64,000 nucleotides of DNA from a virus. This document shows, one piece after another, positions 1-64,000 of the stretch. Within the stretch, counting starts at the first letter, position 1; each line of letters begins with the position of its first letter. Both the position numbers and the translations under genes were made by a program. The notes under the pieces were generated by a model. That model saw only the letters and a program-made list of their open reading frames with translations. It ran no database searches and was not told the origin of the DNA. The stretch lies in the IMG/VR virus record IMGVR_UViG_3300009164_000039; one strand, given 5' to 3'.

Positions 1-2
1 AC

Positions 3-3000
3 TGGTGGGTGGCACGTTATGGCAATGCTCCGTACACTGGTGGTAACAATGTATTGTGGGCGGACCTAGAACAAGGTTATATCTACAGCGGCTCACGTAC
101 AGGAATAGATCTGCGTTTTGCAAGACCTGGCTTGAGTAAACTAATCCCTGTTGATGAGTACGGTTTATTGATTAGTCCTGAAAAACTATTTCCTAAACAG
201 TTCAATGGTAGAAACCTTGGCGGAGCATTTGCCATTGGCGATCAAGCACCTGCTGAAACTGCATGGCGTCGTAGCAGTGATTTTCCTTATGCAATGCAAA
301 TTGCATTGATGCTAACAAACCCTGCTTACTATTTTGGTAGCCTGGTCAACACACATGCTTACTATCGTAATATCAACTTGGATCAATTGGTAGTCAGAAA
401 TAACAAACAGCGACTTACTAAAGACACTGTTGAAATCCCTAACGTTGGATCCAATGGAGATCCAGTTGTTCACACCTCAGGTTATATCAATTGGGTGAGA
501 GATTTCTTAGTGAATCGCGGTATTGACCCAGCGCCTAAGATTAAATCATATTTGAAAAATGTCAATGTAAATCTCAGCTATGCAACAGCTGGATTTGCGG
601 ATAAAAATTATCTAAATGTATTGGCAGAACAAGGTTCTCCTACCTACAACAATGAAAGTGTAATCATACCCGACGAAAATTACGAAGTATATCTGCATAA
701 GAGTGCTCCGGTTAATCGTGCGGTTTATAGCGCAGTCATAATTGAAAAAGGCGACAACGGATGGAAAGTAACCGGATATGATTTGGCTAATCCTTACTTT
801 ACTATTGTACCAAGTGAAGCTCAAGGCCGCAGTTATCAAATTAGCGTGGCTGGTACTGGTGCAACAATCTACAGAGATTATCGTTCTGTAAAAATTACTG
901 TGCCTTATGGTCACGAGTTCAACAGTCGTCAACAAGTTGTTGACTTTTTGGTTGCCCACGGTCGTTATATGGTAAGTCAAGGATTTGTGTTTGACACCAT
1001 GAACAACGATATGGCATCCAAGCAAGATTGGATATTGAGTGCAAAAGAATTCCTGACCTGGAGTCAGCAAGGGTGGCAGTCAGGAAACATTCTTGTACTA
1101 AGTCCTGCATTTAACAACCTCAAAGTTCAAGGTGCAATGAGTGTGGTTGACTTTGTTGAGAACCGCACCAGTGGCAGCAAAGTACTAGATCAAAATTTCC
1201 AAATTATTCGAAACAACCAGTTCTCAATCACTAGATCAGACAATGTGTTTACATTCACAGCAAACTTTGGGCAGACCATTGGCTATGCTGAATTTAATCT
1301 AGTGCAGTACGAGCACATCTTGGTGTTTGATAACGAAACAGTGTTCAATGACGTGATCTACAAACCAGCTGAAGGTATCAGACAATTCCGGTTCAAGCTG
1401 GTTGGAAACAAAACTGGTAACTGGACAGGTGCATTGAATCCTCCGGGATTCATGTACAATTCCACTACCATCCAGACCTGGAAAGCTGATATAACATATA
1501 AAAAGGGCGACTTTGTTGATGTCAATGGCATTGTGTACCTTGCATTGATTGACATTGACGCCACGCAAAAATTTGAGTTCAGCAGCAGCTGGCAAGAAGT
1601 AAATCGCAAAGATATCAAAACAGGCTTGCTACCTAACTTTGCATCTCTGGCGCAAAAGTTTGAAAATATCTATGACGTGGACAATTTGCCAGCCGCTGAA
1701 GATCTGCGCAAGTTTAGTAACGGGTTGATTGGATTCCGCCAACGTCAATTCTTTAGTGACTTTAGTCTAAGCGATGAATCTCAAGTGAAGTTTTACCAAG
1801 GCTATATTACACAAAAAGGAACACTAGATTCTATCACTGCACTTACCCGAGCAACTTTTAACAATATCACCAGTGAGATTGAGGTGTTTGAAGAGTGGGC
1901 AGTTCGTGTCGGTGAATATGGTGCGTTAGACAGTGACCAGTCTGTTGAAGTATTATTAAAAGAATCACAACTGACAGATGATCCAACCACACTAATACTA
2001 TTGGATAATGCTGACGCCGACGTGCCAGGCGCAGTGCCTATTCGTACCAACGATATGTATCAAATTCCAGTAGACTACAGTAAAAACATTATTCCTACTA
2101 GAGCCAGTTACCAGCCGCAGATCACTGATTTTGTTACTGCTGGTTATGTTAACCTTGATGATATCAATGGTACTATCTTTGATATACAAAATTTCAGTGA
2201 GTTAGTGAATGTGTTGCCAGACATTGGCAGTGGATATAAACTATGGGTAGCTAAAGATTTCAGCAGTAGCTGGAACGTGTATCGTGTTACAGAAACTAAC
2301 AACCTAGTAACCAGCTTGACATATAACCTAGACAATTTTATGATTGTGGGGTTTGATAACCCGCACGATTTTGTTGTTGGTGAAGTAATGGGTATCAAAG
2401 GATTTGATACAGATTTTGATGGATTCTATCAAGTGATTGGTATCGATGGACTTAAGAGTGTTCTGACTATTGCCACTAGAAATATTGATGTTCTAAAAAG
2501 TGCGCAAACAATAACAGACACAGGTGTGTTGTTTAGATTAAAATCAGTACGATTTAATCTAGCCAGCGACATCAACAACTTCACTCCACCAAACGGGTGG
2601 AAAGATGCTGATCGCGTTTGGATTGATAACAATGATGCGATCAACAGTTGGGCAGTGTACCAAAAAGCCAATGCATGGAAAACTGCTGGAAATCTAGTAC
2701 TACGCCCAGGCGAGTACACATCTGACGAAGGATATGGTCGTGCAGTTTCTACCAACTATGACAACACACTGTTAATGGTTGGATCACCGTTGAACAACTC
2801 TGGACAAGTTGCCAAGATTAATATTTCTGATCCTGGGCAAAACTATGGATCTACTGTAGTTTCTTTCTCTTACCCAGATCGTGAAACTGGTGGAATACGT
2901 GCTCAAGGAACTGCACTTCGCGAGTCCGGCACAATCCTACAAGCCAATTTGGTAACCGGTGGGTCGGGATTTACAAAAATTCCAACAGTGATTATTTCAG

Positions 3001-6000
3001 ATTTTAGCAATCTAACTTCAACCTCTACTAGAGTTGGTTCACCGTATGTTAACGTTGCTAGTACATCAACGCTAAAGGTTCTTGACCGCGTGACATCTGC
3101 AAACCTTGCCAATGTATCTAACACTGTGGTTACAGAGATTGTAAGCACAACAAATGTAAGATTGAATGCCGCTACAACAATTTCTACAGGCGACTGGGTC
3201 AGATTTGATCGTGGCACGAACGGAAACGTACAAGCAAGATTAACTCCGACCAGTATTGCTAGTATTAGCATTATCAATGGTGGGTCGGGTTATGTAACTG
3301 CACCAGCGATTGAAATAATCGGCGGCGGTGGCACAGGCGTGGTTGCCAACACTGTGATCACAGCTGGAGTAATCACTGCTTGCTATGTTATTAGCAACGG
3401 GGCAGGATTCACTGAGCCGCCGGCTGTTCGGGTGATATCACCCACTATTAGTCTTGCCACTAATCTAGTTGCGGTACTGACTTCCACTAGCGTAGCATCA
3501 CTAGAAGTTATTAACAAAGGACTATCTATAGAAAGTTCTTATTCCGGATACAGCTCTAATGCCACAATAGCAATCACTGCGGTAGCAGGAGACACAGGCG
3601 TTGGCGCAACTGGTAATATTCGTGTAAGCTACCTAAGCATTGGTGGAATTGAAATTTCAGTGCAAGGACAGGGTTACCTTGAACCACCGTCTATTACAAT
3701 AACTGACTTGACTGCGGTAGGAACTGGGTTTGCTGCCAACACTGTGTTAACAACCGGTGTAGTTAAAACATTCTTGAGAAATAAAGAAACACTAGCATAT
3801 AGCCAAATTGATACGATTCGTGCATTTGGCCCAGACGCCGGAGAATTTGGCGCAGATATTAAAATGGGAGTTTACTCAAGTGCAATTGGTGCACCGGGTA
3901 GTTTTTCTGATCGGGGTACAGTCACACTATTTCAATTTGCCGGAGGAGTAAGTTGGAATACTCAACAAATTTTACAACCAGTATCAACAAATGCCGGCGC
4001 AAGATTTGGTGAAAGTGTTGCAATGAGCAAAGATGAAAATTGGTTGTATGTTGGCGCACCGGGTATCAACCGAGTGTATGCATACGCACAAAAACAAACA
4101 TCATTGTCTAGAACAACTATTACACTGGCCGGTGGCGCATCTACTTACTTTATAAATCTTCCTGGGGCAACTCAAACAGCTGAAGTTTCTATTGTTGGTG
4201 ACAGTGGTAAAGTGTACCAACCAGGCCTGGAGTTTTCGTTGATTGGTAGCACACTGTCGTTTGTTAGTTTAGCTGTACTAGCAAGAGATACCAAGTTGTT
4301 TGTGGCACAACAGAGCAACACAACAACAATTAGATGCAATACTTCGATCACCACCTATGCACTGTCGAGTCTTCCAGAATCTGTGGACGCAATAACAGTA
4401 ATTGATTCATCGGGCCGCATATTTGTTCCACAAGCCGAATATTATCTAAATGGGCAAAATCTTGTGTTCCGTAACTCTGCCGAGCTTGTTGCAGTAACCA
4501 TCACAGTGCGACCATTATTGACCTACTATACATTGATGGGCACTATTGCACCACCTGAAACAATTGAAAGTTCTGCAAAGTTTGGCGCATCATTGGCAAC
4601 TACAGAATACGGATATCAACTGTTGATTGGTGCACCGGATGCCAGCGTCAATGGCGTTATCCGTGCAGGTCGTGCATATGCGTACGATAGAAATTATGAA
4701 TTGTTCCAGGCATTTGGTAACAATCGAAGCTTTAATGCTCGCGAGGCCCTTAAACAAGTAACACGAGTAACAGTCGACGGCATTGCTAAAGTTGAGTCTG
4801 TTGACTACACTAAATCTGGGTCAACAATCGTGTTTGATGCTATTCCTGACAGCGGAAGTTTGGTTAGAATTGATCTTAACGATTTCAACTTGATCCAAAA
4901 ACTAACTCCACCAGATCCAGTTACACAAGGAAGATTTGGTGCTAGTGTTACCATCTCTGACGATAACACAGGTTTATTTGTTGGATCCCCGGGATACAAC
5001 CTTCCAGGCTACTACTTTGGGTCAGTGTATCGTTATGTCAACCGAGGCAAAGTATACGGTGATGCAGCCAGCACAATCTCAACTGCTAGCATTTTGTTGG
5101 CTGTTGGCGACACTATACGTATCAACGAACAACACGTATCTGTTGGTCTCACATCTGGGGAAGATTTTATCAATCAGATTAATGCTATTGGTATTCCGGG
5201 TGTGGTTGCTGCCAACATCAATGGTAATGTGGTTATCACTGGGGATAATGTTTTAACAAATAACAAACTGGATATTTTACCTAGTGACGGTGCAGTACTG
5301 GCCGACTTAGGATTGTCAGTTTACAGTTACATCCAAGAAATTCGCCACCCAGGTGTGGGTAACCCAGAACGATTTGGCTCTAAGATTAAAATTAGTGACA
5401 ATCTTGAGACATTGGTAATCAGCAGTGAGCAAGGCGCTACTCTTAAGATTACCACGTTTGATGAACTAACAACTACATTTGACAAAACAACCACATCATT
5501 ACTTGACGCACTTAAACAAGCCGGTGCAGTATATGTGTATGATTTCTTGAGCGTACCAAATGACAGTTTAGCGCAACCTTCACAATTTGTTTTTAGTCAG
5601 GTGTTGCAAAATGCGTACATCAATGCAAGAGACAATTTTGGATCAAGTCTTGACATCAACAAAGATGTGATTATCATTGGTGCAGAATTCAACGATAACT
5701 TTGGTAACAACACTGGACTAGTACACATATTCACCAACCCTGACTTGAAGAAAAGCTGGACAGTCACACGCAATCGCACAGACAAAGTTGACACCAATCA
5801 TGTTAACAAGATCTTTGCCTACGACACCCGCACACAAACGATTGTGGCTCAATTTGATTATCTTGATCCTGTTAAAGGAAAAATACTTGGCGTGGCAGAT
5901 CAAGACATTGATTATAAAACAGTAGATGATCCTGCAACATACAATCTTGGCGCCGAAGCTCGCGTGAATATCGACGCTACTGGACCATGGGGTGATTTCC

Positions 6001-9000
6001 AACTTGGACAAGTTTGGTGGGACCTAAGCACAGTCAAGTACATTGACTACGAACAAGATACAGTGAGCTATCGCGCTATCAATTGGGGAGCAACATTCCC
6101 GGGTTCTAGCATTGATGTTTATGAATGGGTGTCTAGCGACTTTTTACCTAGCCAGTATATAACAATCGGCGGCGACGGCGTACCTAAGCACCCAGCTGAC
6201 ACTGCTTACGTTCGTCGTGCATACATTGATGATGCCACTGGATTGGCCAGAGTAAAATATTATTTCTGGGTAAAAAACAAACGCAGTATTACTTTCAATG
6301 CAACCCGCAGAACAAATAGTGTAACTGGTATTGCTGATTTAATCGCCAATCCAGCGTCACAAGACATTCCGTATGTTTCGTTTATTCAAAGCAATGCGTT
6401 CAATGTTTATAACTCTAAATCACTGCTTCAAGGTGATTATATTGCGCTTCACATTGAATACAGCAAAGTACAAAACAGCAACATTGTTCACAGTGAGTTC
6501 CAACTGGTACAACAGAACAATCCCAAGAGCAAGATTCCAACTCGCGTGATTAATAAAATTGTTGACAGTATCTCTGGAGAAGACTCTGTTGGTAACATTG
6601 TTCCAGATTTACGTTTGCCGGCAGCAGGACGAGTTGGCTTGAGTTTGCGCCCTCGACAGACGTTGATACTTGACAACGAAGCAGCCACCAAAGTGTTTGT
6701 GAGTTTTGTAAATTCAGTATTTGCTTCATATCAGGTAGTTGGTAAATTTGATCTGGCAAACATGCTAGATAACGAAGCTATTCCTGCATCGGACTCTGGA
6801 TGGTACCACATCGAAATCGACATCATTGACCAATTGATGTACATTCCAACAGAACAACTATTAGTAGGTACAAGAAGTACTTCTGGGTTCCGGGTGCTAG
6901 TGGATCGCGATTCCACCTACCAAAACTTCTGGACCATTTACGAATGGCAAGGTGTTGTTAAAGGCTGGGTGCTGATTCGTATCCAAAGCTATGATAACAG
7001 TCGTTACTGGAGTTATGTAAACTGGTATGCCACAGGTTACAATGACACTGTGCTGATTGACACAGTGGTTAACACGGTGAATGATATTTCAACTTTGAAC
7101 TTAACGTCTGGACAAATTGTCAAGGTACTAGACAACGGGCTGGGTAATTATGAAATTTATGAAATTGATTCTACTCTACGTGCAATACCGGTCATAAGTG
7201 AAAAAGGAACGATTGAAGTAACTGCTGATGCATTTGATGTTCTTAAAGCCAAAATTGGATTTGATAACTCTGCATTCGACAGTCAAGGGTTTAGCAAAAA
7301 TGCCGCACAAGAGTTGCGTAACATTTTTGTTGCAATCTACAACGAAATTTTTGTAAATGACCTACAAGGTAAAACCAATGAACTGTTCTTTAGTTTAGTT
7401 AACTATATCTTTACTGAGCAACGTAGTCTAGATTGGATCTTAAAGACCAGCTTCTTAACAGTGGCACACAAACTAAGAAAGCTGTTGCAGTTTCCTGCAT
7501 TTATCAAAGACAATCAAGATTACTATCAACAGTACATTGATGAAGTCAAGCCATATCGTTCACAGGTGCGTGAATACGTGCTTAACTACGAAGGAGTTGA
7601 TGAATCATATAGCAAAACCACTGACTTTGATTTTTACAGTTACTACGATAAAGCACAATCAGCTAGAAGAAATCTTGACACAAACAATGCAGATGATCGT
7701 GCAGTTATACGTGCAACCAATCGCAGTGACTGGTACAGTAGTTACAGCTACCAGATACAAGAGATTGTGATCACACGCTCAGGATCAGGATACACAGTTG
7801 CCCCTGCGGTAACTGTGACCGGCGGCGGCGGATCCGGTGCAAAAGCACAAGCAATACTTGGCGCAGTTGGAACAGCAACCGAAGGACAGATTATTGGTGT
7901 AGAGTTGTTGAATGCAGGAACTGGATTCACTAGCACTCCAACAGTTGAATTTGCAATCAGTAGCGGAACTGGCGTGTCAGCCTATGCAAGACTGTCTGTA
8001 CCAGCTGGTACAGTGATAGCACCAAACGACATACGGAATCGCATGGTACGAAATATTTCTACCAAGTTAAAATTTGACCGTGTTTCGTATTATGCAACTG
8101 GGGTGCGTCCTTGGATTTCATACACAACCTACTCCGCTGGTCAAGTTATAACAGTGAACGATCAAAAGACAATTGAGTTTGCAAACTACCCTGGCGATCG
8201 ATTCCCAGGAACTCGTCGCGCATACTTGCTTAACCAAAATTTCTTGGGCGCAAGTATCCTGAACGAAAAAACACTGCAAGACTCCACTCAAGCAACGCTA
8301 CTTGATGGCAGCTATTTTGACAATGCAAACGACCGGTTGATGGCATACTGGCAACCGGGTAGTACAGACCTTGGCACAGTGTTCTGGAGTGAAGATGCGA
8401 TGCGTGTTAGAGAGTCGGACGTCAAGACCAGTCTCCAATCACTTTACACACGTATTGAACGTGTGGCACACAGCACATTGTCTCCTGTGAGTAGCAACTT
8501 TGCCTACATGGCAGTTGGCTTTGATGGTGCGATTCTTGCCAGCGTGGACGGCAAGCACTGGGTAGATGCTAATACTGTAGAAATATCTACAAACCTACGT
8601 GGTGTTGAAAACTACGGTGGTGTGTACTGGGTAGCAGTAGGTGCGCAAGCAACAGTACTACTGTCAGAGAATGGGCTAGACTGGGGATCGTTTGCAGTGC
8701 AATCATTCTACTACAGTCCTGTTGGATCTGGCGCATCAGCACAAACTCCGGCCCTGGGTCTTCCATATGGATTAGTAAGCGAGAACACACAGTCATCGGT
8801 TGACTTTACTGACCTTACTACATTCACCAGCACCGCGGCCACGTATGCAGTTGCGGTAGGAAACAACGGAACTATTTTAATTAACCCGTTTACTACATTC
8901 ACCGGGTTAATTCCTTCTTGGTACAGTGTGACTCCACAAGGAGTAACCTCTGCGCAAAATACACAATACCTGCGTGTGATAAACAAAGCCACCGGATACT

Positions 9001-11189
9001 TGGCCGATCCAAATGGGTTACCATACCTGGTAAAATTATCCGCTGATGGTTATTATTATCTTGATATCAATGGCAAGCCATTGTTAACCGGATATATGAT
9101 GGTTGCTGGTATACAAGGAAAGAGTTCACTGATTCCGTTCAGCGGAGTTGACGCGGCAATGCAAGGTTATGTGTACGGATACAACTATGATAGTCAAGAG
9201 ACTTATCCTTACACAGTATTCAACGAACCTACACAAGTTACTGGGCTAGGATTAGGGTATATTGGTGAACAAGTGAACGGTATAGCATTCACTGACACCA
9301 CTGACTTTGTTGTCATGGTTGGATCGGGTGGAACACTGTTGTGGAACAGTGTTGATACGGCTTACAAGATTCAAAATGGTACTGGTGTTGCTGCCGATAC
9401 AGTTGGACGCATTATTGTAAACTACCAGCCGGTGAGTTACAAAAACTTCAAGTATTTCTCTGACAGTGAATTTGAATACCCATTGAAGAGAGAAGATGTC
9501 AAACACAACTTCCAGGATATTGTGTACGATGGTGAGAAATACATTGTCACCGGCGATAGAGATATTGTGCTATGGGGATACCCAGACACTAAACCAACAG
9601 GAGACTTTGGATTAACCAGCACCACGTTCATCAACATCAATGCTAATATTGCAGCCGGTGCTACCATGACACTACGATCACAGACCAGTAATGTTACTAT
9701 ACAAACCGCTGGTGTGTTATCACGTGGAGCAAGCATAATTACCACAGCCAACTTAAATCTAGTAAACAGCAATTACATGATCACTGCAATTAATGGTAAT
9801 GCCAGTGCAGTGGTTGGAAATGTCGGCTTCACTGGAAAGTTAATTGGATCAGCTGTGTACGGCGCGGCACGTCATGACTTGGTGACATTTACTAATCCAG
9901 TTACCTCAGCATCGTTTAGTCTCAAAACTTCATTGAATAGTGCAAACGGATCAAGCACACTAAGCTTCACGGCAGCAAACTTGTTCTACCCAAATAATAC
10001 CTGTAAGATCACGACTGGCATGATTATTAGTCATGCCAATGTATCTGCAAGTATCGGAGCCTATGCATTTGTTACCAACTACGGCCCAATGGTTGAGTTT
10101 ACAAACAAAGAGCCTGCATTTACTTGGAAGTATGCACCAGGGTTTAATAGAAATCCTGATTTGGATTTTGTGTCAACTGCAATTAACAGAAATACCATTC
10201 AAATTGACCTACCACTTCAAGCTAATCTAGTGGCTGGCACAACTATCACATTCAACGACACTGCTGGTGCCGCATACAACTTTAACCTGTTGAGCAATGT
10301 TTATATTGGTAGCAACATACTGGCTTTTTCAAATCTTGCAGTGACATCAATTGTTCAATCAGGGTGGACCGTGGCCAACACTGTGTATCCTGCTATACAA
10401 CCAAACAGCAATGTAATCTCATCTGGCACTTACTTGTTCAGTGGTGTGCGCAATCGTCAATTCAAAGACATTCCTGACAATATTCCAGGTACAGAGTATG
10501 CCGGAGTCAAAGTACAAGGCAGTGAGTTTGACGATGCTATTCAACTTGATACGGTTATGTCCAGCGAGTTTGGAGATGATGCACTAGGTGTTCGCGCTGA
10601 AGATATTGTTGTTGATGGTGGTCAATTTATTGACACATATTCAAGTTTTGCACCACAGGAATTAATTCCTGGACGATTAACAGACAACTTACAGATCTCA
10701 GTGTTTACCAATAACCCTGCTAATGTGGCAGCAGTTGCTGGTTACAGAATTAGTTACAATGGCCGCGATCCTGCTACATACTATAGAATCAGCGCAGCCA
10801 ACACAACTACACTGGCTGAAGATTTGCCCTACTCGGCATTGAGTATCAAGCTAACTGATGTAAGTGGATTACCAACGCCAAGTCCGGACCAAAACAAGGC
10901 TGGTGTGTTGTTTGTAAATGGCGAGATGATCAATTACTTTACTATCAACCGAGGCAATAACACAGTTGGACAACTTCGCAGAGGTGTAAACCGTACAGGT
11001 ACACCGTTGATACATAAAGTAGGTAGCTTGGTAACGGATTCGTCTAGACTGTCTTATGTGACACAGGACGTGGCAGTTGCAATCACACAAGACTTTACAG
11101 CCAACAACATGATCAACAATGAGAGCTTGTTCCGTGCTGCGATTGACAAAGAAATTGTACAGGGTCAAACCTGGTACATTGTACCATAA
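3..11189 (+). CDS. Giant virion structural protein (baseplate/tail-associated), 5'-truncated; FG-GAP beta-propeller blades, GSG[YF] repeats
   Basis: Frame is open from position 3 (TGG TGG GTG...), so the listed GTG at 9 is not the true start. >3700 aa. Seven FG-GAP-like blades lie between about 2728 and 5730. Repeated 'I.I...GSG[YF]...P.V.I.GGGG.GA.A' units are typical of myovirus baseplate/tail proteins. Followed by fibre genes. Confidence 0.8.
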   Translation, partial: WWVARYGNAPYTGGNNVLWADLEQGYIYSGSRTGIDLRFARPGLSKLIPVDEYGLLISPEKLFPKQFNGRNLGGAFAIGDQAPAETAWRRSSDFPYAMQIALMLTNPAYYFGSLVNTHAYYRNINLDQLVVRNNKQRLTKDTVEIPNVGSNGDPVVHTSGYINWVRDFLVNRGIDPAPKIKSYLKNVNVNLSYATAGFADKNYLNVLAEQGSPTYNNESVIIPDENYEVYLHKSAPVNRAVYSAVIIEKGDNGWKVTGYDLANPYFTIVPSEAQGRSYQISVAGTGATIYRDYRSVKITVPYGHEFNSRQQVVDFLVAHGRYMVSQGFVFDTMNNDMASKQDWILSAKEFLTWSQQGWQSGNILVLSPAFNNLKVQGAMSVVDFVENRTSGSKVLDQNFQIIRNNQFSITRSDNVFTFTANFGQTIGYAEFNLVQYEHILVFDNETVFNDVIYKPAEGIRQFRFKLVGNKTGNWTGALNPPGFMYNSTTIQTWKADITYKKGDFVDVNGIVYLALIDIDATQKFEFSSSWQEVNRKDIKTGLLPNFASLAQKFENIYDVDNLPAAEDLRKFSNGLIGFRQRQFFSDFSLSDESQVKFYQGYITQKGTLDSITALTRATFNNITSEIEVFEEWAVRVGEYGALDSDQSVEVLLKESQLTDDPTTLILLDNADADVPGAVPIRTNDMYQIPVDYSKNIIPTRASYQPQITDFVTAGYVNLDDINGTIFDIQNFSELVNVLPDIGSGYKLWVAKDFSSSWNVYRVTETNNLVTSLTYNLDNFMIVGFDNPHDFVVGEVMGIKGFDTDFDGFYQVIGIDGLKSVLTIATRNIDVLKSAQTITDTGVLFRLKSVRFNLASDINNFTPPNGWKDADRVWIDNNDAINSWAVYQKANAWKTAGNLVLRPGEYTSDEGYGRAVSTNYDNTLLMVGSPLNNSGQVAKINISDPGQNYGSTVVSFSYPDRETGGIRAQGTALRESGTILQANLVTGGSGFTKIPTVIISDFSNLTSTSTRVGSPYVNVASTSTLKVLDRVTSANLANVSNTVVTEIVSTTNVRLNAATTISTGDWVRFDRGTNGNVQARLTPTSIASISIINGGSGYVTAPAIEIIGGGGTGVVANTVITAGVITACYVISNGAGFTEPPAVRVISPTISLATNLVAVLTSTSVASLEVINKGLSIESSYSGYSSNATIAITAVAGDTGVGATGNIRVSYLSIGGIEISVQGQGYLEPPSITITDLTAVGTGFAANTVLTTGVVKTFLRNKETLAYSQIDTIRAFGPDAGEFGADIKMGVYSSAIGAPGSFSDRGTVTLFQFAGGVSWNTQQILQPVSTNAGARFGESVAMSKDENWLYVGAPGINRVYAYAQKQTSLSRTTITLAGGASTYFINLPGATQTAEVSIVGDSGKVYQPGLEFSLIGSTLSFVSLAVLARDTKLFVAQQSNTTTIRCNTSITTYALSSLPESVDAITVIDSSGRIFVPQAEYYLNGQNLVFRNSAELVAVTITVRPLLTYYTLMGTIAPPETIESSAKFGASLATTEYGYQLLIGAPDASVNGVIRAGRAYAYDRNYELFQAFGNNRSFNAREALKQVTRVTVDGIAKVESVDYTKSGSTIVFDAIPDSGSLVRIDLNDFNLIQKLTPPDPVTQGRFGASVTISDDNTGLFVGSPGYNLPGYYFGSVYRYVNRGKVYGDAASTISTASILLAVGDTIRINEQHVSVGLTSGEDFINQINAIGIPGVVAANINGNVVITGDNVLTNNKLDILPSDGAVLADLGLSVYSYIQEIRHPGVGNPERFGSKIKISDNLETLVISSEQGATLKITTFDELTTTFDKTTTSLLDALKQAGAVYVYDFLSVPNDSLAQPSQFVFSQVLQNAYINARDNFGSSLDINKDVIIIGAEFNDNFGNNTGLVHIFTNPDLKKSWTVTRNRTDKVDTNHVNKIFAYDTRTQTIVAQFDYLDPVKGKILGVADQDIDYKTVDDPATYNLGAEARVNIDATGPWGDFQLGQVWWDLSTVKYIDYEQDTVSYRAINWGATFPGSSIDVYEWVSSDFLPSQYITIGGDGVPKHPADTAYVRRAYIDDATGLARVKYYFWVKNKRSITFNATRRTNSVTGIADLIANPASQDIPYVSFIQSNAFNVYNSKSLLQGDYIALHIEYSKVQNSNIVHSEFQLVQQNNPKSKIPTRVINKIVDSISGEDSVGNIVPDLRLPAAGRVGLSLRPRQTLILDNEAATKVFVSFVNSVFASYQVVGKFDLANMLDNEAIPASDSGWYHIEIDIIDQLMYIPTEQLLVGTRSTSGFRVLVDRDSTYQNFWTIYEWQGVVKGWVLIRIQSYDNSRYWSYVNWYATGYNDTVLIDTVVNTVNDISTLNLTSGQIVKVLDNGLGNYEIYEIDSTLRAIPVISEKGTIEVTADAFDVLKAKIGFDNSAFDSQGFSKNAAQELRNIFVAIYNEIFVNDLQGKTNELFFSLVNYIFTEQRSLDWILKTSFLTVAHKLRKLLQFPAFIKDNQDYYQQYIDEVKPYRSQVREYVLNYEGVDESYSKTTDFDFYSYYDKAQSARRNLDTNNADDRAVIRATNRSDWYSSYSYQIQEIVITRSGSGYTVAPAVTVTGGGGSGAKAQAILGAVGTATEGQIIGVELLNAGTGFTSTPTVEFAISSGTGVSAYARLSVPAGTVIAPNDIRNRMVRNISTKLKFDRVSYYATGVRPWISYTTYSAGQVITVNDQKTIEFANYPGDRFPGTRRAYLLNQNFLGASILNEKTLQDSTQATLLDGSYFDNANDRLMAYWQPGSTDLGTVFWSEDAMRVRESDVKTSLQSLYTRIERVAHSTLSPVSSNFAYMAVGFDGAILASVDGKHWVDANTVEISTNLRGVENYGGVYWVAVGAQATVLLSENGLDWGSFAVQSFYYSPVGSGASAQTPALGLPYGLVSENTQSSVDFTDLTTFTSTAATYAVAVGNNGTILINPFTTFTGLIPSWYSVTPQGVTSAQNTQYLRVINKATGYLADPNGLPYLVKLSADGYYYLDINGKPLLTGYMMVAGIQGKSSLIPFSGVDAAMQGYVYGYNYDSQETYPYTVFNEPTQVTGLGLGYIGEQVNGIAFTDTTDFVVMVGSGGTLLWNSVDTAYKIQNGTGVAADTVGRIIVNYQPVSYKNFKYFSDSEFEYPLKREDVKHNFQDIVYDGEKYIVTGDRDIVLWGYPDTKPTGDFGLTSTTFININANIAAGATMTLRSQTSNVTIQTAGVLSRGASIITTANLNLVNSNYMITAINGNASAVVGNVGFTGKLIGSAVYGAARHDLVTFTNPVTSASFSLKTSLNSANGSSTLSFTAANLFYPNNTCKITTGMIISHANVSASIGAYAFVTNYGPMVEFTNKEPAFTWKYAPGFNRNPDLDFVSTAINRNTIQIDLPLQANLVAGTTITFNDTAGAAYNFNLLSNVYIGSNILAFSNLAVTSIVQSGWTVANTVYPAIQPNSNVISSGTYLFSGVRNRQFKDIPDNIPGTEYAGVKVQGSEFDDAIQLDTVMSSEFGDDALGVRAEDIVVDGGQFIDTYSSFAPQELIPGRLTDNLQISVFTNNPANVAAVAGYRISYNGRDPATYYRISAANTTTLAEDLPYSALSIKLTDVSGLPTPSPDQNKAGVLFVNGEMINYFTINRGNNTVGQLRRGVNRTGTPLIHKVGSLVTDSSRLSYVTQDVAVAITQDFTANNMINNESLFRAAIDKEIVQGQTWYIVP

Positions 11190-11198
11190 GGCAAAAAA

Positions 11199-11564
11199 AT
11201 GAGTGTAACCGTATTAGCAACTGGACTTTTTCAAAGCAACACGCTGGCCGCACAAAATGTGCGATCATCATTGAGTTACAGCCCAGACATTGATCCAAGA
11301 CTGCCCAAGCATACTGTGACCAGTTCGTTGCTGGTAGTGACTCCAAACACTGCAATTAGTACAACCCTGGTACTTGGTGATATTAGTTTAGTATCACAGC
11401 CAGCTGTTGGAAACCTAGGCTACCTGCGTGTGGGCGGAACTGTATGGAGTTACGCCAATGTACACACAGCAAATGCCACAGTAAGTGGGCTAGCCAACGT
11501 ACAAGTTCGTCCAGCGTCAAATGTGGCAATCGCCACAGTGGTCAGCGTACTTGGAACCAGGTAA
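11199..11564 (+). CDS. Small beta-rich virion protein (hypothetical)
   Basis: 121-aa ORF tightly packed in the structural operon; T/V/S/A-rich composition. Confidence 0.7.
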   Translation: MSVTVLATGLFQSNTLAAQNVRSSLSYSPDIDPRLPKHTVTSSLLVVTPNTAISTTLVLGDISLVSQPAVGNLGYLRVGGTVWSYANVHTANATVSGLANVQVRPASNVAIATVVSVLGTR

Positions 11565-11574
11565 ACTTTTATGC

Positions 11575-11580
11575 TAAATA
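11575..11580 (+). promoter_or_regulatory. T4-type late promoter core TAAATA
   Basis: CTAAATA 5 nt upstream of ATG 11586; the same core precedes other structural genes. Confidence 0.55.
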
Positions 11581-11585
11581 ACGAT

Positions 11586-12284
11586 ATGAACCCAAAAGTG
11601 GAAAAACTGGACACATCTGAAATGCAAGAACTTGATCAAAACGCGGAACAAAAAAAGCCCGATGACGTAGGTGGTGTACATCTACAGGGCCATATCAAAA
11701 TCTGGAATCCAGAAACTGGCGAAATTTTTGTAAACAAGCGCAATGCTATTCATTATGAAAACATGAGCGAAGCCATTGCCTATGCTCTTAGCCATAGAGA
11801 TGCACGTTTTATGTACGAAATGCACTTTGGTAACGGTGGCACCGCAGTAGACGCAACAGGTGTGATCACCTATTTGCAACCAAACACAACCAGCCAAAAT
11901 GCCGCACTGTACAACCCAACATTTGCAAAAATTGTTGATGACACAGACACAGTAAACAACCCAGACCCAGACAATAACAAAATGGAAATCAGGCATGTGC
12001 CCGGTAACCCATATTCGGATATCTTAATCACGTGTTTGCTGGACTATGGTGAGCCTGCTACTCAAGCAGTGTTTGACAACAGCACTACATTAAACGACAC
12101 ATTCACTTTTGACGAGTTAGGAATCAAGGCAAAATCCACTGACGGTACAACTGGTGTAACATCAACAGGTAAACTACTTACCCATGTTATTTTTCACCCA
12201 GTACAGAAATCACTCAACCGCTTGGTACAAATCGACTATACTGTGAGGATCCAGACTCTAACCAATCTGAGCACAATAGGATAA
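11586..12284 (+). CDS. Conserved structural (baseplate wedge-like) protein
   Basis: ORF track 11571..12284; ATG 11586 preferred because 11571 overlaps the TAAATA core. Motifs 'FGNGGT', 'FDELG', 'LTHVIFHPVQKSLNR' fit phage baseplate-region proteins. Position between baseplate and fibre genes. Confidence 0.6.
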   Translation: MNPKVEKLDTSEMQELDQNAEQKKPDDVGGVHLQGHIKIWNPETGEIFVNKRNAIHYENMSEAIAYALSHRDARFMYEMHFGNGGTAVDATGVITYLQPNTTSQNAALYNPTFAKIVDDTDTVNNPDPDNNKMEIRHVPGNPYSDILITCLLDYGEPATQAVFDNSTTLNDTFTFDELGIKAKSTDGTTGVTSTGKLLTHVIFHPVQKSLNRLVQIDYTVRIQTLTNLSTIG

Positions 12285-12290
12285 TAACAA

Positions 12291-14885
12291 ATGGCAAATT
12301 ACAGTATACGCAACACTAGAGGACAGATTATTGCTAACGTGGCAGATACCACGTTGGATTCAACTACCGCAGTTTATTTGGTAGGTCGTAACTATTCAGG
12401 TTACGGTATCTACTTGAATGACAACAGCGTGAGGTTGATGGAAAACTTTGCATCTAACACTGCTCCAAGCAATCCACTAGAAGGTCAAATCTGGTACAAC
12501 ACCGGCGTTGATCGAATGAAGTGGTGGGATGGAGTAACTTGGAAACAGGTACAAAGTACAGAAGTAGCAGACACAAATCCAACGTCAATTGGCCGTCAAG
12601 ATGGCGACATGTGGTATGATATCACAGCTGAACAGTTGAAAGTTTGGAATGCAAGCCCAAGTGGTAATCTGACCCTGGCACGTTGGGACACAATTGGCCC
12701 GCAGTACACAGCAGGTACACCAAAGTCGGGTGTGTTTGTTGAAACTATTTACGATACTGGCATGATCCCACACTATGTTCTGGCCAGCTATGCCAACGGT
12801 AGCATTGTTACTATCTTGAATCCTGATGCAGAATTTACACCCACGCCAGGCAATGTAGTTGCTGGGTTTGACACAATCAAACGTGGTCTACAAATGACTG
12901 CTAACATTGGTCCATATACTTTTGCTGGCACAGCCAACAACTCAATTGAGCTAGGCAGCATCCACAACAGTTTTTATCTACGCAGTAACGCAACTGCTAA
13001 TTTTTCTAACATTGCACCAGTGTACATTACCAGCAACACTGGATTGACATTTGGCGAAGCAACAACAGCCAATGTGCGAGTAGACTACAGCACAGGCGAT
13101 TTGATTGTGCAAAATATTGGCAGTGGTGGCAAAATAAGTTTGTTGTCGCGTTCAGCAGCCAATGCAGATGTACGTGCTTTGTATATTGACAGCGGTAATG
13201 TTATCCTTAACGATGACCCAACTGGCGACCTACATGCAGTGACCAAGCGTTATGTTGACGTTCGTGTTGCTGCCACAAATCAAAATATTGACAACAACGT
13301 CACGGTGTTAACCTCGTATATTACTGCGGCCAACGCTCAGATTTCACAACAGTGGTCAAATGCCGCAACTCAGCAATCACAAATTAACCTACGTGCAACA
13401 ATTGATAGTCCTGCACTAACAGGTAATCCAACTGCACCAACTCCGTCTATAGGTGACAACGACACCAGCATTGCAACCACTGCATTTGTATTTGAAGCCA
13501 ACGCAGGTGTACGTGCCGCATTGTTAAGCAACACAGCAGCCATTGCCAATGATGTAAAAACAAATTATGCACCATTAGCAAGTCCTGCGTTGATTGGTAC
13601 ACCTACTGCTCCAACTGCCGCAATCAGTGCCAACACCACACAGATTGCAACCACAGCATTTGTGTCAACTTCAGTTGACCAACTAAACAGCACAGTTACA
13701 GCGGCGCTGTCTCTAAAAGCACCACTGGCAAGTCCAGCGTTGACTGGAACTCCTGTTGCGCCGACCGCAACAGCAGGTACAAACACAACACAATTGGCAA
13801 CAACTGCATTTGTGTTCCAAGCCAATGCTGGATTGTTAGCACGTACACTGGCCAACACAGGTGCTATTGCAAACGATTTAAGAACAAACTATGCTCCACT
13901 AGCAAGTCCCGCATTAACAGGCGCACCAACTGCACCTACCGCAAGCTCTGCTACCAACACCACACAAATTGCATCAACTGCATTTGTTGGCACAGCAATT
14001 GATAATTTGAATACTGCGGTACAGAATGCATTGAATTTGAAGGCACCATTGGCAAGTCCTGCATTAACAGGCAACGCAACAGCGCCAACTGCTGCCGCTG
14101 GTACCAACACAACACAATTGGCAACAACTGCATTTGTGTTTCAAGCCAATGCAGGTGTACTAGCTCGTGTGCTAGCAAACACAGGTGCTATTGCCGACGA
14201 CCTAGTAACCAACTATGCTCCACTAGCAAGTCCTGCACTGACAGGAACACCAACTGTACCAACTGCAAGCTCAAGTACCAATACCACACAAGTTGCGAGT
14301 ACTGCGTTTGTAGGCACAGCAATTGACGCATTGAATACCGCAGTGACAAACGCATTGAGTTTGAAAGCACCGCTGGCAAGTCCTGCATTGACAGGTACAC
14401 CAACTGCACCAAATGCCGCAGTTGGTACCAACACCACACAGATTGCAACCACTGCATTTGTACAAACTGCCAACGTTGGACTACGTGCCAACTTGCTGGC
14501 CAACACAGCTCTTATTGCAAGTGATCTAGCAACCAATTATGCATTAAAAGCAAGTCCTGCACTAACAGGTACACCAACTGCTCCAACTGCTACTGCTGGT
14601 ACAAACACCACACAAGTTGCTACCACAGCCTATGCTGACACTGCTGTAAGCACATTGAGTAGTACGGTGACCACGGCATTGAATCTAAAAGCGGCACTAG
14701 CAAGTCCTGCACTGACAGGTACACCAACTGCTCCTACTGCTGATGCATCAGACAAGTCAACAAAAATTGCTACCACTGCATTTGTACAAGCAAACGCAAT
14801 GTGGCAGGGTTCTCGCAAGCTGGTCAGTACTGTAGCACCAGGTGCTGGCGACGGGAACAACGGTGATATTTGGTTCCAGGTGTAA
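12291..14885 (+). CDS. Tail fibre protein 1 with SPALTGTPTAP repeats
   Basis: N-terminal 'GRNYSGYG...ENFA...P..P..GQIWY' domain shared with 16315..18783. Nine SPALTGxPTAP...ATTAFV fibre repeats. C-terminal 'GDGNNGDIWFQV'. Confidence 0.85.
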   Translation: MANYSIRNTRGQIIANVADTTLDSTTAVYLVGRNYSGYGIYLNDNSVRLMENFASNTAPSNPLEGQIWYNTGVDRMKWWDGVTWKQVQSTEVADTNPTSIGRQDGDMWYDITAEQLKVWNASPSGNLTLARWDTIGPQYTAGTPKSGVFVETIYDTGMIPHYVLASYANGSIVTILNPDAEFTPTPGNVVAGFDTIKRGLQMTANIGPYTFAGTANNSIELGSIHNSFYLRSNATANFSNIAPVYITSNTGLTFGEATTANVRVDYSTGDLIVQNIGSGGKISLLSRSAANADVRALYIDSGNVILNDDPTGDLHAVTKRYVDVRVAATNQNIDNNVTVLTSYITAANAQISQQWSNAATQQSQINLRATIDSPALTGNPTAPTPSIGDNDTSIATTAFVFEANAGVRAALLSNTAAIANDVKTNYAPLASPALIGTPTAPTAAISANTTQIATTAFVSTSVDQLNSTVTAALSLKAPLASPALTGTPVAPTATAGTNTTQLATTAFVFQANAGLLARTLANTGAIANDLRTNYAPLASPALTGAPTAPTASSATNTTQIASTAFVGTAIDNLNTAVQNALNLKAPLASPALTGNATAPTAAAGTNTTQLATTAFVFQANAGVLARVLANTGAIADDLVTNYAPLASPALTGTPTVPTASSSTNTTQVASTAFVGTAIDALNTAVTNALSLKAPLASPALTGTPTAPNAAVGTNTTQIATTAFVQTANVGLRANLLANTALIASDLATNYALKASPALTGTPTAPTATAGTNTTQVATTAYADTAVSTLSSTVTTALNLKAALASPALTGTPTAPTADASDKSTKIATTAFVQANAMWQGSRKLVSTVAPGAGDGNNGDIWFQV
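13407..14800 (+). repeat. Coding tandem repeat, alternating 174-nt and 150-nt units
   Basis: SPAL motif starts at 13407, 13581, 13731, 13905, 14055, 14229, 14379, 14553 and 14703. Confidence 0.9.
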
Positions 14886-14888
14886 CAC

Positions 14889-16220
14889 ATGCCTAGATCA
14901 GGACTTACCCGGATTAAGGATAGCGGCACTTGGAAGTCGCTAAAAGGACTTTGGATCAAGGACAAAGGCGCATGGTCGCCTGTTCAAAACGCCTGGACCA
15001 AAGTCAACGGAGTATGGACCAAAGTATATCCTACTCCAATTGCCATTGGGTCAAGTACTCCTACCAGCGCAACGTTTAGTGTTTATACCAGTGAAACATC
15101 TGGGTCACAATCATTTACTATTAACAATACTGGTGACGAAGATCTTATTGTAAAAGCAGTAGCAAATACAGCCACTGGGTTTACCATAAATTTTGACTGG
15201 ACAACATTTGGCGGTGCACCGACTGCACTAAATCAAATTACCATACCTCCAGGCACAACCAAGTCTTTTTCTGTCACTGTCACTGCTGGAGTAAGCACCG
15301 GTGCAAAGTCTGGATCGTTTACATTAACAGCCAATGCAGGTACGCTGGGCGACACTACCATTACTGCAAGTTTGTCAGTAACAGTACTGCAACGATATAG
15401 CCGTGCAAGCTCAGTGGCTTCTTTGAACTTTGCATACGACAGTAACTCAGCATTGCCGGCTCAATTGATACGTATTACAAACATAGGCAATCAAACATTA
15501 AACGTGACCGGAGTAGTTGGAGCAAAGTTTACATACACTGGTGTACCAACAACTATAGCCGCTGGTAGTTTTGCAACATTTACAGCAACGTATATTGCAA
15601 CCAATATAGCTGGTGCCAAATCGGGCACAATAACAATCAACAGTGACAGCGACCAAGGCGCAGTGGTAATTAATTGCACCATGACAGAGGTGCGGCATGC
15701 CACGGTTAGAGATAGTATTGCCGGCACAAGATCGTTTACAGTTCCTTACGGAATCACGTCGTTAACTTACACTCTCAAAGGTGGAGGCGGAGGCGGAGGC
15801 GGCGCAGCCGACAACGAAGAGCCAGTACAACTTGGCGGCGGTGGTGGCGAAGGTGGTACCAGCACAGGTACAATGACAGTTACCGCAGGGCAATCTGTTT
15901 CCTACACAGTGGGTGCTGGTGGTGCTGGTGGCGGAGTTCCTGGAACAGGTGCAACTGGCGTAACATCAACAATGAATTCCACCAATGCACCAGGTGGTGC
16001 TGGTGGTGCCTCCTCGGGTGTGGGCGGCGCAGGCGGTGTGGGTAGTACAAACACCGGCGGTAAAGGCAGTAACGGACAATATTGGACAGATTCATCATCT
16101 GTATCACAAGGTGGCGCAGGAGCTGGAAACGGTGGCGCAGGTGGCGGATATAATGAAAATGCTGAACAGGGATTACCGGGCACAGCAGGCACAGCAGGCT
16201 ATGTGGAAATACGCTATTAA
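14889..16220 (+). CDS. Fibre-associated protein: K..G.W hairpin repeats, two ASH/choice-of-anchor-D-like Ig domains, glycine-rich C-terminal domain
   Basis: 'WIKDKGAWSPVQNAWTKVNGVWTKV'; 'FTINNTGDEDLIV...IPPGTTKSFSVTV'; 'RITNIGNQTLNV...IAAGSFATFTATY...GTITINSD'; 'SFTVPYGITSLTYTLKGGGGGGG...G..GYVEIRY'. Confidence 0.7.
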   Translation: MPRSGLTRIKDSGTWKSLKGLWIKDKGAWSPVQNAWTKVNGVWTKVYPTPIAIGSSTPTSATFSVYTSETSGSQSFTINNTGDEDLIVKAVANTATGFTINFDWTTFGGAPTALNQITIPPGTTKSFSVTVTAGVSTGAKSGSFTLTANAGTLGDTTITASLSVTVLQRYSRASSVASLNFAYDSNSALPAQLIRITNIGNQTLNVTGVVGAKFTYTGVPTTIAAGSFATFTATYIATNIAGAKSGTITINSDSDQGAVVINCTMTEVRHATVRDSIAGTRSFTVPYGITSLTYTLKGGGGGGGGAADNEEPVQLGGGGGEGGTSTGTMTVTAGQSVSYTVGAGGAGGGVPGTGATGVTSTMNSTNAPGGAGGASSGVGGAGGVGSTNTGGKGSNGQYWTDSSSVSQGGAGAGNGGAGGGYNENAEQGLPGTAGTAGYVEIRY

Positions 16221-16250
16221 ATCATAATAATATGCTTTTTAATATGCCCA

Positions 16251-16290
16251 TAAATAACTGTAACCCATGTGCTGAACAAGCAAATAAATA
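16251..16290 (+). promoter_or_regulatory. Two late-promoter cores (TAAATA)
   Basis: TAAATA at 16251-16256 and 16285-16290 in the AT-rich gap before fibre gene 2; SD-like AAGGA immediately before ATG 16315. Confidence 0.55.
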
Positions 16291-16314
16291 CTAGATAAAA
16301 TCGGAGTCTAAGGA

Positions 16315-18783
16315 ATGAGCTATAATTTAACAAGAACTGACGGGACGCCACTGTTGACCCTGGCCGATGGTCAGACCAACACAACAACGACCAGTCTTAC
16401 GCTGATCGGCAAGAACTATGCCGGATATGGCACATTCTTAAACGAAAACTTCGTGAAACTGCTGGAGCATTTTAGCAGTGTCACTGCACCAGACAATCCT
16501 AGTGTGGGACAACTATGGTGGCAGAGTTCAACCAAGATACTTAAGGTATATATTGGTAACAACTCATGGAAAAGTATCACTGGTGCCCAAGCTGAAGCAA
16601 GTTCTCCGACTTATAAAGTAACAGGCGATCTATGGTGGGACACCACAAATCAACAGTTGAAAGTTTGGTCAGGCGCCAGCTGGATCACAATTGGTCCTAG
16701 CTTTACACAAACAACAGGTACATCAGGTGCTGTGGCAGATACCATCGTTGACGATGCCTTGGTCACACACGTGGTAGTTAAATTCTTTGTTAACAATGGC
16801 TTGGTAGCCATGATGAGCAAGGACAGTACATTTACTCCGGGTAACGCTATTCCTGGATTCAGCACAGTCAAACCAGGTATGAACTTGGCCACAGGAACTG
16901 TGCCAGGGTTGAAATATTGGACCACAGCAGAAAATGCTGACTACTTGGGTAACGTGGCAGCAGCCAATTACTTGCGTAGTGATGTGTCGGTTCCACTCAC
17001 AACCCAATTAGAAATTCGTAACCTAAACGGTATCGCAATTGAAGAACCAAACGGTACAATTGACTTTACACTGGGTGTGGCTAGTAACTATGTTAACATG
17101 ATCAGCTTGGTTCGTGGCAATGGTATGAAACTTACTACCAAGCCAGACAACGCTGCCGGCGCCACAATTGACGCACTCACTGTTGATCGCAACAGCGGAT
17201 TGATTCGTGTGTACAACGATCCACAAGATGCACTGGGCATTGCCACAAAGAACTATGTGGATTCTGGTTTGACCACAGTATTATCGGGCACCAATGCCAA
17301 CCTTGTTATTTTAGGAAGTCAGCTGGCATCTAACGTGGCAGCAATCAACAGCAACGTTGGTGATATTCGACTGTTAAAATCCACTGGTACTGTGAGCACA
17401 CCAAACGGTAACGTAGTTGCTAACATTGTGTCATTGAGTGCAAACGTAGGTCCATTCAGTGGAGTTATTGCCAACCAAGGCAGCATCACAGCCAACATCA
17501 AGGCACTAGCAGGCAACATTGGTTGGACTGGCTTGCTGTCAAGTGATGACCTAACAGTGACTGGCAACATTGCCAAGTTTGCAGCCAACGTAGGTGCAAT
17601 GACATTTATTGCGCACCAAGCAGACATTACTTCCAACATCAAATCTATTGCCGGCAATATTGGGTGGACTGGATTATTATCTAGTGACGATCTAACAGTG
17701 ACCGGTAACATTGCCAAGTTTGCAGCCAATGTGGGTGCAATGAGCCGTATTGCCAACCAAGGCAGCATCACAGCCAACATTCAGGCACTAGCAGGTAATA
17801 TTGGTTGGACTGGTAAATTATCCAGTGATGATCTAACAGTTACCGGTAACATTGCCAAGTTTGCTGCCAATGTGGGTCCACTCAACTTGGTTGGCCTACA
17901 AAGCGTCACCGCCAACGTCAATGCACTGTGGGGCAACGTTATCCCTGCAGGTGGTACACCAGGCGGACAAACATTGTCGGCCAACATCACTGCAATCTGG
18001 GGCAACATTGGATCAGTTCCAACAGCCGGTGTAGCTAATTCAGTGTTTGGTGGACAAACCATCACTGCCAACGTCAATGCCATCTGGGGCAACATCGTAT
18101 CCTTGGTCACCACAGCTGGATCTATTTCTGGCAACACAGATTCTGTGTTACGTTCGGGCACACGATCAATGACAGGTAACTTGGTACCAGACGCCGACGG
18201 TACTCGAGCATTGGGCGCACTGGCCACACGTTTTGACTTGCTTGGTGATACTTTTGACTTCACAGGAACAGGACAATTCCATTCCAGTATCACTACCAAA
18301 GCAGGTATCAACATGGGCAACACCAGTGTTAATGGACGCATGGGAACAATCTATGCAACAACGTTTAACGGAACTGCTACCACAGCACAATACGCTGACT
18401 TGGCAGAACGTTTTGAATCAGACTCAGCTTATCCACCGGGCACAGTTGTGATGCTGGGCGGTGTGGCTGAAATCACAGCAGCCATGGATGACGCCAGTGA
18501 TGAAGTGTTTGGGGTTATCAGCACTAGACCTGCGCACTTGATGAACAACCAAGACGGTTACACAGACCAAACACATCCGCCAGTGGCCATGACAGGTCGT
18601 GTGCCAGTTCGTGTGACAGGCACAGTGAAAAAAGGTGATCGATTGATCAGTGCAGGCAACGGTGTTGCACGTGCTGCCAAATCAGGCGAGTACACTGCAT
18701 TTAACACAATTGGTCGTTCACTAGAAAATAAAACTACAACAGACGAAGGCGTTGTAGAAGCAACAGTAAAGTTGAATAGTTAA
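16315..18783 (+). CDS. Tail fibre protein 2 with C-terminal intramolecular-chaperone (Peptidase G2/S74-like) domain
   Basis: Same N-terminal docking domain as 12291..14885. AN[IV]-rich coiled-coil repeats. C-terminal 'YADLAERF...PGTVV.LGG..EIT...GVIST.PA.LMN...PVAMTGRVPV.V.G.VKKGD.L'. Confidence 0.75.
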   Translation: MSYNLTRTDGTPLLTLADGQTNTTTTSLTLIGKNYAGYGTFLNENFVKLLEHFSSVTAPDNPSVGQLWWQSSTKILKVYIGNNSWKSITGAQAEASSPTYKVTGDLWWDTTNQQLKVWSGASWITIGPSFTQTTGTSGAVADTIVDDALVTHVVVKFFVNNGLVAMMSKDSTFTPGNAIPGFSTVKPGMNLATGTVPGLKYWTTAENADYLGNVAAANYLRSDVSVPLTTQLEIRNLNGIAIEEPNGTIDFTLGVASNYVNMISLVRGNGMKLTTKPDNAAGATIDALTVDRNSGLIRVYNDPQDALGIATKNYVDSGLTTVLSGTNANLVILGSQLASNVAAINSNVGDIRLLKSTGTVSTPNGNVVANIVSLSANVGPFSGVIANQGSITANIKALAGNIGWTGLLSSDDLTVTGNIAKFAANVGAMTFIAHQADITSNIKSIAGNIGWTGLLSSDDLTVTGNIAKFAANVGAMSRIANQGSITANIQALAGNIGWTGKLSSDDLTVTGNIAKFAANVGPLNLVGLQSVTANVNALWGNVIPAGGTPGGQTLSANITAIWGNIGSVPTAGVANSVFGGQTITANVNAIWGNIVSLVTTAGSISGNTDSVLRSGTRSMTGNLVPDADGTRALGALATRFDLLGDTFDFTGTGQFHSSITTKAGINMGNTSVNGRMGTIYATTFNGTATTAQYADLAERFESDSAYPPGTVVMLGGVAEITAAMDDASDEVFGVISTRPAHLMNNQDGYTDQTHPPVAMTGRVPVRVTGTVKKGDRLISAGNGVARAAKSGEYTAFNTIGRSLENKTTTDEGVVEATVKLNS
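17440..17865 (+). repeat. Three coding tandem repeats of 47-48 aa
   Basis: Unit ANVG...ITANI.ALAGNIGWTG.LSSDDLTVTGNIAKFA starts at 17440, 17584 and 17725; the next ANVG is at 17866. Confidence 0.9.
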
Positions 18784-18784
18784 T

Positions 18785-20860
18785 ATGGCATACGCATCAG
18801 GCAGCTCAATCGAAGCAATTGATTACAATAACCTAGCATGGGGATCTGATGCTGGTGGCACCTATGTGACCACCAGCACTAATAAAAACATTGCAGTTGT
18901 TTGGGGTGTAGGTACTGGACGATTTGGTTGGGGACAAAACACAAGCTCTATACCCAAAGCAATAATTAATGCAATCACTACTGCAACCGCGTGTACCGGT
19001 TCCACAATCACTGTTGGGGACTCTACCACAATTGGTGTGAATGAAGCAATTAAATTTGGCAGTGCTATTGGGGGGCTAACTGCCGGCGCAACATACTATG
19101 TGTATGACAAGCCAACCACCAATACCTTACGAGTTGCTGCCACAGTTAATGCAACTGCGCCAATTGATCTAACCACACAAAGCAGTTTATCAGTCACAGT
19201 TCTGCCAGTTGATTTTGCCACAGGCAGTCTCACACAAGTTGCAGCCACTAATAATGTAACAGCCGCTCAATGGAACGGTCTCATACTGGCAACAAACAAA
19301 GCATTATATCACACAGGTGGTGCAAACGTTGCAGTGACTGGTGTGTCGGTTGGCACACCAATTGCCTATTACAGTGCTGTATCTACTGCGGTAACCACAG
19401 TGTGGAACAATGCCAACACTGGTTCGGTAGGATTCACCACAGACGATGCGGCCTTGACATCAACCAACACCGTTACCTGGGCCAACAGCATTGGGTTCGT
19501 ATACACTGTGGATTTTGGCAGTGCCGACGAAATGCGGTATTTTTTCAATGCTGGCGGGAAAATAAAATTCAGCCTCACTGGGCCTGCAGGCACAGGACGC
19601 AATCTAGATTGGCGAACACTTTGTACTGCAATGGGTACCATAGTATTTGGATACAACACCACTACCAAATCTGGTGGGTCAGGTACTCCAGATACTCTAC
19701 TAAGCACAGTAGGCAACGGTGGCTTCTGGGGACCTCATACATCAGGAGTGGACCGAGAAGATTTCCAACAGACTTCCACAGGCACTGCATACACAACCAA
19801 TTACATTGAAATTCTTACTAAAGTGTCTGGTGTCACTGCTGGCAGCAGTGGCGGTAAAGGTACTAGATTGACTTTTACTATTAATCTGGTAGATGCTAAT
19901 AGCAACATCTATCAACCTGCGGTGGCAACAGGCACAGTGGCCAGCATGGTGGTTGTTAGACCAACATCAAGTGCAGTGAGTGTGACAGGCCCCAGTGGCA
20001 CTGGCGTGACCAAGACCACAGACGCCGGTACTACCACAGCGTATGCGATTCCAACCGGAAGCCAAACGTTTACCACAGTCGGGGATACCACTTTTACTGT
20101 ACCTGCCGATGTAACATCAGTTAGTGCTTTTGTTGTTGCGCCTGGAGGATTTGCAGGTGCCACCGCAGGTGGTGGCGGTGGCGGCTCAGCTTACATAGGA
20201 ACGGTCACAGTGACTCCGGGCCAAACTCTCTATGTCAGAGTAGGAGATAAAAATGCATCAGGTGCCAGCACTGCGTCGTTGTCTATAGTGTCAACTACTA
20301 CACCAATTGACAGTTCACTTAATTATCTAGTTGCAACTGCTGGTGCAAGCACCGGCACCGGTAATGGTGGCTCTGGCGCAGGTGTTGGTGCGTTTGCCGC
20401 AGGTGTTGGTGCAAATGCTGGGCAAGGTGGGCAGAATCCTCTTGGTGGAGGAGGTGGCGCAGCGGGCTATGGTGGCACTGCTGGTAATGGTGGCTATCCA
20501 TATGTAAGCGGAAACCAACAACTGCAAGGCGCTTATATCTATGGTGCTCAAGGTGGCGGCACCGGTGCTGGTGGTGGTGGCGGTGGTGTACTCTCTGCGT
20601 CAGCGGCTGGAGGTGGTGGTGGTGTGGGACTTAATGGAATTGGTACACCTGGTAGCAGTGGTGGCGGCACAAGTACACCGACCACTCAAACTGCTGGAAC
20701 GCCCGGCGGCGGCGGATCTGGTGGTGCCAGTGGTAGTGTTAAAAATGGTGGAGACTTTGGTGGTGGTGGCGGCGGAACGGCTATCAGCGGCACACCTGGT
20801 GGCGGCGCCGTTAGAATAATCTGGGGGCCAAGCCGAAGTTACCCGAGCCAGGCAGCATAA
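18785..20860 (+). CDS. Virion/fibre protein with glycine-rich C-terminal domain
   Basis: 'RYFFNAGGKI' core, then 'FTVPADVTSVSAFVVAPGG...GGGGG...G..GAVRIIWGP' glycine-rich domain typical of phage fibre-associated proteins. Confidence 0.7.
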   Translation: MAYASGSSIEAIDYNNLAWGSDAGGTYVTTSTNKNIAVVWGVGTGRFGWGQNTSSIPKAIINAITTATACTGSTITVGDSTTIGVNEAIKFGSAIGGLTAGATYYVYDKPTTNTLRVAATVNATAPIDLTTQSSLSVTVLPVDFATGSLTQVAATNNVTAAQWNGLILATNKALYHTGGANVAVTGVSVGTPIAYYSAVSTAVTTVWNNANTGSVGFTTDDAALTSTNTVTWANSIGFVYTVDFGSADEMRYFFNAGGKIKFSLTGPAGTGRNLDWRTLCTAMGTIVFGYNTTTKSGGSGTPDTLLSTVGNGGFWGPHTSGVDREDFQQTSTGTAYTTNYIEILTKVSGVTAGSSGGKGTRLTFTINLVDANSNIYQPAVATGTVASMVVVRPTSSAVSVTGPSGTGVTKTTDAGTTTAYAIPTGSQTFTTVGDTTFTVPADVTSVSAFVVAPGGFAGATAGGGGGGSAYIGTVTVTPGQTLYVRVGDKNASGASTASLSIVSTTTPIDSSLNYLVATAGASTGTGNGGSGAGVGAFAAGVGANAGQGGQNPLGGGGGAAGYGGTAGNGGYPYVSGNQQLQGAYIYGAQGGGTGAGGGGGGVLSASAAGGGGGVGLNGIGTPGSSGGGTSTPTTQTAGTPGGGGSGGASGSVKNGGDFGGGGGGTAISGTPGGGAVRIIWGPSRSYPSQAA

Positions 20861-20869
20861 GGAACATGT

Positions 20870-21199
20870 ATGAAATTTGATATTACATTTATTAATCCGG
20901 TAGGTAATCCAGAAACATACGTTGCTATTGAGGCTGAAAACGAACAAGCGGCTCGAGAAATGAAAGACAGCTTGTTGACAGCAGCCGGATCATTTTGGCC
21001 AGTTGATCAATGGACCATTGCATCAGTGGGACCCACACCAACTGAAACTCCGCCTGCTGATCCAACTCTGATGCCAATGTATTACCCAACAACTGAGCCA
21101 GTTCTAACTCTTGAGCAAATGATGGCCAAGCTGACTGCAGATTCACAAAAGGCCGCGGCAGCCCAACTTGCCGCACAACAAGCAAACCCACCAACTTGA
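20870..21199 (+). CDS. Hypothetical protein (possible fibre assembly factor)
   Basis: 109-aa ORF with SD AAGGA, directly after a fibre-like gene. Confidence 0.6.
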   Translation: MKFDITFINPVGNPETYVAIEAENEQAAREMKDSLLTAAGSFWPVDQWTIASVGPTPTETPPADPTLMPMYYPTTEPVLTLEQMMAKLTADSQKAAAAQLAAQQANPPT

Positions 21200-21205
21200 C
21201 ATAGT

Positions 21206-21238
21206 TTTAAGATAGGGCACACTACTCTATCTTAAATA
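21206..21238 (+). promoter_or_regulatory. Hairpin overlapping a late promoter core at the structural/tailoring module junction
   Basis: TTTAAGATAG (21206-21215) pairs with CTATCTTAAA (21227-21236). TAAATA at 21233-21238, 4 nt before ATG 21243. Confidence 0.5.
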
Positions 21239-21242
21239 CTGT

Positions 21243-21563
21243 ATGGATGTCAATAAACTAAAAATTCAAGCTGATCAGGCATTTGATCGAGACACTGCAC
21301 GACTAGCACTAAAAGAAAAGATTGATGCACGACTGTGTGTGGCCATCAATGGCGGACTGTTTCGAGCCACGCCCGAACTCATTGCATTCCTCAGCACCTG
21401 GCCAATAGAAACTGTTTATCTCCAAGACATACACGATCAGCCCATTGAACTAGATCGTGTGCTTGCGCTGGCCCAGCTGAGCCAAGCATATCAATATGCC
21501 ATGAACTCCTGGCACGAAGAACACACTCAACAGCAAAAAATCAGGAAAGGTCGTCATGCGTGA
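21243..21563 (+). CDS. Hypothetical protein
   Basis: 106-aa ORF, first gene of a chain of overlapping ORFs running to 38040. Confidence 0.7.
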   Translation: MDVNKLKIQADQAFDRDTARLALKEKIDARLCVAINGGLFRATPELIAFLSTWPIETVYLQDIHDQPIELDRVLALAQLSQAYQYAMNSWHEEHTQQQKIRKGRHA

Positions 21564-22356
21564 TGGTGCTCTTGTATTTGCTCATGCCACCGCAGTAGAC
21601 TATCTGCAAATGGCTCAGGTTGCGGCTCGACTAGTACGCAGGCATTTGAACATGCCTGTGTGCCTGGTAACAGATGGTGATGTTGAGTCCACAGCATTTG
21701 ATCAAGTTGTGCATGTACCAAAACCCTTAGCAATGAATCAACGCAACTACTGGGTCAACGGTGTCAAAAAAACAGCACCCTGGTACAACAGTACCAGATC
21801 AATGGCGCTGGATCTGTCACCATGGGATCGCACACTGTTGATTGATGCAGATTACTTTGTGATGTCTGACCAATTGAAACTGCTACAAAAAACAAATCTA
21901 GGTTTTGTGTGTTATACAAATGCACATGACATTCGCGACAACAAACCAATTGATGTCAGTTGTGGCTATCGGCACATGGCCTGGGCCACAGTGTGTTGGT
22001 TTGATAGATCAGAGCATTCGCAAGGTGTGTTTGCCATGTGGAAGCACGTGGTAAAAAATTGGGCCTACTATAATCTTGCCAATGACTTTGGCAAACCGGG
22101 CTTGCGTAACGACCATGCGTTAACTATTGCATTAGAAACAATGAGCGGACATTCTGCCACGTATCCAACCATACCAGGATCAATGGCCACAGTTGTACCC
22201 GGTACACAACTGTATGATATTAGAGCAGATGGCACAGTGTTATTCAAAACACATGATAAATTTTCATTAATCAAAAATCAAGACTTGCACATGGTAGACA
22301 AACAGATTGCATGCGACTCGCAATGGTTAGAATTGTTAGAGGCAGTTCATGCGTGA
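21556..22356 (+). CDS. Glycosyltransferase, GT-A fold (GT8-like)
   Basis: DxD motif in 'RTLLIDADYFV'; 'RNDHALTIA' resembles the GT8 'DQ' region. Confidence 0.6.
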   Translation: MRDGALVFAHATAVDYLQMAQVAARLVRRHLNMPVCLVTDGDVESTAFDQVVHVPKPLAMNQRNYWVNGVKKTAPWYNSTRSMALDLSPWDRTLLIDADYFVMSDQLKLLQKTNLGFVCYTNAHDIRDNKPIDVSCGYRHMAWATVCWFDRSEHSQGVFAMWKHVVKNWAYYNLANDFGKPGLRNDHALTIALETMSGHSATYPTIPGSMATVVPGTQLYDIRADGTVLFKTHDKFSLIKNQDLHMVDKQIACDSQWLELLEAVHA

Positions 22357-23221
22357 GTTTGCAGGAGAGCAAGGCTACTTGACATTTGCACAAAACACTG
22401 ACACAGTTGACTATCTACGACTGGCATACGCACAAGCATTGAGTATCAAATGCACACAGAAGATCAACAGTTATGCAGTGATAGTTGATGCATACACAGC
22501 TGAACAAATACAACACTGCCATAGGAAAGTGTTTGACTACATCATAGTACTAGAGCAAGATGATGCCAAAGAACATGACTGGAAGCTGGCAAACGAATGG
22601 CAAGCATTTGATCTTACACCATTTAGAGAAACGGTCAAACTAGAATCCGACATATTGTTTACCAGGAACATTGACCATTGGTGGACAGGCATGCGATCAC
22701 AAGAAGTCACATTCACTACCTGCATACGCAACTATCGCGGCCAAGTAAGCAACAGTAGAGAATATAGAAGATTGTTTGATGAAAGCAATTTACCTGATAT
22801 CTATACCGGCATGTTTTATTTTAGACACAGTCAAACAGCACGTGATCTATTTAATGCAGCCGCCACAGTGTACCAGCAATGGCCCATGTTTAGGGACAGT
22901 GTGTTAACTAGATGCAATAGCAAACACGCCTCAACAGACGAAGCCTTTGCAGTAGCCGCCAAATTAATCGGTGTAGAACGTGTGACTAATCCTGCACTTG
23001 ATTATCCAAGTTTTGTGCATATGAAAGGTGCAGTCAATGGGTTGGGCGCAAATGACAAGTGGAATGAATTGTTGTTTCATCAATGGACAGATGAAATGGA
23101 TCTAAGCATTGAGTTTCTTCGCCAACAGTATCCAGTACACTATTATCAAAAAGATTTTGTCACAGATAAAACAATAGGTGCATATGAACAAAGATTATCC
23201 AAACTTAATAACAGCGTTTGA
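22349..23221 (+). CDS. Glycosyltransferase-like paralogue (GT8-like)
   Basis: 'DLTPFRETVKLESDILF' aligns with 'DLSPWDRTLLIDADYFV' of the upstream gene; 'TDEAFAVA'. Confidence 0.55.
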   Translation: MREFAGEQGYLTFAQNTDTVDYLRLAYAQALSIKCTQKINSYAVIVDAYTAEQIQHCHRKVFDYIIVLEQDDAKEHDWKLANEWQAFDLTPFRETVKLESDILFTRNIDHWWTGMRSQEVTFTTCIRNYRGQVSNSREYRRLFDESNLPDIYTGMFYFRHSQTARDLFNAAATVYQQWPMFRDSVLTRCNSKHASTDEAFAVAAKLIGVERVTNPALDYPSFVHMKGAVNGLGANDKWNELLFHQWTDEMDLSIEFLRQQYPVHYYQKDFVTDKTIGAYEQRLSKLNNSV

Positions 23222-23531
23222 ATCCTCAACATGGCAACCACCGGTACCTGAATATCGGGTGTACTATGACAAGTCTGGAACCATAACAACCAAAACAACA
23301 GCACCATTGATAGGTGACTATATTGTGGTGTCTAGAGAAATGTATGACAGCATTGTGATGCACACACAGTGGCATGTGATAAATGGACAAGTTGAAATAA
23401 GACCGGTTGTGGAAATCCCACGTCATATGTTACAATACACAGCTGAAGGCCCGTACCGATCACTGCCAGGAAATGCTATATTTTTGGTAGATGACGATTA
23501 TGCTGGCTCCACTGATAATTGGACAATATGA
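23184..23531 (+). CDS. Hypothetical protein
   Basis: ORF overlaps both neighbours in the operon; start could be GTG 23178 or ATG 23184. Confidence 0.6.
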   Translation: MNKDYPNLITAFESSTWQPPVPEYRVYYDKSGTITTKTTAPLIGDYIVVSREMYDSIVMHTQWHVINGQVEIRPVVEIPRHMLQYTAEGPYRSLPGNAIFLVDDDYAGSTDNWTI

Positions 23532-24418
23532 AAACTGTAGACATTGCAGACCTAGATGTAATTTTTCTAACCTACGACGAACCTCGCAGAGAAGAGTCAT
23601 GGGCCAAAATCAAAAACATGGTACCTTGGGCCAAGCGTGTGGATGGCATAAAAGGCAGTGATGCCGCACACAAAGCCGCAGGTGCGGCCAGCGATACAGA
23701 TCGCTTTATACTAATTGACGGCGACAATATTCCTGACCCAGAGTTCTTTAACAAACAAATCACACTGGATCCACATCATGAAAGATGTGTGTTGCGTTGG
23801 AGAGCAAGAAACGCCATCAACGGACTCATGTACGGCAATGGTGGACTCAGCTCGTGGACCAAAAGTTTTGTAGAAAGCATGCGCACACACGAAGCCACTG
23901 ATGGTCGTAATGAAACACTGGTGGAGTTTTGCTTTGAACCTGACTACTGGGCCATGCATGACTGCTACTCAACCACGTATCCTAATGCCAGTCCATTTCA
24001 GGCCTGGCGAGCAGGCTTCCGTGAAGGTGTTAAAATGTGTCTGGATCGCGGAGCAAGACCCAACTTGGACGAGTTTGAAAAACGTGCCCACAATCGTAAT
24101 CTTGATCATTTGACCATTTGGCAAAGTGTGGGTGCTGATGCAGAGAATGGCTTCTGGGCCATATACGGTGCTAGACGTGGCACACAAATGACCATGCTTA
24201 CAGACTGGGATTACACCCAGGTACAAGACTTTGATGAACTGGCAAAACTTTGGACTGTGTACCAAAATGACGGCCCTGACGAATGCACTGAAGTAGGCAA
24301 CATGCTACGCAAACGCCTGGGACTTAACATTGTGGATCTAGACCCCGAACCCAGTGCATTTTTCAAACATCACTACAAGTCAAATTTTGTCAATAGAGGA
24401 ATAATGAGTCGTGAGTAA
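23528..24418 (+). CDS. Glycosyltransferase-like protein (GT2-like fold)
   Basis: 'DVIFLTYDEP...RVDGIKG...AHKAA...RFILIDGDN' with DxD; ATGA-coupled to the upstream gene. Confidence 0.6.
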   Translation: MKTVDIADLDVIFLTYDEPRREESWAKIKNMVPWAKRVDGIKGSDAAHKAAGAASDTDRFILIDGDNIPDPEFFNKQITLDPHHERCVLRWRARNAINGLMYGNGGLSSWTKSFVESMRTHEATDGRNETLVEFCFEPDYWAMHDCYSTTYPNASPFQAWRAGFREGVKMCLDRGARPNLDEFEKRAHNRNLDHLTIWQSVGADAENGFWAIYGARRGTQMTMLTDWDYTQVQDFDELAKLWTVYQNDGPDECTEVGNMLRKRLGLNIVDLDPEPSAFFKHHYKSNFVNRGIMSRE

Positions 24419-25793
24419 AAGTGATTTCATGACAGCCGCAGAACAAATGCGCCACACACTAGGCGAAGGTCTTTGCTTGGCCAAATGGAAACAGGTTAGC
24501 TTGCACTTGCCCACAGGATTGAACAATTCATGCTATCATCCTCCACTACACAAGATTCCTGTGGAACTGCTAGCAGGCAATCCTGGCGCACTGCACAATA
24601 CTCCACATAAAAAAGCTCAGCGCAAGATCATGTTGAAACATGAACGTCCAGACGAGTGTAGTTACTGCTGGTCAGCAGAAGACAATGGACAACTCAGTGA
24701 CAGGCACTACAGGTCAGGCGAGGAGTGGGCCGCAGAGGATCTTGACAAGATATTGGCCTCAACCGGAGACGAAGATGCATTACCTAGCTATGTGGAAGTT
24801 AATTTTAATCATGCTTGTAATCTTAAATGTAGCTATTGCAGTCCGCAATTTAGTTCAAGCTGGGCCGCTGAAGTTGCACAACATGGCGGATTCCCTACGT
24901 CCAGCCCTCACAATAGTCCTGAGTATTTTACTGGTAGTCGTCGCCCTATTCCTGCCCGAGAACACAACCCCTACGTTGATACCTTCTGGGAATGGTGGCC
25001 AGAGCTGTACCCCAAGCTAAGACATTTTAGAATGACAGGTGGTGAGCCACTGATGGATCACAATACCTATCGTGTGTTTGAATACGTGCTGACCTTGCCG
25101 CATCCATTGTTGCATTTGGATGTGACCAGCAACTTCAGTGTGGAGCCTGTGTTGTTTGAAAAGTATCTTGGCTATGTCAAACAGTTATGCAACACACAGA
25201 TTGAACACTTCATGCAGTATGTGAGCCTGGACACCTGGGGCAGTCAAGCAGAGTACATACGCAATGGCATGGACTTTGTGAGAGTGTGTGACTATGTGGA
25301 ACGCTATTTAGAGGAAGTACCCAATCGCAACAGCCTTACGTTTATCATGACCATGAACAATCTCAGTGTCACGGGCATGCATGACATGCTGGATTGGATA
25401 CTGGAACTACGTGCCAAGTACAGTAAAACATATCAGCGTGTGTGGTTTGACACACCGTTGCTGAGACAACCACGTTGGCAAAGCCTGCAGATACTGCCGC
25501 CTGCGTATGCCAACAGAATGAAAATAAACCTAGAGTTCATGCGAGCACACCTAATCACAGATGATAGTTTTGTGGGATTCAAAGATTATGAAATACAGCG
25601 CATGGAACGAGACATTGCCTGGATGACTGAGCCACAAGACGCACAAGAAGTCAATCATGCACGTGCTGACTTCTATAGATTCTTCAACGAACACGACCGT
25701 AGACGCGGTACTAACTTTTTACAAACATTTCCAGAGATGAGCCATTTCTGGTGGGAATGCAAACATCATGCCGAAACTGAACAACGAAACTGA
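24411..25793 (+). CDS. Radical SAM protein with N-terminal twitch/SPASM-like domain (1 of 6)
   Basis: CNLKCSYC motif; 'TGGEPL'; N-terminal 'CLAKW...SCYHP...ECSYCW'. Confidence 0.9.
   Translation: MSKSDFMTAAEQMRHTLGEGLCLAKWKQVSLHLPTGLNNSCYHPPLHKIPVELLAGNPGALHNTPHKKAQRKIMLKHERPDECSYCWSAEDNGQLSDRHYRSGEEWAAEDLDKILASTGDEDALPSYVEVNFNHACNLKCSYCSPQFSSSWAAEVAQHGGFPTSSPHNSPEYFTGSRRPIPAREHNPYVDTFWEWWPELYPKLRHFRMTGGEPLMDHNTYRVFEYVLTLPHPLLHLDVTSNFSVEPVLFEKYLGYVKQLCNTQIEHFMQYVSLDTWGSQAEYIRNGMDFVRVCDYVERYLEEVPNRNSLTFIMTMNNLSVTGMHDMLDWILELRAKYSKTYQRVWFDTPLLRQPRWQSLQILPPAYANRMKINLEFMRAHLITDDSFVGFKDYEIQRMERDIAWMTEPQDAQEVNHARADFYRFFNEHDRRRGTNFLQTFPEMSHFWWECKHHAETEQRN
24775..25020 (+). CDS. Overprinted 81-aa two-TM membrane protein (+1 frame inside radical SAM gene 1)
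   Basis: GGAG at 24765-24768, 6 nt before ATG 24775. Hydrophobic segments 'LILIMLVILNVAIAV' and 'ALTIVLSILLVVVALFL'. Local switch of the host gene to T-ending codons. Confidence 0.55.
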   Translation: MHYLAMWKLILIMLVILNVAIAVRNLVQAGPLKLHNMADSLRPALTIVLSILLVVVALFLPENTTPTLIPSGNGGQSCTPS

Positions 25794-27123
25794 TATAGAA
25801 TTCAAACGCAGAGTGATTGACATCAAGTCAACCAGCTTCTGCGGAGCCAAATGGTACAATGCTACCATATGGTTGGGTAGTGGACAAACAACCAGCTGCC
25901 ACCACCCACCTGCACACTCAATTGACTTGCAAGAAATAAAAACCAATCCTGCCGCACTGCACAATACCACTCGTAAAAAAGCTGATCGTGAAATGATGCA
26001 AAAAGGTGAACGCCCAGCAGGCTGTGAATACTGCTGGAAGATAGAAGACATGGGCCCTGAGTCTGTCAGTGACCGTGTGTACAAAACTGTAATACATTCC
26101 GAGGAGGACCTAAATGTTGCATTTGCCAGACCCAGCTACACAGACTTCAACCTTCGCACGTTGGAAATTGCGTTTGACAGAACTTGTCAGTTCGCTTGTT
26201 CTTATTGCAACCCTGCTTTTAGTAGCACATGGGTTAAGGACATTGGTAATAACGGGCCATACACAGGATTGGTATCTGACGGCAGGAACCATTTTACTCA
26301 CGCTCATGATAGTAGTCAACTGTATAAATTCAATGAAGTTAATCCGTACGTGGAAGCATTCTTCCAGTGGTGGGAAACAGATCTCCACCAGACACTAACA
26401 GAGCTTCGCATCACCGGAGGCGAGCCACTCATGTCAGGCTACACCTGGCAGCTGATTGACTGGTTCAAAGCCAATCAAGGCAAGAGCCATACCAAACTGG
26501 CCATCAACAGCAATCTTGGCATGGAGCCGGTCAAGATGCTGGATTTTATTCGGCGTGTGGAAGGTATTCCGCATCTGGAAATCTACACCAGCAACGAAGC
26601 ACTGGGCGCACAAGCAGAGTATATTCGTGACGGATTGAATTACCGGCAATGGCTCAGCAACATGGAGATGTTGATCAATTCAGGCGCAGTAAATCAAATG
26701 CATGTGATGTGTACAGTCAATGCATTGTGTCTGGAAAGCCTGCCTGAATTTTTAGATGAATTGGTTGTGTTGAAGAAAAAGTACAGCAGAGACTTTCCTA
26801 ACTTCACGTTGAACATCTTGCGTTTTCCTAGTTTTCAAAGTCCACTGGTATTACCATATGAGATTAGACAAAAGCATGCAGACCGCCTGGCACAGTTTTT
26901 GGTACGCCACAAAGGACAAAACTACTTGCATGAGCATGAGATAAACCACGTGGAACGTCTAGTAAAGTATTTGCTTGAAGTAGATACACCTCATGCAGAA
27001 GCATTTGAAATGCCTAAATTGTTGAATGACTTCCGACAGTTTTATATCCAATATGATCAGCGCCGCGGAAAAAACTTTGTAAATACATTCCCGGCTCTCA
27101 AGGATTGGTATGAAACACTCTAA
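25768..27123 (+). CDS. Radical SAM protein with N-terminal twitch-like domain (2 of 6)
   Basis: CQFACSYC; 'ITGGEPL'; N-terminal 'FCGAKW...SCHHP...GCEYCW'; close paralogue of 24411..25793. Confidence 0.9.
   Translation: MPKLNNETDIEFKRRVIDIKSTSFCGAKWYNATIWLGSGQTTSCHHPPAHSIDLQEIKTNPAALHNTTRKKADREMMQKGERPAGCEYCWKIEDMGPESVSDRVYKTVIHSEEDLNVAFARPSYTDFNLRTLEIAFDRTCQFACSYCNPAFSSTWVKDIGNNGPYTGLVSDGRNHFTHAHDSSQLYKFNEVNPYVEAFFQWWETDLHQTLTELRITGGEPLMSGYTWQLIDWFKANQGKSHTKLAINSNLGMEPVKMLDFIRRVEGIPHLEIYTSNEALGAQAEYIRDGLNYRQWLSNMEMLINSGAVNQMHVMCTVNALCLESLPEFLDELVVLKKKYSRDFPNFTLNILRFPSFQSPLVLPYEIRQKHADRLAQFLVRHKGQNYLHEHEINHVERLVKYLLEVDTPHAEAFEMPKLLNDFRQFYIQYDQRRGKNFVNTFPALKDWYETL
26114..26398 (+). CDS. Overprinted 94-aa two-TM membrane protein (+1 frame inside radical SAM gene 2)
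   Basis: GAGGAGG at 26101-26107, 6 nt before ATG 26114, which follows an in-frame TAA. TM-like 'LVSSLVLIATLLLVAHGL' and 'YLTAGTILLTLMIVVNCI'. Confidence 0.6.
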   Translation: MLHLPDPATQTSTFARWKLRLTELVSSLVLIATLLLVAHGLRTLVITGHTQDWYLTAGTILLTLMIVVNCINSMKLIRTWKHSSSGGKQISTRH

Positions 27124-28324
27124 GACATTTTGCATATTGCCATGGATACATCTTCATGCATTCCCTGATGGCCGTGCGTATCCTTGTTGTATGGGAGAAT
27201 ATCACTCACCCATTGGCGATCTTAAAACACACACAATGGAGCAGGTGTGGAATCAAGCGCCACTAGCTACCATGCGAAAGAACATGCTACAGAATGTCAA
27301 GTCCAAAGAGTGTGTCAAATGCTATGAGCTAGAAGAAAATGGTTTTGTCGGCATGCGACAAAGCATGAACCGTGCGTTTGCACATCACATGCCATTGGCA
27401 GATCAAACACTTCCTGATGGCACACTGCCTGACTTTCGACTACGCTACTATGACATTAGATTTAGTAATCTGTGTAATTTCCGTTGCCGCAGTTGTGGCA
27501 GTGTGTTTTCCAGCAACTGGTATGATGACGAAGTTGCCGCACATGGTCAAGTACAGCATCCCAAGATCATGTTTGCTGGCCAACACAAACAAGACATGTG
27601 GGAGCAAATGCAACCGCATATACCACATCTAGAACAAGTGTACTTTGCAGGCGGCGAACCCTTGATCATGGAAGAACATTATCGTGTGCTAAAAGAACTA
27701 GTACAGAGAGAAATGTTTGATGTCAGACTGGTATACAACACCAACTTTAGTGAATTAGATTTCAAAGATGAAAGTGTACTGGAGTTATGGAAACTGTTTA
27801 AGAATGTCAGCGTTGGTGCTAGTCTAGACGCCAGCGGCACACGAGCAGAGTACATTCGCAAAGGCACAGTATGGCACAAGATTGTACACAATAGAGAACG
27901 CATGTTGTCTGTGTGCCCTCAAGTTGACTTCTATATAAGTAGTACCGTGGGCATACTAAATGTATGGCACTTGCCAGACTTTCATCGTGAATGGGTTGAC
28001 TTGGGATTGATACGCCCGCAAGATTTCAACATCAACATGTTACAATCACCTGAATGGCAACGTGCAAATCATCTGTCACCGGAGTTGAAACAACAAGTGA
28101 AAGAACGCATACACAATCACCTTGAGTGGCTTGGTCCATTGGATCACATGAATCGTGCAACCAATGGTTATCGGAGTATTATAAAGTTTATTGATCAACC
28201 TGCTGATGCAGATCAACTAAAAGAGTTTTTTAGAGAAACTGATCAATTTGATCAAATACGCAATGAGAGTTTTGATGCTACCTTTCCTGAACTGACTGGA
28301 TTGAGAGACCATGCTACCAAATAA
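27110..28324 (+). CDS. Radical SAM protein with N-terminal twitch domain (3 of 6)
   Basis: 'FCILPW.H...DGRAYPCC...IGDL...ECVKC', then CNFRCRSC and 'FAGGEPL'. Confidence 0.9.
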   Translation: MKHSKTFCILPWIHLHAFPDGRAYPCCMGEYHSPIGDLKTHTMEQVWNQAPLATMRKNMLQNVKSKECVKCYELEENGFVGMRQSMNRAFAHHMPLADQTLPDGTLPDFRLRYYDIRFSNLCNFRCRSCGSVFSSNWYDDEVAAHGQVQHPKIMFAGQHKQDMWEQMQPHIPHLEQVYFAGGEPLIMEEHYRVLKELVQREMFDVRLVYNTNFSELDFKDESVLELWKLFKNVSVGASLDASGTRAEYIRKGTVWHKIVHNRERMLSVCPQVDFYISSTVGILNVWHLPDFHREWVDLGLIRPQDFNINMLQSPEWQRANHLSPELKQQVKERIHNHLEWLGPLDHMNRATNGYRSIIKFIDQPADADQLKEFFRETDQFDQIRNESFDATFPELTGLRDHATK

Positions 28325-29525
28325 CAATATATGTGTGCTACCGTGGATGAGCATAGAAGTAACCCCAATGGGTAACAGTCGCCCGTGTTGTTTGGCCATT
28401 GATGAAATACCAGACAACACTGGTAAATCCTACGACCTTACCGCAGTGCCTATTCGTGAAGTATATCACAGCAAATACATGCAGGATCTAAGGCAACAGT
28501 TTCGTGCAGGAGAAAAACCCAGCACATGCACACGATGCTGGACAGAAGAATCTGCAGGACGTACCAGCAAACGTATGAACATGTTGGCCAAATTCAACAA
28601 TGATATCCAATCAATTGAATGGGACACAGACACCCCTGAACAATTATGGTTCTTGGATCTTAAACTAGGCAACATCTGTAATCTCAAATGTCGTATCTGT
28701 GGATCCTGGAGCAGTAGTAAATGGGCACAAGAAGAACTAGACTACTACCCAACAGCCACTAGAGAAGAACGCAAAAAACATTCAGCGTATGTATGGCTAC
28801 GTCAGGGTCAGTGGCCACGTGAAAGCATTGACTTTTGGAACAACATTGATCAAGTGCTGCCTGGTGTGCGCTACTATGAATTTACCGGTGGCGAACCATT
28901 CTTGATTCAAGAACATTTTGATTTGTTACAACGCACAGTAGATCAAGGCTATGCATATCTTGTGGATGTACACTACAACACCAATGGCACACAGTATCCA
29001 GAAGCCGCAGTGGAGATGTGGAAAAAGTTCAAGCATGTGAACATTGCATTCAGCATTGACGATCTTGGCGCACGATTTGAATATCAGCGTTATGGCGCCA
29101 ACTGGGCAGAAGTGGAACAAAATCTAGACCGTTACTTAGAGTTAAGCAAAACACACACCAACATCACGCTACAAATGTGTATAACTGCAAATATACAAAA
29201 CGTATTGTACTTGCCTGAAGTCATGGACCATGTGTGGGCAAAAGGTTTTCGTGACGTATACATCAACATGTTACATGATCCAATTCAACTCAACATCAAG
29301 CAAATGACTCCAGTGGCGATTGAACTGGTATGTAACAGACTAAATCAAGTTCCGACCAGCAACAGATTCTATCGTGATTTCCAACAGTTAATAACGGTGA
29401 TACAAACAGGTACTGGTAGTGATGGTCAAGAGTTTTGCAAAACTATCAAACAAGGTGACGTGTATCGCAAACAAAATTTTGCTGACCATCACCCAGACAT
29501 AGCAAAGGCCATGGGATATGAATAA
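28311..29525 (+). CDS. Radical SAM protein with N-terminal twitch domain (4 of 6)
   Basis: 'ICVLPW...RPCC...CTRCW', then CNLKCRIC and 'FTGGEPF'. Confidence 0.9.
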   Translation: MLPNNNICVLPWMSIEVTPMGNSRPCCLAIDEIPDNTGKSYDLTAVPIREVYHSKYMQDLRQQFRAGEKPSTCTRCWTEESAGRTSKRMNMLAKFNNDIQSIEWDTDTPEQLWFLDLKLGNICNLKCRICGSWSSSKWAQEELDYYPTATREERKKHSAYVWLRQGQWPRESIDFWNNIDQVLPGVRYYEFTGGEPFLIQEHFDLLQRTVDQGYAYLVDVHYNTNGTQYPEAAVEMWKKFKHVNIAFSIDDLGARFEYQRYGANWAEVEQNLDRYLELSKTHTNITLQMCITANIQNVLYLPEVMDHVWAKGFRDVYINMLHDPIQLNIKQMTPVAIELVCNRLNQVPTSNRFYRDFQQLITVIQTGTGSDGQEFCKTIKQGDVYRKQNFADHHPDIAKAMGYE

Positions 29526-30675
29526 AGTTATCCCGTTGGTTAATGTTAGTGCATTGCAAGCCCTGACGCCCGCACCTCTTGGTCGCGCAGAGGTTGACTC
29601 TGACTACATGACACGGTATATACAAACTGGAATGGATTTTAACAAGGATCTTGGACTAGCAGGCAAATATTGTTATCACCCATTTAACACAGTCACGATA
29701 GACCATCGAGGTCGTTGCTATGTATGCACCTGTCAGGCATGGTTACCAATCAGCGTAGGTAACATTTTAGATTTTAATTCGCTGAGTGAAATTGTTCACA
29801 GCTCACGTGCTAGAGAGATACAACGAAGTATCGTAGATGGCAGTTATCGTTACTGTGACAATAAAACTTGCGGGTTATTAATCAGCGACGCAATGGAAAC
29901 TAGAATTGAGCACAAACCAGACACTGTGAATTGGATCAATTTCTGTATCGATGACAGTTGCAACTTACAGTGTCCTAGCTGTCGCACAGATTTAATATTT
30001 CATAAACAAGGTCCAGAATTTGATCTACGTATGAAAATATCACAGCATGTGAGCAAGCTGATCAGCGAACACAATCATTTTTTACGATTTACACTAAGCA
30101 ACGATGGGGATCCATTTGCTAGTCATGTGTACAGAAACCTAATGACAACTATTGCGCCACAACTGGTCAATCAGCTGGAGATTGAAATAGTAACTAACGG
30201 CATATTAATGAAGTCACATTGGCACGAAATTGAAAACATATACCCTAACCTCACACTAATCAAAGTCAGTTTTGATGCTGCCACCGAACAAACATACAAC
30301 AAAACACGATGCGGCGGCAGTTGGAACAAAGTAACTGAAAGCACTAGATTTGTAGCTGATTGGCTGGCTCAACGCAAAGCACAGCATCTCAATGCATATA
30401 CTAGATTGGTAGCTAATTTTGTAGTGCAACAAACAAACTATCATGAGATGATTGACTTTGTAACACTGTGCAATTCGTTGGGTGTTGATCAGATCTTGTT
30501 TCAAAAAGTAACTAACTGGAATACGTGGATTGATGCCAACGGCACAGATCAGTACAGCGCACATGCAGTATGGCAACAGTCGCATCCTGAATATCACAAG
30601 CTGAAAGAAATACTAAAAGATCCTGTGTTTCAACAGCACAATGTTAAACTAACTAACCTAGCGGATCTACTATGA
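29518..30675 (+). CDS. Radical SAM protein with N-terminal twitch domain (5 of 6), divergent
   Basis: 'YCYHPF...GRCYVCTC...GNIL...YCDNKTC', then CNLQCPSC; the GGE motif is replaced by 'NDGDPF'. Confidence 0.85.
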   Translation: MNKVIPLVNVSALQALTPAPLGRAEVDSDYMTRYIQTGMDFNKDLGLAGKYCYHPFNTVTIDHRGRCYVCTCQAWLPISVGNILDFNSLSEIVHSSRAREIQRSIVDGSYRYCDNKTCGLLISDAMETRIEHKPDTVNWINFCIDDSCNLQCPSCRTDLIFHKQGPEFDLRMKISQHVSKLISEHNHFLRFTLSNDGDPFASHVYRNLMTTIAPQLVNQLEIEIVTNGILMKSHWHEIENIYPNLTLIKVSFDAATEQTYNKTRCGGSWNKVTESTRFVADWLAQRKAQHLNAYTRLVANFVVQQTNYHEMIDFVTLCNSLGVDQILFQKVTNWNTWIDANGTDQYSAHAVWQQSHPEYHKLKEILKDPVFQQHNVKLTNLADLL

Positions 30676-31961
30676 ACAAACCTGATTCGTTATGCTTGGC
30701 TCCTTGGACACACACATATCTTAGTCCGCAGACTGAGCGCCGCATGTGTTGTGCAAGTCGCGAGCCTGCACAAAACTTTCAACAGTATATTGACACCAGC
30801 GCCGGTTCTGGCAAGTATATACCTATCACTCTGGACGAACATTGGAACGGTGACCACATGCGCTCCGTACGAAAACGCATGCTGTCCGGCGAAACATTAC
30901 CCGAGTGCGAAGTATGTAATGATAAACTGTTGAATACCTCTGTGTATAGAGATTACTTCACGCACTTGTTTGCACACAAACTTGACCAAGTACATGCCAG
31001 TACAGATGACACCGGGCACACTACAATGCAACCGATCAGCTGGGACTATAGATTTAGTAATCTTTGTAATTTCAAATGTCGCATGTGTGGAGACATGTTG
31101 AGCAGTGCATGGGAAAGCGAGCAACGTGTACATGGCATGATAGATTGGAACAATCCAAAGAACAACTGGATGAAGCCAGTCATACGCGATGAAATACATC
31201 AGTTTCAAACCACGCAGGTTGAACATGAGTTCAGTCAGGCAGTTGAAGAACATCGTGTTGAGGAGATATATTGGGTGGGTGGCGAACCCTTGATGTACGA
31301 ACAACATTGGAAGTACATGAAAAGAATAATTGAATTAGGGGACGGACCAAATGTCTATGCAAGATATAATACAAATCTCAGCCGTGTTGATTATCGCGGT
31401 GTCAATCTTTATCGGGATATTTTATCTGGGTTACGGGATTGGCAAATCTGCGCATCGCTCGACGGAACAGGTAAAATTGGTGAGTACATTAGATCAGGTC
31501 TCGACTTCGATGCTTGGCTTGAGAACTTCGCTCAAGGAGTTGCGATTGCGACTAATCCTAGACAGATGCGAATCGACTACACCCTTACCCTGCCAGGAAT
31601 GTTTGAGGTTGAACGGATTGAACGACTGTCCGCAACCTACGGAGTACAAGTTCTGGCGAAGGTAGTTTTTAGTTTCAGTCCGGACATAGTTATGTCACCT
31701 TTAGCCCTACCTCGGGACATGTTACACTCTTGGGTAGATGAAATACTTTCTGTGGTGAAGACCGACTCGTTAAAGGATATCTTGGTTCAGCTGAAAACTA
31801 GACCTACGTTTGCGGAACAGTGGCCCGACCAATATCAAACAGCACTGCGCCGTGGTAAAGACCGTGTGTTGAAATTAGAAAGCATACGAGACAATCCTAT
31901 CACAATGGCAGAGATATTGAGTGAACGATCGGATGTATTGCACTGGTGGAATAACATATGA
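30672..31961 (+). CDS. Radical SAM protein with N-terminal twitch domain (6 of 6)
   Basis: 'LCLAPW.H...RRMCC...ECEVC', then CNFKCRMC and 'WVGGEPL'. Confidence 0.9.
   Translation: MNKPDSLCLAPWTHTYLSPQTERRMCCASREPAQNFQQYIDTSAGSGKYIPITLDEHWNGDHMRSVRKRMLSGETLPECEVCNDKLLNTSVYRDYFTHLFAHKLDQVHASTDDTGHTTMQPISWDYRFSNLCNFKCRMCGDMLSSAWESEQRVHGMIDWNNPKNNWMKPVIRDEIHQFQTTQVEHEFSQAVEEHRVEEIYWVGGEPLMYEQHWKYMKRIIELGDGPNVYARYNTNLSRVDYRGVNLYRDILSGLRDWQICASLDGTGKIGEYIRSGLDFDAWLENFAQGVAIATNPRQMRIDYTLTLPGMFEVERIERLSATYGVQVLAKVVFSFSPDIVMSPLALPRDMLHSWVDEILSVVKTDSLKDILVQLKTRPTFAEQWPDQYQTALRRGKDRVLKLESIRDNPITMAEILSERSDVLHWWNNI
31351..31665 (+). CDS. Overprinted 104-aa TM + coiled-coil protein (+1 frame inside radical SAM gene 6), i-spanin-like architecture
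   Basis: AGGGGA about 8-9 nt before ATG 31351. N-terminal TM 'ISAVLIIAVSIFIGIFYLGYGIG'. 4-3 heptad L43/L47/V50/M54/L57/L61/L64/L68. Four Cys in the tail. Confidence 0.55.
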   Translation: MSMQDIIQISAVLIIAVSIFIGIFYLGYGIGKSAHRSTEQVKLVSTLDQVSTSMLGLRTSLKELRLRLILDRCESTTPLPCQECLRLNGLNDCPQPTEYKFWRR

Positions 31962-32719
31962 TATTATTAAGTTCTGGCGATAGCTTTACATATGGCAACG
32001 AGCTCAGTGATGACAACCCTGCACGTGCTAGTAACAACACATGGTCGGCGAACCTAGCAAAACATTTTGGGTTTGAGCACCAGTGTGTGGCCAAAGGCGG
32101 CGCCGGCAACGACTATATTTCTAGATCACTCATAACACAGGCCAATGAACTTCGTAAAAAAAGCAAACAGTTTGCAGTAGCGGTAATGTGGACCTATCCT
32201 GGACGCATTGAATTAAAAGTTCAGTCCGAGTGGCACCAACTAAACGATTATGTATTTTGGGATTCGACTGAAAAACTACAAGCACAGTGGCCCGATAAAG
32301 GTGAAAAATTTTATGCATCAATACTAGACAGAATTCAAAAAGACCGAGAAGCAAATCGATTGGATTTGTTCAGAGACTATATGAAATTTACGGTGTTAAC
32401 TGGTGACTATGCAATAGTAAAATCTTATCAAAGTATATTTGTTACCGCACAATATCTAATGCATCATGAAATTCCTTTCTTTTTTGTAAATGCAGTTGAC
32501 GAGGCAAACATCACTGGAAATTACATACCTCAGGACAGTTTGCCTTACCTGGACAGCATTGACCAGCAAGACTGGATGCCTGTTCCTAGTTTCTATTCCT
32601 GGGCAAAAGAAAATAATTATAAATTTGGGTCAGCACACCCATTGGATCGAGCACACACAGATTACGCTAAACTGATACTAGCTACAGGATTGGTAGAAAC
32701 AAAATGGCAATTAAAGTAG
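31958..32719 (+). CDS. SGNH/GDSL-like hydrolase or acyltransferase
   Basis: Block I 'SGDSFTYG', block II 'AKGGAGN', C-terminal 'HP...H'. Confidence 0.6.
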   Translation: MILLSSGDSFTYGNELSDDNPARASNNTWSANLAKHFGFEHQCVAKGGAGNDYISRSLITQANELRKKSKQFAVAVMWTYPGRIELKVQSEWHQLNDYVFWDSTEKLQAQWPDKGEKFYASILDRIQKDREANRLDLFRDYMKFTVLTGDYAIVKSYQSIFVTAQYLMHHEIPFFFVNAVDEANITGNYIPQDSLPYLDSIDQQDWMPVPSFYSWAKENNYKFGSAHPLDRAHTDYAKLILATGLVETKWQLK

Positions 32720-33798
32720 TATTACGAAACCCATTGGATCAGCAAGATCTAATAGACTATGACATTGTGCCCGATGACACATTGTTGGCACATGACTGGC
32801 AACAGGCACTAAAAGAACTGTTAGTGCAAGGTCGCATGCTGGAAAAGAACTTTTGTTTTCTCGGCTTTCCTGGCACTGCACGTACACTTGATTACATCTG
32901 CAAAGAATTAAACGAATGCGTGTACGATGTCAATGCTATGGATTGGCAGTCAGTTGGACTTGCACCGTATATAATTGAAGAGTGGTTCACACCTGACTCA
33001 GTTAGATTTGGTTTAGAATATCCCTGTGAGCTAACCGATACCAGCCTAGGATTATCAGTCAAACACGAAGTAATGAACAAACTGCACAATCATTTTGAGA
33101 GACTTCAAGGCACTGTATGGTCACCTAGTGAGTATTATACTCAGGCCACTCCAACTGTTAAGTATGCAATTAGACAACTCAACACACTGTGCCATGAAAT
33201 TGAATCTCTGGTGCTGAGCCAACGCAAGGCATATCGTTTGCCAGAATGGGTACGCCCAAGCCAAATTACTACGTTTATCAGCGCACCAAGATACGATCTT
33301 AAAGATCGGCATCGTGAAGGATTTGTTACCAATGGATATGACAGAAAATTTGGACATGTGTACATGCACTGGGCACAAATTGGCAAAACACTGTTTGAAG
33401 TATTTCGTGATGAGCATGCACCAGAACTAACTGATACTGTATGTGAAGCAATCACTCAATTGAAATACTATTCCGGTGAATTTGACATTGAATGGGGACG
33501 AGATGTAGTACGTACAGGCGACTTTCCGTGGCACGTGGAAGAACAGGATCGTTTTGAAAAATGGTTGATACAAAACAACATAGATCCAAAAAATCCTGCA
33601 ATGAGCTCAGGATATTTGCCATTGGGACAGGTAGAATTACAACAGAGTTTTGGCACAACCGATATTGGCACCATTTGGCAAATACTCAGCACACACCTGG
33701 ATATATACAGTATCGAGGTAGACGGAGTTGTTCAAACATATGATTACTGTTGGAGCGATACTGACTACAAGCAGTCGCAGATCAGGAGACTACTATGA
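32704..33798 (+). CDS. Hypothetical protein (364 aa)
   Basis: Long ORF coupled to both neighbours; no motif recognised. Confidence 0.75.
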   Translation: MAIKVVLRNPLDQQDLIDYDIVPDDTLLAHDWQQALKELLVQGRMLEKNFCFLGFPGTARTLDYICKELNECVYDVNAMDWQSVGLAPYIIEEWFTPDSVRFGLEYPCELTDTSLGLSVKHEVMNKLHNHFERLQGTVWSPSEYYTQATPTVKYAIRQLNTLCHEIESLVLSQRKAYRLPEWVRPSQITTFISAPRYDLKDRHREGFVTNGYDRKFGHVYMHWAQIGKTLFEVFRDEHAPELTDTVCEAITQLKYYSGEFDIEWGRDVVRTGDFPWHVEEQDRFEKWLIQNNIDPKNPAMSSGYLPLGQVELQQSFGTTDIGTIWQILSTHLDIYSIEVDGVVQTYDYCWSDTDYKQSQIRRLL

Positions 33799-33893
33799 GT
33801 TGGCTTAAAAAAATATACAACAGAATTAAAATGGAAATTGCTTATCGCAAGCGATTAAAAGAGTTGCGTAAACGAGATCCATTTATCTACTGA
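33795..33893 (+). CDS. 32-aa basic peptide MSWLKKIYNRIKMEIAYRKRLKELRKRDPFIY (not in the ORF track)
   Basis: SD AGGAGA at 33784-33789; ATGA overlap with the upstream stop; TGA at 33891-33893, 1 nt before the next ATG. Confidence 0.7.
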   Translation: MSWLKKIYNRIKMEIAYRKRLKELRKRDPFIY

Positions 33894-33894
33894 C

Positions 33895-34587
33895 ATGAAA
33901 AAAATACTTGTTCTAGCCTGTAGTAGCGGATTGGGCGTCGAATGCGAAGATGTAATCAATCATTGCTGGCCCAACATACTAGGAGACCTTACTAACACCG
34001 CAGTAACCAATGCCTCTGAAGCTGGCGGTAGCAATGACATGATGTATCGCAAAGCACTGTCAATGACTGCAACTGAATCGTATGACCTGGTATTGATTGC
34101 ATGGACAAACATTGATCGCATGGAAGTGTATTTTAACGAAGAGATTGTGTCTAATAGATTACCTGACGTACTAATCAGTGAAAAATTTCCTCGTGTGCAA
34201 GGACCTGGGCCAGTCAGTGTGTCTCATCATTGGAGTGACTTGCCTTGGATTGAAAAATACTATGGCATGCACTATAATGAACGTTACTTACTAGAGCGAT
34301 GGTTGCACCAAGCAATCACACTTCAAGAATATTTCAAAGCCAAAAAACAGCCATTTGCTTACATATCAAACTTTGGAAACACTCAGTATCTAAAAAATCA
34401 TACAGACATTCCTATGTTAAAGATGCTGGATGTAAAATCTTGGATTGGTAACTGGCCTGGGTCAACTTTACGCGACTGGGGTGCACCAATTGGCGTACAC
34501 AAATATGGTCATTTTACGTTAGACGCACATAAATTTATTGCAGAAAAAATACATGAGCATATTAGGAATCGCGGCTGGCTTTCATGA
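33895..34587 (+). CDS. Divergent SGNH-like protein
   Basis: 'LVLACSSGLG', 'NASEAGGSN', 'VLIAWTNIDRME', C-terminal 'GHF...AH'; same layout as 31958..32719. Confidence 0.5.
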   Translation: MKKILVLACSSGLGVECEDVINHCWPNILGDLTNTAVTNASEAGGSNDMMYRKALSMTATESYDLVLIAWTNIDRMEVYFNEEIVSNRLPDVLISEKFPRVQGPGPVSVSHHWSDLPWIEKYYGMHYNERYLLERWLHQAITLQEYFKAKKQPFAYISNFGNTQYLKNHTDIPMLKMLDVKSWIGNWPGSTLRDWGAPIGVHKYGHFTLDAHKFIAEKIHEHIRNRGWLS

Positions 34588-36034
34588 TGCCGCACTAGCG
34601 GTAATTGACAAGCATGGGGACATTGTATTTGCTGGACACAGTGAGCGTTACAGCAAAATCAAACACGACAAAAATTTATCGCCAGGCTTGATTGCCGAAG
34701 TATGCAAATTTGATATACATGAAATAGCATATTATGAACGTCCTTGGGCACAACAGTTGCGTAGATTGTACACCGGCGAAGGAGTAGAGTGGAACAAGCT
34801 CACAGTCCGGCAGATATTAAAAAAACAAATTAACGAGTTCAGTGCATTCTCTGGACCAGTAGTAGCATATCCGCATCATCTGAGTCATGCGGCAGCAGGA
34901 TTTCAAACAAGCCCATTTACCCGTGCCACAGTGGTTGTGATAGACGCTGTAGGTGAATGGGACACAATAACCATCTGGGGCGCAGAATACGATCGCAATG
35001 GACACGCACAGTACAAGAAGTTATGGCAACAAGGTTACCCGCATAGTATAGGATTGTTCTACAGTGCAATGACCCAGCGAGTAGGGTTGAAGCCCCTGGA
35101 CGAAGAATACATTTTGATGGGCATGGCAGCGTATGGTGAGCGTGGCTTTGGTGACCTATTAAAAATGGACATGATAGAATCAGAATTTGACATTCGATTC
35201 AAACACAATCTACACACTGGTATAGATAAAAAATATCTAGCCTACATCAGTGACTTTGATATAGCTGCCGGCGCACAAGATCTTGTGGAAACACTCATAC
35301 TCAATGTTATGCTACGTGCTAAGAAGTTTGGGTGGAGTAGCAATCTGGTGTACGGTGGAGGTGTTGCGCTCAACTGTGCCGCCAATAGATTTTTAGGAGA
35401 ATATTTTGATAACATTTGGATTATGCCTTGTCCTGGTGATGCTGGTTCTAGTCTGGGGGCCGCCGCTGTTAGTTTCCGTGGTTGTATTAATTGGACTGAT
35501 GCTTGTCTTGGGCATGATATACCTGGCGACTATCCTGTTAATGATGCCGTGGCTGCTCTTTTGCGTGGTGATATTATTGGTGTGGCGAGCGGTCGAGCCG
35601 AGTTCGGCCCGAGAGCGTTGGGAAACAGAAGTCTCCTCGCAGACCCAAGAGGAACAGAAATCAAAGACAAAGTAAATGAAATCAAACGTAGACAAAAGTT
35701 TAGACCCTTTGCACCCGTTGTATTGGAAGAGATGGCTGATCAGTATTTTACTATGCCTCGCGGGTGGGATCGCAGTCGGTACATGCAGTCAGTCGCTGAC
35801 TGTAGGCATCCTGAGTTATTTCCTGCTATTGTTCACGCTGACGGAACTAGTCGTGTTCAGACCGTACCGAAAGATGGAAGCGGAATTAGAGAGCTCCTTG
35901 AAAAATGGTTCGTGTTAACTGATTGTCCTATGTTGCTAAACACCAGCCTAAACATACGTGGCGAACCTATGGTCAATGATCGTGCTGACGCAGACCGCTT
36001 TGAAAAGTTATATGGCATAAAGGTCTACAGTTAA
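34553..36034 (+). CDS. O-carbamoyltransferase, NodU/CmcH/TobZ family
   Basis: 'GFHDAA', 'HHLSHAA', 'VIDAVGE', 'EYILMGMAAYG', 'GRAEFGPRALGNRSLLADP', 'FRPFAP', 'HADGTSRVQTV', 'LLNTSLN'. Confidence 0.95.
   Translation: MSILGIAAGFHDAALAVIDKHGDIVFAGHSERYSKIKHDKNLSPGLIAEVCKFDIHEIAYYERPWAQQLRRLYTGEGVEWNKLTVRQILKKQINEFSAFSGPVVAYPHHLSHAAAGFQTSPFTRATVVVIDAVGEWDTITIWGAEYDRNGHAQYKKLWQQGYPHSIGLFYSAMTQRVGLKPLDEEYILMGMAAYGERGFGDLLKMDMIESEFDIRFKHNLHTGIDKKYLAYISDFDIAAGAQDLVETLILNVMLRAKKFGWSSNLVYGGGVALNCAANRFLGEYFDNIWIMPCPGDAGSSLGAAAVSFRGCINWTDACLGHDIPGDYPVNDAVAALLRGDIIGVASGRAEFGPRALGNRSLLADPRGTEIKDKVNEIKRRQKFRPFAPVVLEEMADQYFTMPRGWDRSRYMQSVADCRHPELFPAIVHADGTSRVQTVPKDGSGIRELLEKWFVLTDCPMLLNTSLNIRGEPMVNDRADADRFEKLYGIKVYS
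35406..35675 (+). CDS. Overprinted 89-aa multi-TM protein (+1 frame inside the carbamoyltransferase), holin-like architecture
   Basis: AGGAGA at 35395-35400, 5 nt before TTG 35406. First 60 residues contain no charged amino acid; charged C-terminal tail. Confidence 0.6.
   Translation: MITFGLCLVLVMLVLVWGPPLLVSVVVLIGLMLVLGMIYLATILLMMPWLLFCVVILLVWRAVEPSSARERWETEVSSQTQEEQKSKTK
35676..35918 (+). CDS. Overprinted 80-aa two-TM protein coupled to 35406..35675
   Basis: TAA (35673-35675) is directly followed by ATG (35676). TM-like 'WLISILLCLAGGIAVG' and 'LTVGILSYFLLLFTLTELVVF'. Confidence 0.5.
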   Translation: MKSNVDKSLDPLHPLYWKRWLISILLCLAGGIAVGTCSQSLTVGILSYFLLLFTLTELVVFRPYRKMEAELESSLKNGSC

Positions 36035-38040
36035 TGTATGATGTATTTTATACCGGCACAGCACCTGGCGTGTTTGCACACGAACGCAGTGCCAACAACA
36101 TTGAACACGCACAGCAACTGAGTCGTACACGTTACTTCTGGTGGGTAACTGCACATTGTGACTACACCGACTTTGATTTTTACTTCACACCTGTACCTTG
36201 GCAAGGAGACTTCACGCATGTATGGCCCACACAATGGAAAGAGTTCTTTGGTGCATACCTTGTGCCCACCAACAGTAAACAACTAAACTATCACCACCAC
36301 AGTGAAGTGTTACCTCCGCGGCAGCATCCAGAGCACTATACAAAACTAATCAACTGCGAGTTTGATACTGAGTGGGTTCCGCATCCTTGGGACCCACCTT
36401 ACATCTATGTGTTTGGTAACCAGTGGTACCCAGCAGAGAAAATGCCCACTGTTGAATATCATGCGCCGGGTGCAACTGAGCGCAAGTTCATGCCGTGGCC
36501 ACGTGCGCAACTGGTTCCTGACACTACATTATGGACAGTGCCAGAAGGCATTGATCCCGGCGACGTGGATTTTTCATGGGTGCCCGATCCGGGCTCACCT
36601 CCATATATCTATCAGTTTGCCACACAGCATCAGAAAACAGGTGGCCCACAATATCGTATGCCCGGTGCAACTGAAGTAAAGTATGTGGAACAAGTAAAGG
36701 TACGCACCAGTCGTGTGGCTACAGCCGTTTATGAAATTGATCACAGTGACGGCAACACCGGGTATGTTCCAAACATTACTCGACGTATTCGATTCTTTGA
36801 CAACTACAAGGACACACTGATACGTCTGGCAACCAGTATAGGCGATGAACATGACTTTGTGTGGATATGTAGCAGTGCGTGTGACTACACAAACTTTGAC
36901 TTCACATGGCACCCAGAACAATGGCAAGCTACTATGTTGCATGTGTTCCCAAGCAACGACCAAAAGTTTGGAGACACATTCTTCATGCATGTGCCCACCT
37001 TTAGAGCACGTGCTGAACAGTACGAATTGTTAGATTGGTATGACCTAAACTTCTGCACCGACCAGTTAGTGCCACGCAGACCATTTCCATGTGTTGAATA
37101 TTCTGGATCCAGTGTTGTACCAGTTATTCGCGAGCATGAGTTTTTGGCCCCGTATACGTTATTTCAGCATACCTTGTACAGTTCAACACAAGTACATGCT
37201 AGTCCGAGCCTGTGGAGTAAAAAACACCGTGAACTGATTACATTTAGCGCAGGAAACAGCGCCGCACTAGTGCCTAAAGATGTAAAACAACACCTTGAGA
37301 CACAGGTTTATGACTACCCTTGGATCAAGAAAAGTAACGATCGCTTGCCCGAACTGCCACAAGACATTGTGTTTATCAGTTACGATGAATTGAATGCAGA
37401 TCAAAACTATCACAATCTTGTGAGCCGTTTTTCAAATGCCAAACGAGTACACGGTGTTGAAGGAATGGTTGCGGCACTAGAAGCAGCCGCACGTGCTAGC
37501 ACAACTGATTGGTTCTATGCAGTGTTTGCCAAGACACAGGTACATGAGTCATTTGTGTTTGACTTTGCACCAGATCGTTTCCAACAACCCAAGCATTACA
37601 TATTCTATGCTATCAATGCAGTGAATGATCTAGTGTATGGAGAAATGGGCATCATCTTATACAACCGTCAAATGGTACTGGACGGTCCTGCTGAACTGGG
37701 CATTGACTATACCATGAGCTTTCCAAATGAAACCATACCGCAAATCAGTGCTTACGGTAACTTCAACACAGATCCATATCAGACCTGGCGTACTGCATTC
37801 CGTGAAACTGCAAAACTATGTTTGTTCCAGTATCAGACACCCAGCGTGGAAACAGAACACAGACTTGGTACATGGTTGTCACACGCACGTGGTGCGCATG
37901 CTGAGTGGGCATTGCGTGGTGCGCAGGACGGAAAACAATTCTTTGAAGAAGTAGGTGCAGACGAAGCGCAACTAAAAGCAATGTTTAGTTGGAAATGGTT
38001 ACGTGAACGCTACTGTAGTCTTTACGAAAAAACTTCTTGA
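36034..38040 (+). CDS. Modular glycosyltransferase-like protein (668 aa)
   Basis: C-terminal domain from about 37363 is paralogous to 23528..24418 ('DIVFISYDE...KRVHGVEG...AA.AS.TDWF', 'TWRTAFRE..K'); repeated N-terminal modules. Confidence 0.6.
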   Translation: MYDVFYTGTAPGVFAHERSANNIEHAQQLSRTRYFWWVTAHCDYTDFDFYFTPVPWQGDFTHVWPTQWKEFFGAYLVPTNSKQLNYHHHSEVLPPRQHPEHYTKLINCEFDTEWVPHPWDPPYIYVFGNQWYPAEKMPTVEYHAPGATERKFMPWPRAQLVPDTTLWTVPEGIDPGDVDFSWVPDPGSPPYIYQFATQHQKTGGPQYRMPGATEVKYVEQVKVRTSRVATAVYEIDHSDGNTGYVPNITRRIRFFDNYKDTLIRLATSIGDEHDFVWICSSACDYTNFDFTWHPEQWQATMLHVFPSNDQKFGDTFFMHVPTFRARAEQYELLDWYDLNFCTDQLVPRRPFPCVEYSGSSVVPVIREHEFLAPYTLFQHTLYSSTQVHASPSLWSKKHRELITFSAGNSAALVPKDVKQHLETQVYDYPWIKKSNDRLPELPQDIVFISYDELNADQNYHNLVSRFSNAKRVHGVEGMVAALEAAARASTTDWFYAVFAKTQVHESFVFDFAPDRFQQPKHYIFYAINAVNDLVYGEMGIILYNRQMVLDGPAELGIDYTMSFPNETIPQISAYGNFNTDPYQTWRTAFRETAKLCLFQYQTPSVETEHRLGTWLSHARGAHAEWALRGAQDGKQFFEEVGADEAQLKAMFSWKWLRERYCSLYEKTS

Positions 38041-39100
38041 TATAGTCGCACACAGAAATCACATCACGGTGGCTCATTTGTGCATGTACAGGCAAACTCA
38101 AGCAACTGGCAGCTAGGTTTTCACTCACTGGTAAACTGAGATTGGTTAGGTATACCGGCTGTTGATGCATGGCACGTGGAAACTGTATGCCTGTTTCTAC
38201 GCCATGGTATGCCAGATACTGTTTCAATTCATCACGTTCATTGGTAGTGATCACAAACTGATTGTACACATGACTGCTCACAGGGTTAGTTGCTGGCAAA
38301 TCAATTTCTGTCACAAATGCCAGCTCTCCGCGATATACACTGGCATGCTCTTGCCTACGTAGATTCCAATCATGCAAGTACGGTATCTTGGCATGTAGCA
38401 CAGCCGCTTGCAAGCCATCCAAGCGTTCATTCCAACCACGCACAAGATGCTTGTACTTTTCCAGCCTTCCGTGATCACGTAGCATCCTGACCAAGTGACA
38501 CATCTCCTCACTGCCTGTTACTGCACCAGCATCGCCCATGGCACTGAGATTCTTGCCTGGATAAAAACTAAAGCAAGTGGCATACACTAGGTCACCAACA
38601 AAACGATCAATATATTGGCACCCTGCACTTTGTGCGGCATCTTCAATGAGTGGGATATCCCCGGCGATAGTCTTGAGTGCATCAATGTCTAGTGTTTGTC
38701 CGTACAAGTCAACAAACACAATAGCCTTGGTACTGGTATTGAGTAACCCAGCCACGGCGGCTAGGTCTAGAGTGTAGTAACGTGGATCAATATCAACAAA
38801 CACAGGCGTAGCACCCAATTGGCTGACCACTTCAGCAGTGCTGATAAAACTCATTGTTGGCACAATCACTTCATCACCGGGCCCTATGCCCAAGCTATCC
38901 AATGCCAGCATCAGCGCACTGGTACCACTGCTGACTCCAGCGCAGGCTCTGCTTTGTGTGTGCTCTGCCCAGTCCTGTTCAAATGCCAGTACCTCTGGAC
39001 CATTGATGTAACTGCTGTTCTTGATGCAACGGGCCATGGCAGTGTCCACGTCCTTGCGACACTCTAGGTACTCTTTGTGTAGGTCTGCGTACTTGATCAT
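37985..39100 (-). CDS. DegT/DnrJ/EryC1/StrS PLP sugar aminotransferase, DesV/FdtB-like (3-aminotransferase group)
   Basis: 'SSGTSAL', 'GDEVIVP', 'EDAAQ', 'FSFYPGKNLSAMGDAGAV', 'KYKH...GWNERLDGLQAAVL'. ATG 39100 is ATGA-coupled to the upstream gene. Confidence 0.85.
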   Translation of the reverse strand: MIKYADLHKEYLECRKDVDTAMARCIKNSSYINGPEVLAFEQDWAEHTQSRACAGVSSGTSALMLALDSLGIGPGDEVIVPTMSFISTAEVVSQLGATPVFVDIDPRYYTLDLAAVAGLLNTSTKAIVFVDLYGQTLDIDALKTIAGDIPLIEDAAQSAGCQYIDRFVGDLVYATCFSFYPGKNLSAMGDAGAVTGSEEMCHLVRMLRDHGRLEKYKHLVRGWNERLDGLQAAVLHAKIPYLHDWNLRRQEHASVYRGELAFVTEIDLPATNPVSSHVYNQFVITTNERDELKQYLAYHGVETGIQFPRAMHQQPVYLTNLSLPVSENLAASCLSLPVHAQMSHRDVISVCDYIKKFFRKDYSSVHVTISN

Positions 39101-40470
39101 GCTCGTGACACCACTGGGCCTTGACTCCAAGGAATGCCAAAATCCAAATCGTCTCTTGCTTGATTTATCAGTATGCTAACCACATGATCAAATGCATCCA
39201 AAAAGCCCACATCCATTGGCATGGGCTTGACTGTCTTGTGTTGATCGACCCAGTGTTGCGTCACACGGGTAACACTGCTGTCTTCTACGTTGCCAATGAT
39301 GTAACGGTCAGCACCTGGGCGATCCAGGAACCCTGTTTCGTGATACATGTACACATCACCTTTTACATCCACTGCCACGCTCACTTGCGGAAAGCCGTGT
39401 GGCACCAGTTCCTGCCAGTCTATCATACGCAGTTGCCCAACATCACGACCGTAACGCAAGGGTTCTAGCGCATAGCCAAAATCAAAATGTGTGGGCCACT
39501 GGTGTTGAAACTCGCTTACTTGTGCAAACATACCCATGAGCTTTTCACGTTCTTCTGCACCCAGCACACGTATGTTCTGACTGAAGTCTTCACGTAGTGT
39601 AACAAAGTCCACGGGCCTGTTGGCAGTGCGATTGATATGTTCTATTACCTTTAGCAGTTCTAATACGTCTTGACTGTGGCCTGGCAGGATGATGTAGTTG
39701 ACGCCGACCTTGACTCCGGGTGCGGCATTGATATATCCAATGATGTTTTTGATCACGTGATCAAAACTCTGACGATTCTTGGTAACTGCAAATGCTTTGT
39801 TTGCCGTGGTACCGTATAAACTAAAACGCACAGCTTCTAGATCTCGCATGCCTGGGTGCTTGTGCAGATACGCATCAGTCATCATGTTGCCATTGGTATA
39901 CAACTGCATCTTGAATCCACGGCCAGCACCGTAACTGATAATCTCTCCAAGGTACGGATTGGTTAACGGCTCTAGGCCGCCGCTGATGCGAAAGCGGTCC
40001 TGCCACATGGGATCGGTTTTGGGGTCTTGGTCAATTATTTGAAAGAACAAGTCACGGCCGATTTGTGCATAGTCTGTGTCATACTTGGCCACAGGGTTAC
40101 GTCCACAAAAGCCACAATAGAACATGCAACTGAGTCCTGTATAAAGACCCACACGATTAGGATATGCCCAGTGATGATTGAATGCTGCCTGTAGTGTGCC
40201 AGATGCCAGCAACGGTGCAATGGTATTGGTCCAGTACTTGGTGCCTACACCACTGTGCAGTATCTGTTGTTGTGCCCACGCACTGGCACGTATTTCTGCA
40301 ATGGCTGATAGGTGACTTTGTTTGTCAATTGCAAAACGTTCAGCAATGGATCGTTGAGTAACAAACGGATCGTTACTCATTGCATCTACAATTATTTTTG
40401 CATGATAGCTCAGTTCAGTTGGCGCAACTAAATCTGATACTGCGCTGTGGTGTTGATAACCTAAGCGCAT
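39097..40470 (-). CDS. desII: Radical SAM dTDP-4-amino-4,6-dideoxy-D-glucose ammonia-lyase homologue (DesII)
   Basis: 'YW.NTI.PL', 'VGLY.G.SCMFYCGFC', 'SGGLEPLTNP', 'LYTN', 'SLYG', 'YIILPG', 'DFVTLREDFS', 'DFGYAL', 'PQV.V.VD..GDVY.Y.E.GF...GA.RYI.G', 'D.FD.VV' match Streptomyces DesII motifs in order over the whole length. Confidence 0.85.
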   Translation of the reverse strand: MRLGYQHHSAVSDLVAPTELSYHAKIIVDAMSNDPFVTQRSIAERFAIDKQSHLSAIAEIRASAWAQQQILHSGVGTKYWTNTIAPLLASGTLQAAFNHHWAYPNRVGLYTGLSCMFYCGFCGRNPVAKYDTDYAQIGRDLFFQIIDQDPKTDPMWQDRFRISGGLEPLTNPYLGEIISYGAGRGFKMQLYTNGNMMTDAYLHKHPGMRDLEAVRFSLYGTTANKAFAVTKNRQSFDHVIKNIIGYINAAPGVKVGVNYIILPGHSQDVLELLKVIEHINRTANRPVDFVTLREDFSQNIRVLGAEEREKLMGMFAQVSEFQHQWPTHFDFGYALEPLRYGRDVGQLRMIDWQELVPHGFPQVSVAVDVKGDVYMYHETGFLDRPGADRYIIGNVEDSSVTRVTQHWVDQHKTVKPMPMDVGFLDAFDHVVSILINQARDDLDFGIPWSQGPVVSRA

Positions 40471-40473
40471 GAC

Positions 40474-41433
40474 TTATCCTTGATGGTAAGGAAAGTTTTT
40501 AAGCCAGTTGTAGTACAGTTGAAATCCTTCTTCAATGTCTACCTTGGGATCAAACCCAAAGTCTTGTCTTGCGGCATTGATGTTCAGCGCACCACGGCTA
40601 GGGAAGTCTGCATCTTTTTCACGCACTTCAATTGTGCCACGGCCAACAATCTTGCATGCCAGTTGTGCGGCCTCGTACAAGGTCTTGCTGTGGCTCTTGG
40701 TAATGTTGTAGATCCGGTTGTTGGATTCTTTGCTGACAGTGGCAGCAACAATACCGTCAGCGGCATCTCCCACATAGGTAAAATCCAGGGTTTCATTCAT
40801 GCCGTTGACCTTTAGTGTACCACCGCGCATGGCAGTGAGCACAAACTTGCTGATCACACGGTCCTCCACATCCAGTTCACCGTACACAGCACTGGGTCGA
40901 ATAACAGTGTATACCATGCCGGTCTTGCGAGCATAATCTTTAACCAACCATTCTCCGGCCAGCTTCATGATACCGTACTGTCCTTGTGGCTGACAGAGGT
41001 AGTCTTCTGTGACATCGTTATCAAAGTCTCCGTAGACCATGCTAGAGCTGATGTACACAAATTTGCACACTTGAAAATCTTTTGCACATTCCAACAGGTT
41101 AAGCAAACCTTCACTCATGGTTCTAGAACCCAGTTGTGGATTGACGTTGACTACTTTCTGGCGCGGGAAACTTGCAAGATGAATCACTGTGTCTGGCCGG
41201 TAGGTTTCAAAGATCCAACGCATGCCATCACGGTCACTGATGTCCACAGCATGTATACGAGTTGTGGCAATCTTCTTTAGTCGTTCAGGCATTAGGCTGT
41301 TGAGTTCAGCTTGTGGCACAAGTCCATACGTGGTACGTGTGTCTGTAATAAACACTTCGTGCCCTTGGGCTTCAAGTCGTTGCACCACATTGTGCCCAAT
41401 CAATCCCAATCCGCCAGTTACTAGTATTCTCAT
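40474..41433 (-). CDS. NAD-dependent epimerase/dehydratase (extended SDR)
   Basis: 'TGGLGLIG', 'HLAS', 'SSSMVYG', 'YGIMK' (YxxxK), 'LDFTYVGD'. Confidence 0.9.
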   Translation of the reverse strand: MRILVTGGLGLIGHNVVQRLEAQGHEVFITDTRTTYGLVPQAELNSLMPERLKKIATTRIHAVDISDRDGMRWIFETYRPDTVIHLASFPRQKVVNVNPQLGSRTMSEGLLNLLECAKDFQVCKFVYISSSMVYGDFDNDVTEDYLCQPQGQYGIMKLAGEWLVKDYARKTGMVYTVIRPSAVYGELDVEDRVISKFVLTAMRGGTLKVNGMNETLDFTYVGDAADGIVAATVSKESNNRIYNITKSHSKTLYEAAQLACKIVGRGTIEVREKDADFPSRGALNINAARQDFGFDPKVDIEEGFQLYYNWLKNFPYHQG

Positions 41434-41434
41434 A

Positions 41435-41674
41435 TCACATCCATTTCAACCTATAATAGGTTGCATATTTTTCTTCACGGAACTCGCCTACAATACGCAC
41501 ACGATACCCATAGCTGATAGCATCGGGATCGCAGTAGAATGTGGGTGGCTCTTTGGCATGTTCCATCACAAACTTGCCTTGCTCGGTATCCTGCCATTCG
41601 CCAAGAGGAAATGCCGCATACAAATACGGATCCTCTACATCTCCCATGGTGAACTCATGCAAGAGCATTTTCAT
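41435..41674 (-). CDS. Hypothetical protein
   Basis: 79-aa ORF ATGA-coupled to thyA. Confidence 0.7.
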   Translation of the reverse strand: MKMLLHEFTMGDVEDPYLYAAFPLGEWQDTEQGKFVMEHAKEPPTFYCDPDAISYGYRVRIVGEFREEKYATYYRLKWM

Positions 41675-42585
41675 ACTGCCATTGGAGCTGAAATGGGCTC
41701 GTGATACGTGTAGTCACGCAGTTCAATGTCTGCCATGGTGAACTTGGTGATGTCTTTCACAGCAGGGTTTAACCATAAGGTCGGAAGCGGGTATGGTTCG
41801 CGTTCTAGTTGTGTCTTTACCTGCTCCACGTGATTGAGATATATGTGAGCGTCTCCGAGAACGTGAACGAACTCGCCTACTTCAAAACCGCACACTTGAG
41901 CAATCATATGTGTGAGTAGGGAATAGGACGCTATGTTGAAAGGCACGCCTAAGAACATGTCGCAGGAACGCTGATACATTTGACAACTCAACCGACCTTT
42001 GGAATCGACGTAAAACTGTGACAAGACGTGGCACGGTGGCAAGGCCATAGATTCTAATTCTCCAGGGTTCCAAGCAGATAATATATGTCGTCGTCCGTAC
42101 GGGTCTCTATATAGACCGTCTATTAACAGTTTCAATTGATCAGTTTCAGTTTCGTGTACACCACCGGCCACACTGAAGTAGCTGCCGTAGCTGTCTTTGA
42201 AACTGCCTGCACGTGCATGTCGTGCAGTTTTCCAGTGGCGCCATTGTACCCCATACACACGGCCTAGGTCGCCTGGAAACTGTGCTTTGGGTTTCCAGTA
42301 GTCTGCTGTGGCATTGGCAGACCAGATGGTTGTCTTGCTAGACTCGGCGCTACCATGTAATATCTCTCGCAGCCGCTTCTCGTCCCCTGATCCTTCAATG
42401 AACCACAGCAGTTCTGAAACCACGCTTTTCCAAGCCAGCTTCTTTGTTGTCACAGCAGGAAAGCCGTGTGCTAGATTGTATCGTTGTTGCATGCCAAATA
42501 GGCCAATGGTACCTGTACCGGTGCGATCTTGTCGCTCTTCGCCAGTGTCAAGTATCTGTTGTAGGGCGTTGTGGTAAGTCTTCAT
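41671..42585 (-). CDS. thyA: Thymidylate synthase
   Basis: 'DRTGTGT', 'ELLWFIEGS', 'DLGRVYGVQWR', 'AWNP', 'LPPCH', 'YQRSCDMFLGVPFNIASY', 'GDAHIYLNH'. Confidence 0.98.
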   Translation of the reverse strand: MKTYHNALQQILDTGEERQDRTGTGTIGLFGMQQRYNLAHGFPAVTTKKLAWKSVVSELLWFIEGSGDEKRLREILHGSAESSKTTIWSANATADYWKPKAQFPGDLGRVYGVQWRHWKTARHARAGSFKDSYGSYFSVAGGVHETETDQLKLLIDGLYRDPYGRRHILSAWNPGELESMALPPCHVLSQFYVDSKGRLSCQMYQRSCDMFLGVPFNIASYSLLTHMIAQVCGFEVGEFVHVLGDAHIYLNHVEQVKTQLEREPYPLPTLWLNPAVKDITKFTMADIELRDYTYHEPISAPMAV

Positions 42586-43081
42586 ATAGTGGTAAAATGT
42601 TCCTGTATGTCATGAAATTGCAAGACCGGTCTTCACTGGGACATGCACTGGTTGCACGAAAGCCAATCAGGAAGTCTCGCATGTTTATCCTGGTGTCTGA
42701 TCTGTAATTGCCTTTTATGTGTGTGACATATAGATTATTACATATAACGCGACAAACTTCAAGTATTTCTTTACCACCAATCACCCAAATTGTTTTACCA
42801 GAGAACTCTTTGTGTAGTGCAAGAACTTCGCTTAGTACATCGCCTGAGATTGTGCGTACACCAAGTCGACGTGGGTTGGTAGTGACAACTACATTTATTC
42901 TGTTTGGGAGTGGTCGATATTTTGCTGGCAAGCTATCCCAGGTGCGACGGCCCATTACAACAACTCCATTGCTAGTGAGTTCTTGAAAACGGGCCATGTC
43001 TTCGGATATGTTGGGCCAGGGCAAGGCTTGGTTAAAGCCTATACTGCCATTATAGTCAACAGCGAAGATAGCATTGATCAT
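42548..43081 (-). CDS. folA: Dihydrofolate reductase
   Basis: 'IG...LPW...ED...F...T', 'VVMGRRTWDSLP', 'PLPNRINVV', 'WVIGG'. Confidence 0.95.
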   Translation of the reverse strand: MINAIFAVDYNGSIGFNQALPWPNISEDMARFQELTSNGVVVMGRRTWDSLPAKYRPLPNRINVVVTTNPRRLGVRTISGDVLSEVLALHKEFSGKTIWVIGGKEILEVCRVICNNLYVTHIKGNYRSDTRINMRDFLIGFRATSACPSEDRSCNFMTYRNILPLYEDLPQRPTTDT

Positions 43082-43404
43082 AAGTTTTTAAGAAAGTCGT
43101 CAGTGATTGGTTGAACTGTTTGGGCCACACTGTCAAGGCTGATGTGAAAATCCACGTCCTTGATAATGTTGTCCAATGCTGCCAATCGAGTGTTGAGCAT
43201 TTGCTCTAGTTCATTTGGGTCAACACCTTCATCCAATAACTCTCTAATGTTAACATCTACTTGGGTACCATCTACTAGATTCACTACCACGTGATCCAGC
43301 ATTGTGACTGGTACTTCTTTTTTGTTAATCCCTCGAACAATCTGTTCCCATCTTTCTCTGTCGTTTATTTTAATCCGCTTTGACTTTTTTCTTGGTGGCG
43401 GCAT
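43078..43404 (-). CDS. Hypothetical protein
   Basis: 108-aa ORF ATGA-coupled to folA. Confidence 0.7.
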   Translation of the reverse strand: MPPPRKKSKRIKINDRERWEQIVRGINKKEVPVTMLDHVVVNLVDGTQVDVNIRELLDEGVDPNELEQMLNTRLAALDNIIKDVDFHISLDSVAQTVQPITDDFLKNL

Positions 43405-44026
43405 TTTTTACCTTAGGCGTTGGTACAAGTTGAGAAGCTTCAGTAACTAAACGTTCTGCTTCGGCGATTAACATGGCAGCTTCTTTTTTCATTTTATCTG
43501 CTTGTGACAAACGCTGGGCGGCAAGGTCGGCATCACTTAGTGTTTCTACCACAGTGCCAGGAATAGCCTTGTCTGCTGTTCTAGCAGTGTCGCCTAGGTC
43601 TCTACCTGGTCTGGCCTTTTGCTTGCCTGTTGCGCCTTGAGCGGCATCAAGTTCGGCAAGTCGTTTGATTGCACTTTCGCCTTGCTCCATCTCTTTAAGG
43701 ATTTTGTTCAGTTCGTCAAGACGAACATTTGATTTGCCTGTTGGTGTGACAATAACTTGATTTGTGGGCACCTTCTTGATCATGCCTTCTTTGTGCAACA
43801 CTTCAAGACAGTTACGACCGTCTGCCATGGTCACGCGGAATAGAGCATCTGAAAATTCCTTGGCCTGTTGACCTACTGGACTTTCCAAACACTTCATGAT
43901 CTCGTCATGAATCAAACGGGGAAGTACTTCACCGTATGTTACCAGGGCCATGTGATCTTCGCCTGGTACCTCTCTGAATAGAATTACGACCTTACGGTCG
44001 TTGTGTTTACCGACGTGCTTTAGCAT
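43370..44026 (-). CDS. Hypothetical protein with C-terminal coiled coil
   Basis: ATG 44026 preceded by AGGAGA; the ORF-track start at 44137 lies inside the upstream gene. Confidence 0.7.
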   Translation of the reverse strand: MLKHVGKHNDRKVVILFREVPGEDHMALVTYGEVLPRLIHDEIMKCLESPVGQQAKEFSDALFRVTMADGRNCLEVLHKEGMIKKVPTNQVIVTPTGKSNVRLDELNKILKEMEQGESAIKRLAELDAAQGATGKQKARPGRDLGDTARTADKAIPGTVVETLSDADLAAQRLSQADKMKKEAAMLIAEAERLVTEASQLVPTPKVKNAATKKKVKAD

Positions 44027-44303
44027 TTGATTTCTCCTTGGTGTTTGTGGCAACTGGTGCAGGTGCAGGCACAGGGGCCTCTTCTGCTGGTGCTGGTAGT
44101 GTTTTGCTAATTGCTCCTGTGCCTTCAAGGAATGCAATTAGGCGTGTGTATAGGGATCCAACTTGAAGCAAGTCTTCAGCGCGGAACACACCTCTGCCAG
44201 TACTCATTTGAATGATCTGTGCAACCAGCACTAGATCTTGCAAGGTAAGGCCTTGCGGTTGTGTTTGAGCCTGGGGCTCGTTTTGAACGGTTTGCTCGGG
44301 CAT
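44007..44303 (-). CDS. Hypothetical protein
   Basis: ATG 44303 preceded by GGAGA; TAAATA at 44333-44338 upstream. Confidence 0.65.
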   Translation of the reverse strand: MPEQTVQNEPQAQTQPQGLTLQDLVLVAQIIQMSTGRGVFRAEDLLQVGSLYTRLIAFLEGTGAISKTLPAPAEEAPVPAPAPVATNTKEKSNAKARR

Positions 44304-44332
44304 TGATATCTCCAAATATTTTGAATGCAAAG

Positions 44333-44338
44333 TATTTA
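44333..44338 (-). promoter_or_regulatory. Late promoter core TAAATA
   Basis: Intergenic CTTAAATA on the - strand, upstream of the operon that runs through folA/thyA and the sugar genes. Confidence 0.5.
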
Positions 44339-44367
44339 AGATATCGATTAAGTGCTAATAAATTTTC

Positions 44368-44652
44368 TTACCAAGATGTATTTGGTTGATTTATCTGATC
44401 CAGGAACAGCCCAAAATAACTGGCTTCGCTATGCAGTTCAAAACTTACTTTGGCACTTTTATGAACATGCTGTTTGTCGTCTAGGTAATAGTGTTCGCCA
44501 AAGAAGAAACGACCATACAGATTTTCATAGATCCAATCTGTAATGATCTTTTCTGTTGTGCGCAGGTCAAACACCACACTTTCAAAGTGAGGCGGCGCAT
44601 GCTCTATGCGGCGCAGTCCAAACACGTTCAACGGGTTGACATCTTGTAGCAT
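44368..44652 (-). CDS. Hypothetical protein
   Basis: 94-aa ORF abutting its neighbour. Confidence 0.65.
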   Translation of the reverse strand: MLQDVNPLNVFGLRRIEHAPPHFESVVFDLRTTEKIITDWIYENLYGRFFFGEHYYLDDKQHVHKSAKVSFELHSEASYFGLFLDQINQPNTSW

Positions 44653-44909
44653 TATTTTTGCGACAAGATATCAACTACCTGGCGCTTTTCCTTTTGGTAA
44701 CGTAGCCAAGCATCTCGGACACCGTCCCAGAACATCCATTTCAGCATGTAGCTAAAAATAAAAAGCAATGGCGCAACTATTAGGTAGGGCTTGTAAGGCT
44801 CAGAGGCCGAAACACCTGCTCCAAAAATAAAGGCGCACACGATCCAGCCCTTTTGCCAGAACTCCCACTTGCGCCATTGCCACAGCAAAAAGTAAAATAC
44901 TTCTTTCAT
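44652..44909 (-). CDS. Small membrane protein
   Basis: Two hydrophobic segments; TAATG coupling to the VWA gene. Confidence 0.65.
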   Translation of the reverse strand: MKEVFYFLLWQWRKWEFWQKGWIVCAFIFGAGVSASEPYKPYLIVAPLLFIFSYMLKWMFWDGVRDAWLRYQKEKRQVVDILSQK

Positions 44910-46189
44910 TAGTTCTCCACTTGTTCGTAGTGTGCCCAGATACCAAACTCAGGTTCTGCACTGGTGTTGCCTTTGATGATCCATACCGTGTCACAGTAGT
45001 TCTCAACTTCCTCGGGGCTCCACCCAAAGAAGCAGAAGTCAGTGAACATGATCAGCTTGTTGGGCTCAATTTCGTTTTCACGCAAGAACTCCCAAACACA
45101 GTGAGGATCAGTACCACCACCACCACCTGGCTCATACTCCATGATATCTGCCATGTTGTCGCTTGTGAACTCTTGCAAGTTGTACACCGCAGTGTCCCAA
45201 GTGATAACACGAATGCGATACTCGTCATAGCTCTCCATGATACCTTTCACTTCACTCAGGAAGATCTTGATATCGTTTTCGCTAATTGAACCCGAAGTGT
45301 CAATTGCCACAACCACATCCACAGTGTTACCTGGCTTCATGCCTGGCATGATAGCATCCATGTGCCAGCTCTTGCGGTTGGGACGAGACCATGTAAAGTC
45401 GTTCTTGAATGTGCTTTCAATTTGCATTTGTAGCAGTTCGCGCCAGTCCATCTTGGACTCAGTCAAGTCTTTGATCAGACGTTGAACACCTGCGGGCAAG
45501 TTACCTGCACCTGCTTGTTGTGCGGCATTGAGCACAGCCTGACGGATCTCGTCTTTGATCTCTTGCTTTTCCTCTTCGGTCAGTCGTGGGCGGCCGTTAC
45601 CTGGCTTGTCACCATCTCCGTCTCCGTCTCCGTCACCTTCGCCTTCACCGTTGCCGTCCAAGTGTTCGTCCAACAGCATGCCTGCCAATTGATCCAGTGT
45701 GACTTGTTTCACGTTCTTCATCAAGTCATCATACACTTCTTCATATGCCATGCCGCGGTACTTGGGCTCATACAGCATGGGTACCACGTTGATGCGCTCG
45801 CCAACCTTTTGGTCAATCAAGTCTGCATTAACGCAATAGTCTGCGGCAATGTTAGAGATCTTAGGATGACGATCCTGACGTCGGCCCATGTGATCGTATA
45901 CAGCATGGAGCACCTCGTGTCCAAACAAGAACTCCACTTGTTTGGCAGGCAGTTTGTTGATGAACTCACTGCAATAGTAGAAGTTACGTCCGTCTGTGGC
46001 CGCAGTGCTCAACCAGTCGTCGGCATTGATCAGCTTCATACGTGTGGCAAGGTTGCCAAAGAACGGCGCCTTGAGTAACAGTGCAATACGAGCAGTGATC
46101 AGCTTCTCACGTGCAATCAGATCAATCTTGGGATCTGTTACAATCTTTGCTTTGGTTTTTTCTGTTGCTGTGGTTGTGTTATTAGACAT
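44909..46189 (-). CDS. DUF2201-type putative metallopeptidase with C-terminal VWA domain
   Basis: 'TAATDG', HExxH 'HEVLH', 'A.DY.VN', GE/GD-rich linker, MIDAS-like 'AIDTSGSI', 'GGGGTD', 'FTD'. Confidence 0.9.
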   Translation of the reverse strand: MSNNTTTATEKTKAKIVTDPKIDLIAREKLITARIALLLKAPFFGNLATRMKLINADDWLSTAATDGRNFYYCSEFINKLPAKQVEFLFGHEVLHAVYDHMGRRQDRHPKISNIAADYCVNADLIDQKVGERINVVPMLYEPKYRGMAYEEVYDDLMKNVKQVTLDQLAGMLLDEHLDGNGEGEGDGDGDGDGDKPGNGRPRLTEEEKQEIKDEIRQAVLNAAQQAGAGNLPAGVQRLIKDLTESKMDWRELLQMQIESTFKNDFTWSRPNRKSWHMDAIMPGMKPGNTVDVVVAIDTSGSISENDIKIFLSEVKGIMESYDEYRIRVITWDTAVYNLQEFTSDNMADIMEYEPGGGGGTDPHCVWEFLRENEIEPNKLIMFTDFCFFGWSPEEVENYCDTVWIIKGNTSAEPEFGIWAHYEQVEN

Positions 46190-46214
46190 TCAGGCTCCTG
46201 TGTTGTATATAGTT

Positions 46215-46243
46215 ATTATACAATTTACTGCAATTTACGTCAA
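46215..46243 (-). promoter_or_regulatory. sigma70-type promoter
   Basis: TTGACG-17 nt-TATAAT; SD AGGAG before ATG 46189. Confidence 0.8.
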
Positions 46244-46268
46244 CACAGGGGCCTCGGCCCCTGTGTTG
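46241..46268. terminator. 12-bp GC-rich hairpin after the AAA gene stop, overlapping the -35 box
   Basis: CAACACAGGGGC-CTCG-GCCCCTGTGTTG; no clear U tract on the - strand. Confidence 0.55.
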
Positions 46269-46269
46269 T

Positions 46270-47394
46270 TTAACGTGTCTCTTTGGCACTTGCCGCCAAG
46301 ATGTACTTGCCAAAACGCTTGTGGAACTCGTCGAAGTTCTTGAGCTTGTTGGGAATCAATGGCAAGTTGTATGTGGTAAGTGCAACACGAGCACCCATAA
46401 CAACCAGCTCAGTTGTAAAGTTATCCATCATGAAACGGATAAAGTTATCGCACATGCCATGGAAACCATCCATCTTGGTCTTGTCATTGCCAGCGGCAGT
46501 GTAGTGATCTTTCAGCTCGTAGCACAGGCTAATTGCCAAGGAGTACTGAGCACTGACCTCTTTGGTTTGCAGTGTAGTGACTTTGCCACTGAGCACTTCT
46601 TCAGGCTTGGGCATCTGTCCTGCAATCTTGCGGTGAGCCATGAACTTGATAGCAACACCTTCACCTACAGTACCTGCAATCAAGTCTACCAACTCTGCGT
46701 CAGGAGTGCCGTCATCCAACAGCTCGCTCACAAAAGTCCAAGAGCGTGGAGTAGCAAAACTGCGACCAGAACTACGTGGCTCAAAGTCAAACAGGTCCTG
46801 CTTGGCAAAGCCCAAGTAACCAACCACGTCCTTGTGCATCTTGTTCTTCACAGCCCAGGTCTCCCAAGACTGATAGTCCACACGCATTTCCAAGTGAACG
46901 AAACGGTTTGCCAACGGTGCTGGCATGCGGTATGTGATACCTTTGTCGCTTTCACGGTTACCAGCCGCAACAATTACCACATTGTCTGGCAAGCGATAGT
47001 TGCCAACACGGCGGTTCAAAATAAGTTGATAACCAGATGCTTGCACAGCCGGAGCCGCGGCATTCATCTCGTCCAAGAACAACACCACGATAGGATACTT
47101 TGCGGCAGTTTCTTCGCTGGGCAAGTCAATCGGAGGTGCCCAGTTCATCACGCCTTTGTCACGATCAAAGTAGGGGATGCCCTTCAGGTCAGTGGGCTCA
47201 AGCAAAGGCATGCGCAAGTCAATCATCAAACCATCCATCTCACTGGTAATGCCAGCAATCAGTTCGGACTTGCCGATCCCAGGAGGGCCCCAAAGGAACA
47301 GCGGACGCTTTTTGTCAAAGCACCGTAGAATGCTTTTACGTGCAGTGGTGCTGGTGACTGTACGATTTTCTGTAAGTTTCTCTTTTGTTGCCAT
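46270..47394 (-). CDS. MoxR-like AAA+ ATPase
   Basis: Walker A 'GPPGIGKS', Walker B 'LFLDEMN', 'AAGN', 'PAPLANRF', 'TPRSW'; adjacent to the VWA gene. Confidence 0.92.
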   Translation of the reverse strand: MATKEKLTENRTVTSTTARKSILRCFDKKRPLFLWGPPGIGKSELIAGITSEMDGLMIDLRMPLLEPTDLKGIPYFDRDKGVMNWAPPIDLPSEETAAKYPIVVLFLDEMNAAAPAVQASGYQLILNRRVGNYRLPDNVVIVAAGNRESDKGITYRMPAPLANRFVHLEMRVDYQSWETWAVKNKMHKDVVGYLGFAKQDLFDFEPRSSGRSFATPRSWTFVSELLDDGTPDAELVDLIAGTVGEGVAIKFMAHRKIAGQMPKPEEVLSGKVTTLQTKEVSAQYSLAISLCYELKDHYTAAGNDKTKMDGFHGMCDNFIRFMMDNFTTELVVMGARVALTTYNLPLIPNKLKNFDEFHKRFGKYILAASAKETR

Positions 47395-47426
47395 TGTGAA
47401 CTCCTAGTTGATGAATTTGTATACGT

Positions 47427-47455
47427 AGTATACGATTAAACTGAATTATTGTCTA
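47427..47455 (-). promoter_or_regulatory. sigma70-type promoter
   Basis: TAGACA-17 nt-TATACT; SD AGGAG before ATG 47394. Confidence 0.75.
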
Positions 47456-47464
47456 TTTGTTTGT

Positions 47465-47482
47465 TGTTGTATTTTCACAACA
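47465..47482. promoter_or_regulatory. Palindromic operator-like site TGTTG-N8-CAACA (copy 1)
   Basis: TGTTGTATTTTCACAACA, 9 nt upstream of the -35 box. Confidence 0.55.
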
Positions 47483-47484
47483 CA

Positions 47485-47733
47485 TCACAAATAGCCCCTG
47501 TAGCCAAAGCGATTGCTAATAGCATACCACTGGAAGAAGATGCTTTCGTATTCTGCCCATGTGCATGAACTCCATTCTTCTTCCTGTTCAAGTTGGTAAG
47601 GTTTAAGTGTGTTACCAAGCAAGGCCAACATGAGCTTTTTGTTGTGCTTAGTAACCTGAGCTCGTGCTGAGCCTTCCTTGGCATACATGCCAATCAACTC
47701 ACCTGAACCTTTTTTGTACACTATAAACTTCAT
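47485..47733 (-). CDS. Hypothetical early protein
   Basis: ATG 47733 (MKFIVYKKG...) 1 nt after the upstream stop. Confidence 0.6.
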   Translation of the reverse strand: MKFIVYKKGSGELIGMYAKEGSARAQVTKHNKKLMLALLGNTLKPYQLEQEEEWSSCTWAEYESIFFQWYAISNRFGYRGYL

Positions 47734-47734
47734 T

Positions 47735-48130
47735 TTACCAACTCGAATTATAAAACACTCGCCAGCCACGGGTTATTTCTGCCCGGGCCTCATTAATGAA
47801 CTTCAGGTCCTCGGCCTGGTAGTGATCGTCGGCGTCATTGCCAAAGAAAAATCCAGACGTGCCGGGTAGTTCCTTATGCTTGACCACGTATTCCAATCTG
47901 TCCAGATCTTCCCAAGTGAGCTCCAGCTCATCGCCATTGAAGCTACCTGAGTGGCCTTTTTCTTCCCACAGCTTGTGCATCCAACCATGCAGGTTAGGAT
48001 GCTTGCGCCAGTAGGCAATCTCACGAGGCTTGGCCACAGGACCAGAGTCCGTTTCGTAGTCATAGCTCTCGTAGTACTCTTTCATCTCATCTTTTTTCTT
48101 TGCCACGTAGGCGTACATATCTAGTCCCAT
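47735..48130 (-). CDS. Conserved phage hypothetical protein (MGLDMY...YWRK.PNLHGW type)
   Basis: 131 aa; the sequence pattern is common among phage early genes. Confidence 0.7.
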   Translation of the reverse strand: MGLDMYAYVAKKKDEMKEYYESYDYETDSGPVAKPREIAYWRKHPNLHGWMHKLWEEKGHSGSFNGDELELTWEDLDRLEYVVKHKELPGTSGFFFGNDADDHYQAEDLKFINEARAEITRGWRVFYNSSW

Positions 48131-48131
48131 A

Positions 48132-48356
48132 TCAACTCCATGCTTTAACTAAACCTGCCACACAAACCAACACACCCACTGAGTTCACGATCAGTTGCGG
48201 GCGATTGGCTACCCTAATGCTCCATGCAAAAAACAGCACACCGCCTGCACAACCCATCACAATGTTCCACGGGTGCAAGTGTGGAAAGAAACTCATTATA
48301 GAGTACATGGTGATGAAACAGGCAGTACCTGTCCATTGTAGCACATTATTAATCAT
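48132..48356 (-). CDS. Small membrane protein
   Basis: ATG 48356 with AGGAG; three hydrophobic segments. Confidence 0.6.
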   Translation of the reverse strand: MINNVLQWTGTACFITMYSIMSFFPHLHPWNIVMGCAGGVLFFAWSIRVANRPQLIVNSVGVLVCVAGLVKAWS

Positions 48357-48561
48357 ACGCAACTCCTGGCATCTTCTTTTTACCTTCCCAATGATCCCTT
48401 GTGACACAAAGGCCCTTGTGCTTGATGCCCAGTGGACTGTCTAGAACTGGTAATTGCACACGAACGCTTTCGCAAGCCTTTTGTGTGGGAAATTGCACAG
48501 TCTCCTTGCCAAGGAAGTCTCCGCCCGGGCTGGTCATAAAAATAATAAGAATCCAGTTCAT
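48349..48561 (-). CDS. Hypothetical protein
   Basis: ATG 48561, ATGA-coupled to the upstream stop. Confidence 0.6.
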   Translation of the reverse strand: MNWILIIFMTSPGGDFLGKETVQFPTQKACESVRVQLPVLDSPLGIKHKGLCVTRDHWEGKKKMPGVAYD

Positions 48562-48842
48562 GCTGTCTCCCAATCTAGAGTTTTTACGCCACACTCGGCC
48601 AGTCTGTCAATGCCCTCATGCGGGCAGTAGATTTCGCTGGCAATAAAACACGCTCTGAATTCTTTGCCATTTTCTGGTTTGGTCCACCAACTCACTGTTT
48701 TACTTGACAGGCGTTGTGCAATCTTTCTGGGTGCGTCCAGTTCAAATATGCATTCAGCAGGGTGCAAGGCCAACACACCTCTCACGTGCTTCTCGTCAAA
48801 GTATGAGTGTGGATCTAGGTATATGGTTGCCATGGTGTTCAC
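48558..48842 (-). CDS. Hypothetical protein
   Basis: GTGA coupling at 48839-48842. Confidence 0.6.
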   Translation of the reverse strand: MNTMATIYLDPHSYFDEKHVRGVLALHPAECIFELDAPRKIAQRLSSKTVSWWTKPENGKEFRACFIASEIYCPHEGIDRLAECGVKTLDWETA

Positions 48843-49087
48843 CCGTATTGTGTAAAGCCAAAGGTTTCAAGATCTTCCCAGGTCAGCTCACGGTTCAGTG
48901 CCAACACTGCATTGAACTTTTGTTCAGCTTCAGGACCTGTGTAGGAACATTCCCAGTCATCGCATCCGGATAGATGACAGCATGGATCGCCATCGTCGTA
49001 GCTGATCAAGCTGAGCTGGATGTATCGATCGTCATTGAGAACGTGCAGGTCCTCGTAGAATCTAATGTAACAACTTTTTTCAATCAT
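48839..49087 (-). CDS. Hypothetical protein
   Basis: 82-aa ORF in the early gene chain. Confidence 0.6.
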   Translation of the reverse strand: MIEKSCYIRFYEDLHVLNDDRYIQLSLISYDDGDPCCHLSGCDDWECSYTGPEAEQKFNAVLALNRELTWEDLETFGFTQYG

Positions 49088-49096
49088 TTTACTGCC

Positions 49097-49234
49097 TTAA
49101 ACGTGCAATGGGTTACGACGGCGCAGATGTGCAAGTGCCAATTCCCGGCTGTCAAAGCGACCCGAGATGGGTGTCTGGTGTGCGCCACGCACAATGTACC
49201 AACCACCTAGTACTGCATTATACACTACTTTCAT
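49097..49234 (-). CDS. 45-aa peptide MKVVYNAVLGGWYIVRGAHQTPISGRFDSRELALAHLRRRNPLHV (not in the ORF track)
   Basis: TAATG coupling at 49232-49236; fills the gap exactly. Confidence 0.6.
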   Translation of the reverse strand: MKVVYNAVLGGWYIVRGAHQTPISGRFDSRELALAHLRRRNPLHV

Positions 49235-49515
49235 TATGCGGCCTCCAACATGTTGGCTGGCACTTTCCACAGGCCTTGCTGAGTTGCCACTGTGACGTAC
49301 TTGATAGCAACCTTGCTCACGGTACCCTGCATTGTGACACCACGTTTCACAGAGTGGAACTTGACCATGTCACCTTTGGTGAATTCACGGATCTTGGTTG
49401 CACGAAGCTGGGCACGAGCATAGTTCACAGCATCGCTGATGCTGGTCAGTTGTTCGTTGGTAAAGTTGCTGAACATGATAGAAGTGTTAACTTCCTGAAT
49501 GGTTGCGTATGACAT
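49234..49515 (-). CDS. Hypothetical early protein (SH3-like C-terminus possible)
   Basis: ATG 49515 with AAGGAG; own promoter. Confidence 0.7.
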   Translation of the reverse strand: MSYATIQEVNTSIMFSNFTNEQLTSISDAVNYARAQLRATKIREFTKGDMVKFHSVKRGVTMQGTVSKVAIKYVTVATQQGLWKVPANMLEAA

Positions 49516-49546
49516 CTCTGGCTCCTTTTTGTTTAACAATACATGT

Positions 49547-49575
49547 ATTATGCATTAAATGGGTTTTTTGGTCAA
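49547..49575 (-). promoter_or_regulatory. sigma70-type promoter
   Basis: TTGACC-17 nt-CATAAT. Confidence 0.7.
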
Positions 49576-49586
49576 CCGTTTTTGTG

Positions 49587-49604
49587 TGTTGCTTTTACGC
49601 AACA
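49587..49604. promoter_or_regulatory. Palindromic operator-like site TGTTG-N8-CAACA (copy 2)
   Basis: TGTTGCTTTTACGCAACA, 11 nt upstream of the -35 box. Confidence 0.55.
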
Positions 49605-49876
49605 TTTTGCTCCAAAAACTTGAACACACGGCGTTGTATTTTTACAACAACAGAATTGCTGTTATTTTGAGCTCTAAAATACTCAATTTTTGCTTGCAGT
49701 AGCTCGTGAGTGGTATCTTGCAAAGACAACTCTGCATAATACATGGCTTTGTTTGAAGCACAGCCCTCAAAATTGTCCGCAACAATGTGTATGGCTACGG
49801 GCGTGTTTGCGTAAGGTGTTACTTTAACACTTACGTTTACAAAAAGGCAATTGCTTGCTTTAGTATTAAATTGCAC
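49595..49876 (-). CDS. Hypothetical early protein
   Basis: GTG 49876 with AAGGAG and a consensus promoter upstream; AT-rich. Confidence 0.6.
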   Translation of the reverse strand: MQFNTKASNCLFVNVSVKVTPYANTPVAIHIVADNFEGCASNKAMYYAELSLQDTTHELLQAKIEYFRAQNNSNSVVVKIQRRVFKFLEQNVA

Positions 49877-49906
49877 GTTGAGCTCCTTTTTTGCTATTGA
49901 GCCTAA

Positions 49907-49935
49907 ATTATAGCAAAACGGGCAGATGCTGTCAA
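49907..49935 (-). promoter_or_regulatory. Perfect-consensus sigma70 promoter
   Basis: TTGACA-17 nt-TATAAT. Confidence 0.85.
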
Positions 49936-49937
49936 CC

Positions 49938-49961
49938 CAAAACCCTGGGCTGTGCAGGGTC
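49938..49961 (-). terminator. Intrinsic terminator
   Basis: GACCCTG-cacagcc-CAGGGT followed by TTT on the - strand, just downstream of the stop at 49972. Confidence 0.6.
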
Positions 49962-49971
49962 TTTATGGCAG

Positions 49972-50394
49972 TTAGAAATCCAACACAATTCGGCCGTTGA
50001 TGATGTTCAGAGCACACTGCAACCGGTCCCGTTTGCCCCAGTGCATGCGACCCAGTTGGTAAACTTCGGTCCTGAAGTTTTTACGTACCTTGGTCTTGTT
50101 GCTGACCACAACCACCTGTCCCCATCTGGCGTCCTGGAATGTGTAGCGACCATCAGGAGTGAGATAACTCCACTTGTTGTGCATCTCTGTGTCGCCACCC
50201 ACTGGATCAAACTTGATGGTTTCTGCAAGGGTGCGGTTGCTCTTGGCTTCCTCGGTTTTCTGGGCTCGATCAATGTGGCCGCCCAGACTCACCAGGTCCC
50301 GGCCACTCAGGCCCATCATCTGGCTCCAGGCAATCAACTGTTCCAGCTGATCGTGCTTGTCTTTGTCAAATCTTTTTAGTCTAGTCAGGTCCAT
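49972..50394 (-). CDS. Hypothetical protein
   Basis: ATG 50394 with GAGG, 1 nt after the upstream stop. Confidence 0.65.
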   Translation of the reverse strand: MDLTRLKRFDKDKHDQLEQLIAWSQMMGLSGRDLVSLGGHIDRAQKTEEAKSNRTLAETIKFDPVGGDTEMHNKWSYLTPDGRYTFQDARWGQVVVVSNKTKVRKNFRTEVYQLGRMHWGKRDRLQCALNIINGRIVLDF

Positions 50395-50395
50395 A

Positions 50396-50818
50396 CTACA
50401 CCTCTTGAAATAATTCCGAAAACATTTTGTTCTGGTATGTGTAGCGATTTCGATAATCGCCAAACAGTTTGGTTTTTTGTTTGTGGCACGTGGCGCATAT
50501 TGCTCTTAGATTGTCTTGATCATTGTTGTCACGATCGCCATCCCAGTGATCAATTTCTAGCAAGGATCTATCAATGTCCGGTGCCGCACATGAAAATCCA
50601 AGATCCAATGCACCATCTCGATTTTCACATCCACCGCGAAGGCACTTGAATATGAGAACTGCTTCCTTGCCCACAGTCCTGTGATGATTACAAAAAGTTT
50701 TCCAATCATACCCTGTGGTACCGTTGAGTTTTTTGTATCTGTGATGATAGCTGACCTGTTGGTTGCAGTCAGGTAACGCACACTGGGGTGCATATAGTTT
50801 ATAGGCGGCTGTTTTCAT
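50396..50818 (-). CDS. HNH endonuclease with Cys-rich N-terminal region
   Basis: 'LEIDHWDGDRDNNDQDNLRAICATCH..KT'. Confidence 0.8.
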   Translation of the reverse strand: MKTAAYKLYAPQCALPDCNQQVSYHHRYKKLNGTTGYDWKTFCNHHRTVGKEAVLIFKCLRGGCENRDGALDLGFSCAAPDIDRSLLEIDHWDGDRDNNDQDNLRAICATCHKQKTKLFGDYRNRYTYQNKMFSELFQEV

Positions 50819-51333
50819 TGTGGTTCCCTGTATTCTTTAATCATTTTGCATAAAGTTTTGTAGTCTTTGACTTTGTAATCCCACCAGTCTGGCAGGTACG
50901 AGTCGCTTCTTCCTTTTCCAACACGCGGTGATCCGTCAGCGTTGAAGGTGAACTTGATACAATGTGCCTTTTGCGCATCAGCCAACGGAATCCAAAAATA
51001 CCATTGTTTGTCAGTTATTGTTTCTGTGACTGTAACTGAAAGTGGTCCTTTAGAACTTGTTGGCGAAAGGCTAGCTCTAATGCCTGTGTGTTTAGGTTCG
51101 GGCCAGGTTTTAACATGCTTGCACTGAACACCGTTTACAAAATCCTTACCAGGAGTGTTTCTTTTACACAAAGCAATACCTGAAGTCTTTGACTTTGCTT
51201 GTTCTGCTACCTCACCAATATGCAATAGCTTCATGTCGTCAAGCAACCGCAATAACTTGCCTACACTCATGCGCTTCTTCAGCATCTCTCGGCCAAATAT
51301 CGCTATTGTGTGATCATTAATTAAAGGCTTCAT
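50815..51333 (-). CDS. Hypothetical protein, possible PD-(D/E)XK-like nuclease
   Basis: ATG 51333 with GGAG. 'GKDFVNGVQCK' resembles a D...QxK core; weak. Confidence 0.5.
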   Translation of the reverse strand: MKPLINDHTIAIFGREMLKKRMSVGKLLRLLDDMKLLHIGEVAEQAKSKTSGIALCKRNTPGKDFVNGVQCKHVKTWPEPKHTGIRASLSPTSSKGPLSVTVTETITDKQWYFWIPLADAQKAHCIKFTFNADGSPRVGKGRSDSYLPDWWDYKVKDYKTLCKMIKEYREPQ

Positions 51334-51334
51334 T

Positions 51335-51886
51335 TCAAACTCCAAAATGTTTGTAGTGTTTATCCAGTGTCCAACCATGCATGTTTGCAATGGTTGGACC
51401 ATTGTATACGGAAAAAGTATTTCCTGTCAAGACATTATAACGATCAAAGAAATGCCAGTAGCTGGGACTTGTGCTCGCATGTCCTGCCCGGCGCAGTACG
51501 TCATCGTTTGCCTTGCTGATCAAACAAGTTGGAGCATTGAGAGCTTGATCGACTGTCAACGCACCAGCCAACATCATATCGCGAATTTTGCTCGCAGGAA
51601 TGATATGTTCGAATATACAGTCACGTGAGTTTACTCCCACTTGAATGTAATGCGATCCTATGCCGCCGCCAATGGTATAACCATGGTAACGACGGATCCA
51701 ATGGTCAATGCTGTCTCGCAGGAGACGCAAGTGTTGCAACCCACCACCGGCCTTGTACATTGTGACCAGGCGATCAAGCTCAGTCACTGTGAGTGCCAGC
51801 GTTTCAGCATAAGCAGATTCATTGCGAGTGACTCGCCCGTAATCAGCTTCGCTAAAATTCTCAACCAATGTTTTTAAGTGTTGCAT
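51335..51886 (-). CDS. Hypothetical protein with His-Me-finger-like 'FEHIIP' motif
   Basis: ATG 51886, 6 nt after TATACT, no SD. 'FEHIIP...LISKAND' resembles degenerate HNH cores. Confidence 0.55.
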   Translation of the reverse strand: MQHLKTLVENFSEADYGRVTRNESAYAETLALTVTELDRLVTMYKAGGGLQHLRLLRDSIDHWIRRYHGYTIGGGIGSHYIQVGVNSRDCIFEHIIPASKIRDMMLAGALTVDQALNAPTCLISKANDDVLRRAGHASTSPSYWHFFDRYNVLTGNTFSVYNGPTIANMHGWTLDKHYKHFGV

Positions 51887-51919
51887 GACCTTAGTATAAC
51901 ACAAAACCTGTCAAGTGGA

Positions 51920-51937
51920 TGTTGTGTTTACGCAACA
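51920..51937. promoter_or_regulatory. Palindromic operator-like site TGTTG-N8-CAACA (copy 3)
   Basis: TGTTGTGTTTACGCAACA upstream of TTGACA (51909-51914) and TATACT (51893-51898). Confidence 0.55.
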
Positions 51938-51938
51938 C

Positions 51939-52334
51939 TTACTCGATTACTTGTGTGCGTCTACTGACTCTGTCGCTGTAGAGCTGGGTGCCACGTTCAC
52001 GTATTAAGTCAGCCGCCGACTGTGGATCATTGGTAAACATGTCCCACATGTCTTGCTCTGTGATGCCCGGTGTGGTCTGGATAGTGTAGACTTCGTAGTG
52101 ACGTTGGCTGTTGGCACGTGCTCGCAGTAGAACATGCTGGACCATTTGATTCAGCATGCTGGCACTTTGATTGCCAGGGTCACGAGCATCTGGATCACTG
52201 AGTATTTGCCACATGCGTTTCTTTTCACCAGCCTCAACCAGCTTTTCTAGGTTGGTGACGTCAATGCAAGATTCCAGGCCAGTCATGTCCCAGCTGAGTA
52301 AGAATGCGTTATGCTTTGATTTGCGCTTTACCAT
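51939..52334 (-). CDS. Hypothetical protein
   Basis: ATG 52334 (MVKRKSKH...). Confidence 0.65.
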   Translation of the reverse strand: MVKRKSKHNAFLLSWDMTGLESCIDVTNLEKLVEAGEKKRMWQILSDPDARDPGNQSASMLNQMVQHVLLRARANSQRHYEVYTIQTTPGITEQDMWDMFTNDPQSAADLIRERGTQLYSDRVSRRTQVIE

Positions 52335-52485
52335 GTTGATGCCTGTATTCACGTTTGAGCCAGTACTTGTAACGATTCCAGTATTCTTGTAACGAGTACG
52401 GTAACTGTCCGTAGTCTTCGTACTCGCGGCAATTCTCTCTCCAGACGTCGTTAAGCCATTTGCGGAAAAGAGTGTGCTTTGACAT
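52309..52485 (-). CDS. 58-aa aromatic-rich peptide (not in the ORF track)
   Basis: MSKHTLFRKWLNDVWRENCREYEDYGQLPYSLQEYWNRYKYWLKREYRHQHGKAQIKA; SD AGGAGA. Confidence 0.65.
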   Translation of the reverse strand: MSKHTLFRKWLNDVWRENCREYEDYGQLPYSLQEYWNRYKYWLKREYRHQHGKAQIKA

Positions 52486-52493
52486 AGTGTCTC

Positions 52494-52985
52494 CTAGACA
52501 ATAGCACGGGTCAGCATGTCAAATGCTTTTTGCTGTGCTTCAAGTTCTTCAGGCGAGAGTGGAACTGCCTTCAGTCCATGCTTGGGTGCATAGCCTTCTT
52601 CGGGCAGTTGTTCGGTCAAAGTAAGCAACAGTCGATATTGTTCCCATGCTGCCTTGACAGCAACAGAATCAGCACCTGACGCCGCAGTTGGAAACAGGTC
52701 CATCCACAAGTAATCACGTGGAACACTCACGCCTGCACCAATGTTGTTGCTACGTGGTTCCAGGATGCGACCGGTATTGAACAATTCAAGTCCCACACGT
52801 TCACATTCGGCTTGATCCAGTCCCTGTAGGTAACCCGGACGGTGTAGGTACTCTGCAATCACTTCCTGAACATGTTCTTCTTTAGGCATGTGAGTACGTG
52901 CAATGATGACCAATACGTCATCAAGTGCAACTTCTCCACGCACAATGCTACCAAGGCAACGGCCAAAACTAAATCCGATTTTCAT
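52494..52985 (-). CDS. Hypothetical early protein
   Basis: 163 aa under a consensus promoter. Confidence 0.75.
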   Translation of the reverse strand: MKIGFSFGRCLGSIVRGEVALDDVLVIIARTHMPKEEHVQEVIAEYLHRPGYLQGLDQAECERVGLELFNTGRILEPRSNNIGAGVSVPRDYLWMDLFPTAASGADSVAVKAAWEQYRLLLTLTEQLPEEGYAPKHGLKAVPLSPEELEAQQKAFDMLTRAIV

Positions 52986-53011
52986 AATAGATCCTTGAGT
53001 GTAATAGTTAA

Positions 53012-53040
53012 ATTATACAGTTAATGCAATTACATGTCAA
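53012..53040 (-). promoter_or_regulatory. Perfect-consensus sigma70 promoter
   Basis: TTGACA-17 nt-TATAAT. Confidence 0.85.
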
Positions 53041-53422
53041 GACTATTTAGGTAAGATTCCAAATTTCCTGCATGCAGTTCCAGCATGATTGCATCCTGCT
53101 CACCAATCAACTTGATGGCATTGCGACTGACTAAGCAATAGGGAGCAGTCATGAGATGATCCAGTTGTAACAACACCAGGTTGGTCATGCGTCGGGTGAC
53201 CTTGATGTTGTAGGCAGTGAGTTTGCAGTGTTTGATTACCCAGGCATAGCCGCCATTGGTCAGTCGCAGACTGTTGGGATTTGTGATGTTGTGCCAGAGA
53301 GAATGCCGGAATGATTCTTCTGAGTGTTCAGTGCCCTTGAAGGTAACAGGAGGTGGCGCAATGCTGGTAAAACGTTTTTGCCACTCCAGTTGGAGACTAG
53401 ACTTTGGGGTAGATTTGGTCAC
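53030..53422 (-). CDS. Hypothetical protein
   Basis: 130-aa ORF. Confidence 0.65.
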   Translation of the reverse strand: MTKSTPKSSLQLEWQKRFTSIAPPPVTFKGTEHSEESFRHSLWHNITNPNSLRLTNGGYAWVIKHCKLTAYNIKVTRRMTNLVLLQLDHLMTAPYCLVSRNAIKLIGEQDAIMLELHAGNLESYLNSLDM

Positions 53423-53690
53423 CTTGTTTAAGGATCACTACTGTGAACTTGTCTGTTTTGAACAAGGTATTGAGTTTCTTGGCAAGGTTGATTGCATGGC
53501 CGGGATTACTGAAGCTTACCTTCTTGTACTTTGGCCCAGGATAGCTGACCAAAATATTATGTGACTTGAGATTGATAGGTTTACTGTCGTAAAACACCGC
53601 CCAGATACCTTCGCTACTTAGAACCTGATCACTCTTGTAGTTGGATTTGTTTACATGCTCTAAGAGCACTGTTGGCTTTGGTCTTGACAT
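53397..53690 (-). CDS. Hypothetical protein (likely late-expressed)
   Basis: 97 aa; AGGA SD; TATAAATA upstream. Confidence 0.7.
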   Translation of the reverse strand: MSRPKPTVLLEHVNKSNYKSDQVLSSEGIWAVFYDSKPINLKSHNILVSYPGPKYKKVSFSNPGHAINLAKKLNTLFKTDKFTVVILKQGDQIYPKV

Positions 53691-53712
53691 ATCATTGTTT
53701 TCCTGGTATGTT

Positions 53713-53720
53713 TATTTATA
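53713..53720 (-). promoter_or_regulatory. T4-consensus late promoter TATAAATA
   Basis: Exact TATAAATA in the intergenic gap. Confidence 0.7.
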
Positions 53721-53737
53721 CCTCAAATAGACGTATA

Positions 53738-53959
53738 TTACTTAAAACCTCCGCCATCCATACTTACTTGTACAGTGGCTTCGGGTTTGCTTTCAAGTGC
53801 TTGGCTGAGAATGGCCACGTGAGCTAGTAATGCATAGATATCGCTTTGTAGTGCTCTAGCACTGTCTGCAGGCAATACTAACTGTGTGGCACGTGTTTGG
53901 CTCATGGTGGCCACACGCTCATTGAACGTGCGGATATGTAGGCCATAATTATTGTCCAT
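53738..53959 (-). CDS. Hypothetical protein
   Basis: 73-aa ORF. Confidence 0.6.
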   Translation of the reverse strand: MDNNYGLHIRTFNERVATMSQTRATQLVLPADSARALQSDIYALLAHVAILSQALESKPEATVQVSMDGGGFK

Positions 53960-54467
53960 TTACAATCCTCAGTTGTTCTGTCATGTGTTCTTTGGTGCAG
54001 AATGGTCCTTGGAATTCATAACGCTGTAGTGTGATTAGTTTTGGACAATAGGCCTTGGCCCAGTTGTTGGCAAATTTTACCAGGTAGTAGCCTGCACAGA
54101 AATAACTTTTGCTTTTGCTTGTTTTGGCATAGATAGGCAATCGTTTGGGCACATCATACAAAGGATTGTATGGTTGGTGACTGCATGGCCAACCATACAC
54201 ATCAAACTCTGCTGGCTTTTCTTTTTTGACCTTGCCTGGCTTTACAAATTCAATGTTGTAGTGATTCTTCAACATCTTGACTGTGGGAAACGTTTCACGC
54301 TTGTTGTTGTGAACATACACAAAGCCGCCTTCTTCCACTGCCAGGATAGTAGCAATTTTGCCGCCTTCATCTTCAACGATCCAGTACTTGTCCTTGACAA
54401 CCGGAGTAGCACGTAGTTCAGTCATGACTTCCAGTATCCTCGCTGATGAATTGATAGTTGAGTTCAT
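53949..54467 (-). CDS. Hypothetical protein
   Basis: ATG 54467 with AAGGA (or 54425). Confidence 0.65.
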   Translation of the reverse strand: MNSTINSSARILEVMTELRATPVVKDKYWIVEDEGGKIATILAVEEGGFVYVHNNKRETFPTVKMLKNHYNIEFVKPGKVKKEKPAEFDVYGWPCSHQPYNPLYDVPKRLPIYAKTSKSKSYFCAGYYLVKFANNWAKAYCPKLITLQRYEFQGPFCTKEHMTEQLRIVNGQ

Positions 54468-54936
54468 TTTTAGTTTCCTTTTTTGTTTCGTACTCTGCTG
54501 TTTGTCTAGCATACTCTGCCGCACGTTTGGCCTCGCATGGTTTGCATGTGGTCTTGATCCATCCACCGTGTGTTTGCTCGCCGGGATTACCGCATGTTTC
54601 GCAAGTGACAGCACTCATGCTTTCTGCCATGCTAACCATGCCGTCAATCACATCATCACCACCTGTGTAGTAGAAACGCAATGTGCCAAACTTTTCCTTA
54701 ACTTGGTCCAGAGTCACTTGAGGTACTTGTTTGTACTGCTTGTAACCTTTTTCAAAGTTCTTGTTGTTCCAGTCAATATGATGCTGGATATTGCTCATGA
54801 GCAGATTCAAGATGTTGTACCAACCATCGCCGCATTCAAAGCCCCAGCACATGCAAGTTTCCTTCATGTCTTTGTTGCGATTAACCATCATCTTAGGATA
54901 CTTCTCGCACAGCTTTTGGTCTAGTTCTTGTCTCAT
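54418..54936 (-). CDS. Conserved phage hypothetical protein with CxxC ('QVKEKFGTLRFY...CETCG')
   Basis: 172 aa; pattern common in phage genomes. Confidence 0.7.
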   Translation of the reverse strand: MRQELDQKLCEKYPKMMVNRNKDMKETCMCWGFECGDGWYNILNLLMSNIQHHIDWNNKNFEKGYKQYKQVPQVTLDQVKEKFGTLRFYYTGGDDVIDGMVSMAESMSAVTCETCGNPGEQTHGGWIKTTCKPCEAKRAAEYARQTAEYETKKETKNELNYQFISEDTGSHD

Positions 54937-54940
54937 ATTA

Positions 54941-55186
54941 TCACCAGTTAGAAACGTCAGTCACGTCAGTTTTAATTTCGGTGTTGTCACCACCTAGGTT
55001 GAGTGTAAAACGCAAACTCATACTTGATCCAATGCCAGACTCATTGCTGATATGCAATTCAAAGTCATTGATATCTTGGAAGTGTTCAGCCATCTCACTC
55101 ATTTGTATGATCTGCTTGCGTGTGAGATGTATCACCGTGGGTGAGCTGTATGTGGTTTGCACAAACCCTTTGTCTTTTTTAGTCAT
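54941..55186 (-). CDS. Hypothetical protein
   Basis: ATG 55186 with GGAGG. Confidence 0.6.
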   Translation of the reverse strand: MTKKDKGFVQTTYSSPTVIHLTRKQIIQMSEMAEHFQDINDFELHISNESGIGSSMSLRFTLNLGGDNTEIKTDVTDVSNW

Positions 55187-55418
55187 GTTCGCCTCCGTAG
55201 TATTTGATAATTTCACCCATGGCTCTGATCAGCACAGTGTTGTTTACCACATCCTCTGGATGCAACCAAACACCGTCGGGATTGCTGTCAGTCTTGGGAT
55301 TCTTTTCCCAGTTCTTTAGTTCTGTCTTTAGATATCGGCGTTGCTCTTGCAATGATGCAAGCACAATGCCATCAGCCACTTCAAATGGTATTTCAAGACC
55401 AGTTGCTTTTTTACTCAT
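55179..55418 (-). CDS. Hypothetical protein
   Basis: 79 aa, ATGA coupling. Confidence 0.6.
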   Translation of the reverse strand: MSKKATGLEIPFEVADGIVLASLQEQRRYLKTELKNWEKNPKTDSNPDGVWLHPEDVVNNTVLIRAMGEIIKYYGGEHD

Positions 55419-55987
55419 ACAGTATCCTTACAGTCGTCGGGCCATTCACTAGGAACCCATCCTAGCACATACATATCGTTTTCAATCTCTTCCGTTACAG
55501 TACCTTCTGGCACAAAACCTTTTGCTTCAAGAGTTGCACTGCCGTCATCTGCATCGTCATCACTTAGATGATTTCCTATACCAGAGCAGTACCAGTCAAT
55601 ATAGTCGCCCTTGCCCTGCAGATCTGCAACGATTCCACCTGAACTGCGCCAGCTACACGACCAGTATTGATCCTTGAGGATAGGTATTACTTCGCGCTTC
55701 TGCCAACGCATGTTACACAATGCCGCATACAAATGCTGTGCATAAACATCACTGCGACATTTTTCAATCACCCATTTGGTAGTACGCAGATCAAACTCTA
55801 GATTCTGTTGTTGCCATTCAGGATCAGCTTCAAGTTCGTTGGCACGAGTGTTCCAGTCGTCGTAGAACTTGATCATGCGTTTGACTTCTGGATCATCTAG
55901 ACTCTTGCCAGCTTCAAGAGTTCGTTGGATGTAGCCTTCTTTTTGGAAGGTGCCGCGGTCTGGGCTGGATGCTAGTTCAGTGTTCAC
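55415..55987 (-). CDS. Hypothetical protein
   Basis: 190 aa; 'YA..LYAALCN', 'SCSWRSSGGIVA', 'DWYCSG'. Confidence 0.7.
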   Translation of the reverse strand: MNTELASSPDRGTFQKEGYIQRTLEAGKSLDDPEVKRMIKFYDDWNTRANELEADPEWQQQNLEFDLRTTKWVIEKCRSDVYAQHLYAALCNMRWQKREVIPILKDQYWSCSWRSSGGIVADLQGKGDYIDWYCSGIGNHLSDDDADDGSATLEAKGFVPEGTVTEEIENDMYVLGWVPSEWPDDCKDTV

Positions 55988-56207
55988 TTAGTTTATCCCA
56001 CATTAGTTCATAGTCTTTTACATTGGCCGCACATCTAATGTAACCTTGCGCGATTGCCCAGTCTAGCGTTGTGGCAACATTAGACGGAGCGCCGGGCATG
56101 ACCACAATCTCAGCACGAGGATACACACATATACCATCAATGATGTTGAAGTCAGGCTCGCCTGCTTGTATAGTGCGAACAATGCTTTTATGTACGGTGT
56201 AGGTCAT
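55977..56207 (-). CDS. Hypothetical protein
   Basis: ATG 56207, ATGA-coupled. Confidence 0.6.
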   Translation of the reverse strand: MTYTVHKSIVRTIQAGEPDFNIIDGICVYPRAEIVVMPGAPSNVATTLDWAIAQGYIRCAANVKDYELMWDKLSEH

Positions 56208-56386
56208 GCGTAATCCTTTGAAAGAGCATCCAGCACATCTTGCCGATCTTGATTGATATAGCACATGGCCACATGCAACATCTGATGAGCATGATCAATG
56301 TCGTGTGGAATAACTACCCGTCGACCTTGATACAGATCTTTGAGTGTTGTTTCAAGTTCCTGAATACGTTCATACATGATATTCAT
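56204..56386 (-). CDS. Hypothetical protein
   Basis: 60 aa coupled to the rnh stop. Confidence 0.6.
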   Translation of the reverse strand: MNIMYERIQELETTLKDLYQGRRVVIPHDIDHAHQMLHVAMCYINQDRQDVLDALSKDYA

Positions 56387-57384
56387 GCTACAACTGCCTC
56401 CGGATATGCGGCACTCAAAAACTCTGCATAGTTCTGTGCTTGATCACCAATCTTGACCAACTGATGCTTGCCACAGAACTTCATAAACTTGACGCCAATT
56501 TGTGGAATGTCTTTGGGCACACTGCCGCCAGCAATGGTCTCTGCAATCTGCACTTTGACATCAACAGGCTGTGCTCGAAGGTCCACCAGCGTTACATTGC
56601 GTTCATAGTCATCCAGCACACGATGCTCATCGCCATTATGGTCCACCCAACGTTGCAACATGAGATTGTTCCAATTGAACCCTTTGGCTTTGCGATCGTC
56701 AAATGCTTCTTGCAAACCCACTTTGTTCTTGCTACCTTTGGTACGCACACCTGGATATGCAGAGAACACATTGTCAGTAGGATCGCCACGCATGCACTTC
56801 TCAAACAAGATCCATTCAGGTGCAGGAACAACTTTGGGTTCCTTGGTCTTCTTGTCCATCACACGTTTGCCTTTGTGATCAAAGATACCTTGTAGCGTGT
56901 GCAGTTGATCTGCCACACCGTTGTACTGATTCACATTGTCGGCCAGCAACTGATAGAAGTCAGTGTCTGAACTTACTATGGTGTGGTGATCGTCAGGGTG
57001 ACTTTGTATCCATCCTGCCACCAAGTCATCTGCTTCGAGGTTGGCGTGTTGGAGAACTGTACAATTTGATTTTTCTGTAAAGAAGGATTTAAGGTCGTCG
57101 AATGCTTCCCAGAAGAGACGATCCTCTTCCAGCTCTGCGTCACTAAGTGCGGCACGTGCAACTGCCCGGTTTTTCTTGTAGGGTGCATAAAAGTCCTTTC
57201 GCCAGCTTCGACCTTCCAAACAGATTACCACATGATTGGCACGTTGATCACGCCAGGCCTTGTGGATGCTTGCAAGTGTTACGTGAATAGCAAAGCCAAC
57301 CTTTTCTTCGGGTGTGGCTGCTCGGTGTGCCGCATGACGGGCACGGAAGAATGTATTAGCGGTGTCTACGATTAGATAGTTCAT
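56383..57384 (-). CDS. rnh: 5'-3' exonuclease / T4-type RNase H
   Basis: 'LIVD..N', 'EADD', 'IVSSDTDFYQL', 'GDPTDNV'. Confidence 0.85.
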   Translation of the reverse strand: MNYLIVDTANTFFRARHAAHRAATPEEKVGFAIHVTLASIHKAWRDQRANHVVICLEGRSWRKDFYAPYKKNRAVARAALSDAELEEDRLFWEAFDDLKSFFTEKSNCTVLQHANLEADDLVAGWIQSHPDDHHTIVSSDTDFYQLLADNVNQYNGVADQLHTLQGIFDHKGKRVMDKKTKEPKVVPAPEWILFEKCMRGDPTDNVFSAYPGVRTKGSKNKVGLQEAFDDRKAKGFNWNNLMLQRWVDHNGDEHRVLDDYERNVTLVDLRAQPVDVKVQIAETIAGGSVPKDIPQIGVKFMKFCGKHQLVKIGDQAQNYAEFLSAAYPEAVVA

Positions 57385-57390
57385 GCAGTA

Positions 57391-57419
57391 ATAATAGCAT
57401 ATTATTTACCCCATGTCAA
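57391..57419 (-). promoter_or_regulatory. sigma70-type promoter, leaderless mRNA likely
   Basis: TTGACA-17 nt-TATTAT, 6 nt before ATG 57384; no SD. Confidence 0.7.
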
Positions 57420-57458
57420 GCGGTTTAGCAAGCTGAATTTGGAAAAGTTAGTCCAAAA

Positions 57459-57842
57459 TCAAGAGATTTCACTGCGACCATTACCTAGATCTTTTCGATT
57501 CACGCCACGTGGGTTCATGGCTTCGTATTGTTCCCACGTTTCCAAAGCTACGTTTTTGCACACATCCTGGAACCAACGGTCGATAATCTGTTCATCATCT
57601 CGGCCAGCATAACCAGACTTGATCAGTTGCGCAATAAAGAACTCGTTCCAGTCCAGTTCAAATGCACCTTGACCAATGTTGTCTGCATCCAGTTCAATGC
57701 CCACAATGTTCACATAAGGTTTGCCTGCTTTGGTAGCTATCTCTTTTGGTGACAGTGTTTTCTTCACAGGTGCTTTTTTAGCCGCTGTTTTTTTTGCCGG
57801 AGCTGGTTCGGCTTCAACTGGTTTTGGTTTTTTAGTTGCCAT
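57459..57842 (-). CDS. Hypothetical protein with K/A-rich N-terminus
   Basis: ATG 57842, TAATG-coupled to queE. Confidence 0.7.
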   Translation of the reverse strand: MATKKPKPVEAEPAPAKKTAAKKAPVKKTLSPKEIATKAGKPYVNIVGIELDADNIGQGAFELDWNEFFIAQLIKSGYAGRDDEQIIDRWFQDVCKNVALETWEQYEAMNPRGVNRKDLGNGRSEIS

Positions 57843-58714
57843 TATTTTCCCCATCCATTGCCCCACAAGTCCACATGTAGACGAGGGCTGTAGTAGTAAC
57901 CACGTTTCATTGCTTCGTCTGCCACATGCACACGATTGGCATTGTATCCATTGGTAGTGCCGCCCACAGGCATCACATACACAGGACCCATGAATCCATT
58001 GCGTCGATATTCGTCAACTGCCTGGTCTACTTCTTCAAAGTCCACCAGCTTCTCAACCACAAACTTGAGATAGGTTACGCCGTATTCTTGATAGCCACAC
58101 ACAACATCAGGCTTGATGGCTTCTTCCCATGCTTCGCCACTTACACTTAGTTTGGGACTAACACTGAATTGCAGTTCACGGAACTGTCCCAGGTGATCTT
58201 CACGGAACTCACGATGCCATGCATCAATGCCTTCTCGAAAATCATCTGCTAGATCTTGGGTGCCATTGGTTTCAAATGTCACAAAGTTAAGATCCAGCAT
58301 ACGCTGATCTTGCAACAGTTCTGTGTATGCACGTTGCCACCCTAACAATGGTTCACCACCTGTGATGACCAAGTGTACGTCATTGCCATTGCCCTGCCGC
58401 CAGTTACCATTGGGACACAACTGTAATACTCTGTCAATAACAGCAGGTATCTCCAACATGGGGCTCAGGTCCTTGAACGCTGGATCCCAACTGGCATAGC
58501 TGTCACAACCTGTGTGTACCAGCGGCAGTTCTTCAAATGTCTTGTACTTGGTGGCATCTACCAAAGCACGTTCTGTGCTGAGTTCACCTGGCTTCATGCC
58601 AAAGCCTTCGCATTTGAAGTTGCATCCGAACGTGCGCAGGAACACACTGGGTACTCCTACATAGCGGCCTTCGCCTTGTGCTGAATAAAAAATTTCGCTA
58701 ACTTTAAGTTTCAT
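57842..58714 (-). CDS. queE: 7-carboxy-7-deazaguanine synthase (radical SAM)
   Basis: 'VSEIFYSAQGEG...G.PSVFLRTFGCNFKC...GCDSY', 'VITGGEPL', 'TFETNGT', 'SPK', 'LKFVV', 'RLHVDLWG'. Confidence 0.9.
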   Translation of the reverse strand: MKLKVSEIFYSAQGEGRYVGVPSVFLRTFGCNFKCEGFGMKPGELSTERALVDATKYKTFEELPLVHTGCDSYASWDPAFKDLSPMLEIPAVIDRVLQLCPNGNWRQGNGNDVHLVITGGEPLLGWQRAYTELLQDQRMLDLNFVTFETNGTQDLADDFREGIDAWHREFREDHLGQFRELQFSVSPKLSVSGEAWEEAIKPDVVCGYQEYGVTYLKFVVEKLVDFEEVDQAVDEYRRNGFMGPVYVMPVGGTTNGYNANRVHVADEAMKRGYYYSPRLHVDLWGNGWGK

Positions 58715-58731
58715 GTTTCACCTCTTTTGTC

Positions 58732-58760
58732 ATTATAACACTTCTGCAATAGCATTGCAA
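58732..58760 (-). promoter_or_regulatory. sigma70-type promoter for queE
   Basis: TTGCAA-17 nt-TATAAT with TG extended -10; SD GAGGTG. Confidence 0.7.
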
Positions 58761-59848
58761 ACAGTTTGCATATCATCCTTGCTCATTTCTAACCAGAACG
58801 GAATTGTTAGAGTTTGATCAGCAATGAGTTCTGCATTTACTATGCGTTCTGCGTTTGCTGACCAAAAGCCTGGATGTTTATTTACTAGCGGCTGATAAGG
58901 ACGTTTAGTTTGTATTCCTTTATCTGCTAGATGTTGTTCGACTCGATTTCTAACAGTCGTAGATTCAAATCGCACCACAAACATCTGTCGGATGTAATCT
59001 CTACAGCCAGTTTGGAATCGCATTTGTTCACCAAACGGTGAATCACCAAACCGATATTCTAACAGGTCTTGATATGCATTGAGTTGCATGCGGAATTGTT
59101 GCAGTCTAGCGGGCCAACGATCCAGCATGATATTAGCCACCGCCGCATGCAACTCACTTAGTTTTGCATTGGTTCCGTAGTCTTCTACAACCAACATACG
59201 ATCTGTTGTGGACCGACCTAAGTTTTGGCCAAAGCTGGTCATTGATCGTTGCACACCTTGCAGTTCCTTGGTAGTGACAATGAATCCACCTTCGCCTGCT
59301 GGCAGTGCTTTTGTGGCATGCATACTGAACATGGCAGTACATGTCCCAACATCTGGTTGACTGCCGAACGCTTGAGCACAGTCCATCACAACAGGAATGC
59401 CTGTTTCTTTTGCAAACTCACTCCACTCATCTGCTGGCAGGGTATGTCCAAACGTGGCCACGGGAATGACCATCTTGATTTCACCAGGATACTTGTTCAC
59501 AAGATCTCTGGCACGTGCGGGTGTTAGGATCCAATGATCAAGATCAATGTCACTTACTAACACACGATGTCCACAGCGTCTAACTGCGGTAGCAGTGGCA
59601 ATGTATGTGAGTGCTGGTACCAGGATATAACTGTTAACTGGGAGATAGTGGCTGGCAATGGCAACCTCAAGAGCAGTGGTTCCACTGGATGCAGTGACAA
59701 TTGGCTTGTTAAAGATCTGGGTCAGTCTGCTCTCAAGGATGTTATTGATAGGACCAAAGTTGCTGTAATGCCCAGACTCATTCATCTGATTAATATAAGG
59801 GGCCAACTCATCAGCAGTTGGCAACAGTGGTTTCATCACATTCATCAA
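58733..59848 (-). CDS. DegT-family PLP sugar aminotransferase, DesI/VioA-like (4-aminotransferase group)
   Basis: 'KPLLP..DEL...YSNFGP', 'SSGTTAL', 'DCAQAFG', 'FSMHATK...GEGG', 'GTNAKLSELHAA'. Confidence 0.8.
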   Translation of the reverse strand: MMNVMKPLLPTADELAPYINQMNESGHYSNFGPINNILESRLTQIFNKPIVTASSGTTALEVAIASHYLPVNSYILVPALTYIATATAVRRCGHRVLVSDIDLDHWILTPARARDLVNKYPGEIKMVIPVATFGHTLPADEWSEFAKETGIPVVMDCAQAFGSQPDVGTCTAMFSMHATKALPAGEGGFIVTTKELQGVQRSMTSFGQNLGRSTTDRMLVVEDYGTNAKLSELHAAVANIMLDRWPARLQQFRMQLNAYQDLLEYRFGDSPFGEQMRFQTGCRDYIRQMFVVRFESTTVRNRVEQHLADKGIQTKRPYQPLVNKHPGFWSANAERIVNAELIADQTLTIPFWLEMSKDDMQTVCNAIAEVL

Positions 59849-60273
59849 ATGTGATCGCCTTGAAAGTTACTTTGTTTTGGAGCCTCAGTAGGCCATTTCT
59901 TGTAGTTTCCTTTGCCTGGAATAGTGTTACGCACACCACCAACTGGATCTTCTACATCACCTGTTCTGCGAGGAATAAGATGAATGTGTGGCCAATTCAC
60001 AGTCTGTCCTGCGGCACTGCCGTAGTTGAGACCAACATTGAACCCATCACATTCACCATTGTGTATCATGCGCTTGCCTTCACGCACAGCATCCTCAAAG
60101 GCCTGAGCCAGTATAGACAAACTGTTGTATTGTGGAACAAACAACTTGTGCCCTGGTGTGCAAGGATACCGATCATTGAACACCGCAACATGAAAGTCTT
60201 GTTTAACAGTATCGTCCCACGGAGCAGAACTGTCGTCAATATGTTCTGGGCCTTCGAATATTTCTTCAACCAT
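59845..60273 (-). CDS. HIT-family nucleotide hydrolase
   Basis: 'D.YP..PGH.LFVP', 'GFNVGLN.G.AAGQTV.WPHIHLIPR..GD'; start may be 60273 or 60285. Confidence 0.88.
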   Translation of the reverse strand: MVEEIFEGPEHIDDSSAPWDDTVKQDFHVAVFNDRYPCTPGHKLFVPQYNSLSILAQAFEDAVREGKRMIHNGECDGFNVGLNYGSAAGQTVNWPHIHLIPRRTGDVEDPVGGVRNTIPGKGNYKKWPTEAPKQSNFQGDHI

Positions 60274-60274
60274 A

Positions 60275-60820
60275 TTAACCTTCATAGATTGCAGAATTGC
60301 CTGCGTGTTCAAAGCATTCCACACTCAACAATTTAACGCGAGCGTGTTCATCACCCAGCAAGTTTTTGTACTTGTTGGTAGGGTCATCATTGAGCCAATC
60401 GTTTGTCCAAGCATACACAAATTCTGCAAACTTTTCACAACCCACAGCAGGCAGTGTGATTAGATTGATAACACCTTTGTTGCCTACAGGATGTGCTTGA
60501 ACTTCTTCTGGCTTGCCGTTTAGTTCAGCATCTGCACTCCAACCTGACATGGCTTGAAACTGCTCAAGCATGGGATCATCTTGTGCCACAACCATGGTGT
60601 GATCAAATGTTTTTTCCAGGAATGCTTTGAGCTCGGCCAGGCCGCCAAAGTCTTGTACCCAGTTGCGCTCGTCCAGTTCTTCTGCTTCAAACACAAACTT
60701 GAAACCCAAACTGTATCCATGTAGCAAACTGCAATGACTGTGCGTGGCACGCCATTGTCTAAAAGTGCAACTCAGTCCACGATCGTTACCATAAGTTTTG
60801 GTACTAAAGCGTCTTGCCAT
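60275..60820 (-). CDS. queD: 6-carboxytetrahydropterin synthase-like (QueD/PTPS), copy B
   Basis: 'C.FRQW.A..SHC..LHGYS', 'D..NWV.DFGGL..LK.FL...FDHT..VA.DDP', 'GCEKFAE', 'E...NSAI'. Confidence 0.85.
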   Translation of the reverse strand: MARRFSTKTYGNDRGLSCTFRQWRATHSHCSLLHGYSLGFKFVFEAEELDERNWVQDFGGLAELKAFLEKTFDHTMVVAQDDPMLEQFQAMSGWSADAELNGKPEEVQAHPVGNKGVINLITLPAVGCEKFAEFVYAWTNDWLNDDPTNKYKNLLGDEHARVKLLSVECFEHAGNSAIYEG

Positions 60821-60841
60821 TTGAATCTCCTGATTGAAAGT

Positions 60842-61012
60842 TTACCAATGATGAATTACGCCAGCCACAATAAAGCAGTTGGTCAGTACATAGCATAACA
60901 CAATTACTGTACGAATGCAAGCAATTCGGTCTGCTTCAGCATCCGAATCGCCTGTTTTTTCGCCCAAACTTTTTGCCCAAAGGCGCCAAATTTTACGCAA
61001 ATAGATCTTCAT
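60842..61012 (-). CDS. 56-aa single-TM membrane protein
   Basis: ATG 61012; 'WRLWAKSLGEK...EAD.IA.IRT.I...Y.LTN.FIVAGVI.HW'. Confidence 0.6.
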   Translation of the reverse strand: MKIYLRKIWRLWAKSLGEKTGDSDAEADRIACIRTVIVLCYVLTNCFIVAGVIHHW

Positions 61013-61499
61013 TCCATTCACGATGGCCTTCACGGAACGCCATGTTTGATTGGGTTTCACGTACTTCCACACGATAGCACCACAGTCGCTTGGCTTCACC
61101 TTCACCCCACATTTCGGGAATGTACACACCATTCACATACTTGTACAGCATGTCGCTTAGGCCTTCGCAACCTAGTCGTGGTAACACCACAACCTTGGCC
61201 ATGTTGCGCTCTTGCAACAGTTTGTATATTTCCATTTCTGGATCATCTTGTGCCACGATCAAGGTATGGTCAAATTGGTCTTCAAGGATCTTCTTGAGTT
61301 CTTTGAGTCCGCCGTAGTCTGCGGCCCAGTTGCGCACGTCTAGGTCATTGGTTCCAAAATAGAACTTCATTGAGAATGAGTAACCATGTATTAGATTACA
61401 ATGACTATCACTCCTCCATTGACGGTAGGCGCATGGAAATGCGTCGTGATACTCTTTGGTACTTTGGTATTTGTATACCACTGGTTGTAGTGCTGACAT
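60993..61499 (-). CDS. queD: 6-carboxytetrahydropterin synthase-like (QueD/PTPS), copy A
   Basis: 'CAYRQW...SHCNLIHGYS', 'NWAADYGGLK.LK..LE..FDHT', 'GCEGL', 'VEVRET..N'. Confidence 0.88.
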   Translation of the reverse strand: MSALQPVVYKYQSTKEYHDAFPCAYRQWRSDSHCNLIHGYSFSMKFYFGTNDLDVRNWAADYGGLKELKKILEDQFDHTLIVAQDDPEMEIYKLLQERNMAKVVVLPRLGCEGLSDMLYKYVNGVYIPEMWGEGEAKRLWCYRVEVRETQSNMAFREGHREWNEDLFA

Positions 61500-61580
61500 G
61501 CTGTTTCTCCTATGTTGTTTAGCATAGGCTGGCAGAGTTTGATATAGCGGGATGAAGCCAAGGCCGCTTACAACTATTTA
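61500..61580 (-). ncRNA. Candidate cis-regulatory leader of queD: H-type pseudoknot plus SD-sequestering hairpin, starting at a TAAATA promoter core
   Basis: P1 AGCGG/CCGCU (61568-61564 with 61550-61546). Loop UUGGC pairs with GCCAG (61533-61529). Hairpin CCUAUG/CAUAGG (61528-61509) covers AGG of the SD. TAAATA at 61580-61575. Confidence 0.5.
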
Positions 61581-62069
61581 TTTTTGGCTAGGTCCGCCGG
61601 TGTCGTCTGATCCTGTCGGCTCATATAATTGTATCTTCTTTTTCAAGTCTTCTGCATTGGCCACACGCTGGCGAAGTTCACTAGAACTAAAACTGTGATC
61701 ACGACCGTTAAAGTATAGATCAATGTTTCGCTTGTGACAAATCTCACGACCAGTAAACTCTTTACCTTCGTACTCTACCCCCAGGATACGCATGTCAATT
61801 GGCAGGATAAGAAGCAAGTCTTCAAGATCTTTTTCTGTGTTGTAGACCCATACTTCGTCCACGTACTTGCAACCTACCAGTTGTAGTTGACGTTCCACTA
61901 CACTTTGTACCGGACGATTCTTGTTAGGGCGATCCAAGGTTGGGTCGTTTTGTAGAGCACAAATCAGGTACTCGCATTGTTCTTTTGACTCGCGAAGCAT
62001 GGCAATGTGCCCTGCATGTAGCAAGTCAAATGTTGAGGCTGTGAAGCCTACTCGTTTTCCATTCATCAT
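61578..62069 (-). CDS. Cytidylyltransferase (TagD/RfaE-like, HxGH family)
   Basis: 'GFTASTFDLLHAGH', 'ER..QL...KYVDEV', 'G..Y', 'R.H.FSSS.LR'. Confidence 0.9.
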   Translation of the reverse strand: MMNGKRVGFTASTFDLLHAGHIAMLRESKEQCEYLICALQNDPTLDRPNKNRPVQSVVERQLQLVGCKYVDEVWVYNTEKDLEDLLLILPIDMRILGVEYEGKEFTGREICHKRNIDLYFNGRDHSFSSSELRQRVANAEDLKKKIQLYEPTGSDDTGGPSQK

Positions 62070-62464
62070 TTTAGTTCTCTCTTAAATCCCTTGAATTCTC
62101 CAGATGCAGTTGATATCAACGTGCTTTCTGAATTGAATAATTCTATGTCAATGGTCCAAACATCGTCAACAATTGACTTTACTAAACCTCTGCCCGTGAT
62201 AGTAGGGGTACGATATGTCTTAACAAGATCTATGTTTAGATTCTTTGTTAGTCCGTTGTATCCTGCCTGTCCTAATAGCATACTACCAACCATGTCTGCA
62301 CACAACCAAGTGTACCATCCTGCTACAATTCTAACCTCGGGACGTATTACAAACTTCGGGTCTACAGCAGACAGTTTCACAACAATAGATTTGTCAGGCA
62401 CATGCTCTAGTATACTGTACGACAGTATGTTAGTGCAATAGTCAAGTGATTTTATTTCTCCCAC
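62066..62464 (-). CDS. Hotdog-fold (PaaI-like thioesterase) protein; start uncertain
   Basis: 'GW...LCADMVG', 'T.NLNIDL', 'ITGRG.V', 'ELFN...LISTASGEF'. Candidate GTG starts at 62464 or 62401. Confidence 0.5.
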   Translation of the reverse strand: MGEIKSLDYCTNILSYSILEHVPDKSIVVKLSAVDPKFVIRPEVRIVAGWYTWLCADMVGSMLLGQAGYNGLTKNLNIDLVKTYRTPTITGRGLVKSIVDDVWTIDIELFNSESTLISTASGEFKGFKRELK

Positions 62465-63027
62465 CAGCACTCCCACGGAAACACCACCCACGATGGTTCC
62501 TCTAGTTTGTTAATAGTTAGTCCTACGTAATCCACGTTCTTAAATTCACTGGCCTCATTGTTTACGACAGTGGCAAAGCGAACAGTGTTGTGCCAGATAT
62601 CTGCCCAGTCTGGATCATTGGGCAAGCAACCACTTGGCCAGTCTTCCTTGATCCAGTTCAGTGTGCGACCTGAATCGTTGATGTCATCCACAATCAAGAT
62701 CTTCTTGCGTAGTGCAGGTTCAGTTGTTACCCGATCAGGGTCACGAGCCACAGGAAGCTCAGTGCCTTCGTAGGGAACATAACCATACGCATCTTCTGCC
62801 ATCCACAAGTTACTTTCAGGGCCAGATTCAGCGTCACGGAAACTGATGTGTAGGGTGTACATGGGCACGTCAAGATACTGACTGATCATCACAGCAGGAA
62901 CCAATCCTCCACGTGTGATGCCTACCACATAGTCAGGCCGCCAATCACCCAGCTCACGAATGATATTTCGCACATGCTTTCGTATGTGTTTGTTGTTTAA
63001 TTCAATAAGTTTGTTCTTCGTAATCAT
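62452..63027 (-). CDS. Type I phosphoribosyltransferase (Gpt-like)
   Basis: 'VVGITRGGLVPA', PRPP loop 'ILIVDDINDSGRTL', 'WVVFPWE'. Confidence 0.9.
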   Translation of the reverse strand: MITKNKLIELNNKHIRKHVRNIIRELGDWRPDYVVGITRGGLVPAVMISQYLDVPMYTLHISFRDAESGPESNLWMAEDAYGYVPYEGTELPVARDPDRVTTEPALRKKILIVDDINDSGRTLNWIKEDWPSGCLPNDPDWADIWHNTVRFATVVNNEASEFKNVDYVGLTINKLEEPSWVVFPWECWWEK

Positions 63028-63358
63028 TTTTTGGTACCTTTATGTCATGGTCGATAATGTTGTCTGGCCATTTTAATATGAACAGACTGGCTTCTGGTGC
63101 AAACTCTTCTCTCATGTGTAGCATGTATGTGCCACTACCGTCGTTGAACTTGTGGCTCCACTTGGCGCCCACACCTGGCATGCGAACACGATAGTGTTTT
63201 TCTACCTTGTGCCCACCACGCATGGTATAGTGTGGATCTGCAATCTCCTGGGCTTCTGCGCCCATCATGACCCACCAGTCAACCATCTCTTGGGTGAGCG
63301 CATAGCAAACAACTCTAAATGGCCTTAGCGCCACCACGCCGGGTGAGATAACTTTCAT
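63002..63358 (-). CDS. Hypothetical protein
   Basis: 118-aa ORF overlapping both neighbours. Confidence 0.55.
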   Translation of the reverse strand: MKVISPGVVALRPFRVVCYALTQEMVDWWVMMGAEAQEIADPHYTMRGGHKVEKHYRVRMPGVGAKWSHKFNDGSGTYMLHMREEFAPEASLFILKWPDNIIDHDIKVPKNDYEEQTY

Positions 63359-63788
63359 TGTGTTCCCAATCTGTTCGTGGATTCTTACCTGTCAAGAATC
63401 CCCATTCTCGTTTGTGTGGTCCGGGCATGAACAAGGTCCAGGCAGTCACGCCAGGATCCAATTCGATGCGATGATAACTGCCAGCACTGCAAGTGCGAAA
63501 GTGTCCGGGCCCACGCCAGTAACGAATCTCGTTGATTTTCTCGCCAATTGTATTAAAAACTGGAACCCATTCATAATAGCCACCTTTCAGTATTAGCGTT
63601 GCATACGGCCACGGATGATCATGAACATCATCTGGATCGCCTTTCAGGAACTTGTGTAAAAACACATTGAACGGAAAACGCTCTCGTTCTTTCAAGAACA
63701 AGTAATAGCGTTCCAAGTAAGGTTCGTTGGCAATCCTGTCATAGATCACACGCTTACGACCCAACCGTTCAAGCAATTTAAGAAACAT
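63315..63788 (-). CDS. Cupin-fold metalloprotein
   Basis: 'FLHKF...D.DDVHDHPW...LILKGGY.E', 'YHRIEL', 'WTLF..G...REWGF'. Confidence 0.65.
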   Translation of the reverse strand: MFLKLLERLGRKRVIYDRIANEPYLERYYLFLKERERFPFNVFLHKFLKGDPDDVHDHPWPYATLILKGGYYEWVPVFNTIGEKINEIRYWRGPGHFRTCSAGSYHRIELDPGVTAWTLFMPGPHKREWGFLTGKNPRTDWEHNESYLTRRGGAKAI

Positions 63789-63789
63789 G

Positions 63790-63999
63790 TTATTCCTTAT
63801 CGTTGGCACCAACAGAGCTGCCTTTGTAGTTAGGTGATTTTAACAGATCTTGCACACGTTCTGCAACCATTGATGTTGCCGAACTTGGAGGAACTGCACC
63901 GTATCCTGGGTCTAGCCGTGTCGTGCCTGTGGATGTTTGATTTTGTGCCCAGATTGTGCCGGGTGGATAAGTAATAGGATGCGTTGGCCAACCAGTGCC
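63790..63999 (-). CDS. C-terminal end of a hypothetical protein running in from beyond the window
   Basis: Open frame GTGWPTHPITYPPG...ANDKE* ending 1 nt before ATG 63788. Confidence 0.55.
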   Translation of the reverse strand, partial: GTGWPTHPITYPPGTIWAQNQTSTGTTRLDPGYGAVPPSSATSMVAERVQDLLKSPNYKGSSVGANDKE

Positions 64000-64000
64000 T

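Follow-up and report, generated by a model that had tools for sequence, protein, structure and literature searches.

Genes behind the tail fibres of an uncultured giant freshwater phage probably make a heavily edited sugar decoration

What does an uncultured giant freshwater phage build with a block of tailoring genes that sits directly 3' of its tail-fibre genes, and on what acceptor? A first-pass annotation of the window (the whole 64,000-nucleotide stretch of DNA that was analysed) had proposed a glycan on virion proteins. As it had described, the genes from 21243 to 38040 form a coupled + strand chain, in which nearly every gene overlaps or abuts the next, and this chain meets a convergent - strand block made of a DegT aminotransferase, a DesII-like radical SAM and an SDR. 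Two conserved genes were absent from that annotation, a 32-codon gene (33795-33893) and the gene that we call G (32704-33798). The operon end adjoins thyA. The structural block and the two small genes without family assignment are the following.

Upstream structural block, 9..20860, + strand: a 3726-aa giant protein, g02 and four fibre-like genes
A, 21243..21563, + strand: 106 aa, soluble, first gene of the unit
D, 23178..23531, + strand: 117 aa, only partially conserved

The structural block has PHROG matches to tail fibre and virion proteins, as well as matches to tail fibres of P1 and Klebsiella phages, and its gene order is retained in 5 relatives. Protein A has counterparts of 26-40% identity in the 5 near-complete relatives and in RsoM2USA (ORF354), a cultured Ralstonia phage; searches of Pfam and NCBIfam returned no match for it, nor was a PqqD match found. 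For D, tblastn gave matches in 2 of 5 upstream loci and family searches gave none. No membrane segment was predicted in any operon protein, and these proteins are therefore taken as cytoplasmic.

We then considered how far this arrangement is conserved, taking all locus counts over 80 related IMG/VR loci. The core order R1-R2-R3-R4-R6-G-peptide-CT-I recurs in more than 80 uncultured phage contigs. Tail-fibre genes lie directly 5' of the operon in all 10 loci that extend far enough upstream (5 near-complete relatives, 4 MAG-binned phage contigs and RsoM2USA), with the giant protein of the virion first, the fibres next and then A-B-C-(D)-E. A locus found unlinked from structural genes in relatives had been named in advance as evidence against a virion glycan; the linkage is retained in 10 out of 10. 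Since T4-like gene order is generally conserved, adjacency to the fibres is nevertheless weak evidence of function. RsoM2USA carries a mini version of the cassette (ORF348-354, all annotated as hypothetical), and mass spectrometry has identified its counterpart of the giant protein, ORF361, in the virion (PMC8504454).

The late promoter that had been placed ahead of the chain was not recovered: neither TATAAATA nor ATAAATA was found ahead of 21243. A sigma-70-type promoter precedes the first operon gene in 8 of 9 relatives, sometimes with a terminator hairpin 5' of it, so that the fibres and the unit are transcribed separately. The promoter evidence thus points to a separately promoted operon of sigma-70, early-like type, which in the relatives may be an early rather than a late unit.

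The largest group of genes in the chain encodes radical SAM proteins.

R1, 24411..25793, + strand: N-terminal-twitch radical SAM (NF033640, 320 bits)
R2, 25768..27123, + strand: N-terminal-twitch radical SAM (NF033640, 301 bits)
R3, 27110..28324, + strand: N-terminal-twitch radical SAM (NF033640, 404 bits)
R4, 28311..29525, + strand: N-terminal-twitch radical SAM (NF033640, 330 bits)
R5, 29518..30675, + strand: divergent radical SAM with SPASM/twitch at the N-terminus (SPASM, residues 52-114)
R6, 30672..31961, + strand: N-terminal-twitch radical SAM (NF033640, 287 bits)

The count of six such genes holds, and each encodes a SPASM/twitch domain at the N-terminus. R1-R4 and R6 belong to NF033640 (NCBIfam, N_Twi_rSAM), with scores of 287-404 bits for a cut-off of 170 bits, and R5 is a divergent copy that scores weakly (28.9 bits) while keeping CxxxCxxC. 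Neither this motif nor the N-terminal Cys residues vary among the radical SAM genes. In R3, the Pfam domains SPASM and Radical_SAM span residues 8-71 and 117-249, respectively. Orthologues were found in 72/80 loci for R1 (62% median identity), 74/80 for R2 (64%), 78/80 for R3, which has at least 7981 metagenomic homologues, and 76/80 for R4; R6 is the most conserved (76/80, 72% median identity) and R5 a variable member (17/80). To our knowledge, NF033640 is a catalogued family with no member of known substrate, and a profile search for solved structures found no relative. Each related genome has 6-18 copies of this type. The extra ones, up to about 13 in the richest relative, are located between genes for replication and for packaging, away from any sugar enzyme, so that membership of the family does not in itself imply a link to glycans.

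Behind R6 lies a group of genes that includes a carbamoyltransferase.

F, 31958..32719, + strand: 253 aa, SGNH-like, with GDS block I
G, 32704..33798, + strand: 364 aa, conserved core protein
Peptide gene, 33795..33893, + strand: 32 codons, basic, with a DPFIY end
H, 33895..34587, + strand: 230 aa, SGNH-like (DUF6071; PF19547, 31.8 bits for a cut-off of 27)
CT, 34538..36034, + strand: O-carbamoyltransferase of TobZ/NodU/NovN type (Carbam_trans_C, 160 bits; Carbam_trans_N, 130 bits)

The assignment of CT is borne out by both Pfam domains and by PDB matches to NovN, GdmN and TobZ (E 1e-52 to 1e-34); 120 relatives are present in IMG/VR, with 62-72% identity. The two SGNH-like genes were likewise correctly recognised: F and H are mutually related (hhalign 99.8%), and H matches DUF6071 and a GDSL structure (4rsh, E 1.2e-5 with the H profile). 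G48/N51 and H227/H233 are invariant in F. Both genes are variable members of the locus (28/80 for F, 34/80 for H). Protein G, found in 73/80 loci with 65 invariant columns, gave an AF2 model (pLDDT 86.6) for which Foldseek found no match in the PDB; it has a weak likeness to a cyclophilin-like barrel with a helical insert (Z 7-8).

The peptide gene starts on the stop codon of G (ATGA), has GGAG 7 nt 5' of it and ends 1 nt short of H. It is present in 80/80 loci, as a single copy per genome like CT, and is invariably coupled to a CT or an SGNH gene. All 58 distinct full-length peptides of the relatives have 33 aa. The D-P-F-I-Y end is invariant and under strong purifying selection, the last 12 codons showing 10377 synonymous vs. 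1425 non-synonymous pair differences; the peptide is the most conserved element. The PFIY motif is that of the end of bacterial SxtK/DUF5989 peptides, whose genes adjoin CT homologues in 5 out of 6 loci with this end; SxtJ-like neighbours occur in two loci and one peptide is fused to a GDSL/AlgX domain. These neighbourhoods agree with the sxtI-J-K-L arrangement (PMC2679770). The phage peptide gave no match to the DUF5989 HMM, only its last five residues align with DUF5989 by hhalign, and the phage showed no homologue of SxtJ.

The candidate genes for sugar transfer flank these two groups.

B, 21556..22356, + strand: 266 aa, candidate GT8-like/nucleotide-diphospho-sugar transferase
C, 22349..23221, + strand: 290 aa, candidate GT8-like transferase
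E, 23519..24418, + strand: 299 aa, GT-A-like domain with a DGD motif
I, 36034..38040, + strand: 668 aa, multi-domain, with N-terminal E-like motif repeats and a C-terminal GT-A-like domain

Four GT-like genes had been proposed; the proposal stands for I, which has a GT-A fold, and for its homologue E, while B and C have language-model leads only. The C-terminal domain of I adopts a GT-A/nucleotide-diphospho-sugar-transferase fold in the AF2 model (pLDDT 80.8; Foldseek E 4.5e-5; Z 8-9 for residues 442-578, VIA), with mimivirus R699 as the top match and K4CP, WrtF, SunS and ThuS among the others; no DxD is present in this domain. I occurs in 64-70 of 80 loci, with a length of 561 to 1075 aa in the relatives. 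E aligns to the same domain (hhalign 99.6%, E 5e-25), its D67 and D69 are invariant, and RsoM2USA ORF350 has 41% identity with it. In the ESM Atlas, PF03407/PF01501 clusters are leads for both B and C (0.96 each), and B had no match in Pfam or NCBIfam. The B alignment shows a D-A-D motif, and homologues of B occupy the equivalent position in the relatives and in RsoM2USA (ORF353). The Atlas model of C (pTM 0.92) has phage clusters as its nearest structures, and RsoM2USA ORF352 is 30% identical to it. B and C are candidate GT8/Nucleotid_trans-like proteins by these language-model leads.

The - strand block consists of three genes.

DegT/DnrJ/EryC1-type sugar aminotransferase, 37985..39130, - strand: PF01041, 320 bits
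DesII-like radical SAM, 39097..40470, - strand: TIGR04426, 343.5 bits, below the cut-off of 450
Extended SDR, NDP-sugar 4-epimerase-like, 40474..41433, - strand: PF01370, 154 bits

The best NCBIfam models for the aminotransferase are PseC, ArnB and DesI, each below its cut-off. The DesII-like gene has CxxxCxxC and was found in 0/80 related loci, being unique to this phage. The SDR (48/80 loci, 59% median identity) has UDP-glucose 4-epimerase 4zrm as its best PDB match; Ser and YxxxK are present and the Asp-Glu pair of 4,6-dehydratases is absent. Neither a nucleotidyltransferase nor a 4,6-dehydratase is encoded at this locus.

The set of GT-A-like proteins, NDP-sugar aminotransferase and epimerase, O-carbamoyltransferase and SGNH proteins has a carbohydrate flavour, and the locus probably makes a heavily edited sugar decoration. 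In our main reading, to which we give a probability of about 0.4, virion fibre proteins would receive a carbamoylated glycan, edited by radical chemistry, from a cytoplasmic pathway. The SDR and the DegT aminotransferase would convert host NDP-hexoses into amino or deoxy sugars, the DesII-like deaminase contributing to this remodelling in this phage only. Transfer to the acceptor would be ensured by the GT-A-like B, C and E and by the multi-domain I. Each of the five conserved radical SAMs, and the variable R5 too, might abstract hydrogen from the sugar units in a step of its own (an oxidation, an epimerisation, a dehydration or C-C chemistry, by analogy with BtrN and DesII, which act on sugars), and CT, the SxtK-like peptide and the SGNH proteins would add or trim O-carbamoyl or O-acyl groups. 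The most likely acceptor is one of the virion surface proteins whose genes immediately precede the operon, namely a fibre or the giant protein. The original proposal of a virion glycan is thus favoured by the enzyme types and the fibre linkage, but the sigma-70-type, early-like promoter goes against it.

The same enzymes could instead make a diffusible small molecule, an aminoglycoside-like or nucleoside-like pseudo-oligosaccharide, which we consider unlikely. In such a pathway, amino-sugar or cyclitol units would come from radical SAM dehydrogenases or dehydratases together with DegT and be linked by GTs; carbamoylation by CT would follow, on the model of TobZ and tobramycin. BtrN and BtrR are a twitch radical SAM and a DegT transaminase of 2-deoxystreptamine synthesis, and the pairing seen here resembles their logic. 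Moreover, the nearest solved relatives of CT (NovN, GdmN and TobZ) all act on small-molecule antibiotics, the enzymes are all soluble, the promoter type would suit early production, and a Bdellovibrionales locus with N-twitch radical SAMs, a B12 radical SAM and an amidohydrolase resembles a natural-product cluster. However, no scaffold synthase, exporter or self-resistance gene was found within the window, the place directly behind the fibre genes is strictly kept even in the radical-SAM-poor RsoM2USA, and the multi-domain repeats of I better suit a polymeric or protein acceptor.

It is improbable that the 32-residue peptide is itself a ribosomal precursor, like PqqA or MftA, whose invariant C-terminal residues are cross-linked or edited by the twitch radical SAMs before glycosylation (as for mycofactocin) and carbamoylation. 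Its copy number follows that of CT, whereas radical SAM genes number 6-18 per genome; its coupling is to CT or SGNH genes, and in the mini cassette of RsoM2USA a radical SAM occurs without any match to the peptide. No PqqD/RRE match was found and the operon has no peptidase; conservation spans the whole peptide, unlike a leader with a variable core, and the PFIY end also occurs in bacterial SxtK-like peptides next to carbamoyltransferases. This has to be set against the exceptional conservation of the peptide, the usual role of SPASM/twitch radical SAMs as peptide maturases, weak NCBIfam matches to PapB, SkfB, StsB and PqqE, and the peptide S-glycosyltransferases SunS and ThuS among the structural matches of I.

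Modification of the host surface or of host envelope precursors, which could block superinfection or keep progeny off debris, seems to us just as improbable as a peptide precursor. O-antigen modification by phage-encoded GTs and O-acyl modifiers is well known, the early-type promoter is consistent with it, and bacterial CT-SxtJ-SxtK-SGNH modules are membrane-associated and resemble polysaccharide modifiers, one having an AlgX-like and GDSL fusion; yet the operon lacks a membrane segment, flippase, polymerase and polyprenyl-phosphate transferase, and the transmembrane helix of DUF5989 members is lost from the phage peptide. Hypermodification of phage DNA with glycans is very improbable: diverse virus GTs decorate hydroxymethylated bases (Pyle 2024, as cited in PMC12619734) and thyA is adjacent, but this thyA scores fully as a thymidylate synthase and forms an ordinary td-frd pair with the DHFR gene behind it, two relatives (G003 and G004) have the cassette and no ThyA-family gene while others have one, so that no dCMP/dUMP hydroxymethylase is available, and none of the operon proteins matched a family of DNA-binding or base-flipping proteins. 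The absence of membrane segments from the operon proteins and of a ThyA-type hydroxymethylase from the relatives thus makes the host surface and DNA less likely as targets.

Finally, we compared the glycan pathway proposed here with known systems. Virion glycosylation has a precedent in mycobacteriophages (Freeman et al. 2023, PMC10527164, as cited in PMC12619734). There, as in the fibril glycans of mimivirus, virus GT-A and sugar-nucleotide enzymes lie beside structural genes, as they do here; both systems are without a radical SAM battery, carbamoyltransferase or micro-peptide. The Ralstonia jumbo phage RsoM2USA (MG752970) has, in order, the giant virion protein, a fibre, A, B, C, a D-like protein, E, one N-twitch radical SAM and an E/I-like protein, without CT, peptide or G. 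BtrN and DesII are twitch or plain radical SAMs partnered with DegT-type aminotransferases, as likened here, the twitch domain being C-terminal in BtrN and N-terminal in the R proteins. R1-R4 and R6 share the Cys-rich N-terminal twitch and CxxxCxxC core with the catalogued NF033640 family, but form five fixed orthologous groups in a single operon. With sxtI-sxtJ-sxtK-sxtL (a carbamoyltransferase, two small proteins and a GDSL protein), the phage has in common a CT beside a PFIY peptide and an SGNH/GDSL protein. CT is shorter than the TobZ, NovN, GdmN and NodU enzymes (498 vs. 576-702 aa), scores 129 bits against the NodU equivalog (cut-off 1000) and is invariably paired with a peptide of 32-33 aa.

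The window derives from an uncultured T4-like giant phage of freshwater, and no match came up when the 20-kb region was compared with cultured phages at the nucleotide level. The features are arranged as follows.

Upstream, + strand: a giant ORF of 3726 aa, then four fibre-like genes, with PHROG and tblastn matches to tail fibres
21243-38040, + strand: chain of 18 genes following the fibre-like genes, members overlapping or abutting, including a micro-ORF
33795-33893, + strand: the micro-ORF of 32 codons, between genes G and H, with a GGAG box upstream
Convergent on the end of gene I, - strand: DegT aminotransferase (AT), DesII-like radical SAM gene and extended SDR
Beyond this convergent sugar block: thyA and DHFR, an ordinary td-frd pair

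The first-pass annotation had read this region as a tailoring locus for a glycan or a small molecule, and its account of the gene content was largely right, apart from the promoter and two genes that it had missed, G and the 32-codon gene. Two neighbouring features are also recorded. A 109-aa ORF with a Pro/Thr-rich middle segment lies between the last fibre-like gene and gene A (20870-21199, + strand), and no homologue of it was found in the relatives examined. A MoxR-like pair lies downstream of the td-frd block (44909-47394, - strand), where the gene for a putative metallopeptidase/VWA protein (DUF2201) adjoins that for an AAA ATPase.

The cassette is abundant, with at least 7981 metagenomic homologues of the radical SAM gene R3 and 120 IMG/VR relatives of the O-carbamoyltransferase CT (62-72% identity). 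Among the 80 related loci that we fetched and compared, gene order is nearly constant: (E) R1 R2 R3 R4 R6 G [F H] peptide CT I, then the convergent AT and SDR. The variable members are R5 (17 of 80 loci), F (28 of 80) and H (34 of 80). Ten loci reach far enough upstream, i.e. five near-complete relatives (338-374 kb), four MAG-binned phage contigs and the cultured Ralstonia jumbo phage RsoM2USA. In all ten, fibre genes directly precede the first genes of the operon (A-B-C, or B-C in locus L091), so that the synteny survey proposed with the first-pass annotation shows the linkage to be kept. The giant protein is also upstream in the five near-complete relatives and in RsoM2USA, where mass spectrometry identified the giant ORF361 as a virion protein (PMC8504454). 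RsoM2USA carries a mini version of the operon (ORF354-348), with A, B, C, a D-like gene, E, one radical SAM gene and an E/I-like protein, but without CT, the peptide or G.

Five of the six radical SAM proteins are members of NF033640 (N_Twi_rSAM; curated cut-off 170 bits), namely R1 (320 bits), R2 (301), R3 (404), R4 (330) and R6 (287). R5, at 28.9 bits, is a non-member, a divergent radical SAM in which the N-terminal SPASM/twitch domain is also present; the six twitch radical SAM genes of the first reading are therefore all real. In Pfam, SPASM spans residues 8-71 or 8-83 and precedes Radical_SAM. The cysteines of the CxxxCxxC motif (C122, C126, C129) are invariant across all six paralogues, as are the N-terminal C8, C26 and C71, while identity to R3 is only 18-27%. 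A profile of R3 orthologues had no significant match among PDB sequences.

In the near-complete relatives, NF033640 genes are massively expanded, with 6 to about 18 above the cut-off in each ~350-kb genome. Many of these copies are solitary amid core genes, placed as mobile or moron genes are (e.g. G004:C1:191531-192700, where G004 is one of these relatives). G004 has others located between gp47-like and gp46-like genes, close to a DnaB-like helicase and close to the terminase. No GT, SGNH or CT homologue was found near the scattered G004 copies, an argument against tying NF033640 strictly to glycans. Bacterial contexts of N_Twi_rSAM genes (Cytophagales and Bdellovibrionales loci) were uninformative as a clue to the substrate. 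One of them, a Bdellovibrionales MAG (L098, 50-11197), holds three to four N-terminal-twitch radical SAM genes with a B12-binding radical SAM, an amidohydrolase and several unknown genes; this cluster is possibly a cellular relative of the cassette. Our literature search turned up neither a paper on phage radical SAMs with an N-terminal twitch domain nor a published characterisation of the cassette; the sole relevant remark was a 2017 note of a T4-like genome carrying 12 radical SAM genes.

The carbamoyltransferase is of the TobZ/NodU type, as first proposed. Both Pfam domains score far above their cut-offs (Carbam_trans_N 130 bits against 24, Carbam_trans_C 160 bits against 27), and the PDB matches are NovN, GdmN and TobZ; against the NodU equivalog NF041651, CT reaches 129.5 bits, below the 1000-bit cut-off. 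The two SGNH-like genes, F and H, retain the block I Ser, block III Asn and block V His of the SGNH/GDSL fold. In F, GDS, G48/N51 and H227/H233 are invariant, and in H, S10, N47 and H212. H matches the GDSL structure 4rsh (E 1.2e-5) and DUF6071 above its cut-off, and F and H are related to each other with 99.8% probability (hhalign). The Pfam Lipase_GDSL model matched neither of them, and the profile of F had no significant match among PDB sequences.

The four GT-like genes of the first-pass annotation fared unequally: the label is fair for I (by fold) and E (by homology), and tentative for B and C. In the predicted model of I (pLDDT 80.8), the C-terminal domain has a GT-A/nucleotide-diphospho-sugar-transferase fold, with Foldseek matches (E 4.5e-5 to 1e-3, probability up to 1.0) to R699 of mimivirus, K4CP, WrtF, SunS and RmlT. 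In VIA, residues 442-578 gave Z scores of 8-9 (rmsd 2.8-4.4 across 123-134 aligned residues), a match that IspD/MobA-type nucleotidyltransferases also share. E is homologous to this C-terminal domain (99.6%) and has a D-G-D motif with D67 and D69 invariant; an acidic pair is missing from the C-terminal domain of I at the aligned DxD position. For B and C, the leads to GT8/Nucleotid_trans come from ESM Atlas features only (0.95-0.96, 165-174 shared features). A D-A-D is visible in B, neither protein matched Pfam (PF01501 and PF03407 included), and no relationship of B and C to I or to each other was detectable. Profiles of G, I and E had no significant match among PDB sequences, and none of 19 homologues of I had a meaningful Pfam match. 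The I-type protein of the near-complete relatives varies from 561 to 1075 aa, apparently through differing counts of E-like repeat modules. G is conserved and its model is good (pLDDT 86.6), with no Foldseek match in the PDB and no convincing structural relative; the only lead of a wide VIA search was a cyclophilin-like barrel whose Z of 7-8 lies within background. A is a small conserved soluble protein without family match.

The 32-codon gene starts within an overlap with the stop of G and ends 1 base before H. It was found in all 80 related loci, and adjoins CT or an SGNH gene in every locus inspected. The 58 distinct full-length peptides from relatives are all 33 residues long, and their gene is start-stop coupled to CT. 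Pairwise differences in the last 12 codons are 10377 synonymous versus 1425 non-synonymous, which shows that the ORF is translated and under strong constraint. Each of the five near-complete relatives has exactly one copy of the peptide gene and one CT, against 6-18 N_Twi_rSAM copies. The DUF5989 HMM (PF19451) matched neither the phage peptide nor, at E <= 10, the five relative genomes, and hhalign aligned the phage peptide with DUF5989 over the last 5 residues only (P 8e-4). The phage peptide is basic and charged throughout, and misses the central transmembrane helix of DUF5989/SxtK; bacterial DUF5989 peptides share its terminal PFIY motif. In five of six bacterial loci, a CT homologue lies within 1.5 kb of the DUF5989 gene, and in two the DUF5989 gene adjoins an SxtJ-like gene. 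On the chromosome of Engelhardtia mirabilis (L108:1498-3084, - strand), a 528-aa fusion protein has a GDSL/AlgX-type SGNH domain and, at its C-terminus, a DUF5989 (SxtK-like) segment, a physical tie between SxtK-type peptides and SGNH enzymes. This neighbourhood of CT, SxtJ-like, DUF5989 and SGNH genes mirrors the sxtI-J-K-L arrangement (PMC2679770). From these sequence comparisons, we read the phage peptide as a putative soluble counterpart of SxtK that would have lost the membrane helix and would form a unit with CT and the SGNH proteins.

The convergent - strand block was described correctly. AT qualifies as a DegT/DnrJ/EryC1 sugar aminotransferase (PF01041, 320 bits against a cut-off of 19.8) and attains no NCBIfam equivalog cut-off. 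The gene at 39097-40470 (- strand) has CxxxCxxC and scores 343.5 bits with TIGR04426 over nearly its full length, under the 450-bit equivalog cut-off, and is therefore called DesII-like only. None of the 80 related loci has a counterpart of it, and it looks like a recent addition to the sugar block of this phage. The translation of the SDR shows Ser-Ser-Ser-Met-Val-Tyr-Gly at the catalytic site and YxxxK, and its best solved match is a 4-epimerase; an RmlB-type NDP-sugar 4,6-dehydratase was rejected (no Asp-Glu pair; TIGR01181, 118 bits against 365). A second DegT/DnrJ/EryC1 aminotransferase gene (189 bits) lies far from the operon, among small early-type genes (58733-59848, - strand).

The late promoter placed ahead of the operon by the first reading was not recovered: the T4-type motif TATAAATA is absent at 21150-21243. 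The window has a TTGACA box (21196-21201) and no good -10 box there. Eight of nine relatives have a sigma-70-type promoter just before A (-35 box, 17-nt spacer, TATAAT), preceded in three of the loci (L084, L085, L094) by a GC-rich hairpin and a T run. Promoters of this type also stand ahead of the small - strand genes in the window. Counts of sigma-70 and of terminator patterns in the region were not above those of shuffles. The motifs suggest that the operon is transcribed as a separate unit, possibly early. In five loci (L084, L085, L087, L089, L094), TATAAT precedes the start codon (ATG) of A by only about 8-11 nt, so A may be translated there from a nearly leaderless mRNA.

What, then, would the cassette modify? 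No membrane segment is predicted in any operon protein, and the operon has no flippase, polymerase or lipid-carrier transferase, which argues against assembly of a host surface polymer. The acceptors that remain are cytoplasmic: virion proteins, a soluble small molecule or the peptide. Virion proteins are favoured by the conserved adjacency to fibre genes, which holds even for the reduced form in RsoM2USA, although this is weak evidence since gene order in T4-like phages is conserved in general. We give a probability of roughly 40% to a soluble pathway whose product would be a glycan on virion fibre proteins, radical-edited and carbamoylated or acylated. The virion glycan of the first-pass annotation stays plausible through the fibre-gene linkage and is weakened by the missing late promoter. 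A more specific version, in which five to six N-terminal-twitch radical SAMs would serially edit a fibre-attached glycan or glycosylated peptide, with the soluble SxtK-like micro-protein as partner of CT, is a tentative proposal with the odds clearly against it.

A diffusible glycoside is an unlikely product. A peptide-derived one is more doubtful still: the 32-codon gene could encode a precursor, and this role is less likely than that of an SxtK counterpart because the PqqD HMM matched nothing in the five genomes, no peptidase family was found in the operon and the RsoM2USA mini cassette is without the peptide. Modification of the host envelope is just as doubtful, given the soluble protein set of the operon. 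DNA modification is very improbable, since thyA in the window belongs to a normal td-frd pair and two relatives with the cassette (G003 and G004) have no ThyA-family gene while the others have just one, leaving no hydroxymethylated base available for DNA glycosylation.

The cassette could reveal how aquatic giant phages change their fibres or the infected cells, and RsoM2USA offers a cultured entry point. If it were worked out, NF033640, the conserved protein G and the SxtK-like peptides found alongside carbamoyltransferases, as in the saxitoxin cluster, would each gain a first function. Both giant eukaryotic viruses and mycobacteriophages are known to encode glycosylation. To our knowledge, no described virus glycosylation system is coupled to a block of radical SAM enzymes, and a radical-edited glycan or glycosylated peptide on the fibres would, if true, be a new class of virus-made glycoconjugate.

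Follow-up and report, generated by a model that had tools for sequence, protein, structure and literature searches.

Several described systems resemble parts of the locus analyzed here. In mycobacteriophages, virions are glycosylated by phage glycosyltransferases encoded beside the structural genes. The mycofactocin and PQQ pathways combine a small precursor peptide with a radical SAM/SPASM enzyme, and in mycofactocin with a glycosyltransferase too. Among characterized twitch enzymes, BtrN, BlsE, and AprD4 have small glycosides as substrates. The SPASM/twitch auxiliary domains are described in the literature as C-terminal (PMC9477430). In pelagimyophages, the region downstream of a giant VrlC-like protein and tail fibers contains GT8 glycosyltransferases, which were proposed to alter the host O-chain; cassettes were mentioned in passing as variable content, and the freshwater genomes of that study were reported without radical SAM genes (PMC7029224).

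Here we analyze a 64,000-nt, one-strand stretch of the IMG/VR virus record IMGVR_UViG_3300009164_000039, referred to below as the window. It starts with an ORF of >3,700 aa followed by tail fibers, that is, with the same kind of place as the pelagimyophage region, and a conserved plus-strand operon of approximately 17 kb lies downstream of the tail-fiber genes. Six translationally coupled radical SAM ORFs of this operon, R1 to R6, occupy positions 24411-31961 (plus strand), with overlaps of 4-26 nt between successive ORFs and of 8 nt between R1 and the upstream gene. An earlier note on this DNA had described six overlapping tandem ORFs; they lie on the plus strand exactly where it had placed them, and all the CxxxCxxC motifs that it quoted were found.

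The array consists of R1 (24411-25793, 460 aa, GTG start), its sister R2 (25768-27123, 451 aa), R3 (27110-28324, 404 aa), R4 (28311-29525, 404 aa), the accessory and divergent R5 (29518-30675, 385 aa), and R6 (30672-31961, 429 aa), whose branch off the R3-like group is long. The HMM search against the N-terminal-twitch family proposed in the earlier note was made with the NCBIfam model NF033640 (N_Twi_rSAM, "twitch domain-containing radical SAM protein"), whose curated cut-off is 170 bits. Five ORFs exceed it, scoring 287-404 bits along the entire model with E-values of 1e-85 to 1e-121, namely R3 (404.3 bits, the best match of the six), R4 (329.6), R1 (320.1), R2 (301.3), and R6 (286.7). E-values this small place the array well outside what chance would produce. 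R5 reaches only 28.9 bits, and its best named model is TIGR04317 (59 bits), while its alignment to the family profile spans both the N-terminal cysteine region and the core (hhalign probability 93%, E = 2.7e-7). Judged from these profiles, R5 is a divergent relative of the same layout, with an N-terminal SPASM/twitch-type domain, outside NF033640. Thus the suggestion that the array belongs to a recognized N-terminal-twitch family lacking an assigned reaction stands for five of the six proteins and fails for R5; a search for an assigned reaction, a solved structure, or a dedicated paper on NF033640 returned none. The family is large: 8,336 clusters at 50% identity match at E ≤ 1e-30, and R3 has >7,900 homologs at E ≤ 1e-10.

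The placement of an auxiliary module N-terminal to the core, claimed earlier for all six proteins, is borne out by the motifs, by the R5 profile alignment, and by N-terminal matches to Pfam SPASM, which are above the gathering score in R3 (residues 8-71), R4 (8-77), and R5 (52-114) and just under it in R6. Ahead of the barrel, the module runs from a cysteine through a beta-hairpin to a second cysteine, and then through helices to CxxC. In an alignment of 61 paralogs and orthologs, the residues C8, C27, C68, and C71, the core cysteines C122, C126, and C129, and the GGEP motif are invariant (R3 numbering). The "CC" reported for the N-terminal module is correct in its second, conserved cysteine; the R1/R2 subfamily has a single cysteine where the others have two. 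In all six proteins, the residues that would ligate the SAM-binding [4Fe-4S] cluster are present, as are four cysteines for one putative auxiliary cluster. Identity with MoaA or the NrdG activase was rejected, with 13-35 bits for MoaA (cut-off 284) and 13-17 bits for NrdG (cut-off 131), so that the clustering with these housekeeping enzymes considered in the earlier note is not seen.

The predicted structure agrees with this layout. In the AF2 model of R3 (pLDDT 95.1, pTM 0.91), the hairpin 14-24 and the helices 43-99 precede the core, whose nearest relatives in VIA are SPASM/twitch enzymes: BlsE (Z 12.6), anSME (12.5), CteB (12.5), and SkfB (12.4), with 218-226 residues aligned over residues 88-370 at an rmsd of 3.8-4.8; Foldseek also finds SkfB (E = 2.7e-6). 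Sugar radical SAM enzymes are represented among the fold matches by BlsE, DesII (Z 10.5), and AprD4 (Z 8.3). BtrN has no row among the Foldseek and VIA matches listed, an absence that does not exclude it. With BtrN, BlsE, anSME, SkfB, and CteB the array proteins have in common the partial TIM-barrel core, the pattern of one auxiliary module, and the Pfam SPASM matches, whereas the module stands before the barrel here and after it in those enzymes, and the array sequences score far under the cut-offs of the named SPASM/twitch families. By comparison with the canonical SPASM/twitch subgroup (SFLD subgroup 17, RadicalSAM.org Megacluster-1-1), the core fold is that of the subgroup (VIA Z 12.4-12.6), but its C-terminal placement is replaced by a module at residues ~8-75 and a barrel from ~110.

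The five family members are conserved in 80 related IMG/VR contigs (loci). Each has its own ortholog in 75-80 of the 80 loci (R1 in 76, R2 in 80, R4 in 75, and R6, at 45-79% identity, in 75), and the order tail fiber-gtA-gtB-gtC-R1-R2-R3-R4-R6-d364-...-carbamoyltransferase is kept. All motifs are intact in 386 of 386 orthologs, and the degenerate copies in relatives that the earlier note had envisaged were not found. The tree contains five well-supported clades, among them monophyletic R1 (support 97) and R6 (support 100), and an R4 clade that takes in a Bdellovibrionota copy located after an R3-like gene (support 98). By this phylogeny, the five are anciently diverged, separately conserved orthogroups rather than recent copies, and the term "paralog array," with its suggestion of local expansion, has to be abandoned. 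R5-like genes occur in only seven of the 80 loci, and their place and strand vary. Overall, hundreds of uncultured large aquatic phages encode five distinct members of NF033640 in a fixed order, immediately after the tail fibers and together with glycosyltransferase-like genes, a carbamoyltransferase, and a micro-gene. Five separately conserved subfamilies in a fixed phage order are, as far as we found, absent from the description of NF033640; neither the family nor the five orthogroups and their conservation were identified in the pelagimyophage study (PMC7029224).

The remaining genes of the operon also lie on the plus strand. The small conserved gene s104 (21243..21557), found by tblastn upstream of gtA in 56 of the 80 loci (39-46% identity) and having no family match, overlaps with its end the start of gtA (21556..22356; 62 loci). 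The products of gtA and its paralog gtB (22349..23221; 63 loci) are candidate GT8-like glycosyltransferases, glycogenin-like and of the GT-A type in the case of gtA, which has a conserved D97-x-D99. The two profiles match each other (hhalign probability 99.6%, E = 8e-25), and that of gtB, built from 31 orthologs, matches glycogenin-1 structures in its N-terminal half only (positions 4-111, E = 1.3e-4, 24.7 bits); as single sequences, neither has a Pfam match. The most conserved flanking gene, gtC (23519..24418; 40-73% identity in 70 loci), probably encodes a GT2-like transferase, as weakly indicated by the invariant D67-G-D69-N and by a neighboring Atlas cluster automatically named "Glycosyltransferase 2-like"; it has no PDB sequence match. 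Downstream of the array, d253 (31958..32719) may encode an SGNH/GDSL-like protein of the esterase or acyltransferase type: its alignment with d230 and orthologs reveals invariant S9, G13, N51, H227, and H233 and the consensus GGDSFTYG, and its best PDB profile match is a GDSL-family protein (E = 0.03), with no HMM family match. Its paralog d230 (33895..34587), likewise SGNH-like, matches Pfam DUF6071 (E = 1.5e-7). The conserved gene d364 (32704..33798; 60 loci, 33-64% identity), which follows R6, yields a model (AF2 pLDDT 90.3) without a Foldseek match; its VIA matches (Z ≤ 8.9) may suggest a cyclophilin-like barrel into which a helical bundle is inserted. A carbamoyltransferase of the NodU/CmcH type (34538..36034; Pfam Carbam_trans_N, E = 2e-37, and Carbam_trans_C, E = 4e-47; PHROG "Nol-like carbamoyltransferase," E = 2e-89) is present in at least 54 loci. 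The last plus-strand gene of the block, d668 (36034..38040), has homologs after the carbamoyltransferase in many loci and no Pfam, PHROG, or NCBIfam match. Because no T4-type late promoter motif (TATAAATA) was found upstream of the block, we infer late co-expression with the tail fibers from strand and adjacency only.

Similar arrays were identified outside these phages. In one Bdellovibrionota genome, a first cluster contains GT2 genes, five N-twitch radical SAM genes, and two SGNH/GDSL genes, and a second one contains a carbamoyltransferase, N-twitch radical SAM genes, GT1, and MBOAT. The neighbors that can be named by Pfam/NCBIfam in both clusters are of the carbohydrate type, if additional radical SAM genes and a single ADH-like gene are left aside. 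The operon exists in reduced form in the cultured jumbo Ralstonia phage RsoM2USA, which has an R2 ortholog (51% identity) and a gtC homolog (41% identity); the gtA-gtB-gtC-R1 order of this phage adjoins a tail-fiber-like gene and annotated structural genes (PMC8504454), which we count as a link to the virion. The position directly behind tail-fiber/structural genes is thus common to two distant phage lineages. The carbohydrate context suggested in the earlier note is supported by these neighborhoods in phages, one Bdellovibrionota genome, and a cultured jumbo phage. On the other hand, R3-like genes stand alone in two Bacteroidota genomes, with no glycan genes nearby, and this counts against a role in glycan modification.

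The operon also contains a micro-gene of 32 codons (33795..33893, plus strand), coupled to both neighboring genes, whose product ends in ...RKRDPFIY and which we take to recall PqqA and MftA. It occurs in 66 of the 80 loci and in RsoM2USA, the C-terminal DPFIY is invariant, and synonymous codon differences (15015) far outnumber nonsynonymous ones (2892). This strongly constrained gene could point to a direct, RiPP-maturase-like modification of side chains in proteins or peptides, that is, to thioether or C-C cross-links or epimerization on a structural protein, such as that of a tail fiber, or on a small peptide, with the glycosyltransferases acting separately on the same target. The nearest cores, among them those of two sactisynthases, CteB and SkfB, and of anSME, which modifies proteins, would be consistent with such chemistry, and to that extent the structural models count against a glycan substrate. 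As in the mycofactocin and PQQ pathways, radical SAM and glycosyltransferase genes accompany a gene for a tiny, highly constrained peptide whose C-terminal motif is aromatic; here, however, the peptide co-occurs with the carbamoyltransferase (60 of 60 loci that have the latter) and not with the radical SAM genes, all five of which are retained in four well-covered loci lacking both the micro-gene and the carbamoyltransferase. The Bdellovibrionota arrays have no micro-gene, and those of their neighbors that can be named encode mostly carbohydrate-type enzymes. Pfam finds no domain in the array proteins beyond the radical SAM and SPASM-type ones, therefore no RiPP recognition element (RRE-type match) is seen, and neither a protease or exporter nor an MftB- or PqqD-like domain was seen in the operon. 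Thus the combination of a co-occurring precursor peptide and an RRE domain typical of RiPP maturases is absent, and we consider side-chain maturation unlikely. The models of named RiPP maturase families were rejected, with 12-37 bits against cut-offs of 265-850; MftC and PqqE give 16-27 bits.

Protein fusions bear on the nature of the substrate. R3 and R4 form a single ORF of 846-851 aa in three complete loci (L014, L020, and L021), and double or triple fusions are numerous in the wider family, which we count as functional coupling. TPR or Sel1 protein-binding repeats, the sole recognizable domains fused to family members, were found in seven of 20 examined and suggest a protein partner or substrate, so that a purely NDP-sugar substrate is not favored; they would fit a protein or peptide, as in the RiPP-like scheme, as well as a glycoprotein. 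They speak against a scheme in which the enzymes produce a soluble small molecule (an unusual NDP-sugar, an aminoglycoside-like glycoside, or a cofactor) or alter a host envelope glycan precursor against superinfection and leave the virion undecorated. Such a scheme could explain the small-glycoside enzymes BlsE and AprD4 among the fold matches and a cassette of DesII-like, aminotransferase, and dehydratase genes adjoining the operon on the opposite strand, and its host-glycan variant would agree with the O-chain proposal for the glycosyltransferases of this region (PMC7029224). Yet the operon lacks a membrane transferase, a flippase, and a polymerase, and its place behind tail-fiber/structural genes is kept in both phage lineages. 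In addition, GT8 glycogenin-type transferases can act on proteins. We regard the small-molecule scheme as improbable.

The DesII relative of the adjoining cassette (39097-40470, minus strand; TIGR04426, 343 bits at a cut-off of 450) and a divergent QueE-like gene (57842-58714, minus strand; 45 bits) bring the number of radical SAM genes in the window to eight, as had been counted previously. One known pathway of thymidine hypermodification includes a radical SAM step, and the window contains ThyA, DHFR, and QueE/QueD-like genes, so hypermodification of phage DNA bases or nucleotide precursors could be considered. These genes, however, are on the opposite strand among replication-type genes, and the array is on the tail-fiber strand; neither a DNA-binding nor a nucleotide-kinase domain turned up in the operon; and this combination of genes is also present on bacterial chromosomes, beside MBOAT and SGNH O-acyltransferase-type genes. 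This makes a role in DNA modification very improbable.

The explanation we prefer, at even confidence, is that the array modifies a glycan or glycoconjugate by radical chemistry in the cytoplasm and that virion proteins may be the carriers. Since no membrane-like segments were detected in any protein of the operon, the system is likely cytoplasmic. Two GT8-like transferases and one probable GT2-like transferase would assemble a short glycan there; the most plausible acceptor is a virion or tail-fiber protein. Each radical SAM enzyme would then use the 5'-deoxyadenosyl radical to abstract hydrogen from one specific position of the glycoconjugate, and the twitch cluster would accept an electron or otherwise resolve the radical, leading to oxidation, epimerization, dehydration, or a cross-link. 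R3 and R4 may act as a pair, and the carbamoyltransferase and the SGNH-like proteins would afterwards add carbamoyl and acyl groups. As in the mycobacteriophages, soluble glycosyltransferase genes lie beside tail/structural genes with no export machinery; the present system differs in its radical SAM enzymes (five to eight), its carbamoyltransferase, and its SGNH-like proteins. A more specific version, to which we attach only tentative belief, is that the five N-terminal-twitch enzymes form a radical editing cascade that rewrites sugars by oxidation, epimerization, deoxygenation, or cross-linking once they are attached to virion proteins.

These observations turn the orphan family NF033640, whose auxiliary-cluster domain lies ahead of the barrel and not, as in every characterized SPASM or twitch enzyme, behind it, into a testable system, with a reduced version available in the cultured phage RsoM2USA. 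If the cascade operates as proposed, it would provide the first reactions for a family of >8,000 sequence clusters and reveal a new way of decorating virions among the abundant giant phages of aquatic habitats, to which predatory Bdellovibrionota would have a counterpart. If its products do decorate virions, they would bear on host recognition and defense evasion in abundant freshwater and marine phages.

The array of six tandem radical SAM ORFs (R1-R6) described in the earlier note was recovered in full at 24411-31961 on the plus strand, with R1 at 24411-25793, R2 at 25768-27123, R3 at 27110-28324, R4 at 28311-29525, R5 at 29518-30675, and R6 at 30672-31961, and every CxxxCxxC motif quoted there is present. 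Neighboring ORFs overlap pairwise by 4-26 nt, and since R1 and R6 also overlap the upstream and the downstream gene, respectively, the genes appear to be translationally coupled throughout. On its 5' side lie an ORF of more than 3,700 aa and then several tail fiber proteins identified by PHROG matches. The opposite strand carries ThyA, DHFR, a DegT aminotransferase, a DesII relative, an epimerase/dehydratase, and QueE/QueD-like genes. The divergent QueE-like gene (57842-58714, minus strand) scores 45 bits, under all QueE cut-offs, and two ORFs near it (60275-61499, minus strand) have N-termini that are QueD-like by eye; together these genes suggest a 7-deazaguanine pathway. Scanning of 20-38.5 kb for sigma-70 promoters and terminators gave chance-level results, and the T4-type late promoter TATAAATA has a single match in the window (53713, minus strand) and none near the operon, no more than expected by chance.

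The assignment of all six proteins to the N-terminal-twitch radical SAM family holds for five of them. With the NCBIfam model NF033640, "twitch domain-containing radical SAM protein" (cut-off 170 bits), the scores over the full length of the model are 320 bits for R1, 301 for R2, 404 for R3, 330 for R4, and 287 for R6. R5 scores 28.9 bits, and its best match is TIGR04317 at 59 bits. R5 nevertheless aligns with the family profile across the N-terminal cysteine region and the core (hhalign probability 93%, E = 2.7e-7), and is thus a divergent relative that shares the layout but falls outside the family. With the Pfam SPASM model, R3, R4, and R5 have an N-terminal match that exceeds the gathering score, and R6 has one that falls just short of it. 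Grouping with housekeeping enzymes of the MoaA or NrdG type was not observed, as the models for these two, and likewise for QueE, viperin, and named peptide maturases, all remain far under their cut-offs on R1-R6.

In 61 paralogs and orthologs, the cysteines C8, C27, C68, and C71 (R3 numbering) and C122, C126, and C129 are invariant, as are G181-G-E-P184, R56, R83, S134, N212, S238, and R250; the CC of the other copies is a single cysteine in R1 and R2. The four N-terminal cysteines would fit one fully ligated auxiliary cluster. An AlphaFold2 model of R3 built from the 61-sequence alignment (pLDDT 95.1, pTM 0.91) has a β-hairpin at residues 14-24 between C8 and C27, helices at 43-99 bearing C68xxC71, and a partial barrel that begins near residue 113. 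The twitch module, as defined by Grell, Goldman, and Drennan, reportedly has the order Cys, hairpin, Cys, helix, CxxC. The same order is found in R3, where, however, it precedes the barrel. SPASM and twitch domains are described as C-terminal in the RadicalSAM.org paper (PMC9477430), which also mentions conserved cysteines on the N-terminal side in some members of the SPASM/twitch megacluster, with no structures for those. Foldseek and an exhaustive VIA search with the R3 model matched the core only, with VIA Z scores of 12.6 for BlsE, 12.5 for anSME, 12.5 for CteB, 12.4 for SkfB, and 11.7 for viperin (204-226 residues aligned, rmsd 3.8-4.8). Because these matches are tied, they group the R3 fold with the SPASM/twitch enzymes and do not indicate a substrate. 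PDB sequence searches with R3 and R5 gave nothing significant, so no solved structure there is a sequence relative.

The family is large. More than 7,900 of 8,000 candidates scored are R3 homologs at E ≤ 1e-10, mostly metagenomic and about 60% identical, and the family profile matches 8,336 clusters (at 50% identity) at E ≤ 1e-30 and 15,888 at E ≤ 1e-10. A literature search found no paper naming NF033640 or describing an enzyme with an N-terminal SPASM/twitch domain, in phages or elsewhere; the family is catalogued but unstudied.

A profile search of IMG/VR confirmed at least 596 encoding stretches, of which the best 80 loci were kept. Their gene order is almost invariant: two tail fiber genes, the glycosyltransferase-like genes gtA, gtB, and gtC, then R1, R2, R3, R4, R6, and d364, followed by the optional d253 and d230, a carbamoyltransferase, and d668; a marine subgroup has the order R3-R6-R4 instead. 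Orthologs at 35% identity or above are found in all 80 of these loci for R2 and R3, in 76 for R1, and in 75 each for R4 and R6, the absences being mostly contig ends, while R5-like genes occur in seven, with variable place and strand. Degenerate copies, suspected as a possibility in relatives, did not turn up: the CxxxCxxC motif, the N-terminal cysteine pattern, and GGEP are kept in 386/386 orthologs. The sequences show R1-R6 to be intact radical SAM enzymes under selection, with an N-terminal auxiliary-cluster module. In the tree, R1, R2, R4, and R6 form clades with support of 97-100, R1 is sister to R2, and R3 and R6 fall into one group that also contains R3-like genes of bacteria. A recent origin by tandem duplication is rejected, since the paralogs of the window are only 19-33% identical and every copy belongs to a conserved clade of its own; the array therefore consists of five different, long-diverged enzymes and an accessory sixth.

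R3 and R4 share a single fused ORF (846-851 aa) in three loci (L014:9878-12433, L020:9875-12415, and L021:5614-8169), and likewise in a fourth, cut locus (L019:9911-12125), a Rosetta-stone hint that they act jointly. Two or three copies of the enzyme are joined in one protein in about 35 of the 150 top-ranking cluster representatives of the wider family. Among 20 extra-long members, the only additional domains that could be recognized are TPR repeats, in six proteins, or Sel1 repeats, in one, the seven being P0163, P0192, P0202, P0123, P0152, P0137, and P0264. Repeats of these kinds bind proteins and so suggest a protein partner or a substrate that is a macromolecule. Direct modification of a protein or peptide by the radical SAM enzymes would be in keeping with such a substrate; we regard direct modification as a lesser but serious possibility.

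Among the partners of the array, the carbamoyltransferase is clearly of the NodU/CmcH type. A profile of gtB orthologs matches glycogenin-1 (GT8) over its nucleotide-sugar half (E = 1.3e-4), and gtA is homologous to gtB (hhalign probability 99.6%). The best-conserved neighbor is gtC, with identity up to 73% and an invariant DGDN motif, for which the Atlas search gave a weak "GT2-like" lead. PDB searches with profiles of gtC, d364, and gtA yielded nothing significant. The products of d253 and d230 (Pfam DUF6071) can be aligned with one another and resemble SGNH/GDSL proteins in a GGDSFTYG block and in conserved Ser, Gly, Asn, and His residues; their HMM support is weak, the top PDB profile match being a GDSL protein at E = 0.03. 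The d364 gene (32704-33798, plus strand) is found in 60 of the best 80 loci; it has a model with pLDDT of 90, no convincing fold match or sequence relative, and an empty Atlas search. Its best reading from the model is a putative cyclophilin-like barrel with an inserted helical bundle (Z of 7-9 only). A small gene, s104 (about 104 aa; 21243-21557, plus strand), whose end overlaps the start of gtA, precedes gtA in 56 of the best 80 loci and has no family match. Just 5' of the operon, a perfect 8-bp inverted repeat, TAAGATAG...CTATCTTA, lies at 21209-21236, 3' of a 109-aa ORF (20870-21199, plus strand) with a Pro/Thr-rich stretch, which follows the last tail fiber gene and is not conserved in related loci.

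Taken at the level of sequence, the genes 3' of the tail fibers are a conserved, soluble set of radical SAM, glycosyltransferase-like, carbamoyl-transfer, and acyl-transfer genes. Hydrophobic segments of a membrane-like kind are absent from all module proteins, and scans of the module with Pfam, PHROG, and NCBIfam named no flippase, polymerase, protease, or exporter, which places its chemistry in the cytoplasm. The module could also make a soluble glycoside or a host-envelope product, a reading that we consider slightly less likely than direct modification of a protein or peptide.

The sole gap in the operon is filled by a micro-gene of 32 codons (33795-33893, plus strand; end ...RKRDPFIY), which starts in overlap with the d364 stop and ends one base 5' of d230. 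It occurs in 66 of the best 80 loci and in the cultured Ralstonia jumbo phage RsoM2USA, with a nearly invariant C-terminus ...LKELRKRDPFIY(K). In its last 16 codons, synonymous differences outnumber nonsynonymous ones by 15015 to 2892, and the invariant residues are each encoded by two to six codons; by its codon pattern, it is evidently a real protein-coding gene under strong protein-level selection. All 60 of the 60 loci with the carbamoyltransferase have the micro-gene, whose stop overlaps the start of the enzyme in 22 of them. Four loci covered for at least 5 kb 3' of R6 lack both, and keep R1, R2, R3, R4, and R6. The presence of the micro-gene thus follows the carbamoyltransferase and not the radical SAM genes, and we reject the micro-peptide as an obligate substrate of the latter. 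The micro-protein could be a partner or substrate of the carbamoyltransferase.

At the nucleotide level, neither the array nor the 38-62 kb stretch has a match among 50,697 phage records, and no cultured phage matches. The only close relatives in these records are in RsoM2USA (MG752970), where the module is reduced, split into two parts (ORFs 348-355 and 199-203), and annotated throughout as hypothetical proteins. Directly after ORF355, whose start resembles the tail fiber of the window, come ORF353 (gtA-like, 26% identity), ORF352 (gtB-like, 30%), ORF350 (gtC-like, 41%), ORF349 (R1-like, 36%), and ORF348, which is gtC-like as well; this part lies beside structural genes. The other part, at a distance in the genome, contains ORF203 (weakly SGNH-like), ORF202 (R2-like, 51%), the micro-gene, and ORF199 (carbamoyltransferase, 45%). 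The description of this phage (PMC8504454) has nothing on radical SAM; it assigns structural, tail, or baseplate roles to ORFs 356, 359, and 361-364. In Vibrio phages K566 and K567, there are four distant family members each.

In genome contigs, a profile query gave matches and a single-protein query none. Several "MAG" matches at 52-55% identity show the gene arrangement of the phages, with the entire module and tail fiber genes (L001, L002, L004, and L006, binned as Legionellales, Verrucomicrobia, Betaproteobacteria, and Rickettsiales), and are probably phage contigs mis-binned into bacterial genomes. True bacterial homologs, at 30-33% identity, were found in Bdellovibrionota and Bacteroidota. 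In two Bacteroidota genomes, an R3-like gene stands alone in an uninformative context. Among the Bdellovibrionota sampled, 31/151 genomes have family members, often several and often in tandem, compared with 0/14 control genomes. For instance, one Bdellovibrionota MAG chromosome has 11 family members above the cut-off and two clusters. The first (L009:3260-18934) has the order rSAM-GT2-rSAM-GT2-rSAM, followed by five N-terminal-twitch enzymes and after these by two SGNH/GDSL genes, and the second (L096:5084-17694) contains a carbamoyltransferase, two N-terminal-twitch enzymes, further radical SAM genes, an ADH-like gene, a GT1 gene, and an MBOAT gene. Hence the partnership of N-terminal-twitch arrays with glycosyltransferase, carbamoyltransferase, and O-acyl-type genes recurs outside phages, as observed in these two clusters of a single bacterial genome.

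Among characterized twitch/SPASM enzymes, BtrN catalyzes an oxidation, and others catalyze epimerization, dehydration, decarboxylation, or cross-linking. Modification of DNA seems highly improbable to us. We hold, with roughly even confidence, that sugars on an acceptor are edited by radical chemistry and then modified further. In this scheme, the glycosyltransferases would glycosylate an acceptor in the cytoplasm, for which a virion protein is the most plausible candidate. Each radical SAM enzyme would remove the hydrogen from one defined position, with the twitch cluster helping to resolve the substrate radical, and the outcome may be oxidation, epimerization, dehydration, decarboxylation, or cross-linking. 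Carbamoylation and acylation would be the last steps.

Follow-up and report, generated by a model that had tools for sequence, protein, structure and literature searches.

Five ORFs in a 64,000-nucleotide stretch of an uncultured giant phage (IMG/VR record IMGVR_UViG_3300009164_000039, at its full length referred to here as the window) lie wholly inside enzyme genes and are read in the +1 frame, and we asked whether they are genes in their own right. Very probably they are genuine overprinted genes that have so far remained unannotated. The original prediction of real nested genes is borne out, as the +1 frame is open and the Shine-Dalgarno (SD) motifs and starts are kept in relatives, and synonymous shuffles fail to reproduce the ORFs. 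The +1 frame is under selection for its stops, starts, SD motifs and residue class; the sequences further suggest that the nested products are translated and inserted into a membrane.

All five ORFs, denoted here by N1 to N5, were found at the predicted positions, each in +1 to its host gene; all features given below are on the + strand. The host gene of N1 (24775..25020; 81 aa) is rs1 (24411..25793), which encodes an N-terminal-twitch radical SAM enzyme (NCBIfam NF033640, E 2e-95; Pfam Radical_SAM). N1 covers the CxxxCxxC region, is predicted to form two hydrophobic helices, and shows patchy conservation in its core (24778-24966). A longer N1 of 126 aa, with an ATG at 24640, was ruled out because relatives have stops upstream of 24775 (observed/expected 1.25–1.32). 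N2 (26114..26398; 94 aa), the positional homologue of N1, also covers CxxxCxxC and lies within rs2 (25768..27123), another N-terminal-twitch radical SAM gene (NF033640, E 1e-89); it is predicted to form a two-transmembrane (TM) hairpin, N-in/C-in by charge. The third such enzyme gene, rs6 (30672..31961; NF033640, E 3e-85), holds N3 (31351..31665; 104 aa; conserved core 31351-31517 in the stop observed/expected profile), which has a short acidic N-terminus, one predicted TM and a basic, helical tail of variable length. N4 and N5 lie within ct (34538..36034), encoding a NodU/CmcH-type carbamoyltransferase (Pfam Carbam_trans_N, E 2e-37; Carbam_trans_C, E 4e-47). N4 (35406..35675; 89 aa) starts with TTG and has about 60 almost uncharged residues (2–3 predicted TM) followed by a charged tail, while N5 (35676..35918; 80 aa) is a predicted two-TM hairpin; by the same profile their conserved cores span 35406-35608 and 35699-35875.

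Four purine tracts were read directly from the sequence where they had been claimed: an SD-like GGAG (24765..24768), 6 nt upstream of the N1 ATG; an SD GAGGAGG (26101..26107), 6 nt upstream of the N2 ATG; an SD-like AGGGGA (31337..31342), 8 nt upstream of the N3 ATG; and an SD AGGAGA (35395..35400), 5 nt upstream of the N4 TTG. The ATG of N5 directly adjoins the TAA of N4. Consistent with the proposed TM segments, the best 19-residue window reached a mean Kyte-Doolittle hydropathy of 2.15–2.83 in all five ORFs.

Such ORFs are hardly expected by chance. The cluster at 24411-38040 contains 7 +1 ORFs of at least 80 aa, against a mean of 0.86 in synonymous shuffles (1.75 with next-base context preserved), and none of 1000 shuffles attained 7; shuffled host genes thus do not recreate the ORFs. 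Six of the 7 are hydrophobic, compared with 0.2–0.4 expected from the shuffles, and the rest of the window has just 2 +1 ORFs of at least 80 aa in 39.6 kb of coding sequence. Two further +1 ORFs that had not been predicted earlier (27372-27632 and 36362-36679) were attributed to chance, with stops in relatives at 0.96 of expectation.

We compared the host genes with those of 80 relatives from IMG/VR and 80 from metagenomes, whose host proteins are about 60–79% identical. Synonymous sites are near saturation (pairwise identity of 0.37 at four-fold sites) and the relatives are therefore close to independent draws; P values ignore phylogeny. Stop profiles were computed on non-redundant relatives of the IMG/VR set, with the metagenome set as a second, independent one. 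Stops in the +1 frame occurred at 0.02–0.3 of expectation in sharp-edged segments under the ORFs and at about 0.95–1.0 elsewhere in the same genes, and in the +2 frame of these genes they reached 1.2–1.7. As background, ten genes were profiled in five alternative frames each, and the lowest 40-column windows gave 0.44–0.9, lower values being confined to three host +1 frames and to the antisense -0 frames that shadow them (0.18 in ct and 0.28 in rs2). Antisense -0, depleted to 0.18–0.28, was rejected as the selected frame, since TTA and CTA show no restriction when a pyrimidine follows and pairs that would form TGA are avoided.

The depletion was clearest in N2, which is fully open in 52 of 60 relatives (0.8 expected), with stops at 0.06 of expectation inside the ORF (range 0.03–0.10), 0.97 outside it and 0.07 in the metagenome replicate. 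In N3 the ratio was 0.02–0.08 across the core and 0.35–0.6 beyond it (replicate 0.07; 67/78 open), and it was 0.08–0.19 in N4 (replicate 0.26) and 0.17–0.27 in N5 (replicate 0.32). The core of N1 gave 0.15 in the metagenome set, where 21 of 26 relatives are open, but 0.57 in the IMG/VR set, where only 13 of 26 are open; its non-open relatives have 2–5 stops. The full-length ORFs of the window are open in few relatives (N4 in 1/80, N5 in 6/80, N3 in 11/72), which looked like a refutation. Their C-termini are variable, and it is the observed/expected profile that brings out the conserved cores. Compared with the closest relative, N3 differs at 3 of 315 nt (6.1% gene-wide) and N4 at 16 of 270 nt (14.6% gene-wide). 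The N5 frame is broken in the two relatives nearest to the window (L162 and L163).

It therefore appears, as far as sequences can tell, that over a hundred divergent relatives keep the nested ORFs open by selection. The relatives preserve the +1 frame, the SD motifs and the starts, as the original prediction implied, but the lowered synonymous rate that it also implied was only mild: four-fold identity rose to 0.41–0.46 under the ORFs from 0.37, and the excess of codon homozygosity, a weak signal, was 0.09–0.12 compared with 0.05–0.07. This signal is weak because the constraint acts on residue class and not on frozen codons.

On the other hand, each nested ORF has been lost independently in some lineages, where 4–8 stops, a neutral density, are found in an intact host gene; the claim that the ORFs form a dispersed module is thus unsupported. 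The outgroups show no depletion: the +1 frame is closed in gp202 of Ralstonia phage RsoM2USA, which shares 51% identity with rs2, and stops stood at 0.86 and 0.95 of expectation in 53 carbamoyltransferase homologues from further afield (40–55% identity, mostly bacterial records). Probably the ORFs were born within this freshwater/marine giant-phage clade and are dispensable, as single lineages can lose them. N1 and N2 share their position within two paralogous host genes, which makes an origin before the duplication of these genes probable. Five independent births in one operon would be a lot, and N1 and N2 probably share one origin.

Homology searches gave little indication of what the products do. 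Scans of the five peptides against Pfam and PHROG returned nothing significant, megablast of the region against GenBank phages gave no match, and the searches run found no stand-alone homologue of the nested ORFs. A profile of the N2 family matched 32 called clusters among 1.8 billion representatives; the two that were inspected sit on a 606-nt contig and at the end of a 2.1-kb contig, so both probably represent this nested ORF, called where its host gene is cut, rather than stand-alone genes.

It had been proposed that the ORFs form a late-expressed lysis set, with N4 and N5 as holin and antiholin, N3 as i-spanin and N1 and N2 as holin-like proteins, which we consider unlikely. In its favour, the phage genes already known to be overprinted (E, L and Rz1) function in lysis. 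In size, TM number and charged tails N2, N4 and N5 match a holin description (small and membrane-bound, with one or more TM and a charged hydrophilic terminus), which is loose and fits many small membrane proteins. Moreover, five common endolysin families are absent in five complete relatives, and the lysis system of the clade is therefore poorly known. However, the five peptides showed no holin or spanin family match (best E 0.46–0.52; best PHROG holin E 0.52, and no Pfam holin match), and no lysis gene or domain was found among the window genes scanned. Seven of eight endolysin families had no match in the five complete relatives; the only family matched was GH19, with candidate endolysins about 50 kb or more from the cluster. 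The loss of every ORF in some lineages also argues against a lysis set.

The i-spanin-like shape of N3 is contradicted. An i-spanin is a type II protein (N-in/C-out) with a long periplasmic coiled coil, whereas the N-terminal flank of N3 is acidic (mean K+R 0.2, D+E 1.3) and basic residues follow the TM, a pattern which implies C-in, the opposite topology. Its tail is variable and in many relatives ends 20–40 residues past the TM. An AF2 model of the N3 family showed a single long helix (residues 3–75), with a pLDDT of 63.5 and uninformative on function.

Somewhat less probable still is a role as enzyme partners, in which each nested protein would hold the enzyme of its own host gene at the membrane or regulate it there, as has been proposed for SxtJ/SxtK and the SxtI carbamoyltransferase. 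Nesting guarantees co-expression, and the surrounding operon has the look of one for sugar tailoring, which in many cases is completed at the membrane. In the saxitoxin cluster, two small proteins accompany a carbamoyltransferase and were proposed to act with it (PMC2679770). Nevertheless, the carbamoyltransferase remains intact in several lineages in which N4 or N5 is fully decayed (5–8 stops), as does rs2 where N2 is decayed, so that the co-occurrence of enzyme and nested ORF is not obligate. N4 and N5 showed no similarity to the SxtJ/SxtK family, with Pfam matches at E ≤1 that are only noise. Membrane anchoring of the enzymes, the second role suggested earlier, is therefore left without support.

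Perhaps the open +1 frame could be a by-product of codon usage, if catalytic segments favour pyrimidine-ending codons for accuracy or by mutation and nothing is translated. The ORFs do lie on the most conserved host segments (conservation 0.77–0.82, compared with 0.58–0.71), where pyrimidine-ending codons are enriched, and T makes up 34–44% of host third positions inside the ORFs but 24–27% outside; T at the second position of a nested codon automatically yields hydrophobic residues. However, which third bases are avoided varies with the next base in just the way needed to keep stops out. In Leu, Ile and Val codons of these segments, A at the third position before a purine falls to 5% (36–39% outside), while before a pyrimidine it is not avoided (34–41%); likewise G before A falls to 2% (18% outside) and G before G stands at 31%. 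The codon switch claimed under the ORFs is thus real and stop-specific. The equally conserved paralogous regions of rs3 have stops at about 1 of expectation, the same segments aligned in the outgroup carbamoyltransferases are without depletion, and lineages with decayed ORFs retain the host protein.

Selection is also seen on the encoded amino acids, beyond the mere absence of stops. With TM columns defined from the window copy alone, the NCN host codons of relatives end in T (giving Leu in +1) in 65% of cases in TM columns, compared with 28% outside, and GGN/CGN codons end in A (giving Asp/Glu in +1) in 11% of cases in TM columns, 42% in non-TM columns of the ORFs and 27% outside. The third-base effect in TM columns persists when conditioned on the state of the window itself (0.64 vs 0.40), and third-base choice tracks TM and loop even at codons unable to form stops. 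The best 19-residue hydropathy of relatives was 2.4–2.64, compared with 1.64–1.83 in stop-free synonymous resamples, and the positive-inside charge distribution is conserved across the nested-ORF families. These opposite third-base preferences in TM and loop columns of one ORF, together with the enriched SD motifs and start codons, also oppose a codon-usage by-product, which is very improbable and has largely been refuted here already.

Start codons and SD-like motifs in relatives exceeded the synonymous-resampling expectation. Start codons were observed in 42 relatives against 25 expected, 48 against 37.9, 57 against 46.1 and 55 against 34.3, with the TTG of N4 in the same column in 37/63 relatives and the ATG of N5 in 46/63. 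With a set of SD-like 4-mers, a motif precedes N2 in 33/45 relatives (10.0 expected), N4 in 40/60 (10.8 expected) and N5, as AAGGA, in 46/61 (19.9 expected); for N3, 44/54 relatives had an SD-like motif (23.2 expected) with a looser motif set that included G-rich 4-mers, at positions -18..-4. By comparison, 8 of 19 annotated + strand genes of the window have an SD. SD-like elements within coding sequences can promote +1 frameshifting, prfB being an example, and the +1 frame is under selection here, but it is very improbable that a +1 slip joins an N-terminal enzyme fragment to a membrane anchor in place of independent genes. About 90% of relatives have their last upstream +1 stop at most 5 codons before the first start codon, which would leave very little room for a shift; start codons are conserved above expectation at that very point, and no zero-frame stop or other pause signal was found there.

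As overprinted genes do, the ORFs lie wholly inside another gene in a shifted frame, and neither the host protein nor codon usage accounts for how open they are in divergent relatives. Each would be read in +1 from the mRNA of its own host enzyme, most likely by independent initiation at the internal SD motif and start codon, to give a protein of 70–105 residues inserted in the inner membrane of the host cell. N2 and N5 would be N-in/C-in hairpins, N1 would have two hydrophobic helices, N3 would be single-pass with a cytoplasmic helical tail, and N4 would be a very hydrophobic protein with 2–3 TM. The ORFs overlie the most conserved parts of the host proteins, where codon positions 1 and 2 are fixed. 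The free third position doubles as position 2 of the nested codon, on which hydropathy depends, and host codons ending in T therefore write TM helices without penalty to the enzyme. Our best guess is that the products are accessory factors that act on the envelope and are co-produced with the glycan-tailoring operon, perhaps with roles in lysis timing, superinfection exclusion or interference with host membrane proteins; obligate enzyme subunits or the core lysis set of the phage are less likely.

Overprinted genes are textbook cases in tiny phages, for which genome size is the usual explanation. Since the complete relatives have genomes of 340–374 kb, genome compression cannot drive overprinting here, and the structure of the genetic code, in which the second position sets hydropathy, offers a concrete and testable mechanism of gene birth. 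The clade occurs in hundreds of lake and marine metagenome contigs. Standard gene callers forbid nested genes, and a class of membrane proteins from phages is therefore missing from current catalogues. For work on what such proteins do, the nested ORFs are well-defined targets: their starts, SD motifs and predicted topologies are available, and lineages that lost an ORF serve as natural knock-outs. We tentatively suggest, at somewhat below even odds, that small membrane proteins overprinted in +1 on the most conserved cores of ordinary genes make up a sizeable hidden layer in giant phages. If so, such cores would be favoured because their free third position can write TM helices without penalty to the host protein; this five-gene operon, the outcome of four or five separate births, would be the densest case to date; and annotation would systematically miss a functional class acting on the host envelope.

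We found no published description of such a nested arrangement, and known systems resemble it in part. Like SxtJ/SxtK (PMC2679770), N4 and N5 are two small proteins genetically tied to a carbamoyltransferase, but SxtJ and SxtK are encoded by separate downstream genes, no sequence similarity was detected, and here the pair decays while the enzyme persists. Like holins of classes I–III, the nested products are phage-encoded, with 70–100 aa, 1–3 predicted TM helices and charged termini; unlike them, they have no sequence-family match and no neighbouring endolysin and are dispensable in some lineages. Nested o-spanin genes are known in lambda, with Rz1 embedded in Rz, and in T7, with 18.7 in 18.5. 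As with Rz1, a same-strand +1 ORF with its own SD and start is fully embedded in a gene of a dsDNA phage and encodes an envelope protein (here a predicted one), although Rz1, a lipoprotein, acts jointly with the protein encoded by the gene around it, whereas the nested products here apparently lack a lipobox and their host genes encode cytosolic enzymes. Overprinted lysis genes are also known from phiX174, with gene E inside gene D, and from MS2, with L across coat and replicase. Such genes have been reviewed (PMC8227390). As in phiX174 E, a small protein with an N-terminal TM is encoded in +1, with its own start, wholly inside an unrelated conserved gene whose third positions write its hydrophobicity. 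E and L, however, are single genes of proven lysis role in tiny, size-constrained ssDNA and ssRNA genomes, whereas here five such ORFs lie in one operon of a giant dsDNA phage, over the catalytic cores of enzymes.

The examined stretch is phage DNA, with tail-fibre genes at 12291-20860 (assigned by PHROG matches) and, 3′ of them, a 13.6 kb tailoring operon on the + strand (24411-38040). The operon encodes six tandem radical SAM enzymes, three proteins of unknown families, a DUF6071 protein and a NodU/CmcH-type carbamoyltransferase (ct, 34538-36034). The radical SAM genes rs1-rs4 and rs6 matched NCBIfam NF033640 ('twitch domain-containing radical SAM protein') at E-values of 1e-85 to 1e-121, and the sixth gene of this type (29518-30675) matched it weakly. 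Beyond the operon lie convergent sugar-nucleotide genes (DegT aminotransferase, radical SAM enzyme and NDP-sugar epimerase/dehydratase), followed by thymidylate synthase and DHFR genes. Upstream of the tail-fibre genes, an ORF spanning 3,728 codons or more (3-11189, +) overruns the 5′ end of the window.

Five ORFs, referred to as N1 to N5, are nested in the +1 frame of operon genes on the + strand: N1 (24775-25020) in rs1, N2 (26114-26398) in rs2, N3 (31351-31665) in rs6, and N4 (35406-35675) and N5 (35676-35918) in ct. All five were present as originally predicted, with their purine tracts and hydrophobic stretches, and among the six radical SAM genes (24411-31961) only rs1, rs2 and rs6 carry one. 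Long alternative-frame ORFs are frequent in the window, antisense above all; a 335-codon antisense ORF (46321-47328, +) spans nearly all of an AAA ATPase gene (46270-47394, −), and the sole long +2-frame ORF (179 aa, 19270-19809, +) lies within 18785-20860. In the +1 frame, nine ORFs of at least 80 aa were found in 53 kb of coding sequence, seven of which fall within the operon. When synonymous codons were permuted gene by gene, as the original prediction had proposed, the shuffles gave a mean of 0.86 such ORFs (1.75 in a variant that also preserves the base after each codon) and none of 1000 reached the seven observed; hydrophobic +1 ORFs numbered six, versus 0.2-0.4 in shuffles. The total of +1 stops was nearly equal to that of the context-preserving shuffle (248 versus 253.5), thus stops are not fewer but have been cleared out of particular stretches. 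Two further +1 ORFs, at 27372-27632 (+, 86 aa, in rs3) and 36362-36679 (+, 105 aa, in g11, an unknown 668-aa gene), were dismissed as chance, since the observed/expected ratio of stops in relatives was 0.96.

The +1 frame is under selection in relatives of this phage. Using ct as a query, we collected 80 IMG/VR loci in synteny (62-72% identical at the protein level), many on contigs of 300-374 kb, and derived the expected +1 stops of each relative from its amino-acid sequence and the codon usage of the family. The N2 segment had 0.23 stops per sequence against 3.59 expected (ratio 0.06, versus 0.97 in the remainder of rs2), and 52 of 60 copies were fully open where 0.8 were expected. The full-length ORF of the window was open in 11 of 72 relatives for N3, 1 of 80 for N4 and 6 of 80 for N5, low counts which arise because the C-terminal ends vary. 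When the observed/expected ratio was slid along codon alignments of non-redundant relatives, sharp-edged troughs coincided exactly with the ORFs: 0.03-0.10 for N2 (26119-26385), 0.02-0.08 for N3 (31338-31517, fading to 0.35-0.6 until 31637), 0.08-0.19 for N4 (35399-35608) and 0.17-0.27 for N5 (35699-35875). The flanks stood at 0.9-1.5 and the +2 frame at the same positions at 1.2-1.7, so that depletion is found under the ORFs and not in the rest of the host genes. A replication set of 80 further metagenome loci, retrieved via rs6 (68-79% identity) with identical gene sequences dropped, gave 0.07 for N2 (35/40 open), 0.07 for N3 (67/78), 0.26 for N4 (30/40) and 0.32 for N5 (28/40), and 0.95-0.97 outside. 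Four-fold sites outside the ORFs were near saturation (pairwise identity 0.37), which leaves the relatives almost independent of one another at the relevant sites.

Starts are confined to one or two alignment columns, mostly ATG (TTG for N4), and exceed the expectation given the host residues (observed/expected 42/25, 48/37.9, 57/46.1 and 55/34.3). SD-like 4-mers at -16 to -4 were likewise more frequent than when upstream host codons were resampled, with 33/45 versus 10.0 expected for N2, 40/60 versus 10.8 for N4 and 46/61 versus 19.9 for N5; for N3, counted from the second ATG/GTG column with a looser set that includes G-rich 4-mers at -18 to -4, the figures were 44/54 versus 23.2. For comparison, the rate was 8/19 among the window's annotated genes on the + strand and 7% at random positions. 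The nested frame might instead be reached by a frameshift that fuses it to the enzyme; against this, about 90% of relatives have a +1 stop no more than 5 codons before the start, which makes the ORFs delimited units. Mere codon bias does not account for the openness either, as avoidance is set by the following base: within the segments, relatives have A as the third base of Leu/Ile/Val codons in 5% of cases when a purine follows (36-39% outside) and in 34-41% when a pyrimidine follows, and G in 2% when the next base is A (18% outside) and in 31% when it is G. The avoidance of stop-forming codon pairs claimed from the single sequence was thus borne out.

The avoided combinations are exactly those spelling TAA, TAG or TGA in +1, which rules out selection on the antisense frame. 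In N2, at about 10 independent positions, synonymous codons vary among the permitted ones and nearly never use the forbidden ones (166 stops expected versus 14 observed). Over ten genes and five alternative frames, with the nested-ORF frames and their shadows excepted, the lowest 40-column window was 0.44-0.9, and the exceptional minima were the +1 frames of rs6 (0.05), rs2 (0.06) and ct (0.14). Depletion extends to the antisense -0 frame at the same places (ct 0.18, rs2 0.28), where antisense ORFs of 92 aa (26110-26388, −) and 100 aa (35393-35695, −) mirror N2 and N4; they were rejected as separate genes, this depletion being a side effect of TTA/CTA avoidance.

Selection also acts on the encoded peptides themselves, judging from codon choices that cannot create or remove a +1 stop. 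With TM columns defined on the window copy alone and host codons limited to those never readable as a +1 stop, NCN codons of relatives ended in T (Leu in +1) in 65% of cases in TM columns versus 28% outside, a preference that persisted when the window itself has T at the site (0.64 versus 0.40). For GGN/CGN codons, the frequency of a final A (Asp/Glu in +1) was 11% in TM columns, 42% elsewhere within the ORFs and 27% outside them. The best 19-residue hydrophobicity window was 2.4-2.64, versus 1.64-1.83 in stop-free synonymous resamples. A positive-inside charge distribution holds family-wide, with mean K+R in the N-terminal flank, loop and C-terminal flank of 3.2, 0.4 and 4.3 for N2 and 3.2, 0.4 and 2.8 for N5; in the N3 family the N-flank is acidic and a basic stretch follows the single TM. 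Compared with the closest relative (ct 90% identical), 3 of the 315 nt of N3 are changed (6.1% over its whole host gene) and 16 of the 270 nt of N4 (14.6% over its whole host gene).

The N1 core (24778-24966) had a ratio of 0.15 in the metagenome set (21/26 open) and of 0.57 in the IMG/VR set (13/26 open, the remaining copies with 2-5 stops), and in most relatives N1 stops about 16 codons before the end of the window copy. At homologous host positions, N1 and N2 share the same register; both have W-K-L across the host xE(V/I) immediately before CxxxCxxC, and the first helix of each overlies this cluster motif. From these alignments we read N1 and N2 as a single overprint inherited via the rs1/rs2 duplication and lost later in several rs1 lineages. 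The alignments of relatives showed no stop depletion in the paralogues rs3 and rs4.

Depletion was likewise absent from 53 distant carbamoyltransferase homologues (40-55% identity, mostly bacterial records), at 0.86 in the N4 segment, 0.95 in N5 and 0.94 outside, with the same outcome for the 20 of GC3 <0.65. Ralstonia phage RsoM2USA (MG752970), the only cultured GenBank phage with an rs2 homologue (gp202, 51% identical), lacks the nested ORF, its N2 segment being interrupted by several +1 stops; every neighbour of this gene is annotated as a hypothetical protein. Carbamoyltransferases sharing 60-71% identity with that of the phage sit on four contigs binned into bacterial MAGs (L165, L167 (Haliscomenobacter MAG), L168 (Polynucleobacter MAG) and L166 (Lishizhenia MAG)), which are probably mis-binned phage contigs, or weak host hints; the N4/N5 segments are open in two of them. 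In a minority of lineages one segment contains 4-8 stops, about the neutral expectation, with the host gene intact, and the host protein thus does not force the frame open. In the closest relatives (L162:5035-6519 and L163:586-2070) ct is mosaic, differing from the window by 5.9% in the N4 region, 18.5% in the N5 region and 14.6% over the whole gene, which suggests recombination within the gene, and N5 has an in-frame stop at codon 17. Another relative's carbamoyltransferase gene (L026:10001-11485) is interrupted by a TAA at codon 397, within the N5 region, perhaps through pseudogenisation or an assembly error.

Pfam and PHROG scans matched no family to any of N1-N5. A profile of the N2 family, searched against 1.8 billion representatives, retrieved 32 called clusters only; of two inspected, one was on a 606-nt contig and the other at the end of a 2.1-kb contig, and both most probably represent this nested ORF again, picked up by gene calling where the host gene is truncated. 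Of the two roles originally proposed, membrane anchors or partners of the enzymes did not hold as obligate subunits, since the enzymes persist in lineages with decayed ORFs. A lysis set fared no better: besides the absence of family matches, no lysis genes were found among the scanned window genes, seven of eight endolysin families searched were absent from five complete relatives, and GH19 candidates, in three of these five, are separated from the operon by about 50 kb or more. N3 was rejected as an i-spanin, its charge topology being reversed and its tail short in many relatives; AF2 predicted just one long helix for it.

We infer that N1-N5 would be co-transcribed with the tailoring operon, independently initiated and inserted as small inner-membrane proteins. 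The strong SD motifs, the late-operon context and the fact that some lineages do without them suggest a putative role as accessory envelope-acting factors. The genetic code makes such an overlap cheap: over invariant host residues, the frozen host positions 1 and 2 are nested positions 3 and 1, and the free third position is the nested second, which decides hydropathy. This geometry explains why the ORFs lie on catalytic cores, why all encode membrane proteins and why synonymous diversity, expected to be depressed, is indeed reduced, if only mildly. Overprinting has been reviewed (PMC8227390); nested genes in this enzyme cluster, or in the biosynthetic genes of jumbo phages, did not turn up in our literature search.

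The nearest known counterparts of N1-N5 are phiX174 E in D, MS2 L and lambda Rz1 in Rz, each a nested +1 gene that encodes a small envelope protein. Here, in contrast, there is no apparent link to lysis, the genome is giant and not size-constrained, and five nested ORFs occur in one operon, where they overlie the catalytic cores of enzymes.
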